Shown: positions 1 through 64,000 of the stretch, piece by piece
Position numbering within the stretch: position 1 is the first letter of the stretch
Layout of the letters: the number at the start of each line of letters is the position of its first letter
Source: an uncultured Desulfobacter sp.
Lineage (GTDB): Bacteria > Desulfobacterota > Desulfobacteria > Desulfobacterales > Desulfobacteraceae
Length of the DNA stretch: 64,000 bases
NCBI GenBank assembly: GCA_963665095.1
Contig: OY762069.1
Coordinates: forward strand, 4,960,001-5,024,000
Reading direction: 5' to 3'
Notes under the pieces: model-generated
What the model saw: only the letters and a program-made list of their open reading frames with translations
The model's database searches: none
Told to the model about the DNA's origin: nothing
Position numbers and translations under genes: made by a program

Positions 1-447
1 GTGATGACCCTGGGTGCTGCCCTGGCCGGGCCCCTGATTGACGGCGGGGAGCGAAAAGCGGAAATCGAGCGCACAAGGGCGGTTGTCCGGGAAGTTGTCA
101 ATGAATATGCCGGAATTGTTGCCGGCGCCATGTGCGAGGTGGAGGATACCTTGGTGGCCATTGACCGGCAGAACGCCTATATCCGGCAGCTTGAACAGCA
201 GCTCACTGCCGTGCGGGTCACCATGCAGGATGCCCGGGTCCAATATTTGAACGGCCAGAGCAGCTACCTCAATTACCTTGCGGCCTGGGCCTCTCTGGAG
301 AGCCTGGAACGTCAGATTATCAGTGAAAAAGCATCATATGTGAAAGAACGGATAGCCCTCTACCGGGTAACGGGATGGCAAGGTGCCTATTTAACACAGA
401 CCTTTTTTAAACAGCCCCAGGACCCAAAAAATGCCGGAGTTGAATGA
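1..447 (+). CDS. Outer-membrane efflux protein (TolC/NodT family), C-terminal part; 5' end outside the window
   Basis: PLIDGG..AEIER, EVEDTL, ALYRVTGW pattern typical of OEP C-termini; lies directly upstream of MFP and RND genes. Confidence 0.85.
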   Translation: MMTLGAALAGPLIDGGERKAEIERTRAVVREVVNEYAGIVAGAMCEVEDTLVAIDRQNAYIRQLEQQLTAVRVTMQDARVQYLNGQSSYLNYLAAWASLESLERQIISEKASYVKERIALYRVTGWQGAYLTQTFFKQPQDPKNAGVE

Positions 448-450
448 TCC

Positions 451-1635
451 ATGAGTGAGAATTTATCCCCCACGCCACTGGCGGTCACCCTTTTAAAAAT
501 TATTTTGCCCCTGTGTCTGATTGGCGGCGGTGTTGCCGGGTATGAATATTACAAAGCACAGGAAGTGACGTTGGATCGCAAGCCTGTTGAAAAGACAGTA
601 CCTGTTGTGGATGTCATGAACATTTCCCCGGGCCGGTTTACCACACGGATCCGGGCCATGGGCACGGTACAGCCGGACCGGAAGGTGGACGTGAAGGCTC
701 AGGTGGCCGGGAAAGTTGAAAAAGTGGCTGAGCAGTTTGTCCAGGGGGGGCTGCTGAAAAAAGGCCAGATGATGGTTCAGCTGGAGGAGGCAGATTACAA
801 TCTGGCCGTGGATAAGGCCCAAAGCGCTTTGAATCAGGCCCTTGCAGATTTTGAAATAGAAAAGGGCCAGCAGCAGATTGCCAAAGAAGAGCTCAGTCTC
901 ATGGCAAAAATGTCTGTTGACGGGATTCAGGAGACCAGTCTGATATTGAGGAAACCCCAGCTTGAACAGGCCAGGGCTGCAGTGGAGAGTGCCGAAAGTG
1001 ACCTGGAAACAGCGCGCCTGAATTTAAAACGCACACAGATCTGTGCTCCGTTTCATGCACTGATTCTGTCCAAGGATGTGGATGTCGGCGCCATGGCAGC
1101 GGCCCAGGGCACCCTTGCCACACTTGTGGATGTGACCTGTTTCCAGGTAAAGGTTCAGGTACCCCTGGATCGTCTGGACCGCATCCGTATTCATGAAAAA
1201 AATGGGAGCCCTGCCCGGGTACGCTCCCTTTATGCCGGCCGGGAATGGCCCGGTACCGTGGTCCGGTCCACAGGGTCGGTCACAGGACAAAGCCGCATGG
1301 CCGGCGTGATCATCCAGGTGAACGATCCCCTGGGTCTTGGCCCGGACAAGGGTCGTCCTGCCATGCTGCTCGACGATCACGTGGAGGCGGTGATTGAAGG
1401 CCGGGAGTTTGAAAAAGTGTTTGTCCTGCCCCGGGTGGTTTTGCGGGAGGATTCAAATTTGTGGATGTTTAATGACGGGCGCCTGGAGGTTCGCAAGGTG
1501 GCCCCGGTGTGGATAGAGGACGACCGGGTGTTCATCCAGTCCGGCCTTCTGGCTGGCGATCAGGTGATTACATCAGATCTGTCCGCACCTGTACCGGGTA
1601 TGGCTCTGACCCTGGCATCAGAGGTGTCTCAATGA
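451..1635 (+). CDS. RND efflux periplasmic adaptor (MFP) subunit
   Basis: N-terminal TM, lipoyl half-motifs (VKAQVAGKV; RTQICAPFHA), helical hairpin. Confidence 0.93.
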   Translation: MSENLSPTPLAVTLLKIILPLCLIGGGVAGYEYYKAQEVTLDRKPVEKTVPVVDVMNISPGRFTTRIRAMGTVQPDRKVDVKAQVAGKVEKVAEQFVQGGLLKKGQMMVQLEEADYNLAVDKAQSALNQALADFEIEKGQQQIAKEELSLMAKMSVDGIQETSLILRKPQLEQARAAVESAESDLETARLNLKRTQICAPFHALILSKDVDVGAMAAAQGTLATLVDVTCFQVKVQVPLDRLDRIRIHEKNGSPARVRSLYAGREWPGTVVRSTGSVTGQSRMAGVIIQVNDPLGLGPDKGRPAMLLDDHVEAVIEGREFEKVFVLPRVVLREDSNLWMFNDGRLEVRKVAPVWIEDDRVFIQSGLLAGDQVITSDLSAPVPGMALTLASEVSQ

Positions 1636-4600
1636 CCTTGCATTCTGGAGTCAGCACCTCCGCTTCTGAAGGTAACAGCCCTAAAGGGGGTGCACCAAGA
1701 GACCCCGGTCCTAAAGGGCCTATTGCCTGGATGGCCGGAAATTCTGTCGCTGCCAATCTGTTGATGGCTGTTTTTCTGGTGGGGGGGCTGTTCATGGGGT
1801 TCTCCATCAAACAGGAGGTGTTTCCTGAATTCAGCCTGGATTCCGTAACCATCTCTATCTCATACCCCGGTGCCAGCCCCGAGGAAGTGGAGTCGGGAAT
1901 TGTACTGGCCGTGGAGGAAGCGGTTCGGGATATTGAAGGCATTGATGAAGTTACTTCCCAAGCCAGCGAAGGCAGTGCCTCCATAACTGTTGAGGCCCTG
2001 GACGGGGTGGACATCAACCGGCTGTGGCAGGAGATCAAAAGTGAGGTGGACCGCATTGACACCTTCCCCGATGAAGCAGAAGACCCTGTGGTCACCATCA
2101 GTTCCCGGCAGCGGGAAGTGGTCCGCCTGGCCCTCTACGGCAATGCCCCGGAAACCACCATGCGGGATCTGGCCGATGATATCCGGGAACAGCTCCTTTC
2201 CGACCCCGGTATTACCCAGGTAGAGCTGGAGGGAGTCAGGGACCGAGAAATTCTCGTTGAAGTGTCCACCAACACCCTGCGGCGGTACGGCATGACCATG
2301 GCCGATGTGGCCGACGCCATCTCCACGGCTTCCGTGGAACTGGGCGGGGGCGCCATTAAATCCGGGGGCGGGGATATCCTGTTGCGCATAAGCTCCCGTA
2401 AAGACTATGCCAGGCAATATGCCCAGCTACCCATCCGCATACAGGAGGATGGCTCCCAGGTGCTGCTGTCTGATATTGCCCGGGTGAGTGAAGGGTTTGA
2501 GGATTCAGACACCTGGGCCTCTTTTAACGGGAAACGGGCTGTTACCATTGCCGTCTACCGGGTCGGAGAACAAACTCCCACCCAGGTGGCATCCGCCACC
2601 AAGCAGATGCTGAAAAGCATTAATGCAAATCTGCCTGACGGTGTGCATATTGACATTGTACGCAACACCTCCAGAATATTTGATCAGCGCGCTGATCTTT
2701 TGCTGCGCAATGCATACCTGGGGCTGGCTCTGGTGTTCCTGTTCCTGGCACTGTTTCTTGAGATCCGTCTTGCCTTCTGGGTAAGCCTCGGGATTCCCAT
2801 CTCCTTTCTGGGTTCCTTTATTTTTCTGTCAGCTGCCAATTTCACCATCAATATGATCAGCATGTTTGCTTTTATTGTCACACTGGGCATTGTGGTGGAT
2901 GATGCCGTGGTGGTGGGGGAGAATATCTACCATTGCCGGCGCCAGGGGCTGCCGTTTCTGGATGCCGCCATTCAGGGCGCAAAAAGTATTGCCGTGCCCG
3001 TGGTGTTTTCCGTGATCACCAACATGGTGACATTTATGCCGATTATGTTTATTCCCGGCATTATGGGAAAAATATTCAAAACCATGCCTATAGTGGTGGT
3101 GGCGGTTTTTGGCGTCTCTTTGATTGAAAGTCTGTTTATCCTGCCGGCCCATTTAAGCCATGGGGACCAGCGGCCGTTGTTTTTTCCCTTGAATATCCTT
3201 GAACGGTGGCAGGTCCGGTTTTCCACAAAATTTGAAGCCACAGTCAAATCAATTTACGGGCGGTTACTTGCCGTGCTGCTGACCTGGCGGTATACGGTGC
3301 TGACCCTGGGGTTTGCCCTGCTGCTGGTGACAGCCGGTTATGTAGAGTCCGGCAAGATGGGGATGGTCCTGTTCCCCCGGGTGGAGTCTGACTATTCCTT
3401 TTGTGAAATTTACCTGCCCTATGGTACGCCGGTGGATAAGGTCCGGCAGGTGGAAGCCCTGCTGGTGGCATCAGCGGAAAAAACTGTGAATGAAAACGGA
3501 CAGGATGCACTGTCCACAGGTATTTATTCCCAGGTCAGTGAAAATCGTGTTCGGGTAAGGATCCATTTGACTGAACCCGAGGTGCGCCCGGTGTCCACCT
3601 CTGAGGTGACCCGCATCTGGCGTGAGAAGACCGGCCGGATCGCAGGCGTTGAAAGCATCTCCTTTGACGCCAGCCGGGGAGGTCCCGGATCCGGCAAAAG
3701 CCTTACTGTCAGCCTCAACCATCGGGATGTGGAGACCCTGAACCGGGCTGGCGAGGATCTGGCTCAGCGCCTGGGTGAATATCCCATGGTATCGGATATT
3801 GATGATGGCTCGGCCTTGGGAAAACGACAGTTTGACATCAGTCTTACCCCGGCGGGCCATCGCATGGGGCTTACCCAGCGGACCATTGCCAACAGAATTC
3901 GAAGTGCCTACCAGGGCATTGAGGCGGTGAAGAATCAGCGGGGAAGAAATGAGATCACGGTCCGTGTAAGGTTGGCCCCGGACCAGCGTACATCTGAAAC
4001 TGCATTTGAAAATTATGTGATCCAGGCGCCTAATGGGGAGATTTTGCTTCGGGATGCCATTCAGATCACCCGGGGGCGGGCCTACACCGTGATCAACCGG
4101 GTCAATGGACGACGGGAAATTGAAGTGACAGCCAATGTCACCCCCCAGTCATTGTCAGAAAATATTGTTCAGGACATGAAACAGGAGATTTTGCCATCGC
4201 TTGTGGCAAAGTACCCGGGTCTGTCATACGGGTTCAAGGGAAGGCAGGAAGATATTAAAGAAAGCGTCACTTCCCTGGTCAAAGGCCTGGGTCTGGCATT
4301 GTTCTGTGTGTTTGCTTTGCTGGCCGTTCCCTTTAAAAGTTATTTTCAGCCGCTGATCATCATGTTGTGTATTCCCTTTGGCATGATCGGGGCCGTAGCC
4401 GGCCATGTCATCATGGGGTATTCCCTGTCCGTGATGAGTTTATTTGGCCTTGTGGCCATGTCCGGGGTGGTGGTCAATGACTCCCTGGTTCTCATTGATT
4501 TTGCCAACCGCCTGGTGCGCGGCGGTATGCCGGTGGTGGCGGCTGTGCGGGCCGCCGGAATCCAGCGGTTCAGGCCCATTCTCTTAACGACGCTTACCAC

Positions 4601-4826
4601 CTGCGGGGGGCTGGCCCCCATCATAACAGAGACATCCCGTCAGGCACGGTTTCTCATTCCCATGGCCATCTCTCTTGGATTCGGCATTTTATTTGCCACT
4701 GTGATCACCCTGTGTCTTGTGCCCTGCATGTACCTGATCCTTGAAGATATCAAACGCCTGTTCGGGGCGGTTGACGTGCCTGAAGCAGAAAGTACCATGA
4801 TAACTGAAGAACAAAAAAGTATGTAA
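1632..4826 (+). CDS. RND efflux transporter permease (AcrB/AcrD/AcrF family)
   Basis: GIVVDDAVVVGE and QRFRPILLTT motifs, two large periplasmic loops; ATG at 1632 overlaps the MFP stop (ATGA). Confidence 0.95.
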   Translation: MTLHSGVSTSASEGNSPKGGAPRDPGPKGPIAWMAGNSVAANLLMAVFLVGGLFMGFSIKQEVFPEFSLDSVTISISYPGASPEEVESGIVLAVEEAVRDIEGIDEVTSQASEGSASITVEALDGVDINRLWQEIKSEVDRIDTFPDEAEDPVVTISSRQREVVRLALYGNAPETTMRDLADDIREQLLSDPGITQVELEGVRDREILVEVSTNTLRRYGMTMADVADAISTASVELGGGAIKSGGGDILLRISSRKDYARQYAQLPIRIQEDGSQVLLSDIARVSEGFEDSDTWASFNGKRAVTIAVYRVGEQTPTQVASATKQMLKSINANLPDGVHIDIVRNTSRIFDQRADLLLRNAYLGLALVFLFLALFLEIRLAFWVSLGIPISFLGSFIFLSAANFTINMISMFAFIVTLGIVVDDAVVVGENIYHCRRQGLPFLDAAIQGAKSIAVPVVFSVITNMVTFMPIMFIPGIMGKIFKTMPIVVVAVFGVSLIESLFILPAHLSHGDQRPLFFPLNILERWQVRFSTKFEATVKSIYGRLLAVLLTWRYTVLTLGFALLLVTAGYVESGKMGMVLFPRVESDYSFCEIYLPYGTPVDKVRQVEALLVASAEKTVNENGQDALSTGIYSQVSENRVRVRIHLTEPEVRPVSTSEVTRIWREKTGRIAGVESISFDASRGGPGSGKSLTVSLNHRDVETLNRAGEDLAQRLGEYPMVSDIDDGSALGKRQFDISLTPAGHRMGLTQRTIANRIRSAYQGIEAVKNQRGRNEITVRVRLAPDQRTSETAFENYVIQAPNGEILLRDAIQITRGRAYTVINRVNGRREIEVTANVTPQSLSENIVQDMKQEILPSLVAKYPGLSYGFKGRQEDIKESVTSLVKGLGLALFCVFALLAVPFKSYFQPLIIMLCIPFGMIGAVAGHVIMGYSLSVMSLFGLVAMSGVVVNDSLVLIDFANRLVRGGMPVVAAVRAAGIQRFRPILLTTLTTCGGLAPIITETSRQARFLIPMAISLGFGILFATVITLCLVPCMYLILEDIKRLFGAVDVPEAESTMITEEQKSM

Positions 4827-4828
4827 CT

Positions 4829-5725
4829 ATGGCTCATTTTATTACCCAGATTCTCTTACCCATCAGCCTTGCATTCATCATGCTGGGCATTGGGCTGTCC
4901 ATTAAACTCTCAGATTTTTTCCGGCTCAAGCATAATAAGACAGCCATTGCCGGCGGTTTTTTTCTGCAGATAGTCGCGCTTCCGGTTTTGGCGTTTTTAT
5001 TGATTTCTCTTTTTGACATTAAACAGGAGTATGCTGTGGCACTGCTCCTTGTGGCGGCCTGTCCGGGCGGTGTGACCAGCAATGCCATTACGTTTATTTT
5101 TTCAGGGGCAGTGGCGCTTTCTGTGGTGCTGACCCTGTTGAGCAGCATTGTCTCCCCGTTTTCAATTCCGCTGATAGCCCAATGGAGTCTGGGGCATTTC
5201 ATCAGTGATACAGCCCGCCATGAATTCTCGTTAATGGGGGCTGTGGTCAAACTGTTTGCCCTGTCCATTGTTCCCATTCTGATCGGGCAGTTTGCCCGGC
5301 GAGCTGTTCCCGCCTGGTGTGACAGAAACAGTGACCGGTTCAGAAAATTTTCAGGGTGGTGGTTTCTATTACTGCTGCTGGCCATGACAGCCACCAATCA
5401 TACCCTGCTGTTCAAGGTGGTTTCCGATATCGGATGGGTAGTCATTGTTATTGCTGTGGCCGCCATTGCATTAGGCTTTTTCGGCGCGCGACTGATGGGA
5501 CTTTCCTCTGTCTACCGGCTTACGTTAGCCATTGAAGTGGGCATCCAGAACGCCGGAATGGGTATGATCATCACAGGTACGGTGCTGCATAACCAGACCA
5601 TGACCATGATTCTGATTGCCTATGGTATCCTGATGCAGATTCCCATTTTTATTTTTGCCTTTCTGTACAGCCGTCACCTTAACCAGTTGGGGAGCAGTTC
5701 TCTTGCAAACTCAGCCGGCGTTTAA
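4829..5725 (+). CDS. Bile acid:sodium symporter (BASS) family transporter
   Basis: ACPGGVTSN and IEVGIQN motifs, multiple TM helices. Confidence 0.92.
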   Translation: MAHFITQILLPISLAFIMLGIGLSIKLSDFFRLKHNKTAIAGGFFLQIVALPVLAFLLISLFDIKQEYAVALLLVAACPGGVTSNAITFIFSGAVALSVVLTLLSSIVSPFSIPLIAQWSLGHFISDTARHEFSLMGAVVKLFALSIVPILIGQFARRAVPAWCDRNSDRFRKFSGWWFLLLLLAMTATNHTLLFKVVSDIGWVVIVIAVAAIALGFFGARLMGLSSVYRLTLAIEVGIQNAGMGMIITGTVLHNQTMTMILIAYGILMQIPIFIFAFLYSRHLNQLGSSSLANSAGV

Positions 5726-5773
5726 TATCAGGCCGCTTTGGATTTTTATTGTGAAAAGGCCCGGCAAAATGGA

Positions 5774-7600
5774 TTAACCGTGTAATTGTTCATGGACTGC
5801 AGCTGAAAATTTTTCAATGGTATATGGCTTTTTCAGCAGAACTGTTTTGCCTAAGGCCATTGCCTGCCGCACCAGGTCTGTTTCTGAAAAACCGGTGATG
5901 ATAATGCTTTTTAGATTCGGATAGATCTGCCGTATGGCCTTCAGGGTGTCATATCCATTGATTCCCGGATCCATGACCATATCGGTAATCAATAAATCCG
6001 GTTTGTTTTCTTCGCAGTACGCTATGGCCTTCTCTCCGCTTTCAACACAGACAGGCACATAGCCTAAATTTCCCAGAACCTGGCTGCCAACCTGCCGCTG
6101 CTCTTTTACGTCATCCACCAGCAGGACTTTCTCGCCCTGACCCATGAACCTTGAACGTGCAGGTCCTTCTTTCCGGGCAGACACAGATTCCCGGGTGACA
6201 GGAAAATATAGGGTGAACCGTGAACCTTGTGTCTGAGATGATTTTATGTCGATAAATCCGTTGTGATCTTTAACCACACTTTGAACAATGGTCATTCCCA
6301 ACCCGGTTCCGCTGCGCCCCATCTTTTTTTGGGTAAAAAAAGGCTCGAAAATACTGTTCAGATCTTGGTCTGTGATCCCTATCCCTGTATCAGACACTTC
6401 AAGCACCGCATATTCGCCTCTGGAAACGGTTTCAATTCCATGCAGATCCTGGTCAATGACAAGGTTGTAAGCCCTGATATCTATACGGCCTTCGAAGGGA
6501 ATGGACTCTGCCGCATTTGATACCAGATTCATGATAACATTGAATATATGAATTTCTGATCCAAAGAGGGTTCCGGGCTCATTGGAAAGGTCCGTATGTA
6601 TCTCCACATCCGGATGAAACCGCCGCAGTTTTGCACATTCCGGGCTGTCCATATAGTGCTGGATGATTTCGGCCAGCCCCACCACTTTTTTGACATTTAC
6701 ATTACTTTTGGACAGGGTTGTCAGGTCTTCAACAATCGCAGCGGCTTTGTCTCCCGAAGACTTGATGATTTTCAGGGGCTCATACAACGGGTCCTGGGGG
6801 GAGATGCTGTAAAGCAATAAATCGGGGTAGGTGGTTACCCCTGTCAATATATTGTTCAGATCGTGGGCAACCCCTGCAGCCAGAAGTCCCATGGCTTCCA
6901 TTCTTTTGGCGCTGACCAGCTTTTCCTCCATCTCCTGCCGGTCTTTCAGCGCTTTTTTAAGTTTTTGGTTGGATGCTTCAAGGGCAGATGTCTTTTCCGT
7001 TATGATCTCAACGTTTTTTACAAGCCGCTGCTGAAGAATGCCCGGACATGCCACCATAATGCCGCCAATAATCAGAAACAGGGTGGCTGCCATTGTCCAG
7101 GCTTCAATGCGGGTGGAATTGGTCATGGCCACATAATCCACCGGCAGCCATCCGTAGCTCATGCCTGCACCCACGGTCAGGATGGTTGCAATACTTGCAA
7201 AAACAGATAACAGGCCGCCTTTCATGCCTGAAAATGTGGTGGTCAGAACAATAAATGTAATCAAAAGGTTGAGTCCGGCCCCACTGAGTCCGGCTCTTCC
7301 CAGAGTTACGACGGCCAGAACATACAGTGCAAGCAGGACAATGCCTGTCTGCCACTGATACGAAAGCTTTTTTTGAAATACCAGACAACATATAAAAGGC
7401 AGGTATATCCCGATGTAGATAAGAGAGATTTCAGGCTTTCCCTGAAGAAAAACCTCCCAAGCACTCACCAGAACAGATGGAAAGCCAAAGATGCAGAAAA
7501 TAAGAACAACACTTTTAAGAAGAATTTGTTTGATGGAAAAGATGCTGTTTCCGGATAATCTGCTGCCAATAGCGTGTATAACGTCATTCAGTAGTTTCAA
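5774..7600 (-). CDS. Membrane-bound hybrid sensor histidine kinase/response regulator
   Basis: About 6 N-terminal TMs, H-box VAHDLNNIL, N/G1/F/G2 boxes, C-terminal REC (LLVDD..TDMVM..KKP); start codon uncertain (TTG). Confidence 0.92.
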   Translation of the reverse strand: MKLLNDVIHAIGSRLSGNSIFSIKQILLKSVVLIFCIFGFPSVLVSAWEVFLQGKPEISLIYIGIYLPFICCLVFQKKLSYQWQTGIVLLALYVLAVVTLGRAGLSGAGLNLLITFIVLTTTFSGMKGGLLSVFASIATILTVGAGMSYGWLPVDYVAMTNSTRIEAWTMAATLFLIIGGIMVACPGILQQRLVKNVEIITEKTSALEASNQKLKKALKDRQEMEEKLVSAKRMEAMGLLAAGVAHDLNNILTGVTTYPDLLLYSISPQDPLYEPLKIIKSSGDKAAAIVEDLTTLSKSNVNVKKVVGLAEIIQHYMDSPECAKLRRFHPDVEIHTDLSNEPGTLFGSEIHIFNVIMNLVSNAAESIPFEGRIDIRAYNLVIDQDLHGIETVSRGEYAVLEVSDTGIGITDQDLNSIFEPFFTQKKMGRSGTGLGMTIVQSVVKDHNGFIDIKSSQTQGSRFTLYFPVTRESVSARKEGPARSRFMGQGEKVLLVDDVKEQRQVGSQVLGNLGYVPVCVESGEKAIAYCEENKPDLLITDMVMDPGINGYDTLKAIRQIYPNLKSIIITGFSETDLVRQAMALGKTVLLKKPYTIEKFSAAVHEQLHG

Positions 7601-7673
7601 CAGGTGCTTCCTTCAAGATGTCAGCAGGATCATTACATAATCTGTCATGCTAATATCATAAACTTAAATAAGT

Positions 7674-8474
7674 TTAAACGCGAATCGCTTCAACGAATCC
7701 GGCCATAAGTTCAAGCACATCCTCCCGCTTTTCAAAGTGGGGGGTGTGGCAGCATGCTTCAATTATTTCAATGCGACAATCCGGTGTTCGGGATTTCATT
7801 GCGTCAAGCTGGGCCAACGTCGCATACGGGTCCTGCCGGCCCTGGATCGCCATAACCGGAACAAAAATCCGTTTTAAATATTTTTCAATATTCCACCATT
7901 GGGCAAATCTGGGTCTCAGCCATGTCTGGTTCCATCCCTGAAAAGCGGTTTCTGTATTTTTCCCATGATAGCGTTCAAGTTTCTCTTTGAGCCCTTTTTC
8001 AAAATATGCTTTCCTTGTCGCTTTAAGTCCGATTGTGGTCACAGGTTCACAGAAGACATGGGCCGCTTCCGTGATCAGCCCCCTAAGATGACCGGCCTTT
8101 GGGCTTCCGGCATAGATGATGCCGATGGAGCCGCCGTCTGAGTGCCCGATGATGATATGGTCCCGGATGCCGGCAGCAGCCAGAACCTGTGGAAGTACAC
8201 AAAGGGCTTCCTGATGCAGGAAATTTATTTTTCTTGGCAACGGGCCGGGGTCGGAATTGCCGTAACCGGCCCGGGAAAACATAAATCCCGGCAGGCCTGT
8301 TTTTTTACAGAGCCAGGCGGGAAAATCCTTCCACAGGCGGATGCAGCCCAACCCTTCATGGAGAAAGACCAGCATTAGCGAATCGCGGGGCGGCCGTTCC
8401 CCGATCCACTGACATTCAAGGTTTTGACCGTTTATTTTCAATGTTAAAATACTTTCCTTTGGCTCCTTTATCAT
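7674..8474 (-). CDS. Alpha/beta fold hydrolase
   Basis: FLHEGLG, nucleophile elbow GHSDGG, QGRQD, HTPH; ATG at 8474 preferred over the longer ORF start. Confidence 0.9.
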   Translation of the reverse strand: MIKEPKESILTLKINGQNLECQWIGERPPRDSLMLVFLHEGLGCIRLWKDFPAWLCKKTGLPGFMFSRAGYGNSDPGPLPRKINFLHQEALCVLPQVLAAAGIRDHIIIGHSDGGSIGIIYAGSPKAGHLRGLITEAAHVFCEPVTTIGLKATRKAYFEKGLKEKLERYHGKNTETAFQGWNQTWLRPRFAQWWNIEKYLKRIFVPVMAIQGRQDPYATLAQLDAMKSRTPDCRIEIIEACCHTPHFEKREDVLELMAGFVEAIRV

Positions 8475-8641
8475 GGTATTCAGGTATATATAGTTATATA
8501 TCCCGAAAGTTAAGCCATTTTCAATCAACGATATCACAAACCGCAATATGTTCTTGCGAATCAATTTTAAACAGATTAGGTTAGATGGTTGCCGGCGACA
8601 ATTAATGAAAGATGGAAAGGACGATTCAGATGACAGATCCG

Positions 8642-8887
8642 ATGAAGTGGTTTATGGCTTTTTTTATATTCTTCAGCCTTGTGGCATGTTCCAGAATAAC
8701 CCCTGAAAATTATGATAAAATTAAGCTTGGAATGGATTATCAGCAAGTCGTTGAAATCCTGGGTGAGGCGGACAGGTGTGATGCTGCACTGGGTGCGAAG
8801 AGCTGTATCTGGGGGAATGACCGGAAGAATATTAAAATACAATTTATTGCTGAGAAAGTGGTGATTCCGACGATGAAAGGACTGTAG
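8642..8887 (+). CDS. Small lipoprotein (DUF3862/SmpA-BamE-like)
   Basis: Lipobox LVAC, ENYDKIKLGMDYQQVVEILGE repeat-type motif. Confidence 0.8.
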   Translation: MKWFMAFFIFFSLVACSRITPENYDKIKLGMDYQQVVEILGEADRCDAALGAKSCIWGNDRKNIKIQFIAEKVVIPTMKGL

Positions 8888-8918
8888 TTTTTAAATTCAC
8901 AGGAGTAAAATAGCCTTT

Positions 8919-9932
8919 ATGACAGTGTCCTTATCCCAGATGGAAGAAAAAGTCCGGTTACTGGTTGAGCACGACCAGAAAGACAAGGCTGTCAAGCTTC
9001 TCTTTGAAATGGTCAAGGCCTGTGCAAAGGCCAGACAGTTTAAAAAAGCCGATCAGCTGAGAAAGCAGATGTCAGAAGTGAACTCAATGGCCCTGGAGCA
9101 GATCATTGGCGCGGCTGAGATTATTGATGCTGAAAAGGCAAAGGCCATTGATCCGGATCATAAAAGGGTCTGGTCGGGTCTTTACGAACACATGGGTGAG
9201 GTGGAGGCCAGCGATTTTTATTTCTCTTTGAAAAAAATGGAGCTGCCTCCGGACAAAATGATCCTGCAGCAGGGCCGGGTGAATAACCGGCTTTTTCTTG
9301 TGGATTCCGGCATCATGAAAATCCTTTATGAAAAAGATAAAAAGGAGATGTTTCTCAAAGAGTCGGGTAAAGGTGAGCCTGTGGGGTTTCAGTCTTTTTT
9401 CTCCATCAGCTATGCCACTGTCACTGCCGTTACCCGGGGACCGGTGACACTGCATATGCTGGACAGAAACGCATGGGACCTGCTGATGGCGGAGCACCCC
9501 GGCATTGGCGGAAAACTGGAAACCATCTGCAAAAACCGGATTAAAGATAAAATTGAAGATCTCCTGAAAAAAAAGGCAGCTGAACGTCGTATGTACGAAC
9601 GGTTCAAGATAAAGGGAAAGGCAGGGGTTCAGATTCTTGATTCCCAGAATCAGCCCACAAAAGCCGCTTTCAGCGTTGTCATGGAAGACCTTTCCCGGGG
9701 CGGGGTGGCGTTTTCATTCAGGAAATCCAGCAGCAAAGAGGCCCGGATGTTTTTAGGCCGGCACGCCCTGCTCGATATCCATGCCGGAAAAGGCCGGCTG
9801 TCCAAGTCCGGCCGGATTATTGGTGTCTATAATCAGATGTTTAATGAATTTCTGGTTAATTTTAAATTTGATGAACTGGAACCGCTTGAGAAAATTCAGG
9901 ATATGGTTACTGCGTCCAAGGCCAAAGTTTAG
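8919..9932 (+). CDS. Cyclic-nucleotide-binding domain + PilZ domain protein
   Basis: cNMP-like region (ILQQGRVNNRLFLVDSG..GEPVG) and PilZ motifs RRMYER and DLSRGG. Confidence 0.85.
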   Translation: MTVSLSQMEEKVRLLVEHDQKDKAVKLLFEMVKACAKARQFKKADQLRKQMSEVNSMALEQIIGAAEIIDAEKAKAIDPDHKRVWSGLYEHMGEVEASDFYFSLKKMELPPDKMILQQGRVNNRLFLVDSGIMKILYEKDKKEMFLKESGKGEPVGFQSFFSISYATVTAVTRGPVTLHMLDRNAWDLLMAEHPGIGGKLETICKNRIKDKIEDLLKKKAAERRMYERFKIKGKAGVQILDSQNQPTKAAFSVVMEDLSRGGVAFSFRKSSSKEARMFLGRHALLDIHAGKGRLSKSGRIIGVYNQMFNEFLVNFKFDELEPLEKIQDMVTASKAKV

Positions 9933-10009
9933 GACGCCGCTGCCTGTATTTTGTGGAATATTTGGATAAAAGCCCCTTGTATTTGCCTTAATGACCCTGT
10001 TATCTGGAG

Positions 10010-10882
10010 ATGCCCATGACCATTGACTGTCACTACCACCTGGAGCCCCGTGTTCAACCTGTTGACAACCTCATCGCCAAGATGGATCAAAACGGCATTG
10101 AGAAGACTGCCCTGATGGCGTGCATGTGCGACCCCCTGCCTCACACCCCGGAACCGCTGCTCAAGCTGCTCCGGGTTTTTCTTGTCAATCGCCCGCTGCG
10201 CTGGGCAGCAAAGATGCTTTCGGCCCGGTTTTCCGACAAGGGCGAAGTGATTCTGCCCGGCAAAAATCTGGCCATCTATCCGGATCCTGACAACGAACCT
10301 GTGGCAGAAGCCCTGGCTGCCCGGCCGGACCGGTTTCTGGGCTGGATTTTTGTCAATCCCTGCGGGAAAAACAATCCCATTGATGAATTTGAGAAATATC
10401 GCGAAACAGATGGATTTATCGGTATTAAAGCCCATCCGTTCTGGCACAGATACGCCCCGGAGAAACTTCTGCCCGTAGCAGAGAAGGCTGCCGGACAGGG
10501 CGTGCCCCTGCTGATCCATGTGGGATTTGGCGATCACGGAGATTTCCAGCCGTTACTCCGGGAGCTGCCTGAACTGAAACTGATTCTGGCCCATTCCGGG
10601 TTTCCCTGCTTTAAAGATACCTGGCAGATAATTCTGCCCCACAAAAATGTCATGGTGGATCTGTCTGCTGATGCCTACCTGAACGGGGCCACCACCCGGC
10701 ATGTCGTGGAATTCCTAGGCGTGGAACGGTGCTTGTTCGGGTCGGACGGGCCGTATGGCAACACAGCCGATGACGGGTATTTTGACAATGGGTTTATTAA
10801 ACGCCGGATAGAGTCGATTTTTCCTGACAAGGGCGTCCAGAACCAACTGCTGAGAGACAATTTCCTTGAGGTGATTTCCTGA
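10010..10882 (+). CDS. Amidohydrolase_2 family metal-dependent hydrolase
   Basis: IDCHYH, GIKAHP, LIHVG, ILAHSG, LFGSDGP. Confidence 0.92.
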   Translation: MPMTIDCHYHLEPRVQPVDNLIAKMDQNGIEKTALMACMCDPLPHTPEPLLKLLRVFLVNRPLRWAAKMLSARFSDKGEVILPGKNLAIYPDPDNEPVAEALAARPDRFLGWIFVNPCGKNNPIDEFEKYRETDGFIGIKAHPFWHRYAPEKLLPVAEKAAGQGVPLLIHVGFGDHGDFQPLLRELPELKLILAHSGFPCFKDTWQIILPHKNVMVDLSADAYLNGATTRHVVEFLGVERCLFGSDGPYGNTADDGYFDNGFIKRRIESIFPDKGVQNQLLRDNFLEVIS

Positions 10883-11026
10883 CGCACTGGGTCATCCATG
10901 AATGATGTTCGCACGCAATTGACAAAGGCCTGCGCCTGTCTTAAAACAACAGCGTGCTTTTTTTATGCGGCACACCATTGGATGACTGAGGGGCGCAGCC
11001 CCTTCAAATAAAGGAAACAACCCGGT

Positions 11027-11905
11027 ATGACACCAGAGGAGATTGACCAGGGACTAAGGCTTCAGGGTTACATTGCCACGCCTCTGATTTCCAGAATATT
11101 ACAATATGCAGACCTTCTGAATAAACCCCTTCTGGTGGAAGGGCCTGCCGGTGCGGGCAAGACCGGCCTTGCAAAGGCATGGAGCCGTTTTCTTGACCGG
11201 GAGCTGATCCGGCTCCAGTGTTACGAGGGCATTGATGAAAGCAAGGCCCTTTATGAGTGGGATTACCGCAAGCAGCTGCTCTACATCCAGGCCATGGAAA
11301 AAGGGGAAAAAAGCTGGGAGAACGCCAATGCCGGCATCTATACCCGAGAGTTCCTTTTACCCCGGCCCCTGCTTGCAGCAGTTTCCTGTTCAACGCCCCC
11401 GGTGCTGCTCATAGACGAGGTGGATAAAAGCGACGAGGAGTTTGAAAGTTTTCTTCTTGAAGTTCTGTCCGACTGGCAGATTTCCATTCCCGAGACAGGC
11501 ACTGTCAAAGCGAAAAATATCCCTTCTGTGATCCTGACAAGCAACAATACCCGGAACTTAAGTGATGCCCTGCGGCGGCGCTGCCTTTATCTATTTCTGG
11601 ATTACCCGGATGCGGCCCGGGAGATAGAGATCCTTAAATCATATTTCCCCTCCCTGAACCAGGACTTAGGCGAACAGGCCGTCTCTTTTGTCCGCAGGCT
11701 GCGCCGTGAAAAGCTGAAAAAGCATCCCAGCATCAGCGAAGTGATTGACTGGACAAGGGTGCTGGATCAGCTCTCCATCCGGGCGCTGACCCCGGAAACT
11801 GCCGCAGATACCATCAACATCCTTTTGAAACACAATGAGGATGTAACCCTGATTCTTTCCCGGATTATGGACCCCGCATGGTTTAATGGCCTGGCTCATC
11901 GTTAA
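11027..11905 (+). CDS. MoxR/CoxD-type AAA+ ATPase
   Basis: Walker A GPAGAGKT, RLQCYEG, ALYEWDY, Walker B LLIDEVDK, LSDALRRRC. Confidence 0.95.
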   Translation: MTPEEIDQGLRLQGYIATPLISRILQYADLLNKPLLVEGPAGAGKTGLAKAWSRFLDRELIRLQCYEGIDESKALYEWDYRKQLLYIQAMEKGEKSWENANAGIYTREFLLPRPLLAAVSCSTPPVLLIDEVDKSDEEFESFLLEVLSDWQISIPETGTVKAKNIPSVILTSNNTRNLSDALRRRCLYLFLDYPDAAREIEILKSYFPSLNQDLGEQAVSFVRRLRREKLKKHPSISEVIDWTRVLDQLSIRALTPETAADTINILLKHNEDVTLILSRIMDPAWFNGLAHR

Positions 11906-13244
11906 AATCGCAAGGCTGCTCAGGGCCGCAGGCGTTCCCGTCAGCTGTGCAGAGGTGGCCGACTGTTTGGCCGTGCTTGAAGCCCATGGCAGCACAGCTC
12001 CGGATAAATATCTGTTTTATGACCTGGTCAATGCCACGATGGTCAAGGCTGCCTGGGGGAAAGAGTTTGTCATGTGGTTGGTGGAGCTTTACTTTGGACC
12101 GGATTTTGAGACCGCTATGAACCACCAGCGCTTTGCGGGAGTCCTGTCTTCCCCCGGGGATGACAGGTCCGGGGGCGGCAGGGACGTCTCCATGAGAAAG
12201 GAGATCATCCAGGCGGCCATGACCGGCAACCTGGGGACGGTTCATCTTTTATTCAGGCAGATGGGGCTGGTGTTGGATCCGCTTATCGAAGACCGGGAGC
12301 AGGCCCTGGAAAGTTTTCAGGATCGCTGCGGCTGGCTGGATGCTGCCAACCTCATCGCCCAGGCCGGCAACGACGCGTCTGTTGACTCAAATATCCTTGG
12401 CCCAGCTCAGCAGACCCTGGAGAAATGGCTGAGCCTCATTGAAACAGAGGTAGATTTCCAGCTGGAAAAGAACATGAGTCTGCCGTTTCTGGTGGATGCC
12501 ATGAAGGCCCGAAACCCAGAGGTCGCCTCCTTTGTGTCGTGCCGGGACGAGCATATGGCCCTTGTCTCAAGGGAGGTGAAAAAGCTTGGGAAACGACTGG
12601 CGGTTCATAAAGGGTTCCGTCTGAAACCCGGCCGCAAAGGCAAGGTAAACCTTGCCAGAACCGTACGCCTGGCCATGAAAAAAAATCAAGTGCCCATGGA
12701 TCTGGTCAAAATGGTGTCCAAACCATCAAAGCCCAGGCTGTGGCTGATATGCGATGTATCCAATTCTGTGAGAAAATTTATCTATTTCATGATGCTGCTG
12801 GCCTACACCACACAGAATACCTACTCCCGGATCCGTTCATTTCTGTTTGTGGACAACCTGATGGAGGCCACGGACTATTTTAAAGGCAGTGCCTGGCAGG
12901 ATTCCCTGTTGAGCCTGAAATATATGAAAGGGATCAATGTGACAGGATTTTCAGATTACGGCAAGGTGCTGCGCCAGTTCAAAACAGGCTTTCTTGACCA
13001 GCTGACGCCGAAGACAACCGTTATCGTACTCGGGGATGCCAGGAATAACGGCCACAGGGACGACGGTTGTGATGTCCTGCCCCTGATTCGGGAACGGGCC
13101 GCAGCGCTTTACTGGCTCTCTCCCTTTGACCGGCAGGCCTGGACGGACCGCGATTGCCTGATGCATAAATACCAGCCCCATTGTACCGGCATGTATCCCT
13201 GCCCAGATGTTCGTGCATTGTCACGCTTTCTTTCTGATATTTGA
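11886..13244 (+). CDS. VWA/CoxE-like protein
   Basis: MIDAS-type CDVSNS, SDYG, VLGDARNN; overlaps the CoxD-like ATPase. Confidence 0.9.
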   Translation: MAWLIVKIARLLRAAGVPVSCAEVADCLAVLEAHGSTAPDKYLFYDLVNATMVKAAWGKEFVMWLVELYFGPDFETAMNHQRFAGVLSSPGDDRSGGGRDVSMRKEIIQAAMTGNLGTVHLLFRQMGLVLDPLIEDREQALESFQDRCGWLDAANLIAQAGNDASVDSNILGPAQQTLEKWLSLIETEVDFQLEKNMSLPFLVDAMKARNPEVASFVSCRDEHMALVSREVKKLGKRLAVHKGFRLKPGRKGKVNLARTVRLAMKKNQVPMDLVKMVSKPSKPRLWLICDVSNSVRKFIYFMMLLAYTTQNTYSRIRSFLFVDNLMEATDYFKGSAWQDSLLSLKYMKGINVTGFSDYGKVLRQFKTGFLDQLTPKTTVIVLGDARNNGHRDDGCDVLPLIRERAAALYWLSPFDRQAWTDRDCLMHKYQPHCTGMYPCPDVRALSRFLSDI

Positions 13245-13487
13245 ATGTATTCATAAAAAAATCAGTCTTGGGAAAACTCTGTCCTCTTAAGATAGTGAAA
13301 ATCCGGGGTTGTTTTATAGAGATTGGCAATGGCTACGGATTGGTGGAATGGTAATTATCAATTAGACCCCTTTGCCCTGGTTTATTATAGATTTTGGCTA
13401 ATATGCCGGTGGTAACTGTGAATTTCCGGCACCAGGACAGCAACAGCATAAATAAGTATCCTCAAAAAATTGAAAAGGATGGTGGAG

Positions 13488-14762
13488 ATGAAAAAAAGCG
13501 TGAATAGTTTGCGTTTTCTATTGGTTATTTTACTAGTGGGTTTATTTGTCCCGGGGGCGGCCCAGGTGTGGGCAAAGGACAAGGTTGAGCTGACCTTTAC
13601 CAGCTGGCGTACCGATGACACCGAAGCCATGGCCCGGGTTCTGGATGTGTACAATAAAAAACATCCGGATGTGAATGTGACATTCACTCCCATTTTTACA
13701 ACAGAGTACGATGCCCATCTTATGTCATCTCTTCAGACAGGAACCGGGGCAGATATAATTTTTCTGAAATCCTTTGGTCCGGGTAAAGTGGTATATGACG
13801 GCGGATATCTCCACATCCTGAATAAGGATATCCCAGGCCTTGAAAAATTTCCTGAGTCCGCCAAAAAAGCCTGGTCCACTGAGGATGGCAAGATTTACGG
13901 CGTGCCGGCCTTTGGCGTGACACATGGTGTGTACTATTATAAAGATACCTTTAAAAAATACGGCATCAAGGTACCGGAAACCTGGGATGAATTTATCCAG
14001 GCCTGCAAAACCCTTAAAGAGAACAAAGAAACCGTGTTTGCCCAGGGCGCCATGGACGAATGGACCTTGTACGAGGTGGTTTACAGCGGGCTTGGCGCCA
14101 ATTTCTACGGCGGTGAGAAAAACCGGAAGGCTTTGATTGAAGGCAAGATGAAGCTGACAGATGAACCTTTCGTAAACGCCTTCAAGCGCATTGATGAGCT
14201 CCAGCCTTTTCTGCCCCGGGGCTACCAGGGGATTGACTATGTCAGCATGCAGCAGATGTTTGTCTCCGGTCGTGCCGCCATGTTCATCGGCGGATCCTGG
14301 GCCATCGGCATGATCCGGGATATGTGCAAAAGAGAGGTGGGATGGTTTCCGCCACCGGTGGAGAAAAAAGGCGATACGCTTTCCTACTGCTTTCATGTGG
14401 ATGCCGGCATTGGCGTGAACAAGGATTCAAAACATCTTGACCAGGCCCTGGAATTTGTAAAATGGACCGCCACACCGGAATACGCCCAGCTGATCATGAC
14501 CGAAGTGCCGGGCTTCTACGCCTATACACCCGGTAATTTTGAGCTCAAGGATGAACTGGCCAAAAAGATGATTGATACGGCCCAGGATGCCAATCTGACC
14601 ATTCGGACCACCTGGGAAAAACTCTCTGACCAGGCGCCTTCCGGCAACATGCTGATGAATGAGGCCCTGATCAAGATGCTTACAGACCAGCTCACCCCAG
14701 AACAGGCCGCCGCCTTTGTTCAAAAGGGGTTGGCCTCCTGGTATAAACCATTCCAGGAATAG
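13488..14762 (+). CDS. Carbohydrate (CUT1) ABC transporter substrate-binding protein
   Basis: Signal peptide, DGKIYGVP, VPETWDEF, GRAAMFIGGSW. Confidence 0.92.
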   Translation: MKKSVNSLRFLLVILLVGLFVPGAAQVWAKDKVELTFTSWRTDDTEAMARVLDVYNKKHPDVNVTFTPIFTTEYDAHLMSSLQTGTGADIIFLKSFGPGKVVYDGGYLHILNKDIPGLEKFPESAKKAWSTEDGKIYGVPAFGVTHGVYYYKDTFKKYGIKVPETWDEFIQACKTLKENKETVFAQGAMDEWTLYEVVYSGLGANFYGGEKNRKALIEGKMKLTDEPFVNAFKRIDELQPFLPRGYQGIDYVSMQQMFVSGRAAMFIGGSWAIGMIRDMCKREVGWFPPPVEKKGDTLSYCFHVDAGIGVNKDSKHLDQALEFVKWTATPEYAQLIMTEVPGFYAYTPGNFELKDELAKKMIDTAQDANLTIRTTWEKLSDQAPSGNMLMNEALIKMLTDQLTPEQAAAFVQKGLASWYKPFQE

Positions 14763-14765
14763 TTG

Positions 14766-14904
14766 ATGTTTGGGCGGAAAGTCACCCACCTGCGGCGTTG
14801 CTGCACAAAGCTGCCAAATCATATGATCGGACCACGTACTTAAGTCCGCTTGCTGTTTAAGCTTTGCCTGCGCCTTGCATCCGGTCAACTTTCCGCCCAA
14901 ACAT
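14766..14904. repeat. Palindromic intergenic element (MITE/REP-like) with perfect 17-bp terminal inverted repeats
   Basis: ATGTTTGGGCGGAAAGT (14766-14782) and ACTTTCCGCCCAAACAT (14888-14904), with partial internal pairing. Confidence 0.75.
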
Positions 14905-14986
14905 GGGGTTTTCGTTTAGATAAAAATTAGAAAACACCCGGGGCTCTGATTTGTTTGCAGGCCCAGTATCTGGATGCCATTAGACC

Positions 14987-15895
14987 ATGGAAAAAAAATC
15001 CGTCATATTTTATTTTCTTCTGCCGGCCCTGCTGATCTATACGGTTTTTTTCAGTCTGCCCATTCTGGATTCCATGCGGCTCAGTTTTTTTGACGCCAAT
15101 GGTCTTATTGTCAAAGAGTTTGTGGGGTTGGCCAATTACGAGAAACTGTTCACGGCATTTCCCTATAAAGAACGCCTGCTCAACGCCTTTTTCAATAACA
15201 TAGAGTTTTTCGTCATTGTCACCTGCATCCAGAACCTGGTGGGGTTTATTGTGGCCTACATGATCACACGCCCCATGCGGGGTGCCCCTGCCTTGAGGAA
15301 ATTAAGTTTTCTGCCCACCACTCTTTCCGTAATTGTCGTGGGATTTTTGTTCAGCAAAATGGTGTTTAACCCGGTGTTCGGCATTCTTGATAAAATTCTG
15401 GAGGTCCTGGGTCTGGATTTTCTTATCCGCTCCTGGCTCGGGGATCCCGCCACTGCCCTTCCGGTACTGGCCGTGGTGACCAGCTGGCAGTTCATGGGGG
15501 AGACCATCCTTTTCTACACCGCCGGCCTTGATAACATTCCAAGGGAGATCATTGAAGCGGCCAGAATTGACGGGGCCGGACATTTGCAGATGATCCGGCA
15601 TATTATCATCCCCTATATCATGCCGGTGATCGGCATTGCCACCATCCTGATTTTTGTGGGGGATTTCACCCAGTTTGATATTGTTTACACCATGGCCACC
15701 ACCCAGGGTAATCCAGCCTATTCAACGGATCTGTTCGGATCCCTGTTTTACCGGGCCACCTTTTCCCTGCCTGCCATGGGGGGTTGGGGCATGGGCATGG
15801 GTGCGGCCGTTTCCACAGTGATGTCCTTTGTGGTCTTCATCGGACTTGCCGGCTGGGTGATCTTTTTTCGGAAAAAGATAAGTTTTGAGTATTAA
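14987..15895 (+). CDS. Sugar ABC transporter permease
   Basis: FVGLANY, EAA loop EAARIDGA. Confidence 0.95.
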   Translation: MEKKSVIFYFLLPALLIYTVFFSLPILDSMRLSFFDANGLIVKEFVGLANYEKLFTAFPYKERLLNAFFNNIEFFVIVTCIQNLVGFIVAYMITRPMRGAPALRKLSFLPTTLSVIVVGFLFSKMVFNPVFGILDKILEVLGLDFLIRSWLGDPATALPVLAVVTSWQFMGETILFYTAGLDNIPREIIEAARIDGAGHLQMIRHIIIPYIMPVIGIATILIFVGDFTQFDIVYTMATTQGNPAYSTDLFGSLFYRATFSLPAMGGWGMGMGAAVSTVMSFVVFIGLAGWVIFFRKKISFEY

Positions 15896-16744
15896 ATGAG
15901 TGCTTTAGTTGGACATCGAAGCTTTAAAGAAACAGCTGCCGGGATGGCCTATTACCTGGTTATGGCCATCTATGTACTGACCATCATTTATCCCATCTAC
16001 CTGATGATCTCAACCTCCCTGAAGCCCACTGCGGAAATATTTCAAAATCCCTATGGACTGCCTGAAACCCTCTATCTTGATAACTACATCAAGCTGCTGC
16101 TCAAGGCCAATTTCGGCACCTACTTTTTAAACAGCATTCTGGTTGTGGCATTCAGCCTGGTTGTGATCACCCTGGTGTCAGCACCGGCCGCCTACGTCTT
16201 TGCCAGGGTTTCCTCCAGAACCTCCCGGTTTGTCTACATCTATTTTCTGGCCGGCCTGGTCATCCCCATACGGCTTGGTACCATCAGCCTTTTAAAGATG
16301 TTTGTGGCCCTGGGGCTCAACGACCACCTGGCTTCCCTGGTCCTGGTCAATGCGGCTGTGGGCATTCCTTTGGGGATATTTATTCTAACGGATTTTATCC
16401 GGATGATCCCAAAGGAATTGTTTGAAGCGGCCCGCCTGGACGGCTGCAGCGACCAGGATCTGTTTGTCAGAATTGTTCTGCCCTTAATCAAGCCGGCCAT
16501 AGCCGCCCTGGTCATTGTCATGTTCATTCCGGTCTGGAATGATTTCTGGTTTCCCCTGATCCTGATCAAGTCCGACGGCATGAAAACCATCCCCCTGGCC
16601 ACAGCCCTTTTATTCGGCCAGTACCGCACCAATTTTGGCCTTGTTTTTGCCGCCCTGACCATGGCATCCCTGCCGATTATTCTCTTTTATCTGGTTTTTT
16701 CAAAGTTTTTCACCAAGGATCTGTTCCGGGGGGTTGTCAAATAA
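15896..16744 (+). CDS. Sugar ABC transporter permease
   Basis: STSLKP, EAARLDGC, WNDFWFPL. Confidence 0.95.
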   Translation: MSALVGHRSFKETAAGMAYYLVMAIYVLTIIYPIYLMISTSLKPTAEIFQNPYGLPETLYLDNYIKLLLKANFGTYFLNSILVVAFSLVVITLVSAPAAYVFARVSSRTSRFVYIYFLAGLVIPIRLGTISLLKMFVALGLNDHLASLVLVNAAVGIPLGIFILTDFIRMIPKELFEAARLDGCSDQDLFVRIVLPLIKPAIAALVIVMFIPVWNDFWFPLILIKSDGMKTIPLATALLFGQYRTNFGLVFAALTMASLPIILFYLVFSKFFTKDLFRGVVK

Positions 16745-17039
16745 CTGCCGGCGTGTGCTAAATTTTTTTATAACGGCCATGGGCCGCCTGGATTGTTGAG
16801 CCTAACCGGCCCACAGCAAAGCATGAAAAAATTAGAGCAGGTTGAAGCGTTTTTCATATAAAAAAAAGAAGCAATATGTTCTGCTTGTATCAGGTGATTA
16901 GTTGTGTTTTACTCTTGGTGTTTTGAATGCTTTTCGCAAAAATACGTTCTTATCTTTTCTATTCTGTTGACCAAACAGAAGCGGTGAGGTACGGACAAAT
17001 TTTTACGTTTTAACCCAAGAGTTAAAAAGGAAAAAACTT

Positions 17040-17549
17040 ATGAAACGGTTATGTACGGTCGCTTTGTTAGTGGTTTGTCTGCTTGGTTTTGGCTGTAATC
17101 AGAAGTCGAGTTCCCCGAACATGGCTGATGATTCGAAAACGCTGATCATGGTTTTGTTTGACCGGGGCATTGATGATACGCTCACTACCAAGCAGGTTCA
17201 GTGGCGCAATGAGGTGGGAACGTACATGGAAGCAGATCTTGTCAACCGGTTGAAGCGGGCAGGATACAGCGCCAGATTGATTCTGGATCAAAGTGAATAC
17301 ACCCCCGCAAAAAACGCCTTTCTCCTGCCTGTTAAAATCGTCAGCTACAATCCCGGCAGCCAGGCCGCACGTTTTCTGGTCGGATTCGGGGCCGGGGCCT
17401 GCGGCCTTGATATACACTATGAGCTGATTGACAGTGTTAATACCACCCTCATCTCCACAGATGACGGTACAGGATCTTCCAGAGGGTGGCGTCCCTGCGT
17501 ACAGAAGCTGAACAAGAATATCATCGCGGCCATCCGCAGGAATTTATGA
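17040..17549 (+). CDS. Lipoprotein, DUF4410-like
   Basis: Lipobox GFGC; NPGSQAARFLVGFGAG motif. Confidence 0.75.
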   Translation: MKRLCTVALLVVCLLGFGCNQKSSSPNMADDSKTLIMVLFDRGIDDTLTTKQVQWRNEVGTYMEADLVNRLKRAGYSARLILDQSEYTPAKNAFLLPVKIVSYNPGSQAARFLVGFGAGACGLDIHYELIDSVNTTLISTDDGTGSSRGWRPCVQKLNKNIIAAIRRNL

Positions 17550-17674
17550 TAAAGGCGGTTATTCTGTTTGAGTCTCAGGACTTCCCTTTCCCCTGAGACC
17601 CGGTCCTTCCGGCTACAGGCAGAAGAGCATATTGTGCCTGTGGCCGGCAGATGTTTTAAATTGTTTTAAGATGG

Positions 17675-18406
17675 CTATTCCCTGATCAGATCAAGGACCG
17701 CTTCAATATCAGCTACAGCTTTCTCCTGGCTGACCTCCTGCCATCCATTCTCCCGGATGCGGGTCAGCTCTTTAAGAAACCGTCCCAGAGCCTGGGTATA
17801 CTTTGCGGAAAGACCCAGCCCGTCCGTCTCCCTGCCTCGAATCTCGCCACTCTCACGGCGCTGGGCCTGGACTTCGTTAAAGGCCTTGTTAATGGATTTC
17901 TCCCCGGACTGCACCTGTTCCTGAATATCAGGGCTGCCGTGCTCCATAACTTTTCTGGCTTTGTCCACCTTCTGGGGGCTGATACCCAGCTCTTTGGCCC
18001 GGATTTCATTATCTTCCTTGCGCGTGGTTTTTTTGTCCTCTTTATTTTTTTTGTGCATGGCATCCAAAAGAGCCAGGCACTTTACAATATCATCATCAGA
18101 CATGTTGCGCCGGTTCCGCTGGACCTGGAAGCTGTACAGCAGGGCGTCATCTTCATCCTCAAAGGATTTATATACCACCGGGACCTGATCCAGGTGCATG
18201 TTTTGGGCGGCTGCAAATCTGGTGTGACCATCCACAAGTACATTTTCTTTTTCCCAGACCACCAGGGGAAATACAGGATCATACCCGTTTGCCTCCATGT
18301 TCTGGCTGATGGCGGCCAGGGTCTCATCCTGGATGGGAAACAGTTTGTCAAAGGGTTGTCGTGTGGTTAAGGTGTCAGGGTTTACAAGAGTTGTGTTTAG
18401 TTCCAT
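17675..18406 (-). CDS. ParB/Sulfiredoxin N-terminal domain protein with HTH-like region
   Basis: LVDGHTRFAAA, QRNRRN, AKELGISPQKV, SINKAF. Confidence 0.85.
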   Translation of the reverse strand: MELNTTLVNPDTLTTRQPFDKLFPIQDETLAAISQNMEANGYDPVFPLVVWEKENVLVDGHTRFAAAQNMHLDQVPVVYKSFEDEDDALLYSFQVQRNRRNMSDDDIVKCLALLDAMHKKNKEDKKTTRKEDNEIRAKELGISPQKVDKARKVMEHGSPDIQEQVQSGEKSINKAFNEVQAQRRESGEIRGRETDGLGLSAKYTQALGRFLKELTRIRENGWQEVSQEKAVADIEAVLDLIRE

Positions 18407-18813
18407 TATTTTTCCTGAATAAAGGTTGAATGCATTCTTGGGTTATGGCTGGGAGACCTGATTTTCCTTAGGTGGTTTGGAACCCCCTCTTTTCAGTAAA
18501 ACGAGAGGTGAATTTTTTGTGGCATTACCGTCTCCGGGGGATTATTGTTACAGGCTGCAAGCCGTTATCTTAGGCAAAACTTTGATGGAATATAATTCGG
18601 TATTTATCGAATTCAAGGGCTCGGAGCTGTTTTGGGTGTGGCGCACCGGGCGGGGCTGAACCGGCTTTTTATGAAAAAAAATCAGCTGAACGGTCATCCT
18701 CTTTTACAAGATGCAACGCCTTCTGCCTAATCCGGTTCCTCCATTGACATTGCCATGAAAAGTGTTCATCAATAGCGTATGATTTTTTTTACATCTGAAA
18801 CAGGACAGGGGTT

Positions 18814-19956
18814 ATGAGCCAGGTGGCGCTTTGTGCATGTCCGGATTACGAACCGGATCATGTGGATGCGGCTGTCATCCGTGCTGTGGATCTGTGCGGA
18901 GGTATACGCAGGTTTGTCAAGCCTGGCCAGCAGGTGCTGCTTAAGCCCAATATGCTCAGTGCCGCGCCTTTGGAACAGCGGGTGACCACAGATCCTGCTG
19001 TGGTGCGGGCCGTGGGAAAACTGGTGCTGGAGGCTGGAGGCCAACTGGTTATCGGCGACAGCCCGGCCATTGACAAGGTTGCCCGCATCGGACGCGTGAA
19101 TGGGATCGGGGCGGTGGCAGCCGAACTTGGGGCGGACCTGATTGAATTTTCCCGGCCCGTTCTGGCCAAAACACCTGACGGTTCCGTATACCGGGCCTTG
19201 GAGCTGGAGGAGACAGCACTTACCGCCGATGTGGTCATCAACCTGCCCAAACTGAAAACCCATTGCATGATGCTGTTGACCATGGGAGTGAAAAATCTGT
19301 TCGGCACGGTGGTGGGACAGCGCAAAAGCCAGTGGCATATGCATGCAGGGGCGGACAGAGGCATGTTTGCCGATCTTTTGCTGGACATTGCCCGCACTGT
19401 TAAACCGGCATTGACCATTCTTGACGGCGTGTGGGCCATGGAAGGACGCGGCCCAAATAACGGCACCCCCCGTCATACCGGATTTCTGGCCGCCGCCTGC
19501 GATCCTCTGGCCATGGATCTGGCCCTGGCGCGTCTGCTTGGGGCGCATCCCGCGGTTTTTCCTTTGTATGGGGCTGCCGTGCAACGGGGCCTGGCCACTG
19601 CAGATGGATCAGATATTGAAATGATCGGCGACGATCCCAAACCTCTTGTCCCGGGCGATTTCCAGCTGCCCGTACTGGAGTCCGCCATGATGCTGCCCGG
19701 ATTTGTTGCAGGGTTCATGCGCCGCCATCTTACCTCCCGGCCGGTGCAGAACCCGGATTTGTGTCTGGGCTGCGGCAAGTGCGAGGCCGTCTGTCCTCCG
19801 AAAAGCCTGACGTTGAAGGAGCGGCATGCCGCCATTGACCATCGCACCTGTATCCGCTGCTATTGCTGCCAGGAGGTCTGCCCGGCAGATGCCATCTCCT
19901 TTAAGACCGGAACCCTGGTGAGGATTATGGACCGGGTACGCACCATCATACCTTGA
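18814..19956 (+). CDS. DUF362 domain protein with C-terminal 2x[4Fe-4S] ferredoxin domain
   Basis: VLLKPN, INLPKLKTH, VKNLFG, MEGRGP; CLGCGKCEAVCP and CIRCYCCQEVCP. Confidence 0.93.
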   Translation: MSQVALCACPDYEPDHVDAAVIRAVDLCGGIRRFVKPGQQVLLKPNMLSAAPLEQRVTTDPAVVRAVGKLVLEAGGQLVIGDSPAIDKVARIGRVNGIGAVAAELGADLIEFSRPVLAKTPDGSVYRALELEETALTADVVINLPKLKTHCMMLLTMGVKNLFGTVVGQRKSQWHMHAGADRGMFADLLLDIARTVKPALTILDGVWAMEGRGPNNGTPRHTGFLAAACDPLAMDLALARLLGAHPAVFPLYGAAVQRGLATADGSDIEMIGDDPKPLVPGDFQLPVLESAMMLPGFVAGFMRRHLTSRPVQNPDLCLGCGKCEAVCPPKSLTLKERHAAIDHRTCIRCYCCQEVCPADAISFKTGTLVRIMDRVRTIIP

Positions 19957-20058
19957 CACGGAACAGCGCTGATTTATTTTTGTTATTAATTTTTTCGGTT
20001 GCAGGATATTGATCCGGTCAACTGATGTCAGTCAAGTTTTTAATCATGGAGCGATGAC

Positions 20059-20397
20059 ATGCAGATTGAAAAGTTTCTTGAGCTCAAAGAGCCGCTTGAA
20101 CTGCAAAAATACGTGAGAAATGTGGCGTCTGATAAAAAGAATTGCAGTTCGTTTTACGGATCTCCCAAAAAACACCCATATGGAAAAGACCGCGTCATTC
20201 TTGTGGCCGATCCGTTTGGAGACCACACCGTATACTATGATTTCAAATTAAAGGACATTGTGTCCATTGAGGAACAGCCCCGTATTACAAATCCGGATGG
20301 GGAGTCCGTCTCCATGGTTCGGCTGTGGGTAAGGAAAAACAGCATCGGGCTTCAGTGTATTCCGTTTATGGTGGGACGGAATACAGAAATAGGTTAA
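20059..20397 (+). CDS. Hypothetical protein
   Basis: Clean ORF with GGAG RBS; FYGSPKKHPY..ILVADPF; no catalytic motif recognised. Confidence 0.75.
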   Translation: MQIEKFLELKEPLELQKYVRNVASDKKNCSSFYGSPKKHPYGKDRVILVADPFGDHTVYYDFKLKDIVSIEEQPRITNPDGESVSMVRLWVRKNSIGLQCIPFMVGRNTEIG

Positions 20398-20404
20398 CCG
20401 GATG

Positions 20405-22525
20405 TCATGGTTTTGGCGTGGGCATATCCGCCACCAGTGATTCCAGAATCCGGTGTTCAAAGTCAATACACTCCTTGAGTTCGTTGACGGCACTCAGCCG
20501 GCCACCCACCTTTTTACCTTTTTTACGCTCCTGGATTTTTTGGGTGATGTAGGACTGGACTACCTGGTGAAATGACTCCAGCTCTGTTTTTCGGCGAATC
20601 AGGATGCGTTCCGGGTGGTGCTTTTCATTGATCAGGCCCACCACCCACAAAGAGTGACTGGCGTGCAGGTCCAGCTCAAGCTGGGTGCAGAATTCCTCAC
20701 GGCAGCGCTGGACAGCGCCCAGGTATTTGGCCAGGGCATTGTCAATCGCTGAAATTGCCTTTCGGGGCTTGTTCCAGCCAATGGAGCTGAAGGTCCGCCA
20801 GGCTGCCACCTCCTTTTTAATGTCCATAACTTCCCGCTTGCGATACTTAGTTGATTCGGGATAATGGCGGTTTCTCAGGCTGACGATGTCTCCGATTTCA
20901 TGGTCATGTTCATCCATGACAGCCAGGTGCTCGAAGGTGGCGCCTCCCAGGAGCGTCATACCCAGCATCTTTTCATCAAACCGCATCAGGCGTTTGATCC
21001 GGGCGTTGTTTTTCATGGTGGAATCCGCGCTGGATGCCACCTGTTTAAGCCGTTTTTCCTTTTCTTCACTCAGCCGGCTGACAACCAGGGCCATTTCCTT
21101 TTTGTGCCGGTTTTCCCTGATGACACTGTGTACGGTCTGTTTAAAAAGGCGCCGGGTCTGGCGGCTTCTTTCCTGATCCAGGATCTGTCCCAGCTGTCGG
21201 GACGAAAGATAGTGTTTAAGGGTCTGGTTTTTTAACGCCTGGGTGGTGCCCCGACCCCAGCTGGCCCGGTTAAATCCTGAAGGGAATGTCAAAGGCTGGG
21301 AATAAGGGGTTGCTTCCTTGACGGCCCGGGAGGTGATTCTCTTTAAAAAACTCATGTTACGTTTCAGGTATGCCCGGATCTGCGCATCGTCTTCATACAG
21401 CCAGGGGTACATGAAAAAACATAAAAGCTCGTCATCTGCCATGGCATGGCCCGGGTTGGCCTCGCACAGGGATTCAATGCCCAGATAGGGGCTGAATTCA
21501 CCAGCCCTGCGGATAATGGCTGTTTGCTGATTAAACAGTGTCAGGTCAATATCTCCCTTGTATGTCTGCACGCCGCCCCGGACCACGTCTGTTTTCCAGT
21601 TCCCGGTATCCATGCCTCTGATGGCCATGATTCCCTGGATGCAGAACCATCCGAAATAGTGGCTGTCAGTCTCAGGTGCCATCTCTTTGCGTTTATGTTC
21701 CCGTAGATATCCCCCCCGGCTGTTGAACAGACACCCGTCCCAGTCCGGTTGAAAACTGAAAGCCTGGTTAATGGGCAGTACCGGCATGGCAGGGGCGGCC
21801 TCTTTTTGGGAATAAACCTCCCACAGTCTTGCGGCCGGATTAACGACCGTCATTGCCTTTTCCTTGTATGTGTCAACCGCAGCCATAACCGGTTCTTTGA
21901 GTTCTCCCAGTTCTGACAGGGTCTCCTTGGCCTCAACAAAAAAGTCCGTATCAATCATCCCGCTGAAAACGTTCCTGAACCCGGGCTCTGTGCAGGCGCC
22001 GATCATACCGGCCAGCAGCTGGAACAGCTCTTTTGAGGTGGAATAGATTTGGGCCAAAGCTTCGAAATCACCGATCAGCAGTTTACCAAGGCTTTTGCCC
22101 AGTTTGATCAGGTGCCAGGCGTAGTAGACCTGCTTGGCCAACCCGGCCAGCTTCGGGTTCCACCAGAATGCAAAATAGTCGTTCTGCACTAGAAGGTTCG
22201 TTGGCGGACCGTTCTCGGGCTTGTAACCCGGAAGCAGGACACTTTCCACCAGCGGGTGGGTGTCAGGCAGGGTGTAGACCGTACGGCCCACAGCATTAAA
22301 AGAACCGTCCTGGAGAATAGCCTGGTAATTGGTCTTATTCAGGGCCTCTCCTCTGAGTCCGGCCTGGTTCAGGGTGCGCATGATTGCCTGGTGCTTATGC
22401 TGGTTCCAATAGGTCTTCAAAGAGGCCATGCAGGTGCCATGACTGTATTGGACCAGGTTGGCCATCTCCGGAATAATGGTATCGTCGCTGCCCGATACAA
22501 GCAGGTTTCCAAGCTCTGATGTCAT
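20405..22525 (-). CDS. Large hypothetical protein (~706 aa) with a C-terminal four-helix-bundle-like domain; possible secreted effector
   Basis: Long uninterrupted ORF (first ATG at 22525); C-terminus WRTFSSIGWNKPRK..IDNALAKY..GGRLSAVNELK. Confidence 0.7.
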   Translation of the reverse strand: MTSELGNLLVSGSDDTIIPEMANLVQYSHGTCMASLKTYWNQHKHQAIMRTLNQAGLRGEALNKTNYQAILQDGSFNAVGRTVYTLPDTHPLVESVLLPGYKPENGPPTNLLVQNDYFAFWWNPKLAGLAKQVYYAWHLIKLGKSLGKLLIGDFEALAQIYSTSKELFQLLAGMIGACTEPGFRNVFSGMIDTDFFVEAKETLSELGELKEPVMAAVDTYKEKAMTVVNPAARLWEVYSQKEAAPAMPVLPINQAFSFQPDWDGCLFNSRGGYLREHKRKEMAPETDSHYFGWFCIQGIMAIRGMDTGNWKTDVVRGGVQTYKGDIDLTLFNQQTAIIRRAGEFSPYLGIESLCEANPGHAMADDELLCFFMYPWLYEDDAQIRAYLKRNMSFLKRITSRAVKEATPYSQPLTFPSGFNRASWGRGTTQALKNQTLKHYLSSRQLGQILDQERSRQTRRLFKQTVHSVIRENRHKKEMALVVSRLSEEKEKRLKQVASSADSTMKNNARIKRLMRFDEKMLGMTLLGGATFEHLAVMDEHDHEIGDIVSLRNRHYPESTKYRKREVMDIKKEVAAWRTFSSIGWNKPRKAISAIDNALAKYLGAVQRCREEFCTQLELDLHASHSLWVVGLINEKHHPERILIRRKTELESFHQVVQSYITQKIQERKKGKKVGGRLSAVNELKECIDFEHRILESLVADMPTPKP

Positions 22526-22804
22526 TATGTTATATTCCAAGCTTAGGGTTTTAAGATCAGGTTTTAAATTTGCAATCCCGGGCAGGGTCAAGTCAAGGGA
22601 AAAAAGGTTTTTATGAAGTTTTTTGCCTATCCGGCCAAAATTACGATCACATCATCAATGATGACCATAAATACACGGTGCCTTTCGGGGCAGGTCTCAA
22701 AAGCCTGGTTTAGGCAATTTAAAGGCGTAACGGTTTGTTATTTTTGTAACGCCTGGGCTGGTGGTCTAACATTTCTTATCAATATGATACCAAGAGAGAA
22801 TTTA

Positions 22805-23493
<689 letters not shown>

Positions 23494-23569
23494 TCATAGG
23501 CCAAGAAAGAGCCTCAACTACCAGACTCAGTTTGAGGTATAACAACCGGGAAGGATATAACAGCTGCTA

Positions 23570-24562
23570 ATGATAAACAATCGATCATTAAATAGGGTGT
23601 GGACAGATAATATTCCTCCTCTTTTCTTCAAAGAACAGGAAAAATTACTATATTTTAATTCTTGGGCATATACAATTCAGGAAGGACTTAGGATAAATTG
23701 TCTTGATTATGCATTCAGGGAAAACGTAGAGTTAACGTATCAGAATGATGAAACGGTTTTGAACTTTGGTTTTATCCTATCTGGTACTTTTCATAATCAC
23801 CCAATTTTTCCTGATATAGGTGAGCAAAAATTTGTAGTCATTGATGGATCCAGCGGTATAGCCTATTTCCCTCCCATGGAAGGGACTCTTATTATTCCTG
23901 GCAAGACCTCTATTTGTATTGTTCATATTCACCTTTCCCCGTCTTTTTTTTATGATTTAGTTCGTAATGAGATGGAATGTATCCCCCATGAACTCCGGGC
24001 ACTTTTGCAGGGTACGGATACTAAGCCATATTATTTTTTTTCAGGGATGTCTCTGAAAATAAGGTCCGCTTTGGATCGCTTATACAAGGGCCCATCCACT
24101 GGTGTTCCTGCCCGTCTTTTTTATCATGCGATAGCCTTGGAGCTTATTGCTGAACAGATTAGCAGAGCGGGCGTTTGCCCTGCAAATAAGGACCTTGACT
24201 GTTGGGATAACAAGAATCAGGTAATTCGAGCACATGATCTGCTTATACATGATCTTTCCTCGCCTCCCAGTATGGAGAAGCTCGCACGGAAAACTGGTTT
24301 GAACAGGAATAAGATTCAAAAAGGTTTTAACCAGCTTTATGGCGTCCCCGTATACAAATATTTTCAGCAGTGTCGCATGAAAGAAGCTAATCGCCTTTTC
24401 CATGAAACAGATATGAATGTCAGCCAGATTGCAGCGGAACTTGGTTATACAAATGCCAGTCATTTTAGCAGTGCCTACAAAAAGCATTTTGGGGTCCTTC
24501 CCGGAAAGCACATGGCCTGTATCAGAGAATCCTTCAAAATAAAACAAAACATAAAAACATAA
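23570..24562 (+). CDS. AraC-family transcriptional regulator (PchR/YbtA-like)
   Basis: C-terminal double HTH: PPSMEKLARKTGLN..IAAELGYTNASHFSSAYKKHFG. Confidence 0.95.
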   Translation: MINNRSLNRVWTDNIPPLFFKEQEKLLYFNSWAYTIQEGLRINCLDYAFRENVELTYQNDETVLNFGFILSGTFHNHPIFPDIGEQKFVVIDGSSGIAYFPPMEGTLIIPGKTSICIVHIHLSPSFFYDLVRNEMECIPHELRALLQGTDTKPYYFFSGMSLKIRSALDRLYKGPSTGVPARLFYHAIALELIAEQISRAGVCPANKDLDCWDNKNQVIRAHDLLIHDLSSPPSMEKLARKTGLNRNKIQKGFNQLYGVPVYKYFQQCRMKEANRLFHETDMNVSQIAAELGYTNASHFSSAYKKHFGVLPGKHMACIRESFKIKQNIKT

Positions 24563-24585
24563 TGTGAGGCACATTGCGTTTTTTA

Positions 24586-24642
24586 TGCGGATCTGAGTGG
24601 AAAAAGTGCGGTCTTGGGTGGTTGTCTTGTAACTTTTAGTAT
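24586..24642 (+). promoter_or_regulatory. Putative AraC-activated promoter: 21-bp-period direct repeat overlapping the -35
   Basis: TGCGGATCTGAGTGG (24586) and TGCGGTCTTGGGTGG (24607); TTGGGT(24614)-17 bp-TAGTAT(24637). Confidence 0.55.
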
Positions 24643-24697
24643 ATCCTAACTTTATAAATAATTATTTAGAAGATAATTGATATTTTTTGAACAAGAA

Positions 24698-24880
24698 CCA
24701 GGTGCCGTATTATTTTGATTTTTTTGATAAGAATCAAGATGTGGCCGAAGAGGGAATCTCGTGTAAATCGAGAATGGTCCCGCCGCTGTGATCAGGGACG
24801 AAATTCGTAAAAGCCACTGCTTTTATTGAGCGGGAAGGTGCGAAGAGTAGGATGATCTGAAAGTCAGAAGACCTGCCTGG
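24698..24880 (+). promoter_or_regulatory. Cobalamin (B12) riboswitch
   Basis: CCAGGTG..AGGGAA..CCCGCCGCTGTG..GCCACTG..GGGAAGG..B12 box AAGTCAGAAGACCTGCCTGG, in the canonical order. Confidence 0.93.
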
Positions 24881-24949
24881 AAAATAAAGCTATTGCTCTG
24901 CGGTGAGACAGAGAACAAAGCCATAAGATAGGGTCAAGTAATTGGGTGC

Positions 24950-24986
24950 AGCCCTTCAGCTAATTGAGTTGAAGGGCTTTTTTTTT
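24950..24986 (+). terminator. Intrinsic terminator (riboswitch expression platform)
   Basis: AGCCCTTCAGCT-loop-AGTTGAAGGGCT followed by a long T run, upstream of the TonB receptor ATG. Confidence 0.85.
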
Positions 24987-25106
24987 GAACAGCTTGGCCC
25001 TGTCATCCTTGCGGAAGGCCATCTTTCTTTTCTCAGGCAGAGATAAAAGGTTGAAGTTGTATGACAGGCAATATGAATCAAAGACTGAAAAAGAAAGGAT
25101 ATTATT

Positions 25107-27134
25107 ATGAATGGCACTGTTGGAATACTGCGGATAGGAATCCTTATAACCTTGCTGTCATGCATGGTTGTTAGTGTAGAGGCAAAAGAAACCGGTGATT
25201 CTGTAAAGGCCTTAAACGCTGAGGCTGCCGATGTGGAAGTAGAAGAAATTGTAGTAACTGCTAAAAAGACAGGAAGAGCATATGAAGAGCCCGTCTTCAG
25301 CCGCCTGACTTTGCCGAAAAGTTCAACGGCAGAAACGGTTTTTACCTCAAAGGATATAGAGCAAATTAATCCTGAAACGGTGTTTGAAATTATAGATCTT
25401 GCGCCGAATCTTGTCCGTAGATTCAGCAACTCCATGAATCCTGACGGATTCAGGTCACGTGGTGGTGAAGTCATCGGTTTGATTATTGATGGAATCTATG
25501 TTCCTTCCACAGAATCAGCAAGAATGCTGGAAAACTTCCCCGTAACAATAATTGATTCCATTCGTATTGTTCGCGATTCTACTGCATTGACATTGGGACC
25601 ATTGGCAACGATCAGCGCTTCAACAAGTAAACCAAATTCTGAAGTGGATGGATATATTATCATTACAACCAAAAAGCCAAAAAAACAGAATGGTTCATTC
25701 CGTTTAGGATATGATACAGCACAAACCATGCAGGCCAGCGCTTCTTTTGGCGATGTTAAAGAAGATTTTTATTACTCAATCGCTTTCAATCATTCTGACA
25801 CCCCTGAATGGGATGAACATAATGATGCCCGAAAAACAGATTCTTTTCATCTGCGGGGCGGCTATTCTGGAGACAGTTTATTGGCAAATATATCTTTGTA
25901 TGCTGACTTTGCAAATTGGGATTGTCCCCGTTATGACAATAACGGAGAATTGAGTGAAGCCATATGGGGTTTTGATCCCAGTAATACAATGATGGTGAGT
26001 TTTGATACATCCAAATTATGGAATAAAAATAACACCACCACCTTTAGCTTTGGTTACAGCGAGGTTAAATCAACCCTTTATGAGGATTATGTGCATCGGG
26101 ACTCTTCCATTTTGAGGAATGGTAAAAATGCGCCAATGAAATGGCATCTGGATGAACATATCTATGATTTTAACGTCGGTCATACCTTGGTTGTGGGTAA
26201 CAATACCTTGAAAATCGGAACCCAGGCCTTGTTTTGGGATATGCATGACATGCAGGGTTGGAAGTACCGTGACAAGGAAGAAGAGGCGTATGGCTTCTAT
26301 TTTACTGATGCGTATAGCCTGACAGAAAAGCTGACATTGGATATCGGTGGTCGAATTGATCGGCGGCATACAATTAAGCAAAATGATTCTAAGTTTGACG
26401 ATACCTGGGCGGAAAATAACACCTCTGTTGCAGTGGGACAGGCGTATCAGCTGAATGATATCTTTAGGGTTACAACACGTGTATCCTATAGTGAACAGCC
26501 AGCTTATGATTGGTTGTTGAAGGCGGATGAAAGTAAGAGCTTTGAATCTGATCAACGAACGAAATATGAAGCCGGTGTTACAGCGAACTTTCATCCGGCC
26601 TTCAATATTGACGGATCGGTTTTTTATTATGATATCCAGAATTATAAGTATCTGGAGAAATCCCAAACGAATACTGTGAGTGGTGAAACTGAATACTTAT
26701 ACGGTGAAGCCGATTTAACCCAGTCCGGATTTGAAATAAGTGTGAGTGGTGATCTGTCAGCAAATTTTTCCTATAGTGCTACCTATTCATATCTGCACAT
26801 TGATGATGAATCTGTCAGTAAACTCATTCCGGAAAATTCGGCAACGGTGATGTTGAATTACCAATACGCAGATTATTTTGTAAATATCACAACAAAATAT
26901 CTGGATGAGTATTCCCAGACTGCAACCCAGGGTGATGGCCTGGGCGATTATATTCGAGTCGATGCCAGTGTCAGTAAGCAGTTAACCCAGAAAACCAAGA
27001 TTACTTTGTATGCCAAAAATCTCACCAATGATGAGTATGCAGAAGCATGTATGACCAGTTATGTCTCTGGGATGTATGGATATATTTACAATCGTGGTGC
27101 AATATTCGGTCTGACCTATAGCATGGATTTTTAG
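25107..27134 (+). CDS. TonB-dependent receptor (B12-riboswitch controlled)
   Basis: Signal peptide, TonB box EEIVVTA, plug domain, KNLTN, C-terminal Phe. Confidence 0.93.
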   Translation: MNGTVGILRIGILITLLSCMVVSVEAKETGDSVKALNAEAADVEVEEIVVTAKKTGRAYEEPVFSRLTLPKSSTAETVFTSKDIEQINPETVFEIIDLAPNLVRRFSNSMNPDGFRSRGGEVIGLIIDGIYVPSTESARMLENFPVTIIDSIRIVRDSTALTLGPLATISASTSKPNSEVDGYIIITTKKPKKQNGSFRLGYDTAQTMQASASFGDVKEDFYYSIAFNHSDTPEWDEHNDARKTDSFHLRGGYSGDSLLANISLYADFANWDCPRYDNNGELSEAIWGFDPSNTMMVSFDTSKLWNKNNTTTFSFGYSEVKSTLYEDYVHRDSSILRNGKNAPMKWHLDEHIYDFNVGHTLVVGNNTLKIGTQALFWDMHDMQGWKYRDKEEEAYGFYFTDAYSLTEKLTLDIGGRIDRRHTIKQNDSKFDDTWAENNTSVAVGQAYQLNDIFRVTTRVSYSEQPAYDWLLKADESKSFESDQRTKYEAGVTANFHPAFNIDGSVFYYDIQNYKYLEKSQTNTVSGETEYLYGEADLTQSGFEISVSGDLSANFSYSATYSYLHIDDESVSKLIPENSATVMLNYQYADYFVNITTKYLDEYSQTATQGDGLGDYIRVDASVSKQLTQKTKITLYAKNLTNDEYAEACMTSYVSGMYGYIYNRGAIFGLTYSMDF

Positions 27135-27225
27135 GAGAAGCAGTACACTGACGGGAAAATAATGTCCACCTGAAAAAGGCTGCTTCCAGCAGTGCCCCAA
27201 AATATAAAAATATGGAGATCAATTA

Positions 27226-28251
27226 ATGCAATTAGATACAATACGAATGAGTCCAGAACCACTTTTTGAGATGATGTTTGCCTCTATCCAGACAAAACTG
27301 CTGATTACAGCCATTAAATTGAAAATATTCGATATATTAACTAAATCTTTAAAAAATGCTTCGGAAATAGCTGAAAAACTGGAAGGAAATGCTAATAGCA
27401 CTGCATATTTTCTTGATGGGCTTACCGCATTAGGGTTGCTGGAAAAAAATAGTGGTTATTACAAGAACACCAGTATAGCGGAAACATTTCTTGTTCAGGG
27501 AAAGCCTGCTTATTTGGGGGATATGTTTTTGCTACAGGCTTCTCAGGAGGATGCCTGTGGTTCAGATCTGAAAGATTTAATCATCAAAGGTCCTAGGCCG
27601 AATAACGAAAATCTTGGAGATTCTCCTGAAATATGGGGTAGATTTGCTAAAAGCATGGCCAACAATCAGCGTTCCGGTTCTGCACAGATGGCAGCAGATC
27701 TTGTATCTCGATTGCCGGAGTTCCAGTCCTTTAACAAAATGCTGGATTTGGGCGGAGGACCTGGAATCAACTGTATTGCCATGGTAAGCAAGCATCCTAA
27801 AATGAAGGGGGTTGTGTTTGACAGAAAACCTTCAACAGACGTGGCCACAGATTTTATTAAAGAGTACGGCTTGGAAGAGCGAATCGAAGTATTGCCTGGA
27901 GATTATAATAATGATGATATCGGCCATGGCTATGATTTTATCTGGGCAAGCTATACCCTGAACTTTGCCCAAATGAATCTAACAAGTGTAATGAAAAAAA
28001 TTTATAATGCTTTGAATCCAGGGGGGGTTTTTGTCAATCTTTCAGAGGGCCTCATTCGTGAGGGAACGCACCCGAAAATGACAGTGCTTTGTACCATGAA
28101 ATGGGCAATGCAGAATCATCCTCTTAAGCCATTTCATCAAGGGGTTGTTGCAGAGACGATGTTAGATGTCGGATATAAATCAGTTCGCTCACAAACTATT
28201 GCCGCAGGTTGGGGGGAAGCAGATTTAGATATAGCACGAAAAAGCTTATAA
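27226..28251 (+). CDS. SAM-dependent methyltransferase (dimerisation + Methyltransf_2; CrtF/BchU/BzaC-like architecture)
   Basis: N-terminal wHTH dimerisation region (AIKLKIFD..LTALGLL), LDLGGGPG, ALNPGG. Confidence 0.92.
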   Translation: MQLDTIRMSPEPLFEMMFASIQTKLLITAIKLKIFDILTKSLKNASEIAEKLEGNANSTAYFLDGLTALGLLEKNSGYYKNTSIAETFLVQGKPAYLGDMFLLQASQEDACGSDLKDLIIKGPRPNNENLGDSPEIWGRFAKSMANNQRSGSAQMAADLVSRLPEFQSFNKMLDLGGGPGINCIAMVSKHPKMKGVVFDRKPSTDVATDFIKEYGLEERIEVLPGDYNNDDIGHGYDFIWASYTLNFAQMNLTSVMKKIYNALNPGGVFVNLSEGLIREGTHPKMTVLCTMKWAMQNHPLKPFHQGVVAETMLDVGYKSVRSQTIAAGWGEADLDIARKSL

Positions 28252-29036
28252 TGGCTATCCATATAAAAGAGCTGGAATTCTCCTATTCCAAGGAGAAAAT
28301 TCTAAAGGATATTTCTCTTGATATTGAAGGACATCAGTGCGTTGCTATTCTTGGCCCCAATGGTGCAGGGAAATCGACATTAATCCGATGCATCAACAAT
28401 CTGCTCAGGCCTCAACAAGGTACGATCTGTATTAATAATACCAATATCAAAACATTTAGCCGGAAAGAACTTGCCAAACGTTTGAGCTATATTCCCCAGT
28501 CAACGGAAAGTCTTTTTTCACTGCGGGTGTTTGATATGCTGCTCATGGGAAGAAGACCGCATATCCTTTGGAAAAACACAGAAAAGGACAGAGATAAAGT
28601 GGTTGAAGCCATGAAAACGCTGAATATTGAGCATCTTGCCTTTCGACAGTTCAGTGAATTGAGTGGCGGCATGCAGCAAAAAATAATGATCGCCCGAGCT
28701 CTTGCCCAGGAAACAGAAATAGTTCTTCTTGATGAACCTATCAGTAACCTTGACATCAGGCATCAGTTTGAGGTCATGAATATAATGAAATCACTGATTC
28801 ATACCCGAGGTATCCTTGCTTTGATGGTGCTGCATGATTTGAATATTGCCGCCATGTATGCTGACACCGTTATCATTATGGAAAATGGAAAAATAATACA
28901 CTATGGCCCTACGGAAGATGTCTTGACAAAAGAAAATATCGCTTCCATTTACGGGGTAGAAGCACATATCAGCAAAAGAGAAAACAGGCTGAGTGTTGTA
29001 CCCATAAAAATCTCAACCCAGAAGGGGCTGATGTGA
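28251..29036 (+). CDS. Cobalamin/Fe-siderophore ABC transporter ATP-binding protein
   Basis: GPNGAGKST, LSGGMQQ, LLDEP, LHDLN; ATG overlaps the upstream TAA. Confidence 0.95.
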   Translation: MAIHIKELEFSYSKEKILKDISLDIEGHQCVAILGPNGAGKSTLIRCINNLLRPQQGTICINNTNIKTFSRKELAKRLSYIPQSTESLFSLRVFDMLLMGRRPHILWKNTEKDRDKVVEAMKTLNIEHLAFRQFSELSGGMQQKIMIARALAQETEIVLLDEPISNLDIRHQFEVMNIMKSLIHTRGILALMVLHDLNIAAMYADTVIIMENGKIIHYGPTEDVLTKENIASIYGVEAHISKRENRLSVVPIKISTQKGLM

Positions 29037-30163
29037 AAATACAGAAAATATTGTTTTTGTTTTTAGTTCTGATTATTCCCTGCGCAACAATACTTTCGGG
29101 TTGCTCCTCTGAAGAGGAAAGACTGGATAGAACAAAGAAAGGCGAGCAAGGAAGGGATATCGTTCTGATAGATATTGAAGGTCGGAAAATATCACTCAAT
29201 AAAAAGGCCACACGTATCGTTGATCTTACAGGTCTTAGCGGGACTCGAATATTGATACAGTTGGGAGCCCCGCAGCACATTGTAGGCATGACCGATGCTG
29301 GCATGAATGTTTTTAAACCTGAAAGCAGAACCTATCATCCTGCGCAGAGGGCTCTGCCTTCAATAGCCCATGGGAATATTACTAATATTGGGGACTGGAA
29401 AGAGCCAAATGCTGAAAAAATAATAGCTGTACATCCAGATGTTATCCTTGTTGGCTGGGGCGGCAGGGAAAGCGCTGAGAAGATAGAACAGCAGACCGGA
29501 GTTCCGGCTGTCTGTATCGGACGAATGGATGGCCATTTTGATTATGACCGGTACCGAATTATCGGCAAAGTCATAGGGGAAGAACAAAAAGCCGAAGAAA
29601 TTATTTCCTATTTAAAACAAAAAATCAGCAAAATAACCGATATTACACAATCAATACCTCCAGATGAGAGAAAACGGGTCTTTTTCTGGATTGTACCAAG
29701 ACCTGATGCAGATCTGCGCTCCAATGGGATTTATGATGCCATAGATTACGCTGGCGGCATTAACGTTGCTGCCACGAAAAAGGGGATTGGTCTTTATGAA
29801 ACAAGCAAGGAACAGCTTGTGGCCTGGAATCCTGATATCATTTTTGCACAATCATCACATAAAAAGAACGTACAGGAATCGTATGCTGATTATCTCACCA
29901 TAGAACAGATCTGCGAGGATCCCGTGCTGAAGGCCACCAATGCCGTGAAAAGTAAAGAAGTCTATTACCTTCGTGGGCCTCGAAGTGATTGGGATACAGC
30001 CATTGAAGCCACGGAAGTATTCTATATGGCAAAGCTTTTATATCCTGAAAAATTTGAGGATCTGAATGTTGAGGAGGAAGGAAATGAAATATTAAAAAAA
30101 ATGTATGGAGTGGAAGATTTATACTCAGATATGAGCGTAAATGTTGGATTGCATACCTGGTAA
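29033..30163 (+). CDS. Cobalamin/Fe-siderophore ABC transporter substrate-binding lipoprotein
   Basis: Lipobox LSGC, DIEGRKI, PNAEKII, EQLVAWNPDII, NAVKSKEVY. Confidence 0.92.
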   Translation: MKIQKILFLFLVLIIPCATILSGCSSEEERLDRTKKGEQGRDIVLIDIEGRKISLNKKATRIVDLTGLSGTRILIQLGAPQHIVGMTDAGMNVFKPESRTYHPAQRALPSIAHGNITNIGDWKEPNAEKIIAVHPDVILVGWGGRESAEKIEQQTGVPAVCIGRMDGHFDYDRYRIIGKVIGEEQKAEEIISYLKQKISKITDITQSIPPDERKRVFFWIVPRPDADLRSNGIYDAIDYAGGINVAATKKGIGLYETSKEQLVAWNPDIIFAQSSHKKNVQESYADYLTIEQICEDPVLKATNAVKSKEVYYLRGPRSDWDTAIEATEVFYMAKLLYPEKFEDLNVEEEGNEILKKMYGVEDLYSDMSVNVGLHTW

Positions 30164-30190
30164 TAACAGATTCAATAAATCAAATGTCCT

Positions 30191-31243
30191 ATGACCCCTA
30201 CCTTAAAAAAATACAGAGCCGATAATTTTCAAAAAACTGTTTTTTTGATTGCCCTGATCTGCATAATTATTGTTCTGGGATTCATCTCCATAACAACCGG
30301 ACCGCTTGATATAAAGGCAATAGATGCGTTCAGGGTGATTATTAATAAGGTCGCTCCAGGCATGTGTTCCGAATTACCAGAATATATTACTCGAACTGTC
30401 TGGTTATTGCGCCTGCCACGTTACTTGACTGCCGTATTAGTCGGTTTTACGCTTGCAATTGCCGGTGCAATCATGCAACCTGTACTGCGAAATCCACTGG
30501 CAAGTCCATTTACACTCGGCATTTCCGCAGGGGCAGGATTTGGCGCATCCCTGGTTCTTATACTGGGTGCCGGGATATTCAGTGGACGCTACTCCATAGT
30601 CCTGAATGCGTTTATTTTTGCCGCTCTCTCCGCTTTTATTATCATCCTGATTTCCAGAAGGAAAAATACCTCCCCTGAAATAATGATCTTGACCGGGATA
30701 GCAATTTCGTATTTTTTTACTTCCTGCACAACCGTACTTCAGGTCTTTGCTGAACCCTGGGCCGTAACCGAGGTGGTTTTCTGGCTGGTTGGCAGTCTTG
30801 CCAAGGGAACCTGGGAAAATTTGGGCTATATGTTTCCTGTAATTGCTGTCTGTATCCCATATCTGATGTTTAAGTCCTGGGATCTGGATATCATCGGGAC
30901 AGGCGACGATGCAGCAAAAAGCATGGGAATAGAGGTTGAGCGCACCAGGGTATCCCTGATGATCGTCTCCTCCCTGGTCACTGCTGCTGTGGTATGTTTC
31001 ACAGGAACAATAGGCTTTATTGGCCTTGTTGCGCCACATATCGCCCGCATGATAATCGGTAATGATAATAAGTTTGTAATACCAACTGCAGGGCTGACAG
31101 GAGCCTTCCTGCTTGTTATTTCCGATCTGGTTGCAGTAAATATAGTCTCTCCTGTCATTCTTCCCATCGGGGTGGTTACCTCATTCATGGGTGTTCCGCT
31201 TTTTGTCTATCTAATTTTGAAAAGAAGAGGTCTGGCCCAGTAA
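30191..31243 (+). CDS. FecCD/BtuC-family ABC permease
   Basis: LRLPR, RNPLASPFTLGISAGA, GTIGFIGLVAPHIAR, LPIGVVT. Confidence 0.96.
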   Translation: MTPTLKKYRADNFQKTVFLIALICIIIVLGFISITTGPLDIKAIDAFRVIINKVAPGMCSELPEYITRTVWLLRLPRYLTAVLVGFTLAIAGAIMQPVLRNPLASPFTLGISAGAGFGASLVLILGAGIFSGRYSIVLNAFIFAALSAFIIILISRRKNTSPEIMILTGIAISYFFTSCTTVLQVFAEPWAVTEVVFWLVGSLAKGTWENLGYMFPVIAVCIPYLMFKSWDLDIIGTGDDAAKSMGIEVERTRVSLMIVSSLVTAAVVCFTGTIGFIGLVAPHIARMIIGNDNKFVIPTAGLTGAFLLVISDLVAVNIVSPVILPIGVVTSFMGVPLFVYLILKRRGLAQ

Positions 31244-31372
31244 TTATTTTTACGGAGCTAACAAAGGATCTCCAATACTATTCTGGTTTCCGTAACACCC
31301 TTTGAAATAACAGCAACAGGCTGATCAGTCAGTGGGAGAAGACAGAAGCTGCCGCCGACCTCATTTATCCGG

Positions 31373-31575
31373 TTTATTCTGATTCAAACCTGCAATCTGA
31401 TGAAGGTCAATCCATTTGATTATCTGATCACATTGCTGAATAACGCAACCGTGCTGAGAACTGATCCTTCCCGGTGGATGCCTTGGAATTACAAAACCGG
31501 GTTCGCGTAATATACTCGCCGAATCCAGCTGAGTTACCCTAAAAATTCCCTTGTGCATGTTTACCGAAGGGACAC
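31373..31575 (+). mobile_element. IS66-family remnant (transposase C-terminus plus possible right end)
   Basis: 31373-31510 reads FILIQTCNLMKVNPFDYLITLL..DPSRWMPWNY, typical of the IS66 TnpC C-terminus; GTTTACCGAAGGGACAC (31559-31575) is a tentative terminal IR. Confidence 0.75.
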
Positions 31576-31783
31576 GGTATAAGCGAGTTTCTTAATAGAA
31601 TCCATGCTACTTTTGATGTAACTGTCTTTCTATCTCGCACGGATGGCCGGCAAGGACATAACTGGTGGATGATTTCTCCTTACCTAAAAATTTCATTTAG
31701 TATCGGGCGGATAAGCTGCTTTTACTGACATTTGAATCGTTCATGGTGGCGCTTGAACAGATAGAAGTTCTATGGTGTTTTAG

Positions 31784-31839
31784 AAAAAAGGACGCCTTTG
31801 CCTGCAGGCATGTGTGGCCTGCCTGCAGGACAAAGGCGT
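31784..31839 (-). terminator. Intrinsic terminator downstream of the heme-utilisation operon
   Basis: ACGCCTTTG-CCTGCAGGCA..TGCCTGCAGG-A-CAAAGGCGT stem, preceded by an A run on + (U tail on -). Confidence 0.7.
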
Positions 31840-31904
31840 GTAAGCTTTTCCGGCTGGGCTATGGAAATAGAATGGAGTAGGTGTCGGAAAAGCTTTTTTG
31901 ATAG

Positions 31905-33818
31905 TTAAAACCTGAAGTTCAGGCCACAGTAAAAAACCCGCCCTTCAATATCATAGGGGGCATCGTCCAGATCCTCATCCGTGATATTGTCCACCCCCAA
32001 CCGGACAGTGAACCGGTCGTAAAAAGTCCTTGAAACCTGGGCGTTGAACTGGATAAACCCGTCATAGTCTTCATCGCCGTCGGTCTGACTGCCCGTGTAG
32101 CTGGCACTGAAGGTACTGTGAATATCCCAGGGCAGAAGCGTATTCAGCCGGATATTGACCGTGTTGTGGGGCCGGTAAGCCAATTCCTCTCCGGTGCTTT
32201 CGTCTTCGGTTTCCAGGTAATGGTATCCGATGCTGAAGTTGGTCCTCTCGTTGATATCCTGGGCCAGTTCACATTCAAACCCTTTCATGGATGATTTATC
32301 CACATTCACATAAATGCGGTCTCTGCTGCCTGCTCTAAATGTTTCAGAGGTGATCAGATTGTCCACGTTGGTTTTGTAAACTGAGGCTTTAAACACCATG
32401 GTGTCGGTGAAAAATTCATATCCCAGTTCAAAGGATCTGGAGGTTTCCGGCTGCAGGTCATCATTGCCGTAGACCGTAATTCCCATGGCAGAGGCCGCAT
32501 AGGAGGAGGAGTTCTGGGTGACGGTGGGGGCATTAAACCCTTCTCCGTAGTTGGCTTTTATCCGGTTATGCTGTCCCAGCTTGCACAGAATACCGGCCTT
32601 TGGAGACCATTCACCATTGAATTTTTCATGGTAATCATACCGGGTGCCCAGGGTAATGATGAACCATTCACCCAGGTTGATTTCGTCCTGGAAAAAGGCC
32701 GAGGTGTTGTTCATGTCGTCGGAAAAATTTTTGCTGGCACTGGCAGCCAGATCATACTCTTTTTCATATTCTTGTTTTTTAAATTCTGCGCCTGCCACAA
32801 TATAGTTGTTCTTCAGGCTGGCGATGTCCACCTCAGCCCTGGCCACCTTGTCGGTCAGGCCATGGGTATAGCCCCCGCTGGAGCTGGTGGTATTATAATG
32901 GGAATCGGAATCCACCATATAGGCGTCCAGGTCAAGGGTCACAGAGTTGAACTCTTTGTTGTACCCAAGCGAGTAGTTCTGCCGTTCAATGTCATAGTAA
33001 AGGACATCATCAGCCTTGAGGCGGTCTTCTGTACCCCGGCCAATGGCAGCTTCAATGTACTGGGTGTCGTCTATGTCAAACTGAATTTTGGCCAGACCGT
33101 TGCGAATCTCTTTGCCTTCGATTTTGGTTTCGGTTTTGTCATCCTCATCGGCTGCCGGATCCAGATCGTTGCGCTCGGCGCTCAGGGACAAAGAGAGCCT
33201 GTCTGCAATTCTACCACCCACGGTGAGGCTTACGTCCATATAGTCGCCGCCGTCATCATTGCTGCTGCCGTATTTGACATCCACATCCCCATAGAACTTA
33301 TCTTTGCTCTTTTTCGTGACAATGTTGATGACACCGCCAATGGCCTGGGAACCGTAAATGGAACTCATGGGGCCCTTGACCACTTCAATGCGCTCTATGG
33401 CATTCATGGGAACCCAGTTATATTGAAAGTCAGAGTGGCTGATCTGGGCATCTGACCCGGACACTTTCTGGCCGTCCACCAGAATCAGGACATGGTCACT
33501 GGAAGACCCGCGGATGCTGATGCTCTGCCTGCCATCGGTAGAGGCACTGTTGACCCCGAAGCTGATTCCTGCCTGTTGCACCAGTATATCTTTGATGGAT
33601 GATGCATTGGACGCCTTGATCTCCTCGGCGGTGATGATGGTGGTGGAGACGGGGATATCGTGATCTGCCTGGTTGGACTTGGCCGTGACCACCACTTTGT
33701 TTTCCACAGCTGCCGTGTCTGCCTCATCCGCCTTCACCACTGGCAGTATTCCGGTGCCTCCTGTCCCGGTAAATATGACCATTCCGGCCACAATTAACCA
33801 TTTTTTCAATTTTTCCAT
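31905..33818 (-). CDS. TonB-dependent receptor (CirA/BtuB-like; probable heme/iron receptor by context)
   Basis: RBS AGGAG + MEKLKKW signal peptide, VVVTA, IERIEVVKGPMSSIYGSQAIGGVINI, C-terminal Phe. Confidence 0.95.
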   Translation of the reverse strand: MEKLKKWLIVAGMVIFTGTGGTGILPVVKADEADTAAVENKVVVTAKSNQADHDIPVSTTIITAEEIKASNASSIKDILVQQAGISFGVNSASTDGRQSISIRGSSSDHVLILVDGQKVSGSDAQISHSDFQYNWVPMNAIERIEVVKGPMSSIYGSQAIGGVINIVTKKSKDKFYGDVDVKYGSSNDDGGDYMDVSLTVGGRIADRLSLSLSAERNDLDPAADEDDKTETKIEGKEIRNGLAKIQFDIDDTQYIEAAIGRGTEDRLKADDVLYYDIERQNYSLGYNKEFNSVTLDLDAYMVDSDSHYNTTSSSGGYTHGLTDKVARAEVDIASLKNNYIVAGAEFKKQEYEKEYDLAASASKNFSDDMNNTSAFFQDEINLGEWFIITLGTRYDYHEKFNGEWSPKAGILCKLGQHNRIKANYGEGFNAPTVTQNSSSYAASAMGITVYGNDDLQPETSRSFELGYEFFTDTMVFKASVYKTNVDNLITSETFRAGSRDRIYVNVDKSSMKGFECELAQDINERTNFSIGYHYLETEDESTGEELAYRPHNTVNIRLNTLLPWDIHSTFSASYTGSQTDGDEDYDGFIQFNAQVSRTFYDRFTVRLGVDNITDEDLDDAPYDIEGRVFYCGLNFRF

Positions 33819-34063
33819 AGGTTTTCTCCTTTCCTTTCCCCTGATTACAGATGCCTTAAACAGCAGCTTGACTGGTTGCTGAGGATCTGCTACCCAAGGG
33901 ATGTTTACCTGTTTTCCAACAGGCTTAAACCAATGGAAAGGCAGGCGATACCTTGGCGGGGAACCCTGCCTTTCCAAGCCTTTTTTCTTCTTGTTGTTTG
34001 CTTCAGTGTGCCATCTCTCTTGAATCCATGGCGGTTCTGATTTCTACTTCCGTCCTTTTTTTA

Positions 34064-34588
34064 TCAGCTATCTGCCTTTTCTGCTGCCTTCCGGGCGATA
34101 TCGGCAAACACGGCCTTGGCGTCTGCCAGGTCCTTTTCATCCGGATGTCTGGCCGCCTCCTCAAGCCGGGCCCGGCGTTCCGGGGTCATGCTGTGGTGGG
34201 GATCATCTTTCATTTTTGTTTCCATCATCTTGACCAGGGCCGGGTCCACTTTGCCCTGGCACATGAACTCGCCAAGGACCTCATTGCCGTCAACCATCTG
34301 TTTTACCTTTTCCATGCACTGGCGGGCATGGTCGGAGTCCGGATAGGCCCCTAAGGTGCCAAACAGTCCGATTTTTTTGCCTTTGACCCCTTTCATGTAA
34401 GTGGCGGAACCGGCATTGGCTGTTCCCTTGTCCACCCAGAAGCCCAGGGCCAGGAAATCATAGCCTGCCGGGTCCGGAGCCTCTTTAGCGGAAAAGATCT
34501 CTTTGGGTTCAGGCAGGGCGTCAAATACAGCTTTAGCCACTTTTTCGGTATTGCCGGTTCTGCTGGAATAAACAACCAGGGATTTCAT
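34064..34588 (-). CDS. Flavodoxin-family protein (HmuF-like by context)
   Basis: YSSRTGNT FMN loop, GFWVDKG, FGTLGAYPDSDHA, HPDEKD. Confidence 0.9.
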   Translation of the reverse strand: MKSLVVYSSRTGNTEKVAKAVFDALPEPKEIFSAKEAPDPAGYDFLALGFWVDKGTANAGSATYMKGVKGKKIGLFGTLGAYPDSDHARQCMEKVKQMVDGNEVLGEFMCQGKVDPALVKMMETKMKDDPHHSMTPERRARLEEAARHPDEKDLADAKAVFADIARKAAEKADS

Positions 34589-34603
34589 GCAGGCGTTCTC
34601 CTT

Positions 34604-36010
34604 TCATGATAAGGGCATGGACAGGGCACAGTCACAGGCCATGTCCATCAGTTCAATGTCATGGGTGATCACAAGGACACAGGTTCCCTTCCGGGCCATC
34701 TCCTTCATCACATGGGCGATAATTTTCATATTGGTGCCGTCCAGACCGCTGGTGGGTTCGTCAAGGATCAGGATGTCCGGGTCTTTTACCAGAGCTGCGG
34801 CAATGACCAGCCGCTGCTTCTGGCCGCCGGACAGGGACTGGGGATGCCGGCTGGCAAACGCGTCAAGGCCAAATCTGGACAATGTTTCCGGCACCGCTGT
34901 GTCGCCATGGGGATTATGCCGTGCCGCCACAGTCAGTTCCTGCTGCACGGTTTTCATGTGCAGCTGGTGATCCGTGTTCTGCAGTACAATACTGCCCCGT
35001 GCCAGAAGGTCTTTGGGCCACAGCCGGTTTCCGTTGATACGGATGGTGCCGGTTTTTAACGGCAGAAGACCGGTTAAAAGTCTTGCCAGCGTTGTTTTTC
35101 CGGTGCCGTTGGCCCCGGTTATGGCAATCACCCGGCCCCGGGGCAGGTCAAAGGAGACATTCGTGAACAGCCGGGGCTTTTTTTTGTATCCAAAGGTCAG
35201 GTTTTCAACTGTGATGCGGTTGCCTGCATCGGCTCCAGGGGTACTGCAGGTTTTTGCTTCAGGCAGACAGGGCTCTGTGACATGGGTTTTGCGAAGGCCT
35301 AAGTCCGGTCTATGATCCGGGGCATCCAGAATATTAAAACTGCCTTTGTCCACCAGGCGTCCCTGGTCCAGAACAAGGACCTTGTCCACAAGGTTCTTCA
35401 GCCAGTAAAGCCGGTGGTCCACAATGAACAGGGTAATGCCCTGCTGTTTAAGCGCCAGAAGATGGGCGGCCAGTTCCCGGGTTGCGTCAGGATCCAGATT
35501 GGCAGAAGGTTCGTCCAGAATGATGATTTTGGGAGAGACGCACATGATACCTGCCAGGGCCAGTTTCTGTTTCTCGCCCTGGGAAAGGTCAAATATCATG
35601 TTGTTCATCAGGTGGGTGATATTGAACTTCTCCGCTTCCCGGGTCGTGGCCGTTTCGATTTTTTCAAGGGAGAGGCCCCGGCACTCCAGGGCAAATTTAA
35701 GTTCATCCGCAGCCCGCAAGGCAAAAAACTGGGACTCAGGGTCCTGGAACATGGTGCCCACAAAAGAGGAGAGGGCCTTGACCGAACTCTTACAGGTCTC
35801 TTTCCCTCCCACACGCAGGCCGCCCTGCAGTGCCCCCTTGTGAAAATGGGGGCAAAGTCCGTTAATCAGGCGGATCAGGGTTGATTTACCCGAGCCGCTG
35901 GCCCCGGTGCAGACCACTGCCTCTCCCCGGGCCACGGTAAAAGAGATATCGGTTACGGCCGGCAGATCCTGGAAGGGATAGGTATAAGAGACCCGGTTAA
36001 AATTAATCAT
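34604..36010 (-). CDS. ECF transporter fused double ATPase (A-A')
   Basis: Two Walker A motifs (GASGSGKST, GANGTGKTT), FQDPESQFF, two DEP motifs. Confidence 0.93.
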   Translation of the reverse strand: MINFNRVSYTYPFQDLPAVTDISFTVARGEAVVCTGASGSGKSTLIRLINGLCPHFHKGALQGGLRVGGKETCKSSVKALSSFVGTMFQDPESQFFALRAADELKFALECRGLSLEKIETATTREAEKFNITHLMNNMIFDLSQGEKQKLALAGIMCVSPKIIILDEPSANLDPDATRELAAHLLALKQQGITLFIVDHRLYWLKNLVDKVLVLDQGRLVDKGSFNILDAPDHRPDLGLRKTHVTEPCLPEAKTCSTPGADAGNRITVENLTFGYKKKPRLFTNVSFDLPRGRVIAITGANGTGKTTLARLLTGLLPLKTGTIRINGNRLWPKDLLARGSIVLQNTDHQLHMKTVQQELTVAARHNPHGDTAVPETLSRFGLDAFASRHPQSLSGGQKQRLVIAAALVKDPDILILDEPTSGLDGTNMKIIAHVMKEMARKGTCVLVITHDIELMDMACDCALSMPLS

Positions 36011-36741
36011 AACAGTCTTTCCACGGCAATGCTGCCTATAATGAGCACTAACACAGACACGGCAGTCGCCATATCCCGGATCCCGGGGACGGGGGCTTTT
36101 ATCCGGGTCATGGGCGTTGCCGCATCCATCCCTTTCAACTCTGCCGCCACTGCCAGGGTATCAGCCGACCGCAGTGCCCGGATGGTCAGGGGCACCACCA
36201 GCAGACGGACCGCCAGAAAGGGATGAAACGTAACAAAGGTAATTCCCGGAGAGAATCCTCTGATCTGCATGCTTTCCCGGATCAATTTGACGTCATTGAT
36301 AAATTCCGGAATAAAGCGGACCATCACTGCGGCCGGCAGATAGAGGACAAAGGGCAGGCCAAAGGATTTCAGGCTGGTCATCACATCCTGGATCCGGCTG
36401 GAGACAGCCAGGGCCAGAATGGTATTCACCAGAACCACCACCCGCAGAAACGGGTTGAAAAAAGCCCCCAGACCAGCCTCTGATATGCTGGGCCAGAAGA
36501 TCAGCATGATCCGGACACAGCCCATGGCCATGGCAAACATCAGGGCCACAGCACACCAGGCCACGGCCAGTACTTTGACCCGGCCGTGGGCCAGGGCATA
36601 ACCGGCACTGACAACGGCCAGAATCCCCAAGGCCGGTGAGGACTCAATAAAGATAATCCCCACAGAGCTGACCAGGCAGACCAGCATCCGGGTCCGGATG
36701 TCCAGAAAAGATGACGGGTTATTCGCGGATGACACCGGCAT
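36007..36741 (-). CDS. ECF transporter T component
   Basis: LDIRTR, VRFIP, SMQIRG, AAELKG. Confidence 0.9.
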   Translation of the reverse strand: MPVSSANNPSSFLDIRTRMLVCLVSSVGIIFIESSPALGILAVVSAGYALAHGRVKVLAVAWCAVALMFAMAMGCVRIMLIFWPSISEAGLGAFFNPFLRVVVLVNTILALAVSSRIQDVMTSLKSFGLPFVLYLPAAVMVRFIPEFINDVKLIRESMQIRGFSPGITFVTFHPFLAVRLLVVPLTIRALRSADTLAVAAELKGMDAATPMTRIKAPVPGIRDMATAVSVLVLIIGSIAVERLL

Positions 36742-37264
36742 GGCGCAGCTCCTTTACAAATAAAAGGCCCGTGCCAAGACCGGCCAGGCATCCCATATAC
36801 CCCAGGGCCACCACAATGGCGCCCATGACAAACATGCCCGTCTCTTCCCTGTACAGAAAATAGGAATAGCCAAGACTGATGCCCCGGGAGAGAAAATCAT
36901 ACACGGCAATGCCGAAAATCAGCCTGAATGGCTTTTGAAAACCCTGAAACGGTGCGATCAGTGCATCACACAGTATGCCGGCCACAATGACGCCGATAAT
37001 GGTCATGGGGTTGCCGCCCATGAGCAGGAGTGACACCAGGCAGTTGATCAGGGAGAAGAGCGTGAGTACCCCGAATTTTCTGATTTTGTATACCAGGATG
37101 ATGAGAAGCGAGGTGGCCACGGTGTTTTTCAGCACCAGGGTCACCGGATTCATCCCGCCGCCCGCCAGGGCAATGAGCATGGTGGAAATTTTGATCAGTC
37201 CGGTAAAGGTCCCGATAAGGATCAGTTCGGACGGAGCCCAGTAGTTGGCGGAAAGCATTTTCAC
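36719..37264 (-). CDS. ECF transporter S component (MptD/Trep_Strep-like)
   Basis: ELILIGTF, KIRKFG, C-terminal LRHAGVI; hydrophobic; GTG start overlaps the hutW stop (GTGA). Confidence 0.8.
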   Translation of the reverse strand: MKMLSANYWAPSELILIGTFTGLIKISTMLIALAGGGMNPVTLVLKNTVATSLLIILVYKIRKFGVLTLFSLINCLVSLLLMGGNPMTIIGVIVAGILCDALIAPFQGFQKPFRLIFGIAVYDFLSRGISLGYSYFLYREETGMFVMGAIVVALGYMGCLAGLGTGLLFVKELRHAGVIRE

Positions 37265-38661
37265 GGGCGTGTTCTCCTGGTTTCTGCAAAGTAGTCGATC
37301 ATCCCCTGGGCAATATTGGTCTGCCAGAACTGGCCGGCCAGGGTCAGGGTGATCCAGCCCTCCTCCCGGGTGATCAGGCCTGCCGTTTCCCACTGGTCCA
37401 GAAGCGGGGCAAATATGCTTTCCAGGTCCAGGTTGAGTTTTCTGCCGGCACCAGACAGGTCCATGGCCCCAAGTTCCAGGCTGCCGGAGATATGCCGGAT
37501 CAGGTCGTTGTATGGGGAGGGCGTCATGATGCGCATGACCGGCTTGGTTGATCCAGCCATGTCAAGATAGCCGGCAAGGTCACCGTTCAGGAAGACCATA
37601 TGCCCGTTGACGCAGCCCCCGGCCCCGGACCCGTATGCCAGGCAGTCTGTTTTTTCCTTCATGGCCAGATTATACCGGTTGCGCTCCCGGAAATCTCGGC
37701 CCCAGTGGCTGATGGAGAGCCGCTGGTACCTGGCCCGGGTCATCAGCTCTACGCCCCGCTTAAACATATGGGCCCGCTGGACCTGATCCGCCAGGAATTT
37801 AAAGCGGCCGGCCCTGGCTGCCTGGTCAAGGGTGCCGCCGGGGAAGCGGATGAGCTGATACAGGTCCACCCCGTCCAGATCCAGGTCCAGGAAGGTGGCA
37901 ATATCATCCTCCCAGCATGCCATGGTCTGTTCGGGCAGCCCGAAAATCAGGTCAATGATGATGGCCGCATGGTTGGTCTGTTTCAGGCGCAGGAGCCGAT
38001 CCACAACCCTCTTTTTATCCGCCACCCGGCCCATGCTTTTACGAATGGCCGTGTCAAAGGTCTGAACCCCCAGTGAGAAGCGGTTGGCCCCGCCTTCAAG
38101 GCAGGCCTCTATTTTTTCATCGGTGAGGTCACAGATCCGTCCCTCCACTGTAATTTCACAGTCATTGGCCAAGGGAATGCACTGGCGCAGCGTCTCAAGG
38201 AGTTGTTTCAGATCCCTGGGCGGCAGGGCTGTTGGCGTGCCGCCGCCTAAGTAGACAGCATTGACCGGAAGACTTTGCACCAGGGGCAGATTCCGGTCTG
38301 CCTCAATTTCCCGGATCAGAGCGCCGGCATATATTTTTAAGTTGTCCTCCCGGGCCGGATTGGAGAAAAAACCGCAGTAAAGGCAATGGGTGCTGCAAAA
38401 GGGAATATGAATATACGCAGCTGTTTTTTCCGTGCGCTGAAAATCTGCAAGGCCGGCCCAGACCCTGGCGGTTTGTTCATCCGGTACCGGAGATCCGCCA
38501 AGACCGGCATGGACCACGGCTTTTTTTTTAAATGCCCCTGTCAGGGGGGTGTCACAGATTTCTGCAAAATAGGGGCGGTCTGACAAATTGCCGCCGAATG
38601 TCTCCATCAGTTTGAGTTTGGCATTGGCATTTGGCCTGGCCTGGCTGGTTTCCTGTTTCAT
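37261..38661 (-). CDS. hutW: Anaerobic heme-degrading radical SAM methyltransferase (HutW/ChuW family)
   Basis: YIHIPFCSTHCLYCGF, YLGGGTPT, PLANDCEITVEGR, RERNRYN, GSGAGG, LTLAGQFWQTN. Confidence 0.9.
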   Translation of the reverse strand: MKQETSQARPNANAKLKLMETFGGNLSDRPYFAEICDTPLTGAFKKKAVVHAGLGGSPVPDEQTARVWAGLADFQRTEKTAAYIHIPFCSTHCLYCGFFSNPAREDNLKIYAGALIREIEADRNLPLVQSLPVNAVYLGGGTPTALPPRDLKQLLETLRQCIPLANDCEITVEGRICDLTDEKIEACLEGGANRFSLGVQTFDTAIRKSMGRVADKKRVVDRLLRLKQTNHAAIIIDLIFGLPEQTMACWEDDIATFLDLDLDGVDLYQLIRFPGGTLDQAARAGRFKFLADQVQRAHMFKRGVELMTRARYQRLSISHWGRDFRERNRYNLAMKEKTDCLAYGSGAGGCVNGHMVFLNGDLAGYLDMAGSTKPVMRIMTPSPYNDLIRHISGSLELGAMDLSGAGRKLNLDLESIFAPLLDQWETAGLITREEGWITLTLAGQFWQTNIAQGMIDYFAETRRTRP

Positions 38662-39020
38662 GGATGTGGCTGGAACTCCTTTTTGAATGTTCAATCGGAA
38701 AAGAGTTAATGTTTTTCTGTATCCAACTGGGAAAGTCATCTATAGCAAACTATTTTTTGTGTCAAGTTAATTCTGGGTTACTGATTCAAAATTTGTCCAT
38801 ACTAAATAGATATGTTTAATAGATTTTTTTAGTTGAAGCTTAATATATTTTAATATATATAATTCTTTTCGTAAGGGAGGCTTTGGCCCGTCAGGGGACG
38901 GGCATTGATTGCCTCCGGCCTTTTTGCGTCTTTACAACCGTGGTCTGGCTTATAATAAAGGTCGCCTGGCCCTAAGAAAGGAAGATGCGTTTTTACACTG
39001 ACAGTAAAGGAGGTTAACGC

Positions 39021-39803
39021 TTGTACAAACCCTGCTGGATATTCTGTATGGCCTTCATGGCCGGTCTGGCGTTTCCGGATCCGGGAAGCGCACTTGCCGA
39101 AGAAACACCCATAAGTACTGTGATCAGAGAAGATGTTAACCAGACCATGGCGGTGGAAAAAAAAGTTCAGGATATGAAAACCCAATGGTCTGGAGAGTCC
39201 AAGGCACTGGCGGACAAGCGTAAGACGCTGGAAGCCAGCGTTGCGGATCTTGAAAACCATCTGGAAAAGATAACCCTGCGTCTTGATCTGGAAACCGCCC
39301 GGCATGAGGAGAATCTTCGACGGGAAAAGGAGATGGCACGGGTTCAGGCGGAACTGGCCGTGTTCCTGGATGGGGTATTGTCCCGGCTGGAAGCATTTGT
39401 GCGGTCAGATTTGCCGTTTTTAACAAAAGAGCGCCACGCCCGGCTGACGGCGTTGAAAATAATGATGGTGGACCCGCAGATCTCTTCGGCAGAAAAATTC
39501 CGGCGCATATTTGAGGCGCTTCAGATTGAGACCGAGTACGGCATTAGTGTGGAATCGACCCAGGCCACGGTGACACTGGACCAGGTGGATGTCCTGGTGG
39601 ATCTGCTCCGCCTGGGCCGGGTATCTCTTTTCTGTCAGGCCATAGACGGGAAAAAAAGCGCGGTATTTGATCCGGCCCAAAAGACCTGGCAGACCCTGCC
39701 TGAAGGGGTGAACCGCGACCTGTCCCGGGCCATTGCCATGGCCCGTCTGGAAAGAAGTATTGAACTGGTTAAACTGCCATTGGGAAGGATTGCGGCACAA
39801 TGA
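39021..39803 (+). CDS. DUF3450 family protein (TtpB-like)
   Basis: Signal peptide, coiled coil, DLPFLTKER, EKFRRIFEALQIETEYG, LRLGRVSL. Confidence 0.88.
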   Translation: MYKPCWIFCMAFMAGLAFPDPGSALAEETPISTVIREDVNQTMAVEKKVQDMKTQWSGESKALADKRKTLEASVADLENHLEKITLRLDLETARHEENLRREKEMARVQAELAVFLDGVLSRLEAFVRSDLPFLTKERHARLTALKIMMVDPQISSAEKFRRIFEALQIETEYGISVESTQATVTLDQVDVLVDLLRLGRVSLFCQAIDGKKSAVFDPAQKTWQTLPEGVNRDLSRAIAMARLERSIELVKLPLGRIAAQ

Positions 39804-41209
39804 AATTTTTTGTACATCTGACAGCTTTGATGGTGGTTTGGGGCCTGCTTTCTGCTGCACCGGAACCGGTTCAGGCCAGAGATTTGCGGCAGGCAGCCGT
39901 GGATGCCAGAAAGCAGCTGGAGGCCTCCCGGGAAAAAGACCGGGCCGTGCGTATGCAGATTCAGACAGACAAGGCCTGGCTTACCCGGGAACTGGAACGG
40001 CTGAACGCCAGAGTGGCAGCCCTGACATCCGAGGTGGAAGATAAAACCGGGCAGGTTAATGAACTGGCTGCAAAAAATGCCCGACTGGATGAGGAAACCA
40101 CCCTGCGCCAGGCCCAGCTCAATGAGCTCTCCGGCGCGGTCCGGGTGGCGGCGGGCAGCCTTAACGCCCTGCTTGCCGCCTCCCCCTATACGGCCCGGGA
40201 ACCGGACCGCCTGGCAGGCCTTGCCGCCATTCTGGATACCAGCCGTTTTCCCGGCATCGACGATATGTCTGCGGTGGCAGACCTTTTTCTGGAAGAGATG
40301 CATCTTAACGGCGGCATTGATATTCAGACCATGCCTTTTATTTCAGATACCGGGGAGACGGTTGAAGGCCGTGTGCTGAGCCTGGGCGGATTTACCTGGG
40401 CCTATGAACAGGAAAATAAATCAGGTTTTCTGGAGTACTCCCAGGACGCCAAAAAGCTATATGCCCTGTCTGCCCAGCCACCCAAGCGCATGCGCCGGAA
40501 TCTGGAAAACTACATGAACGGTCGCACAGACAGTGTGTACATTGATATTTCCCGGGGCGGGGCTTTGAAACAGATCACCCATCAGCAGACCCTGAAAGAC
40601 CAGATCGAAAAGGGCGGGGTCCTGGTCTGGCCCATCCTGGCTTTAGGGGTTCTGGCCGTTATCATCGGTATTGAGCGCACCCTGTTTTTAAGCCGGGTTC
40701 ATGCCAATACGGATAAGGTCATGGGCCGGGTGAACGCGCTGGCCGCCAAAGGGGAGTGGGACGCCTGCAGCAGCATGGTGGGCAAAAAGAAAATCCCTGT
40801 TTACAATGTGCTCCGGGCAGGACTCAACGCCAAGGACGAAAACCGGGAAACCCTGGAAAGTGTGCTCCAGGAGTCCATTTTAAAGGAGATGCCCCGGCTT
40901 GAACGGTTCCTGCCCATGCTCAACATCATGGGGGCCATTGCTCCGCTTTTAGGGCTTTTGGGTACGGTCACCGGCATGATCTCCACCTTCCATGTCATCA
41001 CGCTGTACGGCACCGGTGATCCCAGGATGATGTCCGGGGGCATTTCCACAGCCCTTGTCACCACCATGTTGGGGCTGGCCGTGGCCATTCCCATTATGCT
41101 GGAGTATACCTTTCTGCGCCGGCAGGTGGCCCATGTTATCGGCGATATGGAGGAAAAGGCGGTGGCGCTGACAAATATTGTCTTCAGAGAGGCCCGGTTC
41201 CAATGCTGA
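39800..41209 (+). CDS. MotA/TolQ/ExbB family protein with large periplasmic N-terminus (TtpC-like)
   Basis: IDISRG, APLLGLLGTVTGMI, GGISTALVTT. Confidence 0.92.
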   Translation: MKFFVHLTALMVVWGLLSAAPEPVQARDLRQAAVDARKQLEASREKDRAVRMQIQTDKAWLTRELERLNARVAALTSEVEDKTGQVNELAAKNARLDEETTLRQAQLNELSGAVRVAAGSLNALLAASPYTAREPDRLAGLAAILDTSRFPGIDDMSAVADLFLEEMHLNGGIDIQTMPFISDTGETVEGRVLSLGGFTWAYEQENKSGFLEYSQDAKKLYALSAQPPKRMRRNLENYMNGRTDSVYIDISRGGALKQITHQQTLKDQIEKGGVLVWPILALGVLAVIIGIERTLFLSRVHANTDKVMGRVNALAAKGEWDACSSMVGKKKIPVYNVLRAGLNAKDENRETLESVLQESILKEMPRLERFLPMLNIMGAIAPLLGLLGTVTGMISTFHVITLYGTGDPRMMSGGISTALVTTMLGLAVAIPIMLEYTFLRRQVAHVIGDMEEKAVALTNIVFREARFQC

Positions 41210-41814
41210 CAGACCTGGTTTCAGATACCCTGGCATATCTGGGCCAGGGGGGCACTGTTATGGTGCCGCTGATTCTGTGCTCCTTTATGATGTGGACACT
41301 GATTCTGGAACGGATACTCTTTTTTTTCCGTCTGGAGCAAAAGGATATTGCCCTGCATGCCCTGGTGCGGGTCCTGGACAGGGATCCGGCATCCAGGTGC
41401 CTGGTGCCGTCACAGGCCAGGGGGCCCAGGGCTCATATGGTCCGCTACCTTCTGGAAAGGCGCACCCACGATGCCTTTCTGGATAAACGGCTGGTGGATC
41501 AGTGTGTCATGTCCATGACCCCCGGTCTTGAGCGCTATCTTGCCGCCATTGCGGTGCTGGCCGCTGTGGCGCCTTTGTTCGGGCTGCTGGGCACGGTTAC
41601 CGGCATGATTACCACCTTTGACGTCATTACCCTGTTTGGCACGGGCAATGCCAAAGCCATGGCCGGCGGCATTTCAGAGGCTTTGGTCACCACCCAGAGC
41701 GGCCTTGTGGTGTCCATCCCCGGTTTTTTTATGAGCGCCCTGCTGTTCCGCCGGTCCGCCGCCGTAAAAAACCGCCTGGAAGAAGCAGCCATGATTCTGA
41801 AAAGGAGACTGTAA
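41203..41814 (+). CDS. exbB: ExbB proton-channel protein
   Basis: APLFGLLGTVTGMI, GGISEALVTTQSGL. Confidence 0.92.
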   Translation: MLTDLVSDTLAYLGQGGTVMVPLILCSFMMWTLILERILFFFRLEQKDIALHALVRVLDRDPASRCLVPSQARGPRAHMVRYLLERRTHDAFLDKRLVDQCVMSMTPGLERYLAAIAVLAAVAPLFGLLGTVTGMITTFDVITLFGTGNAKAMAGGISEALVTTQSGLVVSIPGFFMSALLFRRSAAVKNRLEEAAMILKRRL

Positions 41815-42233
41815 TGATCAATGTGAGAAACTCGCTTCGCATGCAGAACAATGAGATGGAAATCAATATGAGTCCGCTCATTGATCTGGTGTTTCTGCTG
41901 CTGATTTTTTTCATGGTGACAACCAGCTTTGTGCGGGAGACCGGCATTGATGTGCAGCGGCCCAGCGCCTCATCTGCCACACTTACGGAAAACGGCAATA
42001 TCCTTGTGGCGGTGTCCCAAAACGGCACCATCCATTTTGACGGGCAGCAGATTGACATCCGAAGTGTCCGGGCCCACATCACCCGGGCCCTGGCCCAGAA
42101 TCCGGAAGGATCTGTGGTGATTGTGGCCGATAAGGTCAGCTATACCGGAAAGGTGATCCAGGTCATGGACCAGTGCCGGCTGGCCGGTGCCAAACGGGTG
42201 AGTATTGCCGCCACCCGGGGTGAGTCACCTTAA
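41814..42233 (+). CDS. exbD: ExbD biopolymer transport protein
   Basis: INMSPLIDLVFLLLIFFMVT, VIVAD. Confidence 0.95.
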   Translation: MINVRNSLRMQNNEMEINMSPLIDLVFLLLIFFMVTTSFVRETGIDVQRPSASSATLTENGNILVAVSQNGTIHFDGQQIDIRSVRAHITRALAQNPEGSVVIVADKVSYTGKVIQVMDQCRLAGAKRVSIAATRGESP

Positions 42234-42941
42234 ATGAAGCTGCCTTACCAGCAGTCATATCTGCTCCAGGGCGCCCTTGGCGCCATGCTGGTCAACCTGC
42301 TGCTTTTTGGCCTTTTGCCCGGACTCATTCATATGGAAACCCGGGGGGGGGATCTTGAAAGCCTGAATGCAGTGACTTTTACCCGGATTAAACCGGCGCT
42401 GATGGCGCCGGATCCATCCCCGAAAAAAGAGGAAAAAAAGGAAGAAAAGAAACCGGAAAAGATTCATAAAATCGTTCACCATGAAAAGATGACAGTGCCC
42501 AGAAAACAGCTGAAGATGAAAATGCCCCAGGTGGACCTGAACATTGATCCCCGGCTGTCAGACGGCATTCCCATGATTGCACCGGCAAAAGAGCCGCCTG
42601 TGGCCGCACCTGTTGCCGGTACAGCGGACGGGCCTGATTTTGATGCTGTTATGGACCAGGGGGCGGTGGATGTGGTTCCGGTGCCTAAGTTCAAGGCAGC
42701 ACCGCGCTATCCTTACCGGGCCAAGCGCATGGGCCGGGAAGGCACAGTTAAAATAGGTTTTCTGGTGGATAAGGACGGGAATGTCTCAGATATTAAGATC
42801 CTGGAGGCCAACCCTTCGGGGTTCTTTGAGGAAGCGGTCCTTGATGCGGTGTCATCATGGAAATATGCACCTGGAGAACTCATGGGCAGAAAAGTGGCCA
42901 CCCGGGTCACCACCTCTGTGGTCTTTAAACTGGAGAGATAA
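42234..42941 (+). CDS. tonB: TonB energy transducer
   Basis: N-terminal TM, Pro/Lys/Glu-rich spacer, PRYPYRAKRMGREGTV. Confidence 0.95.
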   Translation: MKLPYQQSYLLQGALGAMLVNLLLFGLLPGLIHMETRGGDLESLNAVTFTRIKPALMAPDPSPKKEEKKEEKKPEKIHKIVHHEKMTVPRKQLKMKMPQVDLNIDPRLSDGIPMIAPAKEPPVAAPVAGTADGPDFDAVMDQGAVDVVPVPKFKAAPRYPYRAKRMGREGTVKIGFLVDKDGNVSDIKILEANPSGFFEEAVLDAVSSWKYAPGELMGRKVATRVTTSVVFKLER

Positions 42942-42943
42942 AT

Positions 42944-44137
42944 ATGGCTGGATATCGTTTTTTGTTTTCCATGATGGTGATCTTTAGCTGTCTTACGCCT
43001 GCGGCGGCCCAGACACCGGCACCATCATGTCCGGATGAACAGACCCTGACCCTGGGGGCAAGAACCGCTCTGGTCAAGGCCCAGAACTTTATGACAGAGA
43101 AAAAGATGCCCCAGGCTGCCCAGGCCCTGGAGGCTTTTATCCGTGAGCATCCGGATGAGAATCATGCCTATGTCGCCTATACACTTGGCTGCCTCTACCT
43201 GGAACTGGACCGGGCCGCAGATGCCTTAATCCAGTTTGAAAAGACCGCTGACCTTTGTCCGGCCTATGCCCCTGCCTGGCAGAATCTGGCCAAGGTCTGT
43301 TTTGATTTGAGACAATACAGCCGGGCCGGCATGGCCCTGGAAAAGTCATGGGACCTGACCGGGCGCAGCAACCATATGCTGTATTTTCAGGCGGCCGTGG
43401 CCCATATCTCAGCGAAAACACCGGAAAAGGCCCTGCCGGTGCTGGCATTTTTGTGTTCAGGCCGGGCCGGTGCTCCCAAAGAGAACTGGGTAACGCTGTA
43501 CGTCCAGACCGCCATTGAGCAAAAGCGGTCAAAGCGGGCGGTGAAAACAGTGGAACAGCTTCTGACTCAACCGGAGCCGGCCCCCTTTCTGTTTCGCCTG
43601 GCAACGGTTCTCTACCTGGAAATACCTGATTACAGGAAAGCGGCCCAGAATCTTGAAGCCTATGGGCTGGTCACGGCGTTGCAGCGGGATGAACAGAAAC
43701 TGCTGGCCGATCTTTATGCGAATTTGGGCATCCCGGCAAAGGCGGCCCAGAATTACGAAAAGGTGATTGCCATAAAACCCTGCTGCACCATCTTTGAACA
43801 GACCGCCTCCTGCTGGTTTGAGGCCTGCGAGTATGACAAAGCCCTTGATGCCGCTGAAAAGGGCCTTGCTGCATATCCTGAGTCAAAGCGGCTGTGGCAG
43901 GTCAAAGGCTGGGTGCATTATGAGAAACAGGATTTCAGCCCCGCTGCCCGGGCCTTTGGAAAAGCCTGTGCCCTGGACAGCAGGGATATAAACACCCTGT
44001 TTCTGCACGGCCTTTGTGCCTGCCGGGCCGGAGACCGGGATTCCGCCAGAAAAGCGCTGACACGGGCGGCCTGCCATAATCGTTACAAGACCCGGGCCCT
44101 GGCGCTTATCCATGAGATGGAAAGCGGAAATATATAG
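42944..44137 (+). CDS. TPR-repeat periplasmic protein (TtpD-like)
   Basis: Signal peptide, multiple TPR motifs; last gene of the TonB operon. Confidence 0.88.
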   Translation: MAGYRFLFSMMVIFSCLTPAAAQTPAPSCPDEQTLTLGARTALVKAQNFMTEKKMPQAAQALEAFIREHPDENHAYVAYTLGCLYLELDRAADALIQFEKTADLCPAYAPAWQNLAKVCFDLRQYSRAGMALEKSWDLTGRSNHMLYFQAAVAHISAKTPEKALPVLAFLCSGRAGAPKENWVTLYVQTAIEQKRSKRAVKTVEQLLTQPEPAPFLFRLATVLYLEIPDYRKAAQNLEAYGLVTALQRDEQKLLADLYANLGIPAKAAQNYEKVIAIKPCCTIFEQTASCWFEACEYDKALDAAEKGLAAYPESKRLWQVKGWVHYEKQDFSPAARAFGKACALDSRDINTLFLHGLCACRAGDRDSARKALTRAACHNRYKTRALALIHEMESGNI

Positions 44138-44156
44138 TAGGGCGGTGTCACATTGG

Positions 44157-45689
44157 TTATCCTGTTTTTTGTGCCGCTTTCCGGCGGTCCCTTTTCCGGC
44201 GGTCCATGGCCGCTGCCAGGCTGGAGAACTGCTGATTGAGCAGAATGGCACCGATAGCCACAGCCAGGGTTTTGGCAATGGATTCCAGAAAGTCGGTTTG
44301 CAGCCTGGAAAAGTTTTCCAGGCTGCCTAATTCAAGGACGCCCACAACCTGTTCCTCATTGATCAGGGGGATAATCAGCAGGCAGCGGGGCAGGCCCATG
44401 ACAAATGAGGATTCAATGTGAATATAATCATCCGGCACATCCGTGATTAATATGCTCTTTTGCTGGTGAACCGCCTGACCTGCAATTCCTTCTCCGGATT
44501 TGAAACTGGTGGCAAAGGCCTTTCCCCGTTTCAGGGCATGGACGGCAGTCAGGGTATATTCTTTTGTTTCATCATCCAGAATAAAAATAGTGCCGATAAC
44601 AGCCTGGCAGTATTCGGCAATGAACTGCAGGGCCTGGCTGGTCATATGGTACATGTTCTGTTTACCTGTGACAATCCGGCTCAGTTCCGTCACCCCGGTT
44701 TTAAACCAGTTCTGATCCGCCCGTTCAATTTCCACCATCTCAAGGGTCTGCAGCACATCATTCAGTGACAGGGCCAAATCGTCATACTCTGATTCGGGTG
44801 TGATTCTATAGCTGAAATTTTTATTTTCCACGGCATCCTGGAGGCTGTTAAAGAGTTTTCGAAACCTTGATACACTTTGCTCCATCTGTTTTTTGAGAAA
44901 TTCCTCCTCTTTTTCCTTAATTTTTATTTTATCAATGGATTCGACCAGCCCGCTGAAAAGAGCATTGATCTCCTTTGTCAGCCGGATAAGCACATAGAAC
45001 ATGCAGCACAGGGCCGTCGCTGCCAGGATGATATTGGATACAGTCAGCGGTATGGGAAGCACCCGTCCCATGGACTGGGCCATCCCCACCCAGCTGTTCA
45101 CCGTAACAAAAAGCATGACGGTTCCAGACAAAAGGCCGGCCACCATAATCAATATCTTCAGGGAGAGGGGTTTTACATCAATGAATTCCGGATGGAGGGA
45201 ATGAAAGTATTCTTCAGTTTTCGTAAATATTTCTGTGAGAAGAACGCTTCCCATCAACGCCCCGAAAGCGATCATGCCTACGGGGGCATAAATGGAAATA
45301 TATTTCATCTCCATATCAAACAGCAGTTCAAATCCCAGAAGTGCTACGCAGATCTGCCAGCAGGAGATGAGAAAGAAGTTGATAAAGGTTCTGATAAAAT
45401 GCCTGGCCAGCAGTTTACCTGCTTCTGTATTATCCGTATATTCCTTAAGCCCCTTGTCAAAGCGAGCCCAGGTCCTGTACTGGATAATCGTTCCGAATAC
45501 CAGGATTGATGAAAGCAGAATGAAAAAGCGAATGTCCGTAACAATTCCGGTGACCTCTTTGCCGGTGAACAGCCCTGTCATGTAGGCAAACGGCGCTAAT
45601 AAAAACTGGATGGCAACGGGGTGGATAAGGGAAAGAATGATCGTATCTTTATACGCTTGTCTGCCAAGCTCTTCCGATGTCGCAGCCAT
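44157..45689 (-). CDS. Multi-TM sensor with HAMP-like and GAF domains and no output domain
   Basis: About 6 TMs; QNWFKTG..GEGIAGQA..PDDYIHIESS..GVLELGS; ends ~25 aa after the GAF; GGAAGGAG RBS before ATG 45689. Confidence 0.85.
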   Translation of the reverse strand: MAATSEELGRQAYKDTIILSLIHPVAIQFLLAPFAYMTGLFTGKEVTGIVTDIRFFILLSSILVFGTIIQYRTWARFDKGLKEYTDNTEAGKLLARHFIRTFINFFLISCWQICVALLGFELLFDMEMKYISIYAPVGMIAFGALMGSVLLTEIFTKTEEYFHSLHPEFIDVKPLSLKILIMVAGLLSGTVMLFVTVNSWVGMAQSMGRVLPIPLTVSNIILAATALCCMFYVLIRLTKEINALFSGLVESIDKIKIKEKEEEFLKKQMEQSVSRFRKLFNSLQDAVENKNFSYRITPESEYDDLALSLNDVLQTLEMVEIERADQNWFKTGVTELSRIVTGKQNMYHMTSQALQFIAEYCQAVIGTIFILDDETKEYTLTAVHALKRGKAFATSFKSGEGIAGQAVHQQKSILITDVPDDYIHIESSFVMGLPRCLLIIPLINEEQVVGVLELGSLENFSRLQTDFLESIAKTLAVAIGAILLNQQFSSLAAAMDRRKRDRRKAAQKTG

Positions 45690-45788
45690 AACCTGGCTCT
45701 CCTTCCAGATAGATTGGCCCCATAGCGGCCAGGGCCGGTAAATGATGGGCAAAGGGCGTTGCTGTAAGTTTAATTCAGGCCGAAAGAT

Positions 45789-48254
45789 TCAGGTAGTTGT
45801 AACTGCCTGCCTTTTTAAGTCAAAGTAAAATTTCACCGCAAGGGAAAGGGATGCAAGCTTTGACCGGGTTGAATCGCCCCTTGAGGTCAGAATCAGCGGC
45901 ATGTCCCCGCATAAAATAACACCGGCCAGGGCAGCGCCTGACTGGGTGGTCAGGGTCTTCCACAGGATGTTGCCTGCATCAATGTCCGGCAGGATCAGGA
46001 CATCGGCATTCCCCTGGATTTTCCCCGTGTAATGCTTTTCCTGGGCAATGGCCGGGTCCATGGCCACATCCAGGGATAAGGGACCCTCCACGATGCAGTC
46101 GTCCCGGTGGGCGAACCCTGCTGCGATCCGTTCGGCCTCAATGGAACTGTCAACGCTTTGATTTACATTTTCAACCGCAGAGACCACGGCGACTTTTGGT
46201 ACTTTGATATTCAGGTTATGCACTACTTTTAATGCATTTTCAAGGATGGCCACCCGTTTTTGTTCATCCGGGTAGGTGTTCAGCGCACCGTCTGAGAAGG
46301 CCAGAAGTTTGTTTCTGGTGGGAATATCCACAATGGCGGTGTGGCTCATCACCTGACCTTTTATGAGGCGTCCGGTTTTTTTCAGGTACCGTATAACCCC
46401 CCGCAGCAGGTCTTCGGTGTGAATGAGCCCTTTCATCAGAATATCCACCCTGCCCTGGTCCAGCAGCTCCACGGCGTCTTCAATGGGATTTTCCGTATCC
46501 ACAATGGTGTAGTTTTCATTGTCAATGACCAGATCGTACTCATAGGCGATCTGGCTGATCTCCTGGAAATCGCCGAGCAGCACAAACCGGGCAATGCGGA
46601 ACTGGCCCTCTTCATTGGCTTTTTTGGCGGCCTGGATTGCTTCTTCGTTATTGGCGCCCACAATGGCAATGGTGGGCGCGTAATTCTCCTTGACCGTGAG
46701 GTAGGCGGCATCAATGATGTCGTCCATGGTGGTCAGAGGCGCGCCTTTTTTCTTGAACCGGATTTCGCGCTTGAAAACCGGCGTGTCAATCAGTTCATCC
46801 TCTTCGTGTCTTTTTTTGCGCAAAGCGTCCCGTTCGGTTTCGTAATCCTTGAGCATCTCAGGGGCAAAAAATCCCTGGATCTGGCCGGCTGCCAGGGCCT
46901 CATGTTCAAAATAGCCGGGCATGACAACCACAGGATAGCGCCCGGCAATATTGTGCCGGACCCGGCGCATCATGTCCGGGTTGCCGGCAAGTCCGCCCGT
47001 GATTGCCAGCACCTTGACGTCCGCCCCGTCCGCTGTGAGTTTAAGTATGCCGCCGGCGATATGTCTGGCAAAAAAGTCCTGGACCAGCCCGATTTTTTTA
47101 CGCTGCACAGGGGTGGCGCCCTGGCGCAGAAATCCGATCATGGCGTTGAAATCATTGGTGCCCGCCAGTGACATAAGGCCGCCGCGGCCATTCAGGGCCT
47201 GCTCCAGATCCCTGATGGAGATATCCTTGTCCTTGATGGCCCGGAACACCCGGTCAATATCCACCGCACCGCTGCGGCTGGTGGATGCAATGCCGGAATA
47301 GGCATCTATGAGCATGGAGACCTTTCCCTGTCTGTGGGCAGCCAGAGAGGTGCCCCCGCCCACATGGGCGGTGACGGCATTGAGTTGTGCCGGGTTCTGG
47401 TTCATCAGCGAGGCCACTATCCGCCATGCGGCCTTGTGGCTCAGGTAGTGGCCGCCGGCACCGTTGCGTTTGACCTTCACAAAACCGGTGATCCGGTCCA
47501 CCAGATCCATTTCATCACACACAAAGGGATCCGTGGTGGTCAGCAGCAGATCTTTCTGGCTGCCTGCGATGCCGGCCAGTTTCATGCCCATGGAGATGCC
47601 CATGTTGCTGGCATGGTCCCGCAGGGGATGGTCAGTCAGATCCCGGACCATCTCCGGATCCACCCGGTAGGTGCCGCCGGGGATGGGTTGGAGAAACCCC
47701 CCCTGGCAGGCAATGCCGTCAAGTGAGGGCAGCTCAATACCGGCCTGTTTCAGGCGGGACGCCACAGCCCTCACCCGGTTTGCCGTACTGTCCTCTTCAT
47801 CCGGCAGCAGGTGGATTTCAAAATGGAGGATCTCTTCCAGGCCCTGGTATACAGCGCCTCTGGTGGATACGGTGCCGGGATTGAGCAGCAGAAATCGTCT
47901 GTTTTCCCGCCTGGCCTCATCTGCAAGGGGTGCCCCTAAAAGTCGTCGCAGCACAGCTGTCTTATCCTGGCTGTTACGCTCCATGGCAAGCATCAGGGTC
48001 AGTGCCCTGCCGGCAATGCCATTGATACGGGCCGAGGGCGTTGATCTGAGCAGCACATCAATGACCGATGCCAGTTCCCCCTGTACCATTGCCGGATCCA
48101 ATGCGCCGGGGTGGCTCTTCATCAATGTTTCAAGTTCGGTCAGCCATGTGTCGCTGGCCACAGCAAGCTGCCGCTCAAACGCAGACATGGAAACACTGAT
48201 TTTGCCGATCTCAGCGATGGTTTCTACTACTTTTTTATGAAGTCCCGCACTCAC
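45789..48254 (-). CDS. Butyrate kinase - phosphate butyryltransferase fusion with N-terminal extension
   Basis: Buk motifs LNPGTVST, GGTY, HASNMG, AHVGGG, GTND, TGGLA; Ptb motifs LMKG, GPLSLD, GNADVLILPDIDAGN, LTSRGDS; single ORF. Confidence 0.9.
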   Translation of the reverse strand: MSAGLHKKVVETIAEIGKISVSMSAFERQLAVASDTWLTELETLMKSHPGALDPAMVQGELASVIDVLLRSTPSARINGIAGRALTLMLAMERNSQDKTAVLRRLLGAPLADEARRENRRFLLLNPGTVSTRGAVYQGLEEILHFEIHLLPDEEDSTANRVRAVASRLKQAGIELPSLDGIACQGGFLQPIPGGTYRVDPEMVRDLTDHPLRDHASNMGISMGMKLAGIAGSQKDLLLTTTDPFVCDEMDLVDRITGFVKVKRNGAGGHYLSHKAAWRIVASLMNQNPAQLNAVTAHVGGGTSLAAHRQGKVSMLIDAYSGIASTSRSGAVDIDRVFRAIKDKDISIRDLEQALNGRGGLMSLAGTNDFNAMIGFLRQGATPVQRKKIGLVQDFFARHIAGGILKLTADGADVKVLAITGGLAGNPDMMRRVRHNIAGRYPVVVMPGYFEHEALAAGQIQGFFAPEMLKDYETERDALRKKRHEEDELIDTPVFKREIRFKKKGAPLTTMDDIIDAAYLTVKENYAPTIAIVGANNEEAIQAAKKANEEGQFRIARFVLLGDFQEISQIAYEYDLVIDNENYTIVDTENPIEDAVELLDQGRVDILMKGLIHTEDLLRGVIRYLKKTGRLIKGQVMSHTAIVDIPTRNKLLAFSDGALNTYPDEQKRVAILENALKVVHNLNIKVPKVAVVSAVENVNQSVDSSIEAERIAAGFAHRDDCIVEGPLSLDVAMDPAIAQEKHYTGKIQGNADVLILPDIDAGNILWKTLTTQSGAALAGVILCGDMPLILTSRGDSTRSKLASLSLAVKFYFDLKRQAVTTT

Positions 48255-48275
48255 TTTTTAATACTTTCCTTTTAC

Positions 48276-50141
48276 TTAGACGCCTGTCTGGTTTCCGGCT
48301 GTGCTTTGGGGCGCATCAACACTGTCAGAAACATTGTCGGAGGCGATGCGCCGCAGCTGGGTCCTGAACAGTTTGCCTGTGGCTGTTCTGGGAAGCTGAT
48401 CGGTGAATATTATCTTTTCAGGCACTGCAAAATGGCCGATTTTTTCTGCAATATGGGTGTTGATTTGTGTGATATAGCGCTCTTTATTCTCAACATGGCC
48501 CCTGGCCACCACAAAGAGCACCGCGTCCTGCCCGGCCGGTCCGGAGCCACTGATAATAGCGGCTTCATCAATAAACATAAGGGATGACAGCACGGTTTCG
48601 ATTAAAGAGGCGCCCAGGGTCTGGCCCTTGACCTTGATCACGTCATCCAGCCGGCCCATGAACCAGAAAAAACCGTTTTTGTCCGACCGGACCCCGTCGT
48701 AGGTGAGGAAGTGCCCTGGAAACCGGGAAAAATATGTCTTCTTAAAATGTTTTGATGTGCCAAAGGTGGCCTTTGCCATGGCCGGCCAGGATTTATCAAA
48801 CACCAGATTGCCGCTGATGTTGGTTTTGCAGGCCTCACCAAAATCGCTCATGATTAAGGGCTCGACACCGGGGGCGCCAAATCCAAGCGAGCCGGGCCGG
48901 TTCAGTTCAGGGGTGGGATATGCGTGCAGGAGCGCTGTGCCGCTTTTGGCCTGCACCCACATGTTGACCACCCGTTCCGGGGCCTCCACCAGGGTTTCCC
49001 CGGCATAGCTGACCAGCCGGGGAGGCAGCGCGTCACTGCAGCAGGCAAGGATGGAGAACCGCCGCTCTGTGTTGAGCCGGCCGCTCCCCAGTTGATCCCG
49101 TATGTCTGATATCAGGGACGGCCGGCAGAGCATGGCCGGGTTGCTGTGCTCATGTAAAATGGTTTCAAGGGTGCCGGTATCAACGGCCTCTTCATTTGGT
49201 CTGTTTTCAATGAAGATAATACCGGTGCCGTTTGTTAAGGGTCCCCACAGCCCGTAGGCATGGGCCGGAGCTTTGGAGATGTCCAGGGTGTTGACGATCA
49301 TTTCCGGCTGGTCCAGGGTCAGTGTCTGATGAAAAATAGCATCAAAGGAGGCATGGGCCTGGACCAGAAATCCTGCCGTGGAAAAAACAGAACCCACATG
49401 TTTGTTGCCGGCCAGACGATTTTCATAGATGGCAAACAGGGGCAGATCTGCCGGTGGAGAGGCAGGGGCCAGGCCTGTGGGATCAGCATTTGCCGTGTAT
49501 GCTTCCAGGGTGTCAAGTCCCTCAAGTGCTCCGCCGGCTATGATCAGTGGGTGTGACGGGAGCAGGCGGTGAACACGTCTTGCATGGTCTGCGTCTTCTT
49601 TAAATGCAGCCCGGTTACCCATAATCACAAGTTTGCTACGCGATGCGGTGACATCTTCGGCCACAACCGAAGCCGGCAGGTGGCGCCCCACAGGCAGATA
49701 GGTGATACCAAGCCAGGCGGCGGCCAGCGCACAGATGACAAATTCAGGTCCACCGGCAAGGTTTAATGCAATGCAGTCTCCTGTTAAGAGGCCATTCTGG
49801 CGAAAAGCGGCTGCCAGTATTAACGCCTTTTCCTTCAGTTCATTGAAGCTCAGGCAGGTCTTTGTACCTGACTGGTGATAACAGATCAGGGCCTTTTTTC
49901 CCCCCAGGCCTTTTTCAATGATCCTGTGAAGGGCATTTTCAGCCGCATTGATCCGGCCGTCACAGAACCAGGATGCCCTGGGTATGGATAAATCCTCCTG
50001 AACAACACAGGTAAAATCATTCTGCCATTGCAGTTGCCTGGCCTGGCCGGCCCAGAACTGCTCACGGTGGTCAAGGGTCTGTCTGTGAAATCGGCAAAAC
50101 GCATCAAGACGCGCAGGTATGTTATGACTAAGGTCTTCCAT
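48276..50141 (-). CDS. Acetyl-CoA synthetase-like protein with degenerate adenylation motifs
   Basis: ACAS N-terminus (FWAGQA..WFCDGRINA), GRLDDVI, LPRTATGK; P-loop replaced by YENRLAGNKHVG. Confidence 0.88.
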   Translation of the reverse strand: MEDLSHNIPARLDAFCRFHRQTLDHREQFWAGQARQLQWQNDFTCVVQEDLSIPRASWFCDGRINAAENALHRIIEKGLGGKKALICYHQSGTKTCLSFNELKEKALILAAAFRQNGLLTGDCIALNLAGGPEFVICALAAAWLGITYLPVGRHLPASVVAEDVTASRSKLVIMGNRAAFKEDADHARRVHRLLPSHPLIIAGGALEGLDTLEAYTANADPTGLAPASPPADLPLFAIYENRLAGNKHVGSVFSTAGFLVQAHASFDAIFHQTLTLDQPEMIVNTLDISKAPAHAYGLWGPLTNGTGIIFIENRPNEEAVDTGTLETILHEHSNPAMLCRPSLISDIRDQLGSGRLNTERRFSILACCSDALPPRLVSYAGETLVEAPERVVNMWVQAKSGTALLHAYPTPELNRPGSLGFGAPGVEPLIMSDFGEACKTNISGNLVFDKSWPAMAKATFGTSKHFKKTYFSRFPGHFLTYDGVRSDKNGFFWFMGRLDDVIKVKGQTLGASLIETVLSSLMFIDEAAIISGSGPAGQDAVLFVVARGHVENKERYITQINTHIAEKIGHFAVPEKIIFTDQLPRTATGKLFRTQLRRIASDNVSDSVDAPQSTAGNQTGV

Positions 50142-50347
50142 GGTATAGCCCCCGGATCAATCCAATCAATGAGCCTTATTATCTGTTTTGGGTTACTCAT
50201 TTGCCAAACGTACCGGCAACATTGTCTGTTAGATTAAATACCCCCCCAATAAGTGTCAACAGGAAACCCAAAGATATTTCCCCTCTAATGGTGTTTCGTA
50301 AGACATGAGTTGACTTTTTTGAAATTTATTTTTAAAATATTTACTTA

Positions 50348-50731
50348 ATGAAACAAAATGCGACAAGATATGATACGAATCGAAAAATCAGGCAGGTTCT
50401 TGTCAGTCACAGTACAGACCTCAGCCATCTCTTTTTCTCATTTTCCGGAAAAACTGCCCGGTTTTCAGGGCGTTTCTTAAAGACATCCGGGCGTGAGATG
50501 AAATTTGAAGAGGTGGAGGCCCTGTGCAAAAAACTGACAAGTCTTTCAGCGGTTCGGTTTCTCAGCTTTGACATGGAAGACTGGGTAATTTCTGCCGGCC
50601 TGGGGTCAATGGATATTGTCAAGAAATCAGCCGTCTCTTCTGCTGCTGCCCAGGAAACAAGAAAAAACCTTCATATTAATTCTCCGGAACTGGTTGATGA
50701 CGTTCTCAGTGACCAGTTCGGGGAGAACTGA
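50348..50731 (+). CDS. Hypothetical protein
   Basis: 127-aa ORF with ATG start upstream of the hybrid kinase; no recognised motif. Confidence 0.7.
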   Translation: MKQNATRYDTNRKIRQVLVSHSTDLSHLFFSFSGKTARFSGRFLKTSGREMKFEEVEALCKKLTSLSAVRFLSFDMEDWVISAGLGSMDIVKKSAVSSAAAQETRKNLHINSPELVDDVLSDQFGEN

Positions 50732-50935
50732 ATTCGTTGATTTTTTAATTAAAAAAAATTCAGGTTATATACGATTTCTTTCAATAATCCGGATGCGGCG
50801 TAACGGCCGGATCTCTTGGCATTCTGTTATGGAGCCAAACCGGATTTTTATTAAAAGGCTTGACGAAAAAAATGGTAAGGAAGTATCTTCTGAAAAGAAT
50901 CATGTCTGTTTTTCACTGTTAAAGAGGGAAGATCA

Positions 50936-53900
50936 ATGTTTTCGCAGATCAAAAGAAGGATCGCATTTAAACTTGCATGCATCATTCTGTTTACGGTGAC
51001 GGCCATTGGTGCGGCAGCCATGTTTGTTATGACCAGAGACAACAAGGCAACCCTGACCGAATATTTAAATGTTTCCCTGTCAGATGCCGTCAAGTTTACA
51101 TCCCTTGCTTATTCAGAGCCTCTCTGGGTGTATAATGATGATGAAATCGCCCGCCTGAACAATATTGTTTTGCAGAACAGGTTCGTTGTTGCTGTTAATA
51201 TTTTTAATATGGAAGCATTTGTCAGTGGTGCTGAAAATCAGGCGCTGGAAACTGAACAAACTCGTCTTCTCAAGACGCCTTATAAAATATCCGGGGATAG
51301 TCAGGATATAAAAAAAATATCCGGGGATATCCTTCGCAACGGCGAAACCATTGGACGGTTTGAACTTTTTTATACAGAAACGCTGATTGATCAGGCAGTT
51401 GTTCGTTTTAACAACAAGATGCTGATCTCTTATCTTGTGACCGGTGCCATCATCGTGTGTGCCGTGCTGCTTGTTGTTATTACGACCCTGACAAAACCGA
51501 TCATTGAACTGGCCCGCATTGTCAGAGAACTGACACAGTCCAAAAATTTTTCAAAACCCATAGACAAAAAGACCCGCAAAGACGAAATCGGGATCCTGTT
51601 TAACGGGTTTGTCGATATGATCAACCAGGTGCAGGCCAAGGAGAATGAGCGTGAAGGCCTTCAGCTGGAAATGGAAAAACGGATCTCCCGGTTCAAGGAC
51701 GTCTTTCACTCTTTGGAAGAGGCCGTAGACAATGAAGAGTATTCCCACAGGATCCGTCTGGACTCCGAAGATGATGAGCTGGTTCCCTCCTTAAATAAAA
51801 TGCTTGAAACCCTTGAAAATGCAGATATTTTAACAAAAAATCAAAACTGGATCAAAAACGGGCAGGCTGAGTTAAGCAATATCATTGGGGGTGAGCAGAG
51901 CATTGTGAAACTGGCCAGCAAGGCCATTAATTTTATCGCCACATATGCAGGTGCCCATGTGGGAACCATATTTATTGAAGACGATAAATCAAAGGATTTT
52001 TATCTGGTTGCAAGCTACGCGTTCAAAGTGAGGAAGGGGTTTACAAATCGGTTTGTGCCGGGAGAAGGACTGCCGGGCCAGGCTGTGTTTGAGAAAAAAA
52101 CCATTCTGTATACCCATGTTCCTGAAGATTATATGAACATTGAGTCCTCCCTGGGCCATACCTTTCCCCATGCCATTTTCGTCATACCCCTAATCTACGA
52201 AGGAGATGTGAAGGGGGTGATTGAACTGGGGTCTCTGGAAGTATTTTCCTCCACTAAAATGGATTTTCTGGAGTCTGTGGCTGAAACACTGGCTGTTGCC
52301 ATTAATGCGGCCATGTTCAACGATCAGCTCTCCGCGCTGTTTAAACAGACCAAGGCCCAGGCAGATGAACTGCAGAAGCAGCAGCTGGAACTTAAAGCAT
52401 CCAACCAGGAGCTGGAAGAGCAGACTAAAATTTTAAGAGAGTCGGAAGAAAAGCTTCAGTCCCAGCAGGAAGAGCTTCAGGCAAGCAATGAAGAGCTTGA
52501 GGAAAAAACCGAGATGCTTGAAGCCCAGAAGGCTGAGATCGAAAAGAAAAACGATATCCTTGTGCAGAAGCAAAAGGAGATTGAGGAAAAGGCCGAGCAG
52601 TTAAAAATTGAGACAAAATATAAATCCGAGTTCCTTGCCAACATGTCCCATGAGTTGAGAACGCCTTTAAACAGTCTGTTGATCCTTGCCAATATGCTGG
52701 CGGAAAATGAAGAACAGAATCTGAACGAAGATCAGATTGAAAGCGCGGCTTCCATCTACAGAAGCGGCCAGAACCTGCTGCACCTTATCAATGATATCCT
52801 TGACCTGTCCAAGATTGAGGCCAAAAAGATTGAACTCAGCCTTTCCAGGATTGAGCTCAGTGAACTGGGAAAAAATTTCAGGACAGAATTTCTGCACATG
52901 GCAAAGGAGAAAAATCTTGATTTTATCGTGACAGCTGAAGAGAATCTGCCTGAATCAATAATTACCGATATTCACCGGCTTGAGCAGATTATCAGAAACC
53001 TGATCGGCAATGCCATGAAGTTTACCGAGCAGGGGGCCATCACCCTGAATTTCAGCCGGCCTGATCCGGCCTTTAAATTCTCCAGGGATGATCTTGTCCA
53101 TGAAACGTGTGTTGCTGTCTCTGTAAGTGATACTGGAGAGGGGATTCCTGAGGATAAAATCAAGCTTATTTTTGAGGCGTTCAAACAGGTGGACGGATCC
53201 ATCAGCCGCAGACACGGCGGTACCGGACTTGGCCTGTCCATTTCCAAAGAGCTTGCCGCCCTCCTTGGCGGAGAGCTTCGTGCCACCAGTGTGTACGGCC
53301 AGGGCTCTACCTTTACCATCTATATCCCTGAGCAGCTTGAAGGTGAGCTATCCCCTGAGTCCAGTGCCCCGGCACCCCGGCGGCCTGTGCCTGTAAAAAA
53401 AGCCCCGCCTGTTTTCAAGGAACCGTCACAGGTACCGGAAACACCATCCGGGAGCGACCAGGTACAGGATTCTTCGGCAAAAGCACCGGATTCCGCCCGG
53501 AAAAAGAAGATGGTTTTAATTATTGAGGATGATCCTGAGTTCTCCAGTGTGCTTGAAAGCTATTTTACAAAGAATGAATATACGCCGCTGCTTGCACAGG
53601 ACGGGGAAACAGGTATTAAAATGGCTGTTGAACAGAGACCTGCCGCCATTATCCTTGATATCGGCCTGCCCGGCATTGACGGATGGACTGTTCTAAGTGA
53701 ACTGAAAAAAAATACAGAGACCCGGCATATCCCTGTCCACATTATGAGCGGGTTTGACGCGCATAACCAGGGTATTAAAAATGGTGCCGTGGGGTATCTG
53801 ACCAAGCCTGTTTCCCAGGAGGGGCTGAATCAGGCGTTGGAAAAAATTGAAAGCGTGCTTTCAGGCGATGTGAAAAATTTATTAATTGTTGAAGATGATG

Positions 53901-54673
53901 GAGACCTTCTGCTGTCTGTCATCAAGCTGATGGAGACCCATAATATAAAGACAGTAGCCGCAAAAACAGGCGAGGAGGCCTTGAGCCTGCTTAAGTCAGA
54001 CCGGTTTGAATGTATGATCCTTGACATCGGCCTGCCCGATATCACCGGATTTGAACTGCTGGACAGAATCGAGGCAGATCCCGACATGGAAATGATGCCT
54101 GTGATTGTCTTCACAGGCCGGGAATTGACAACCGAAGAAGCCCATGAGCTTGAAAAGTATTCCTCAAGCATTGTGCTGAAAAATGATGTTTCCATGGAAC
54201 GGCTCCTTGATGAAACCGCCCTGTTTATTCATCGGGTGGAAAGCGATATACCGGAGGCCCGCGAGCCGGCCAACGGTAATGAGCAGGCCCCTGAAGGCTC
54301 CCTTGAGGGGAAAAAGGTGATGGTGGTGGACGATGACATGAGAAATGCCTTTGCCCTGAATAAATTTCTCAAATCAAAAGGTATGGAAGTATCCATTGCC
54401 AACAACGGAGAAAAAGCGTTGGCGCTTCTTGATAATGAGGCCCCGCCGGATATCGTTTTGATGGACATCATGATGCCGGTGATGGACGGGTATGAGGCAA
54501 TCAAGCGGATCCGGGCCCAGGAACGCTTTAACAACATGCCTGTCCTTGCTCTGACAGCAAAGGCTATGGCCTCTGACCGGGATGAGTGCATTAAATGCGG
54601 GGCCAATGATTATCTGTCAAAACCCCTTGATACGACAAAATTATTGACCATGCTCAGGGTATGGCTGTATTGA
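50936..54673 (+). CDS. Hybrid sensor histidine kinase (2TM-periplasmic-HAMP-GAF-coiled coil-HisKA-HATPase-3xREC)
   Basis: MSHELRTPL, NLIGNAMKFT, DTGEGI, GGTGLGL; three receivers (ILDIGLP twice, LMDIMMP). Confidence 0.96.
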   Translation: MFSQIKRRIAFKLACIILFTVTAIGAAAMFVMTRDNKATLTEYLNVSLSDAVKFTSLAYSEPLWVYNDDEIARLNNIVLQNRFVVAVNIFNMEAFVSGAENQALETEQTRLLKTPYKISGDSQDIKKISGDILRNGETIGRFELFYTETLIDQAVVRFNNKMLISYLVTGAIIVCAVLLVVITTLTKPIIELARIVRELTQSKNFSKPIDKKTRKDEIGILFNGFVDMINQVQAKENEREGLQLEMEKRISRFKDVFHSLEEAVDNEEYSHRIRLDSEDDELVPSLNKMLETLENADILTKNQNWIKNGQAELSNIIGGEQSIVKLASKAINFIATYAGAHVGTIFIEDDKSKDFYLVASYAFKVRKGFTNRFVPGEGLPGQAVFEKKTILYTHVPEDYMNIESSLGHTFPHAIFVIPLIYEGDVKGVIELGSLEVFSSTKMDFLESVAETLAVAINAAMFNDQLSALFKQTKAQADELQKQQLELKASNQELEEQTKILRESEEKLQSQQEELQASNEELEEKTEMLEAQKAEIEKKNDILVQKQKEIEEKAEQLKIETKYKSEFLANMSHELRTPLNSLLILANMLAENEEQNLNEDQIESAASIYRSGQNLLHLINDILDLSKIEAKKIELSLSRIELSELGKNFRTEFLHMAKEKNLDFIVTAEENLPESIITDIHRLEQIIRNLIGNAMKFTEQGAITLNFSRPDPAFKFSRDDLVHETCVAVSVSDTGEGIPEDKIKLIFEAFKQVDGSISRRHGGTGLGLSISKELAALLGGELRATSVYGQGSTFTIYIPEQLEGELSPESSAPAPRRPVPVKKAPPVFKEPSQVPETPSGSDQVQDSSAKAPDSARKKKMVLIIEDDPEFSSVLESYFTKNEYTPLLAQDGETGIKMAVEQRPAAIILDIGLPGIDGWTVLSELKKNTETRHIPVHIMSGFDAHNQGIKNGAVGYLTKPVSQEGLNQALEKIESVLSGDVKNLLIVEDDGDLLLSVIKLMETHNIKTVAAKTGEEALSLLKSDRFECMILDIGLPDITGFELLDRIEADPDMEMMPVIVFTGRELTTEEAHELEKYSSSIVLKNDVSMERLLDETALFIHRVESDIPEAREPANGNEQAPEGSLEGKKVMVVDDDMRNAFALNKFLKSKGMEVSIANNGEKALALLDNEAPPDIVLMDIMMPVMDGYEAIKRIRAQERFNNMPVLALTAKAMASDRDECIKCGANDYLSKPLDTTKLLTMLRVWLY

Positions 54674-54735
54674 CCATAAAGATGATAAGGACATATTGTA
54701 CATAATGACTGCGTTGATATTCCATACCGATTGCC

Positions 54736-55575
54736 ATGACTGATGAAGAAATTGAAATCGCATTACTGATAAAGGCGATACATTTAAAATATGGTTACGA
54801 TTTTTCAAATTACGCGGAAGCCTCGCTTACAAGGCGGATAAAAAAAAACCTTCAGGAAACAGGTGCCCGACGGATTATGGACATGATACCTAAAATTATT
54901 GATGATCCTCAATACTTTAAGGACTTTCTTGTCAATATGTCCGTCAACGTCACGGAGATGTTTCGTAATCCTTTGTTTTATGCATCCATCAGAGAGAAAG
55001 TAGTGCCGTATCTTAAGACCTATCCGTTTATCAAGATCTGGTCAGCCGGCACATCAACCGGCCTTGAGGCATACTCCCTGGCGATCCTGCTCAAAGAGGA
55101 AGGCCTGTATGACAATTCAACCATCTATGCCACGGACTTTGATGATGATGTACTGGCCATTGCCCAGAAAGGTATTTATTCGGCAGCCATGATGAAGGAG
55201 AGTACCAGAAACTACCAGAAGGGAGGGGGCAGGGAGTCCTTTGCCAGATATTTTCATGCCGATTATGATTCTGTTATTTTTAAGGCATCATTAAAGCAGA
55301 ATATTGTTTTTGCCAACCATAACCTGGTCACGGACGGGGTGTTTGGTGAGATGAACCTTATTTTTTGCCGGAACGTACTCATTTATTTTAACAAGGTACT
55401 TCAGGACAGGGTGCTTCAGTTATTTTACGACAGCCTGAGAAACAACGGATTTCTATGCCTTGGGGAAAAGGAAACCGTTGAATTCTCACCCCTTACCGGC
55501 GCTTTTACGCCCATTGACCGGAAAAGGAAAATATACCAGAAAAAATATCGGATTCCGGCAAGGTCGGTCCAATGA
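54736..55575 (+). CDS. cheR: Protein-glutamate O-methyltransferase CheR
   Basis: YGYDF, VNVTEMFR, KIWSAGTSTGLEAYS, CRNVLIYF. Confidence 0.95.
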   Translation: MTDEEIEIALLIKAIHLKYGYDFSNYAEASLTRRIKKNLQETGARRIMDMIPKIIDDPQYFKDFLVNMSVNVTEMFRNPLFYASIREKVVPYLKTYPFIKIWSAGTSTGLEAYSLAILLKEEGLYDNSTIYATDFDDDVLAIAQKGIYSAAMMKESTRNYQKGGGRESFARYFHADYDSVIFKASLKQNIVFANHNLVTDGVFGEMNLIFCRNVLIYFNKVLQDRVLQLFYDSLRNNGFLCLGEKETVEFSPLTGAFTPIDRKRKIYQKKYRIPARSVQ

Positions 55576-56159
55576 AACCCACTTCTAAAGCCATTGTTAT
55601 CGGGGTTTCGGCAGGCGGTTTTAAAGCCCTTCATCTCCTGCTGCCTTTATTTGGGAAAGATATTGGTATCCCCATCATGGTTGTTCAGCACCGGGGGACA
55701 GACGACGACGCCTGGCTGGCTGCCTCCCTGAATAAAAAATGCAGCCTTAAGGTCAAAGAGGCCATGGACAAGGAACCGGTTGTCCCCGGCACCATTTATC
55801 TGGCCCCTTCAGGCTATCACCTGCTGGTGGAAAAGGACTTTTCCCTGGCATTGTCAGTGGATGAACCGGTCTGCTACTCACGGCCATCCATTGATGTTTT
55901 GTTTGAGTCCGCAGCTGAGGCCTATGGCCTTGATTTGATCGGAATTGTTCTTACAGGCGCAAATTCTGACGGAAGTGACGGCATTATCGCCATAAAGGCC
56001 AAGGGCGGCTATACCATTGCCCAGGATCCTGCTACGGCTGAAGTGGATTATATGCCCAGAGCAGCCATCAAAACCAATGCGGTTGATACGGTGCTGGCGT
56101 TGGAGAAAATTCCGCCGTTTGTAGAAAAATTACTGGAGGTCACCCATGGAAGAGACTGA
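55572..56159 (+). CDS. cheB: CheB methylesterase (stand-alone, no REC domain)
   Basis: GVSAGG, VQHR, SRPSIDVLFESAA, LTGANSDG (Ser-His-Asp triad intact). Confidence 0.95.
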   Translation: MKPTSKAIVIGVSAGGFKALHLLLPLFGKDIGIPIMVVQHRGTDDDAWLAASLNKKCSLKVKEAMDKEPVVPGTIYLAPSGYHLLVEKDFSLALSVDEPVCYSRPSIDVLFESAAEAYGLDLIGIVLTGANSDGSDGIIAIKAKGGYTIAQDPATAEVDYMPRAAIKTNAVDTVLALEKIPPFVEKLLEVTHGRD

Positions 56160-57858
56160 CTATCGCCCCTCCATCCCCATCGTGGATGATGCACAGGCGC
56201 ATGCCGAAATGCCCAAGGAAGGCTCACCGCCTAAAATTCTCATTGTGGATGATGTCCCGGAAAACCTCTTTGTCCTGCAGAAAATTTTGAAAAAACTGGA
56301 CTGTGAAGTGATCAAGGCAAGTTCCGGCAATGAAGCCCTGACCCATATCCTTGATCACGAGTTTGCCCTGATCATTCTTGATGTCCAGATGCCTGAGATG
56401 GACGGGTATGAAGTGGCGGATATCCTTCAATCCGATGATAAGACCGGGAATATCCCCATTATTTTTGTCACGGCTATTGACCGGGATGACGCCAAGGAGA
56501 TGAAGGGATACGGTACCGGGGCTGTGGATTTTATCTTCAAGCCGCTGAATGAATTCATCCTGGTCAGCAAGGTAAAGGTTTTTCTTGAATCCCATAAAAT
56601 TAAAAGCGGGCTCGAAGATATTGTGGCCCAGCGCACCTATGCCTTAAGTAAAAGCAATCAGGATCTCAAGGACCAGATTGAAAAGAATATCAAATTTGCC
56701 AACGACTTGGAAAAGGCCCGGTCCTACCTTGCCAATGTCATTAATTCAATCTCCTCTTCTCTGATCAGTGTGGATGAACAATGCAATATCATAGACCTTA
56801 ACGAAGCCGCGTATACTGTCTGCGGCCTTGAAAAAGCAGAGGTCCAGGGAAAACCGCTGGCAGAGGTGTTTCCTTTTTACGGCGAGCTTGCCGCAGATGT
56901 CTCCAGTGCCATTACCTCGGACAGTCCCATTGAAAAAAACCGCACCACCATCTACATCGCAGGAAAACTGCACATCAATAATTTTGCCATTTACCCGCTT
57001 AAGTTCAGCAAAATTAAAGGCGCGGTCATCCGGGTGGACGATGTGACGGAACGGGCCAAAATTGATGACATGGTAATCCAGACGGAAAAGATGCTTTCCA
57101 TCGGTGATCTGGCCACCGGCATGGCCACTGAGATTAATACGCCTTTGGCCGGTATCATTCAGAATGTTCAGGTGATCAATAACCGGCTGAACAATAAACT
57201 GCCTGCAAACGAGCGGGCGGCCGAGGAGAGCGGCACCTCCTTTGAGGCCATACAGAAGTACATGGAAAACCGCGGTATTCTGCGCATGATGGATGCCGTG
57301 CTTGAGTCCGGGAAACGGGCTACGCAGATCGTTGACAATATGATCAGTTTCAGCCGGAAAAGTGAGGGCTCCGGCGAAAAAGAGGATCTGGCAGATATCA
57401 TTGATAAAACCATTGAGCTTGCCTACAGTGACTACAACCTGACCCATACTTGCGATTTCAAGGCCATTGAGATTGAAAAGAGTTACCAGGAGGATATGCC
57501 CCATGTGCTGTGCCAGACCAACAAGATGCAGCAGGTGGTGCTCAATATTTTGAAAAATGCAGCCCAGGCCATGGCGGAGAAAACCGATTACGGTGATGAA
57601 AAAAAGCGGCTTGTTGTCAGGCTTGAGACCACATCTGACAACTATGCGGCCATTACCATCCAGGATAACGGTCCGGGTATGGAAGCCGATGTCGCCAAAA
57701 AGATATTTGAACCTTTTTTTACAACGAAAAAGGTCGGTGCCGGTCTTGGACTGGCTATCTCCTATTATATTATCAGCGATGATCACAATGGCCTTCTGGA
57801 TGTTGAAACCGAGCCTGGTAAAGGGGCTGCCCTGATTATCAAGCTGCCATTGACTTAG
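56146..57858 (+). CDS. REC-PAS-histidine-kinase-like protein lacking the phospho-acceptor His
   Basis: REC (IVDD..LDVQMP..KP), PAS, H-box reads MATEINTPL, HATPase boxes NAAQA, DNGPG, FFTTK, GLGL. Confidence 0.9.
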   Translation: MEETDYRPSIPIVDDAQAHAEMPKEGSPPKILIVDDVPENLFVLQKILKKLDCEVIKASSGNEALTHILDHEFALIILDVQMPEMDGYEVADILQSDDKTGNIPIIFVTAIDRDDAKEMKGYGTGAVDFIFKPLNEFILVSKVKVFLESHKIKSGLEDIVAQRTYALSKSNQDLKDQIEKNIKFANDLEKARSYLANVINSISSSLISVDEQCNIIDLNEAAYTVCGLEKAEVQGKPLAEVFPFYGELAADVSSAITSDSPIEKNRTTIYIAGKLHINNFAIYPLKFSKIKGAVIRVDDVTERAKIDDMVIQTEKMLSIGDLATGMATEINTPLAGIIQNVQVINNRLNNKLPANERAAEESGTSFEAIQKYMENRGILRMMDAVLESGKRATQIVDNMISFSRKSEGSGEKEDLADIIDKTIELAYSDYNLTHTCDFKAIEIEKSYQEDMPHVLCQTNKMQQVVLNILKNAAQAMAEKTDYGDEKKRLVVRLETTSDNYAAITIQDNGPGMEADVAKKIFEPFFTTKKVGAGLGLAISYYIISDDHNGLLDVETEPGKGAALIIKLPLT

Positions 57859-57952
57859 GCGGTCTGCCTGCTGGTTCAGATCAGCAGAATTAAAAGATGC
57901 CGAACTTCCGGGCGGGAAAACGGCCGGTATAATTCATGACAAAGGAGCTATC

Positions 57953-58942
57953 GTGAGGGGTATCAGATACATACTACCCATCGTATTGATTGCAATGGCC
58001 CTGACGGCAAATGTATCTGCCAGGGAATTTAAAAAGGTGGCTTTTCTGCGGTATCCGCTGCCTCCAATGGATTTTAACGATGTGGTGATCGGGTTTAAAA
58101 AGGTTATGGAAGATAACGGATATGTTGAGGGGAAAAATATTGAATACATTGACAGAATAACGAAGACAGATGATCTTGTATCCGTCACCGAGGTGAATGA
58201 TTTTACAGCCGCCTGGAAAGACAAGGTGGATATGTTTGTCTCCTGCGGCTGGGTTTCTATGTATTCCCGCAAGATTTTAAAGGATTCCAAAACGCCCCAG
58301 CTTTTTGTGCCTGTTCTTAAACGGGTGGCTTACCAGTTGATTCCTTCCCTGGAAGAGGGATCTGGTTCAAATATTTCAGGTGTTTACCTCTCCTATCCTG
58401 CGGAGAAGCTGCTCAAACTCCTTAAACTGGCCCTGCCTGATGCAAAAAAATACGGGCTGTGCTGGCATTCCCGGGTACCTGCAGATATGATTTTCAAACA
58501 GTCGTTTGACGAGCTGCAATCCACCATGGGGGTTAAAATCCTTTATTTTGATCTCAATGACGGGGTGGATGCGGTGATGGAACAGTTAAGCGCCTCAAAA
58601 GTAGATGCATTTGGCGGGTGTGTCAGTTTTCGCAAGCCGCGTTATTCAAAACTGTTTCATATGAATATTCCAGTGGTGTCAGCCAAGCTGGATCATGAAG
58701 ATACCGTTCAGATGATTGGCAGCAATGAACTGGTGGGATTCTGGAATGTGTTTACATCCGGCGGAGAGCAGGCAGCTGAGATGACCCTTGATATCTGGAA
58801 TGGACGTATAACCATTGAAAAATGCCTGCCCCGGCGGATTCGGACCCAGGTGATTTATGTGAATTCCGCTGCAGCCAGGCGTCTGGGAATCCGGATTCCA
58901 GCAGCGCTGATGAGAATTGCCAATGTTATTTACAACAGATAG
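57953..58942 (+). CDS. ABC-type (ABC_sub_bind-like) periplasmic substrate-binding protein with no adjacent transporter
   Basis: Signal peptide, GYVEGKNIEY, NISGV, GEQAA, YVNSAAARRLGIRIP. Confidence 0.85.
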   Translation: MRGIRYILPIVLIAMALTANVSAREFKKVAFLRYPLPPMDFNDVVIGFKKVMEDNGYVEGKNIEYIDRITKTDDLVSVTEVNDFTAAWKDKVDMFVSCGWVSMYSRKILKDSKTPQLFVPVLKRVAYQLIPSLEEGSGSNISGVYLSYPAEKLLKLLKLALPDAKKYGLCWHSRVPADMIFKQSFDELQSTMGVKILYFDLNDGVDAVMEQLSASKVDAFGGCVSFRKPRYSKLFHMNIPVVSAKLDHEDTVQMIGSNELVGFWNVFTSGGEQAAEMTLDIWNGRITIEKCLPRRIRTQVIYVNSAAARRLGIRIPAALMRIANVIYNR

Positions 58943-58982
58943 TTGCATCGTGGCTCTATTATAACAGGATGGAGAGTTAAGG

Positions 58983-60947
58983 ATGTCTGACAGAAAAAAC
59001 CGTTTGATGGGGCGGGGGTACACAATCAATATCAATACCAAAATCCGTCTGGGATTTTTTCTGACGGTCCTGCCCCTGTTTTTTATTGTTGGTGCCACCT
59101 ACTTCCCGTTAAGGAATATTGTTTTTGAAAACAGTGCGCGTCAGATTGTTCTTATCAGCAGCAGCGGACAGGAACAGTTCAGCTCTTTCTTAAGAACTTC
59201 CTATCTGTTTTTCCGGGAGTGGGTTGAAGGGGACGTGTTTCGCCTGGCCACAGAGTTTGACGCCTGGGATGACCTTAAGTATCAGATGGATTCCATTCAG
59301 AGGGTGCATAAGGAGTTCCCCATTATGCTGATGGTGAATAAACGCGGCGTTATTATTCAGGAGAGCCGCCTGTTTAAACGTAATAGCAGCGGGACCACAC
59401 TGATCGGGCAGCCCCTTCCCTATTTTAAAGATATCTCAGGCATTGCCAGCGGCCCTGCTTTTGTTGTTGACAGTGGCCCTGAACTGCCCAACCGTGATAA
59501 CGCATCTTTACTTTTGTTTGTTCATCAGACCAAGGATTCAATTGAGAATGTCAACGGCCATTTTTTAAGTTTTCTGGACCTCTCCTCCCTTAAAGGCATC
59601 TGCAATGAAATTTTGAAAGAACTTAAGTCTTCGTCCCTGCCCGGCAGTCATGTGGCCGTGGTTAATATGAATTCTAACAAAGTGATCAGCTATGCTGCCC
59701 ATGAGGATAAAGATGGAAATGACACCTTTAAGCTGCCTGTGACGGCACAGACGCTTGCGAAAGAAGCCCGGCCGGGGCAGATAAAAGTGTTTAACACTGA
59801 AACGGGGAATCAGCATCTCCTCTATCTGCCCCTGGATTTAGAATCTGACAGTGATAAAAAGAAAAACAAATGCGCCCTGTGCCTGGTGCTTTGCGTCCAC
59901 GAAGAGGAGATCATGGCCAAGGTGTCCGGTACGTTGTTTTTGAGTATGGGGATTGCCGGCATTGGATTGGTTCTGGCCCTGGTGTTCAGTGCCCTGACCG
60001 TAAAAATGCTGACCTCTCCCATTACTCAGCTGGTTCAGGTGCTTCAGCAGTATACGGGCGGAGACTCTTCAGTCAGAGCGGAAGTGAAAAGCCGGGATGA
60101 GATCGGTTATTTTGCCCAGGAGTTTAATTCAATGCTTGAAAAAATTGAGGCCTCCTCCCTGGCCCTTCAGGAAAGTGAGGCCAGGTATCGAAATTTTTTC
60201 AACAGCCTTCAGAAAGCCGTCAATTCAAAAAATTACAAGTTTCGCTTTGATTTGCCGCACAATGAAGAGGATGATCTGGTGGCCTCTCTGAATGCCATGC
60301 TGGAAACCCTTGAAAATGCGGATTTAAAAAGCCGTGAGGAGGACTGGATCAAGACCGGTGTGAACCAGCTCAGTGAACAGATCAGCGGGAACTACAAGCT
60401 GGATGAACTCTGCCTTAAGGCCATTACCTTTATTGCCCGGTACATGGAGGCGCTTACCGGCACCATGTTTATCCGCCGGCTGGAAGATGACCACAGTGGT
60501 GCGTTTTATGAGCTGGTGGCTGCATATGCATATCAGCATAACAAAAATGAACGCTACGGCTACAGGGAAAAAGAGGGCCTTTTAGGCCAGGTGGTGAAGG
60601 AGAAAAAACCCCTCCACCTGACAGATATTCCTGTGAATTATCTGAAGATTTCCTCTTCTTTAGGGTCTGCCTCTCCCAGTGATGTGCTGATTTTCCCCTT
60701 GATTTACGAGGGCGAAGTTCAGGGTGTGGTGGAACTTGCCGCTAATTTCAGCCTGGAGAAAAAGCATCTGAATCTGGCAGACCAGCTTGGCAAGGTGATT
60801 GGTGTGGCGGTTTACTCGGCCATTGTCAATGACCAGTTCAAGAAGCAGTCTGAAAATCTGTTACAGCAGCAGAAAAATTTGAAAAAAGCCAATCGTGAGC
60901 TTGAAGAACAGAATCTTCTGCTGCAGGAGGTGGAATCCGAGGATTGA
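58983..60947 (+). CDS. Membrane sensor (periplasmic Cache-like domain, HAMP, GAF, short coiled coil) with no kinase domain
   Basis: 2 TMs, HAMP (PITQL..DEIGYFAQEFNSM), DWIKTG..EGLLGQV..GVVELA; ends KKANRELEEQNLLLQEVESED. Confidence 0.88.
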   Translation: MSDRKNRLMGRGYTININTKIRLGFFLTVLPLFFIVGATYFPLRNIVFENSARQIVLISSSGQEQFSSFLRTSYLFFREWVEGDVFRLATEFDAWDDLKYQMDSIQRVHKEFPIMLMVNKRGVIIQESRLFKRNSSGTTLIGQPLPYFKDISGIASGPAFVVDSGPELPNRDNASLLLFVHQTKDSIENVNGHFLSFLDLSSLKGICNEILKELKSSSLPGSHVAVVNMNSNKVISYAAHEDKDGNDTFKLPVTAQTLAKEARPGQIKVFNTETGNQHLLYLPLDLESDSDKKKNKCALCLVLCVHEEEIMAKVSGTLFLSMGIAGIGLVLALVFSALTVKMLTSPITQLVQVLQQYTGGDSSVRAEVKSRDEIGYFAQEFNSMLEKIEASSLALQESEARYRNFFNSLQKAVNSKNYKFRFDLPHNEEDDLVASLNAMLETLENADLKSREEDWIKTGVNQLSEQISGNYKLDELCLKAITFIARYMEALTGTMFIRRLEDDHSGAFYELVAAYAYQHNKNERYGYREKEGLLGQVVKEKKPLHLTDIPVNYLKISSSLGSASPSDVLIFPLIYEGEVQGVVELAANFSLEKKHLNLADQLGKVIGVAVYSAIVNDQFKKQSENLLQQQKNLKKANRELEEQNLLLQEVESED

Positions 60948-62348
60948 TTAAGATCCCTTTTTCTTACCTGAAATCATGGCTTCAGGTTTTATCCATTCAT
61001 CCATTTGTTCCGGCGTTACCAGGTCAAGAGCGGCAGCCGCCTCTTTTAACGTAATGCCGTCTCCAAGGGCTTTTTTCGCAATCAGCGCGGCATTGTCATA
61101 GCCGATATGCGGTGCCAGTGCCGTCACCAGCATCAATGATTTCTCCAGATAATTTTTAATTACCGGGGTGTTAGGTTCTATCCCGGCAAGGCAGTTGGCG
61201 GTGAACGAGGCAGTTCCTTCGGCCAGAAGCGTTATGGACTGGAGCAGGTTGTAGATGATGACCGGCTTGAAAACATTGAGTTCAAAGTTGCCCTGGCTTG
61301 CGGCAAAGCCGATGGCCGCATCATTCCCCATTACCTGGCAGGCAGCCATGGTTAGTGCTTCCGCCTGGGTGGGATTGATTTTTCCCGGCATGATGGAACT
61401 GCCGGGTTCATTGGCCGGAATGGTCAGCTCTCCGATGCCGCACCTCGGGCCGCTGGCAAGCCAGCGAACATCATTGGCTATTTTCATCAGGTTGGCGGCA
61501 AGGCCCTTGAGTGCACCGCTGGCAAAGACCAGTTGATCGTGCCCGGTCAGGCCGTGGAAGGTGTTTTTCATCCGGGTAAAGGGGATGCCCGTTGCCCGGG
61601 CAAGCGCTTCTGCCACGGCTTCCCCGAAGCCATCCGGGGCGTTTAATCCTGTTCCCACGGCCGTGCCGCCGATGGCAAGGGGATAGAGCCCCTCCAGTGC
61701 GCAAAGAACCTGATCCCGGCTGCTTTCCACCATGGCTTCCCAGCCGCTTATTTCCTGACCAAGGGTAATGGGCGTGGCATCCTGCAGGTGGGTGCGTCCG
61801 ATCTTTATGATATCTGAAAAAGCGCGGGATTTCTGGCCAAGGGTTGTCAGCATCCGGGCGACGGCCGGCAGCAGGCGTTCTTTAATTTCAAAAACCGCTG
61901 CCATGTGCATGGCTGCCGGAAACGTGTCATTGGAACTTTGAGACTTGTTTACATGATCATTGGGATGGATACGCAAGGGGCTGTACCCCTGCCCCTGGTC
62001 AAGCATGGCTGCCCGGTTGGCGATCACCTCGTTGAGATTCATATTGGTCTGGGTGCCGCTGCCCGTCTGCCAGACCATAAGGGGAAACTGGTCATCGTGA
62101 TGCCCTTGAGCAATTTCATCGCAGGCCTGCATGATGCGTGAGGCCGGATGGTCCTCCAGCAGTCCCAGCCGGTTGTTCACCGTTGCACAGGCTTTTTTGA
62201 GGCGGGCATAGGCATGGATAAGGGCCATGGGCATTTTTTCACCGCCTATGCTGAAATTTTGCCGGCTGCGCTCGGTCTGGGCGCCCCACAACGCCTCTGC
62301 AGGCACCTGGATGGTGCCCATGGTGTCATGTTCGGTTCGGTAATCCAT
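60948..62348 (-). CDS. fumC: Class II fumarate hydratase
   Basis: [52 protein letters not shown]. Confidence 0.98.
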
Positions 62349-62385
62349 TTTTTATCCTTGAGTTGATGATTAACAAGTCTGATTC

Positions 62386-62410
62386 TGGCAGATTTTGGAA
62401 AAATCTGCCA
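62386..62410. promoter_or_regulatory. Perfect palindrome between the divergent fumC and aldehyde dehydrogenase genes; candidate operator or leader hairpin
   Basis: TGGCAGATTTT-GGA-AAAATCTGCCA, about 38 bp upstream of the fumC ATG. Confidence 0.45.
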
Positions 62411-62593
62411 AATTTTTTTGGCCGGTACTTTTTCTGCCGCCCTTATTTCGTGCCGGGCAGCAGGGTCTTTGGCGTATAGCAACAGGCAAAGTTGCCGGCA
62501 GAAGGTAGAAACAATGATTTGACGCGCTATGTTTAATCTGGCATAAAATCAGTTGATTTCGGCCAAAGATGGAAATATTAAAGGAGTGATGCC

Positions 62594-64000
62594 ATGACCC
62601 CCCGTGATGAGAGCACCTGCCCCGATGATCTTTTTTCCCTGTATAGCAATCAGGCCCGGGCCTTTTTAGAAGAGCCGGAAATCCCTTTTAAAAAACGGAT
62701 CGAACTGCTTGAAATTATAGAGACCATTCTCATTGACAATGATCAGGATATATATGAGGCAATTTCCCGCGATTTTGGCAACAGATCCATCCACGAAACC
62801 CAGCTTCTTGAAATTTCCCCCAGTATAATGGGGCTGCGGTATTCCCGCCGCCGGTTGAAGAAATGGATGGCCCCCCGGCGCCGCCATACCTCCCTGGTAT
62901 TTGCAGGCGGTAAAAACCGGGTGATTCCCCAGGCCAAGGGCGTGGTGGGCATTGTGACGCCCTGGAACTATCCTTTGTTTCTGGCAATCAGCCCCATGAC
63001 TTCGGCCATTTCCGCAGGCAACCGGGTGCTGGTGAAGCAGGCCACGAACAGCCAGGAGCTGTGTCGCCTTCTGGACCGGCTTTTCTCCCAGAAAATCCCC
63101 CGGGAGTATGTCAGTTTTGCACCCGGTGCAAAGGCTGCTGAATTCTCCAGCCTGCCCTTTAACCACCTGGTGTTCACCGGGTCTCCGGACGTGGGCAGAA
63201 CCGTAATGAAAAGTGCCGCCGAACATCTTACCCCGGTCACCCTGGAACTTGGTGGCAAGTCGCCTGCTATTATTGCCCCGGATTTTAATCTGACCCTGGC
63301 CGTGGAACGGATCATGTTCGCCAAACTGATGAATGCCGGTCAGACCTGCATTGCACCGGATTATCTTTTCATCCCGGAGAATAGGGTTGATGCCTTTATC
63401 CGGGCGGCCCGGGTCGTGGTGAAAAAAAGATACCCCTCCATTGATACAGACGCGTATACCTCTATCATTGATAAAAAGGCTTTTTTACGCCTTGAACAGA
63501 CGCTGGCGGATGCCAGGCAGAAAGGTGCCCGGGTGGAAAACCTGCTCAACGGCCCTGAAAGCGATGCCGGGGCATGCAAGATTTCCCCCATGATCCTCAC
63601 CCGGGTGAATGAAGAGATGCGCATCATGCAGGAGGAGATTTTTGGTCCCTTGTTTCCTGTGATACCTTACAAAGATATGAATGAGGTCATCCGGTATATC
63701 AACGCCAAAGAGCGGCCCCTGGCCCTTTACCTTTTCACCAATGACGGAAAACTTTCTGACAGGGTGATCCGAAACACCCGGTCCGGAGGGGTCTGTATTA
63801 ATGACTGCGCCATGCATGCAGCCCAGCATGACATGCCCTTCGGCGGGACCGGAAACTCAGGCATGGGCCACTACCATGGTTATGAAGGCTTTCTTGAGTT
63901 CTCAAAGATGCGGCCAGTGTTCCGGCAGCCCCGGTTTGCCCTGTCCCTGGCACCGCCCTATGGCGCCAAGGTTAAACGGGTATATGACAGTGTTAAAAAC
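62594..64000 (+). CDS. Aldehyde dehydrogenase (coniferyl-aldehyde dehydrogenase/ALDH3-like); 3' end outside the window and absent from the ORF track
   Basis: AAGGAG RBS + ATG 62594; hand translation gives PWNYP, FTGS, LELGGKSP, AGQTCIAPDY, EEIFGP, PFGG. Confidence 0.93.
   Translation, partial: MTPRDESTCPDDLFSLYSNQARAFLEEPEIPFKKRIELLEIIETILIDNDQDIYEAISRDFGNRSIHETQLLEISPSIMGLRYSRRRLKKWMAPRRRHTSLVFAGGKNRVIPQAKGVVGIVTPWNYPLFLAISPMTSAISAGNRVLVKQATNSQELCRLLDRLFSQKIPREYVSFAPGAKAAEFSSLPFNHLVFTGSPDVGRTVMKSAAEHLTPVTLELGGKSPAIIAPDFNLTLAVERIMFAKLMNAGQTCIAPDYLFIPENRVDAFIRAARVVVKKRYPSIDTDAYTSIIDKKAFLRLEQTLADARQKGARVENLLNGPESDAGACKISPMILTRVNEEMRIMQEEIFGPLFPVIPYKDMNEVIRYINAKERPLALYLFTNDGKLSDRVIRNTRSGGVCINDCAMHAAQHDMPFGGTGNSGMGHYHGYEGFLEFSKMRPVFRQPRFALSLAPPYGAKVKRVYDSVKN

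Follow-up and report, generated by a model that had tools for sequence, protein, structure and literature searches.

The 64,000-nucleotide window analyzed here probably (about 0.75) holds two independent modules that became neighbors: a cassette of the MAC2/RsbK type, whose kinase is likely tuned through methylation of its coiled coil by CheR/CheB and, in this lineage, likely modulated by kinase-less copies of its own input half, and a separate pair encoding a pseudo-Acs and a Buk-Ptb fusion that likely handles acyl-CoA. The available passages of a 2022 survey describe MAC systems as intermediates between two-component and chemotaxis signaling that are experimentally uncharacterized and have one receptor per kinase (bioRxiv 10.1101/2022.05.07.491037). 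Conserved kinase-less twins, if truly at work on the kinase, would break this limit, and a network of many receptors on one kinase would show, in living form, how separate chemoreceptors could have arisen from MAC kinases. One kinase, CheR, CheB, and four twins would make a small testable set for asking how receptors separated from the kinase. A further lead, unrelated to this one, is the pairing of pseudo-Acs with Buk-Ptb, whose strict co-occurrence across phyla points to a so far undescribed step of control over acyl-CoA/acyl-phosphate metabolism in anaerobes. The result also has a negative side that counts, in that an attractive "fatty-acid sensing locus" falls to comparative data.

Gene content of the two divergent runs

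All ten genes between positions 44157 and 60947 agree in open reading frame, strand, and domain content with an earlier note on this DNA, which described one leftward and one rightward run (Table 1). The gafL frame probably starts at the ATG at 45689, yielding 510 aa, and cheB overlaps cheR by 4 bases and the gene of the following His-less kinase by 14 bases. The sigma-70-like matches in the divergent gap, one per strand and 10/12 each, are consensus matches and constitute weak evidence.

Table 1. Features of the two gene runs, with positions counted from the start of the window
Feature	Coordinates	Strand	Remarks
gafL, kinase-less sensor	44157..45752	-	531-aa ORF; Pfam GAF only
Buk-Ptb fusion	45789..48254	-	821 aa
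Acs-like probable pseudoenzyme	48276..50141	-	621 aa
Divergent gap, 206 bp	50142..50347	.	two best sigma-70-like matches
127-aa conserved hypothetical protein	50348..50731	+	homologues in other genomes
MAC2/RsbK-type hybrid kinase, 1245 aa	50936..54673	+	Pfam, motifs
Coiled coil, GAF to HisKA, kinase residues 459-571	52310..52648	+	alignment of clade
CheR methyltransferase	54736..55575	+	Pfam; SAM-site motifs present
Receiver-less CheB methylesterase	55572..56159	+	Pfam; Ser-His-Asp motifs present
REC-PAS-HisKA-HATPase protein with His328Thr	56146..57858	+	Pfam, motifs
PF04392 (TrpX-like) solute-binding protein	57953..58942	+	Pfam; 40 bases before gafR
gafR, kinase-less HAMP-GAF sensor, 654 aa	58983..60947	+	Pfam

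The locus is covered without indels by contigs of public runs from four studies; one run may be the source of the window itself. Contigs from three studies cover the codon that replaces the phospho-His of the His-less kinase (ACT at 57127, Thr328), each with one difference in the aligned piece and none at that codon. Convergent genes end 19 and 0 bases beyond the two GAF proteins, so that no kinase remnant can follow either. The public contigs and the convergent gene ends led us to reject a frameshift or an assembly error as the cause of either the truncations or the loss of His. A domain search placed none of the 33 MCP-domain and 10 CheW-domain matches of the genome in the window, in agreement with the earlier statement that MCP and CheW genes are absent there. 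"MCP-less" is thus true of the locus and not of the genome, and the MCP and CheW genes of a canonical chemosensory (MCP-CheA-CheW) cluster are missing at the locus.

The kinase comprises two membrane helices, a 130-aa periplasmic domain, HAMP, a linker, GAF, a Glx-rich coil, HisKA, HATPase, and three REC domains; HisKA and HATPase are intact by Pfam and motifs, with His572 as the phospho-His. The 113-residue coil contains a single chemoreceptor-type methylation consensus, EELQAS (residues 512 to 517; 52469 to 52486), which is the predicted CheR target if, as we assume, this consensus marks such sites. An EELQAS-type site was aligned in 20/21 kinases of the clade versus 0/17 kinase-less rows. 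The sole clade kinase without it (G077, n = 1) belongs to an operon without cheR/cheB, and two clade kinases retain the site without an adjacent cheR. The kinase gene is followed directly by cheR in 25 related loci, and its dN/dS is 0.17. A second GAF kinase is encoded elsewhere in the genome (genome positions 4383135-4387238).

CheR and CheB genes are separate and lie beside the kinase, and MCP and CheW genes are absent from the locus, a gene content that corresponds to the MAC2/RsbK type. MAC2 systems, named by Wuichet and Zhulin as described in the available part of bioRxiv 10.1101/2022.05.07.491037, are kinases with separate CheB/CheR (same source; MiST 3.0, PMC6943060). There, as here, receptor and kinase form one protein, CheR and CheB are encoded separately and adjacently, and MCP/CheA/CheW are not needed; the available MAC2 passages give one receptor per kinase and mention no kinase-less paralogues, whereas several are present here. 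By Pfam domains, motifs, and gene order, the kinase-cheR-cheB-REC run is a cassette of the known MAC2/RsbK type, to which P. putida cfc and B. cereus RsbK/RsbM belong. RsbM methylates the S-helix of RsbK, and the same paper cites 127 RsbK-like kinases in 10 phyla (PMC4574943). By this description, RsbK-RsbM-RsbY resembles the present cassette in its membrane hybrid kinase and in the adjacent CheR-type enzyme that methylates a signaling helix, but RsbM is without a partner methylesterase, RsbK has one REC, and the output is a PP2C phosphatase and sigma-B, unlike the CheB, three RECs, His-less kinase, and kinase-less twins found here. In P. putida cfcABCDE, as here, a hybrid kinase is followed by CheR/CheB with no chemotaxis role and a REC protein; its output, in contrast, is the diguanylate cyclase CfcR, and the available text describes neither kinase-less paralogues nor a binding protein (PMC4951495).

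The protein encoded after CheB keeps the N, G1, F, and G2 boxes and the REC Asp, and is likely an output or phosphatase of the cassette. Its proposed role as a pseudokinase belonging to the system was not sustained: phospho-His is retained in 13 of 14 orthologues and replaced by Gln in one (a count that omits two non-kinase proteins sharing the N-terminal half alone), so the His loss is local and a conserved pseudokinase was rejected. The 127-aa ORF has 10 homologues (45 to 72% identity) in 160 genomes and matches only unnamed clusters in the Atlas. Within 1.5 kb, 2/10 homologues lie beside an Acs-like gene and 0/10 beside a kinase-cheR cassette, and membership of the kinase cassette was rejected on the latter count.

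Distribution of the pair and of the kinase cassette

Of 161 family genomes, 25 hold an Acs-like gene and exactly these 25 hold Buk-Ptb, the two being adjacent in each; the pair is also present in several other phyla. The earlier note had read both runs as a single system for sensing short-chain fatty acids, its kinase combining a periplasmic signal with the acyl-CoA/acyl-phosphate status that the Acs-like and Buk-Ptb proteins would report, and had named gene-neighborhood comparison as a check. When this comparison was run, the pair was not co-located with kinase/cheR/cheB genes in other genomes, an outcome that the note had listed as speaking against its model: CheR/CheB were found in 0/60 Acs-like/Buk-Ptb loci (a few genomes counted twice; flanks of 7 to 15 kb, some cut by contig ends), and among genomes read at the DNA level no further case of the pair beside such a kinase was found. 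Only 3 of the 21 family genomes with the kinase clade hold the pair, and in the two besides that of the window (G035 and G143) it lies megabases away (2.2 and 4.5 Mb). Several genomes are incomplete, but 22/25 genomes with the pair lack the kinase clade and 18/21 with the kinase lack the pair. The flanking TPR gene and the small ORF of this locus each lie by the pair in two relatives as well, without signaling genes there, which argues that the pair is the older resident. GC differs between the modules (0.55 to 0.56 versus 0.46 to 0.48), which is weak evidence.

A single sensing system would be in keeping with the adjacency of the modules here and, probably, in one close relative, where gafR, two gafL, and Buk-Ptb (86, 67, 61, and 89% identical) each lie on a contig of identical length, 42,821 bases; this joint arrangement fits shared descent and also selection for linkage. 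It would also be in keeping with the position of gafL, which is co-oriented with Buk-Ptb and follows it at a distance of 99 bases with no terminator-like site on that strand, so that read-through is possible. Action in trans is possible as well, since many genomes with the pair hold another CheR of this kind elsewhere (19/24 genomes of the same genus, with a threshold of E ≤ 1e-30 and fused forms counted). The Gln that replaces a Buk Arg in 28 Desulfobacteraceae rows would suit a non-catalytic role, and a binding-protein paralogue (60% identical) located before an acyl-CoA dehydrogenase gene is a hint at acyl or amino-acid ligands. Nevertheless, the 0/60 count, the largely separate distributions, the distance in G035 and G143, and the spread of the pair across phyla with a different third gene leave this reading extremely improbable. 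It was rejected on synteny and distribution, which likewise do not support the acyl-CoA/short-chain fatty-acid sensing function attached to it. As far as the comparative data show, the "fatty-acid sensing locus" is a coincidence of gene order.

Kinase-less copies of the kinase input half

This genome encodes the membrane-linker-GAF half of the kinase four further times without a kinase part, and these copies stop before the predicted methylation site. The gafL product consists of about six membrane helices predicted from hydropathy (no Pfam match), a helical linker, and GAF, and ends before the methylation coil. It is 49% identical to kinase residues 217 to 468, and its five orthologues (399 to 505 aa) are 61 to 67% identical. 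The gafR product has two membrane helices, a periplasmic domain of about 275 aa, HAMP, a linker, GAF, and a short coil without the methylation consensus, with six orthologues of 640 to 655 aa (58 to 86% identity). The description of this sensor as Cache-like received weak support from dCache_1 matches of its periplasmic domain (E = 0.14) and of those of orthologues (0.061 and 0.0044), none of which passes the cut-off. PF04392 family genes precede MAC2 kinases in four relatives, and binding proteins are commonly placed before sensors of this kind.

In trees, all of them quick or FastTree, the gafL clade is sister to the local kinase, which bears out the proposed paralogy between the left GAF protein and the input module of the kinase. 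The kinase-less copies nest among the clade kinases with at least two origins (AU p = 0.003, for a group tested after the first tree was seen). Both sensors were correctly called kinase-less, and these forms are conserved genes with equal-length orthologues. Short GAF proteins that end at contig ends (two in G033, one in G012) were not counted as kinase-less, and a 429-aa CHASE5-GAF protein before a kinase (G055) is a single case from another family. A metagenome scan with the gafR alignment returned one unrelated locus in 376 stretches. In the literature searched, which left out most subscription papers, no paper on kinase-less MAC paralogues was found.

Truncated copies might be relics of the kinase that have no signaling role and are kept for a while. 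The narrow spread of kinase-less forms (3/161 family genomes at E ≤ 1e-42; 2/401 phylum genomes at E ≤ 1e-24), the long branches of some copies, and a 668-aa protein in G026 whose end falls within the coil, possibly what a deletion left behind, all speak for such relics. However, dN/dS is 0.21 (gafR) and 0.23 for kinase-less copies, and 0.15 in the linker and GAF, at dS of 0.24 to 0.40, and the kinase-less orthologues are under purifying selection. Full-length orthologues at 58 to 69% identity share the same end point and have no stops, and different copies carry new input domains (a six-helix membrane domain and the weakly matched dCache_1), which together make relics highly unlikely. Alternatively, the proteins might be functional one-component receptors that signal elsewhere than the MAC2 kinase, with the GAF or the short tail contacting a small molecule or some other protein, as two of the four copies here, and a single copy in each of G035 and G143, are remote from the cassette and the gafL-type and gafR-type tails differ. 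Against such independence, which we regard as quite unlikely, the copies derive from this kinase clade and were found, at E ≤ 1e-42, only in genomes with the closest full kinase; in three genomes gafR comes behind cheB or the cassette, and in G035 and G143 it is the very next gene after cheB; and, binding proteins and the cassette aside, no conserved neighbor was seen. The kinase-less copies are likely co-receptors or decoy subunits of the kinase, and the hypothesis of kinase-less co-receptors of a methylation-adapted kinase stands.

In the scheme we propose, binding, methylation, ligands, and catalytic states are conjectured from genes, motifs, distribution, selection, and trees. Detection of a ligand would fall to a binding protein or a periplasmic domain, and the signal would run via HAMP, linker, and GAF to the Glx-rich coil. 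There, methylation of Glu512/513 by CheR, and its reversal by the receiver-less CheB, would set the activity of the kinase. Phosphate would pass to the REC domains within the kinase itself and also to that of the His-less protein encoded downstream, whose part would be that of a sink or phosphatase. In the four kinase-less paralogues, the membrane-linker-GAF dimerization half is retained without methylation site or transmitter, which leaves the kinase as their only plausible output. The most likely option is that a paralogue pairs with a kinase subunit via linker and GAF; HisKA could then form no complete dimer, and the kinase would be damped in a ligand-dependent manner. We put this forward tentatively, at somewhat less than even odds. 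Lateral clustering of homodimers appears rather unlikely, and another target, or none, takes up the remaining share.

The Acs-like protein and the Buk-Ptb fusion

The Acs-like protein, a probable pseudoenzyme, is similar over its full length to Salmonella acetyl-CoA synthetase (2p20) and has equivalents of its Asp500, Arg515, and Lys609. These are the AMP-site residues Asp482 (A7) and Arg497 (A8) and the acetylation site Lys590 (A10), which are invariant in 34 rows, with Lys590 kept in 50/51. It differs from the Salmonella enzyme in being an obligate neighbor of Buk-Ptb and in the absence of the P-loop, that of the Salmonella enzyme aligning to a non-canonical stretch. A canonical P-loop was found in 0/51 Acs-like rows, three of which keep part of it, and the equivalent of the A5 Glu417 is Lys399, variable in the family; the roles of the P-loop (A3) and the A5 Glu in Acs are presumed here. 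The protein scores 265.8 bits against TIGR02188, below the NCBIfam cut-off of 724.95, and the Acs-like proteins form their own clade apart from canonical Acs, with dN/dS of 0.08 to 0.16 between close relatives.

The fusion begins with an all-helical domain (about residues 1 to 117) of no assigned family, for which the Atlas gave no usable match and which the whole-model fold search barely covered. In the AF2 model (pLDDT 75.7), the Buk part matches T. maritima Buk2 (Z 33.0, rmsd 2.7, 327 aligned) and the other part has the Ptb/Pta fold. The Buk part scores 179 bits against a cut-off of 289, with the ASKHA fold matched and most motifs kept; Gln184 stands at the position of Buk2 Arg74, which presumably is catalytic. 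Gln occupies this position in all 28 Desulfobacteraceae rows and Arg in 30 others. Ptb motifs are intact, the C-terminal ones invariant in 29 rows, and the fold in the model is that of Pta/Ptb, although the score (245) is below the equivalog cut-off of 410.5. Clostridial Ptb-Buk (7vg9, 1x9j) has the same folds and most of the same catalytic motifs; here, in contrast, the two are fused behind a new helical domain and, in Desulfobacteraceae, Buk carries the Gln. The same literature search brought up no paper that treats Buk2 Arg74 or that pairs a Buk-Ptb fusion with an Acs-like protein.

The Acs-like gene lies directly upstream of Buk-Ptb in 36/40 loci, a set that leaves out 7 of 47 loci (L082-L088) as repeats of already mapped stretches; of the other four among the 40, three are cut by a contig end and one is not the fusion. 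The obligate pair is likely a pseudoenzyme-regulated acyl-CoA module. In the available part of a study of T. thermophilus ADLP-CoA transferase, GdhA, and APRTh, cofactor sensing by an inactive enzyme homologue regulates the acyl-CoA enzyme encoded beside it, and acetylation adds another layer (bioRxiv 10.1101/2025.10.31.685773); this is a precedent for the adjacency, and an analogy only, the folds being unrelated to Acs-like and Buk-Ptb. The Acs-like protein is predicted to form no acyl-adenylate but to bind ligands of the AMP/CoA type and to undergo acetylation at Lys590, and its role as regulatory subunit of the Buk-Ptb acyl-phosphate pathway has a nearly even chance. The most far-reaching version, in which paralogues with different inputs are true co-receptors docking through a shared linker-GAF half on a single methylation-adapted MAC2 kinase, so that duplication and truncation twice gave rise to a network of many receptors on one kinase, and in which, independently, the pseudo-Acs is an AMP/acetylation-gated regulatory subunit of the fused Buk-Ptb across several phyla, is doubtful. 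Outside the family, a CoA-hydrolase-GNAT gene lies directly downstream in 14/31 fusion loci.

Gene content and integrity of the locus

Domain and family profile matches recovered all ten genes described from the sequence in an earlier note, each with the position and domains it had assigned. The locus is covered without indels by contigs of runs from four studies, and at the second kinase a Thr codon in place of the phospho-His was confirmed by contigs of three studies. Convergent genes lie 19 and 0 bases past the ends of the two GAF proteins, gafL and gafR, so there is no space in which a kinase half could have been lost. The reported lack of MCP and CheW genes also held: none of the genome's 33 MCP-domain and 10 CheW-domain matches falls inside the window. 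Three other CheR and CheB homologues are encoded elsewhere in the genome.

Features of the locus, its host genome (G000) and relatives (L, fetched loci; unprefixed positions, window)
Feature	Position	Observation
Window	G000:C1:4960001-5024000	
ExbB/ExbD/TonB-like run with TPR protein	39021-44137	convergent on gafL; TPR by Pfam, remainder by eye
gafL	44157-45752	kinase-less twin
Buk-Ptb	45789-48254	
Acs-like	48276-50141	
Pseudo-Acs/Buk-Ptb pair	45789-50141	also L021-L040, L089-L127
Small ORF	50348-50731	conserved 127-aa protein, no known family; patchy across Desulfobacteraceae, neighbours varied
Hybrid kinase	50936-54673	
REC-PAS kinase	56146-57858	
gafR	58983-60947	kinase-less twin
Fumarase C	60948-62348	stop codon abuts gafR stop codon, zero gap
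Probable aldehyde dehydrogenase	62594-64000	after fumarase C
Distant twin (L140)	G000:C1:6226376-6227836	beside SBP_bac_3 binding-protein gene
Distant twin (L141)	G000:C1:4884654-4886078	beside SBP_bac_3 binding-protein gene
Second GAF-coil hybrid kinase	G000:C1:4383135-4387238	3 REC domains; REC gene next, no cheR/cheB; coil without consensus site
Paralogue of window binding protein (L142)	G000:C1:3600503-3601588	60% identical; directly before acyl-CoA dehydrogenase gene
Independent CHASE5-GAF gene (relative G055)	L053:7631-8920	kinase-less, 429 aa; overlaps start of GAF hybrid kinase
Independent GAF sensor gene (relative G026)	L048:8445-10451	kinase-less, 668 aa; breaks off within coil
P0014, P0015, P0016		distant kinase-less membrane-GAF proteins; Glx-rich coil and methylation consensus retained

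Gene neighborhoods of the cassette and the pair

The earlier note's genes and domains thus stood as observed and its interpretation was partly supported, but its claim that the two divergent runs form a single system did not survive a comparison of gene neighborhoods. The named relatives of Buk-Ptb (77 to 81% identity) belong to Desulfobacter and Desulfospira, which places the host within or near the Desulfobacteraceae. The Acs-like gene was directly upstream of Buk-Ptb in 20/20 relatives' loci fetched, none of which contained the kinase, cheR, cheB, the binding protein, or the GAF proteins. Within the Desulfobacteraceae, both genes of the pair occur in the same 25 of 161 genomes, adjacent in every case. 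A scan of all species genomes yielded 47 Buk-Ptb loci from Desulfobacteraceae, Latescibacterota, Myxococcota, Krumholzibacteriota, and unplaced Deltaproteobacteria; among the 40 mapped, the Acs-like gene was directly upstream in 36, three ended at a contig edge, and one was not the fusion. CheR or CheB matches were found at 0/60 pair loci (20 plus 40), a count that includes a few genomes twice and flanks of 7 to 15 kb, some shortened. The kinase clade is present in 21/161 family genomes (E below 1e-70), and only the host and two relatives, G035 and G143, also carry the pair, which lies 4.5 Mb and 2.2 Mb, respectively, from the kinase in those relatives. Because the TPR gene flanks the pair in two relatives without signaling genes there, and the small ORF likewise in two, the signaling genes are likely newcomers.

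Three observations favor a single system. Judged from its protein records, one close relative probably shares the joint arrangement: gafR, two gafL proteins, and Buk-Ptb are each assigned to a contig 42,821 bases long. At 86 to 89% identity, such shared order is expected from descent alone. The gap of 99 bases between Buk-Ptb and gafL could permit read-through into gafL, and many pair-bearing genomes encode another CheR of the same kind elsewhere.

The cassette and its kinase-less twins

The kinase contains a 113-residue Glx-rich coil between its GAF domain and His572, with one match (residues 512 to 517) to [EQ][EQ]xxA[ST], which we take to be the chemoreceptor methylation consensus. Such a site is present in 20/21 kinases of the clade; the sole exception, a single case (genome G077, locus L070), has lost the consensus Ala at both candidate methylation sites and lies in an operon without cheR and cheB. 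Catalytic motifs are kept in CheR and CheB. At 25 related loci, cheR is the gene directly after the kinase, and most of these continue with cheB and a gene for a REC protein. The same arrangement is described for MAC2 systems (bioRxiv 10.1101/2022.05.07.491037; PMC6943060) and the Pseudomonas putida cfcABCDE cluster (PMC4951495); the cassette also resembles Bacillus cereus RsbK/RsbM, in which kinase methylation was proved experimentally (PMC4574943). By all the features that could be assessed, the cassette belongs to the known MAC2/RsbK-type kind.

What is new about it is the kinase-less twins, of which the genome encodes four. The two distant copies are 52% (L140) and 45% (L141) identical to the kinase across the entire N-terminal half. 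A search restricted to proteins of 359 to 1145 aa found six gafR orthologues (640 to 655 aa, 58 to 86% identity), and gafR directly follows cheB in G035 and G143; gafL has five orthologues (399 to 505 aa, 61 to 67% identity). Both relatives encode a further kinase-less dCache_1-GAF form (722 and 739 aa). At the thresholds applied, twins are rare (3/161 family and 2/401 phylum genomes). In quick trees, one clade (support 91 to 92) united gafL with both distant copies and the dCache form and was sister to the kinases of G000, G035, and G143 (support 99), which bears out the proposal that the left GAF protein is a paralogue of the kinase input module. gafR formed a separate clade (support 100), and a single origin of the twins was rejected (AU P = 0.003, for a group defined once a first tree was available). 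None of the 17 kinase-less rows in the clade reaches the predicted methylation site. Between G035 and G143, dN/dS (our own Nei-Gojobori script; dS, 0.24 to 0.40) was 0.21 for gafR and 0.23 for the second twin that could be compared; their linker-GAF part gave 0.15, the kinase 0.17, and cheR 0.12. Given their different inputs, conserved dimerization half, and lack of an output of their own, the twins most simply act on the kinase from which they derive; we favor mixed dimers that would damp the kinase.

The downstream REC-PAS kinase was proposed to be a pseudokinase component of the system. Its His328Thr substitution is a local change, since His is kept in 13/14 orthologues, with Gln in one. 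The ATP-binding boxes and the REC Asp are retained, as is an ExxT motif, presumably the phosphatase signature, and on these features the protein may serve as a phosphate sink or phosphatase. Upstream of MAC2-type hybrid kinases, six relatives have a binding-protein gene (PF04392 in four, PF13458 in two), and binding-protein genes also flank both distant twins.

The Acs-like/Buk-Ptb pair

In several phyla the two genes form an obligate unit, a lead separate from the cassette; the listings of a literature search showed no report of it. The Acs-like proteins make up a clade (support 100) distinct from the other ligases that the genome encodes, with a dN/dS of 0.08 to 0.16 between close relatives. 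The main rival to a regulatory function is a partial catalytic role for the Acs-like protein, in which the canonical P-loop is missing in 51/51 rows, part of it being kept in three. Asp482, Arg497, and Lys590 are kept and correspond to Asp500, Arg515, and Lys609 of Salmonella Acs; we take the first two to form the nucleotide site and the third to be the acetylation lysine. As these are retained, and the gene always lies by an acyl-phosphate enzyme and often by an acetyltransferase, the presumably dead ligase most likely regulates Buk-Ptb. Thermus pseudoenzymes that regulate enzymes offer an analogue (bioRxiv 10.1101/2025.10.31.685773).

Buk-Ptb is predicted to fold into a helical domain (residues 1 to 117), a butyrate kinase, and Ptb. 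The Ptb motifs are invariant and most Buk motifs are kept; at the position equivalent to Buk Arg74, 28/28 Desulfobacteraceae rows carry Gln, whereas 30 others carry Arg. In 14/31 fusion loci outside the family, the gene directly after the fusion encodes an acetyl-CoA hydrolase/transferase-GNAT protein; the host genome encodes four of these, none linked to the pair.
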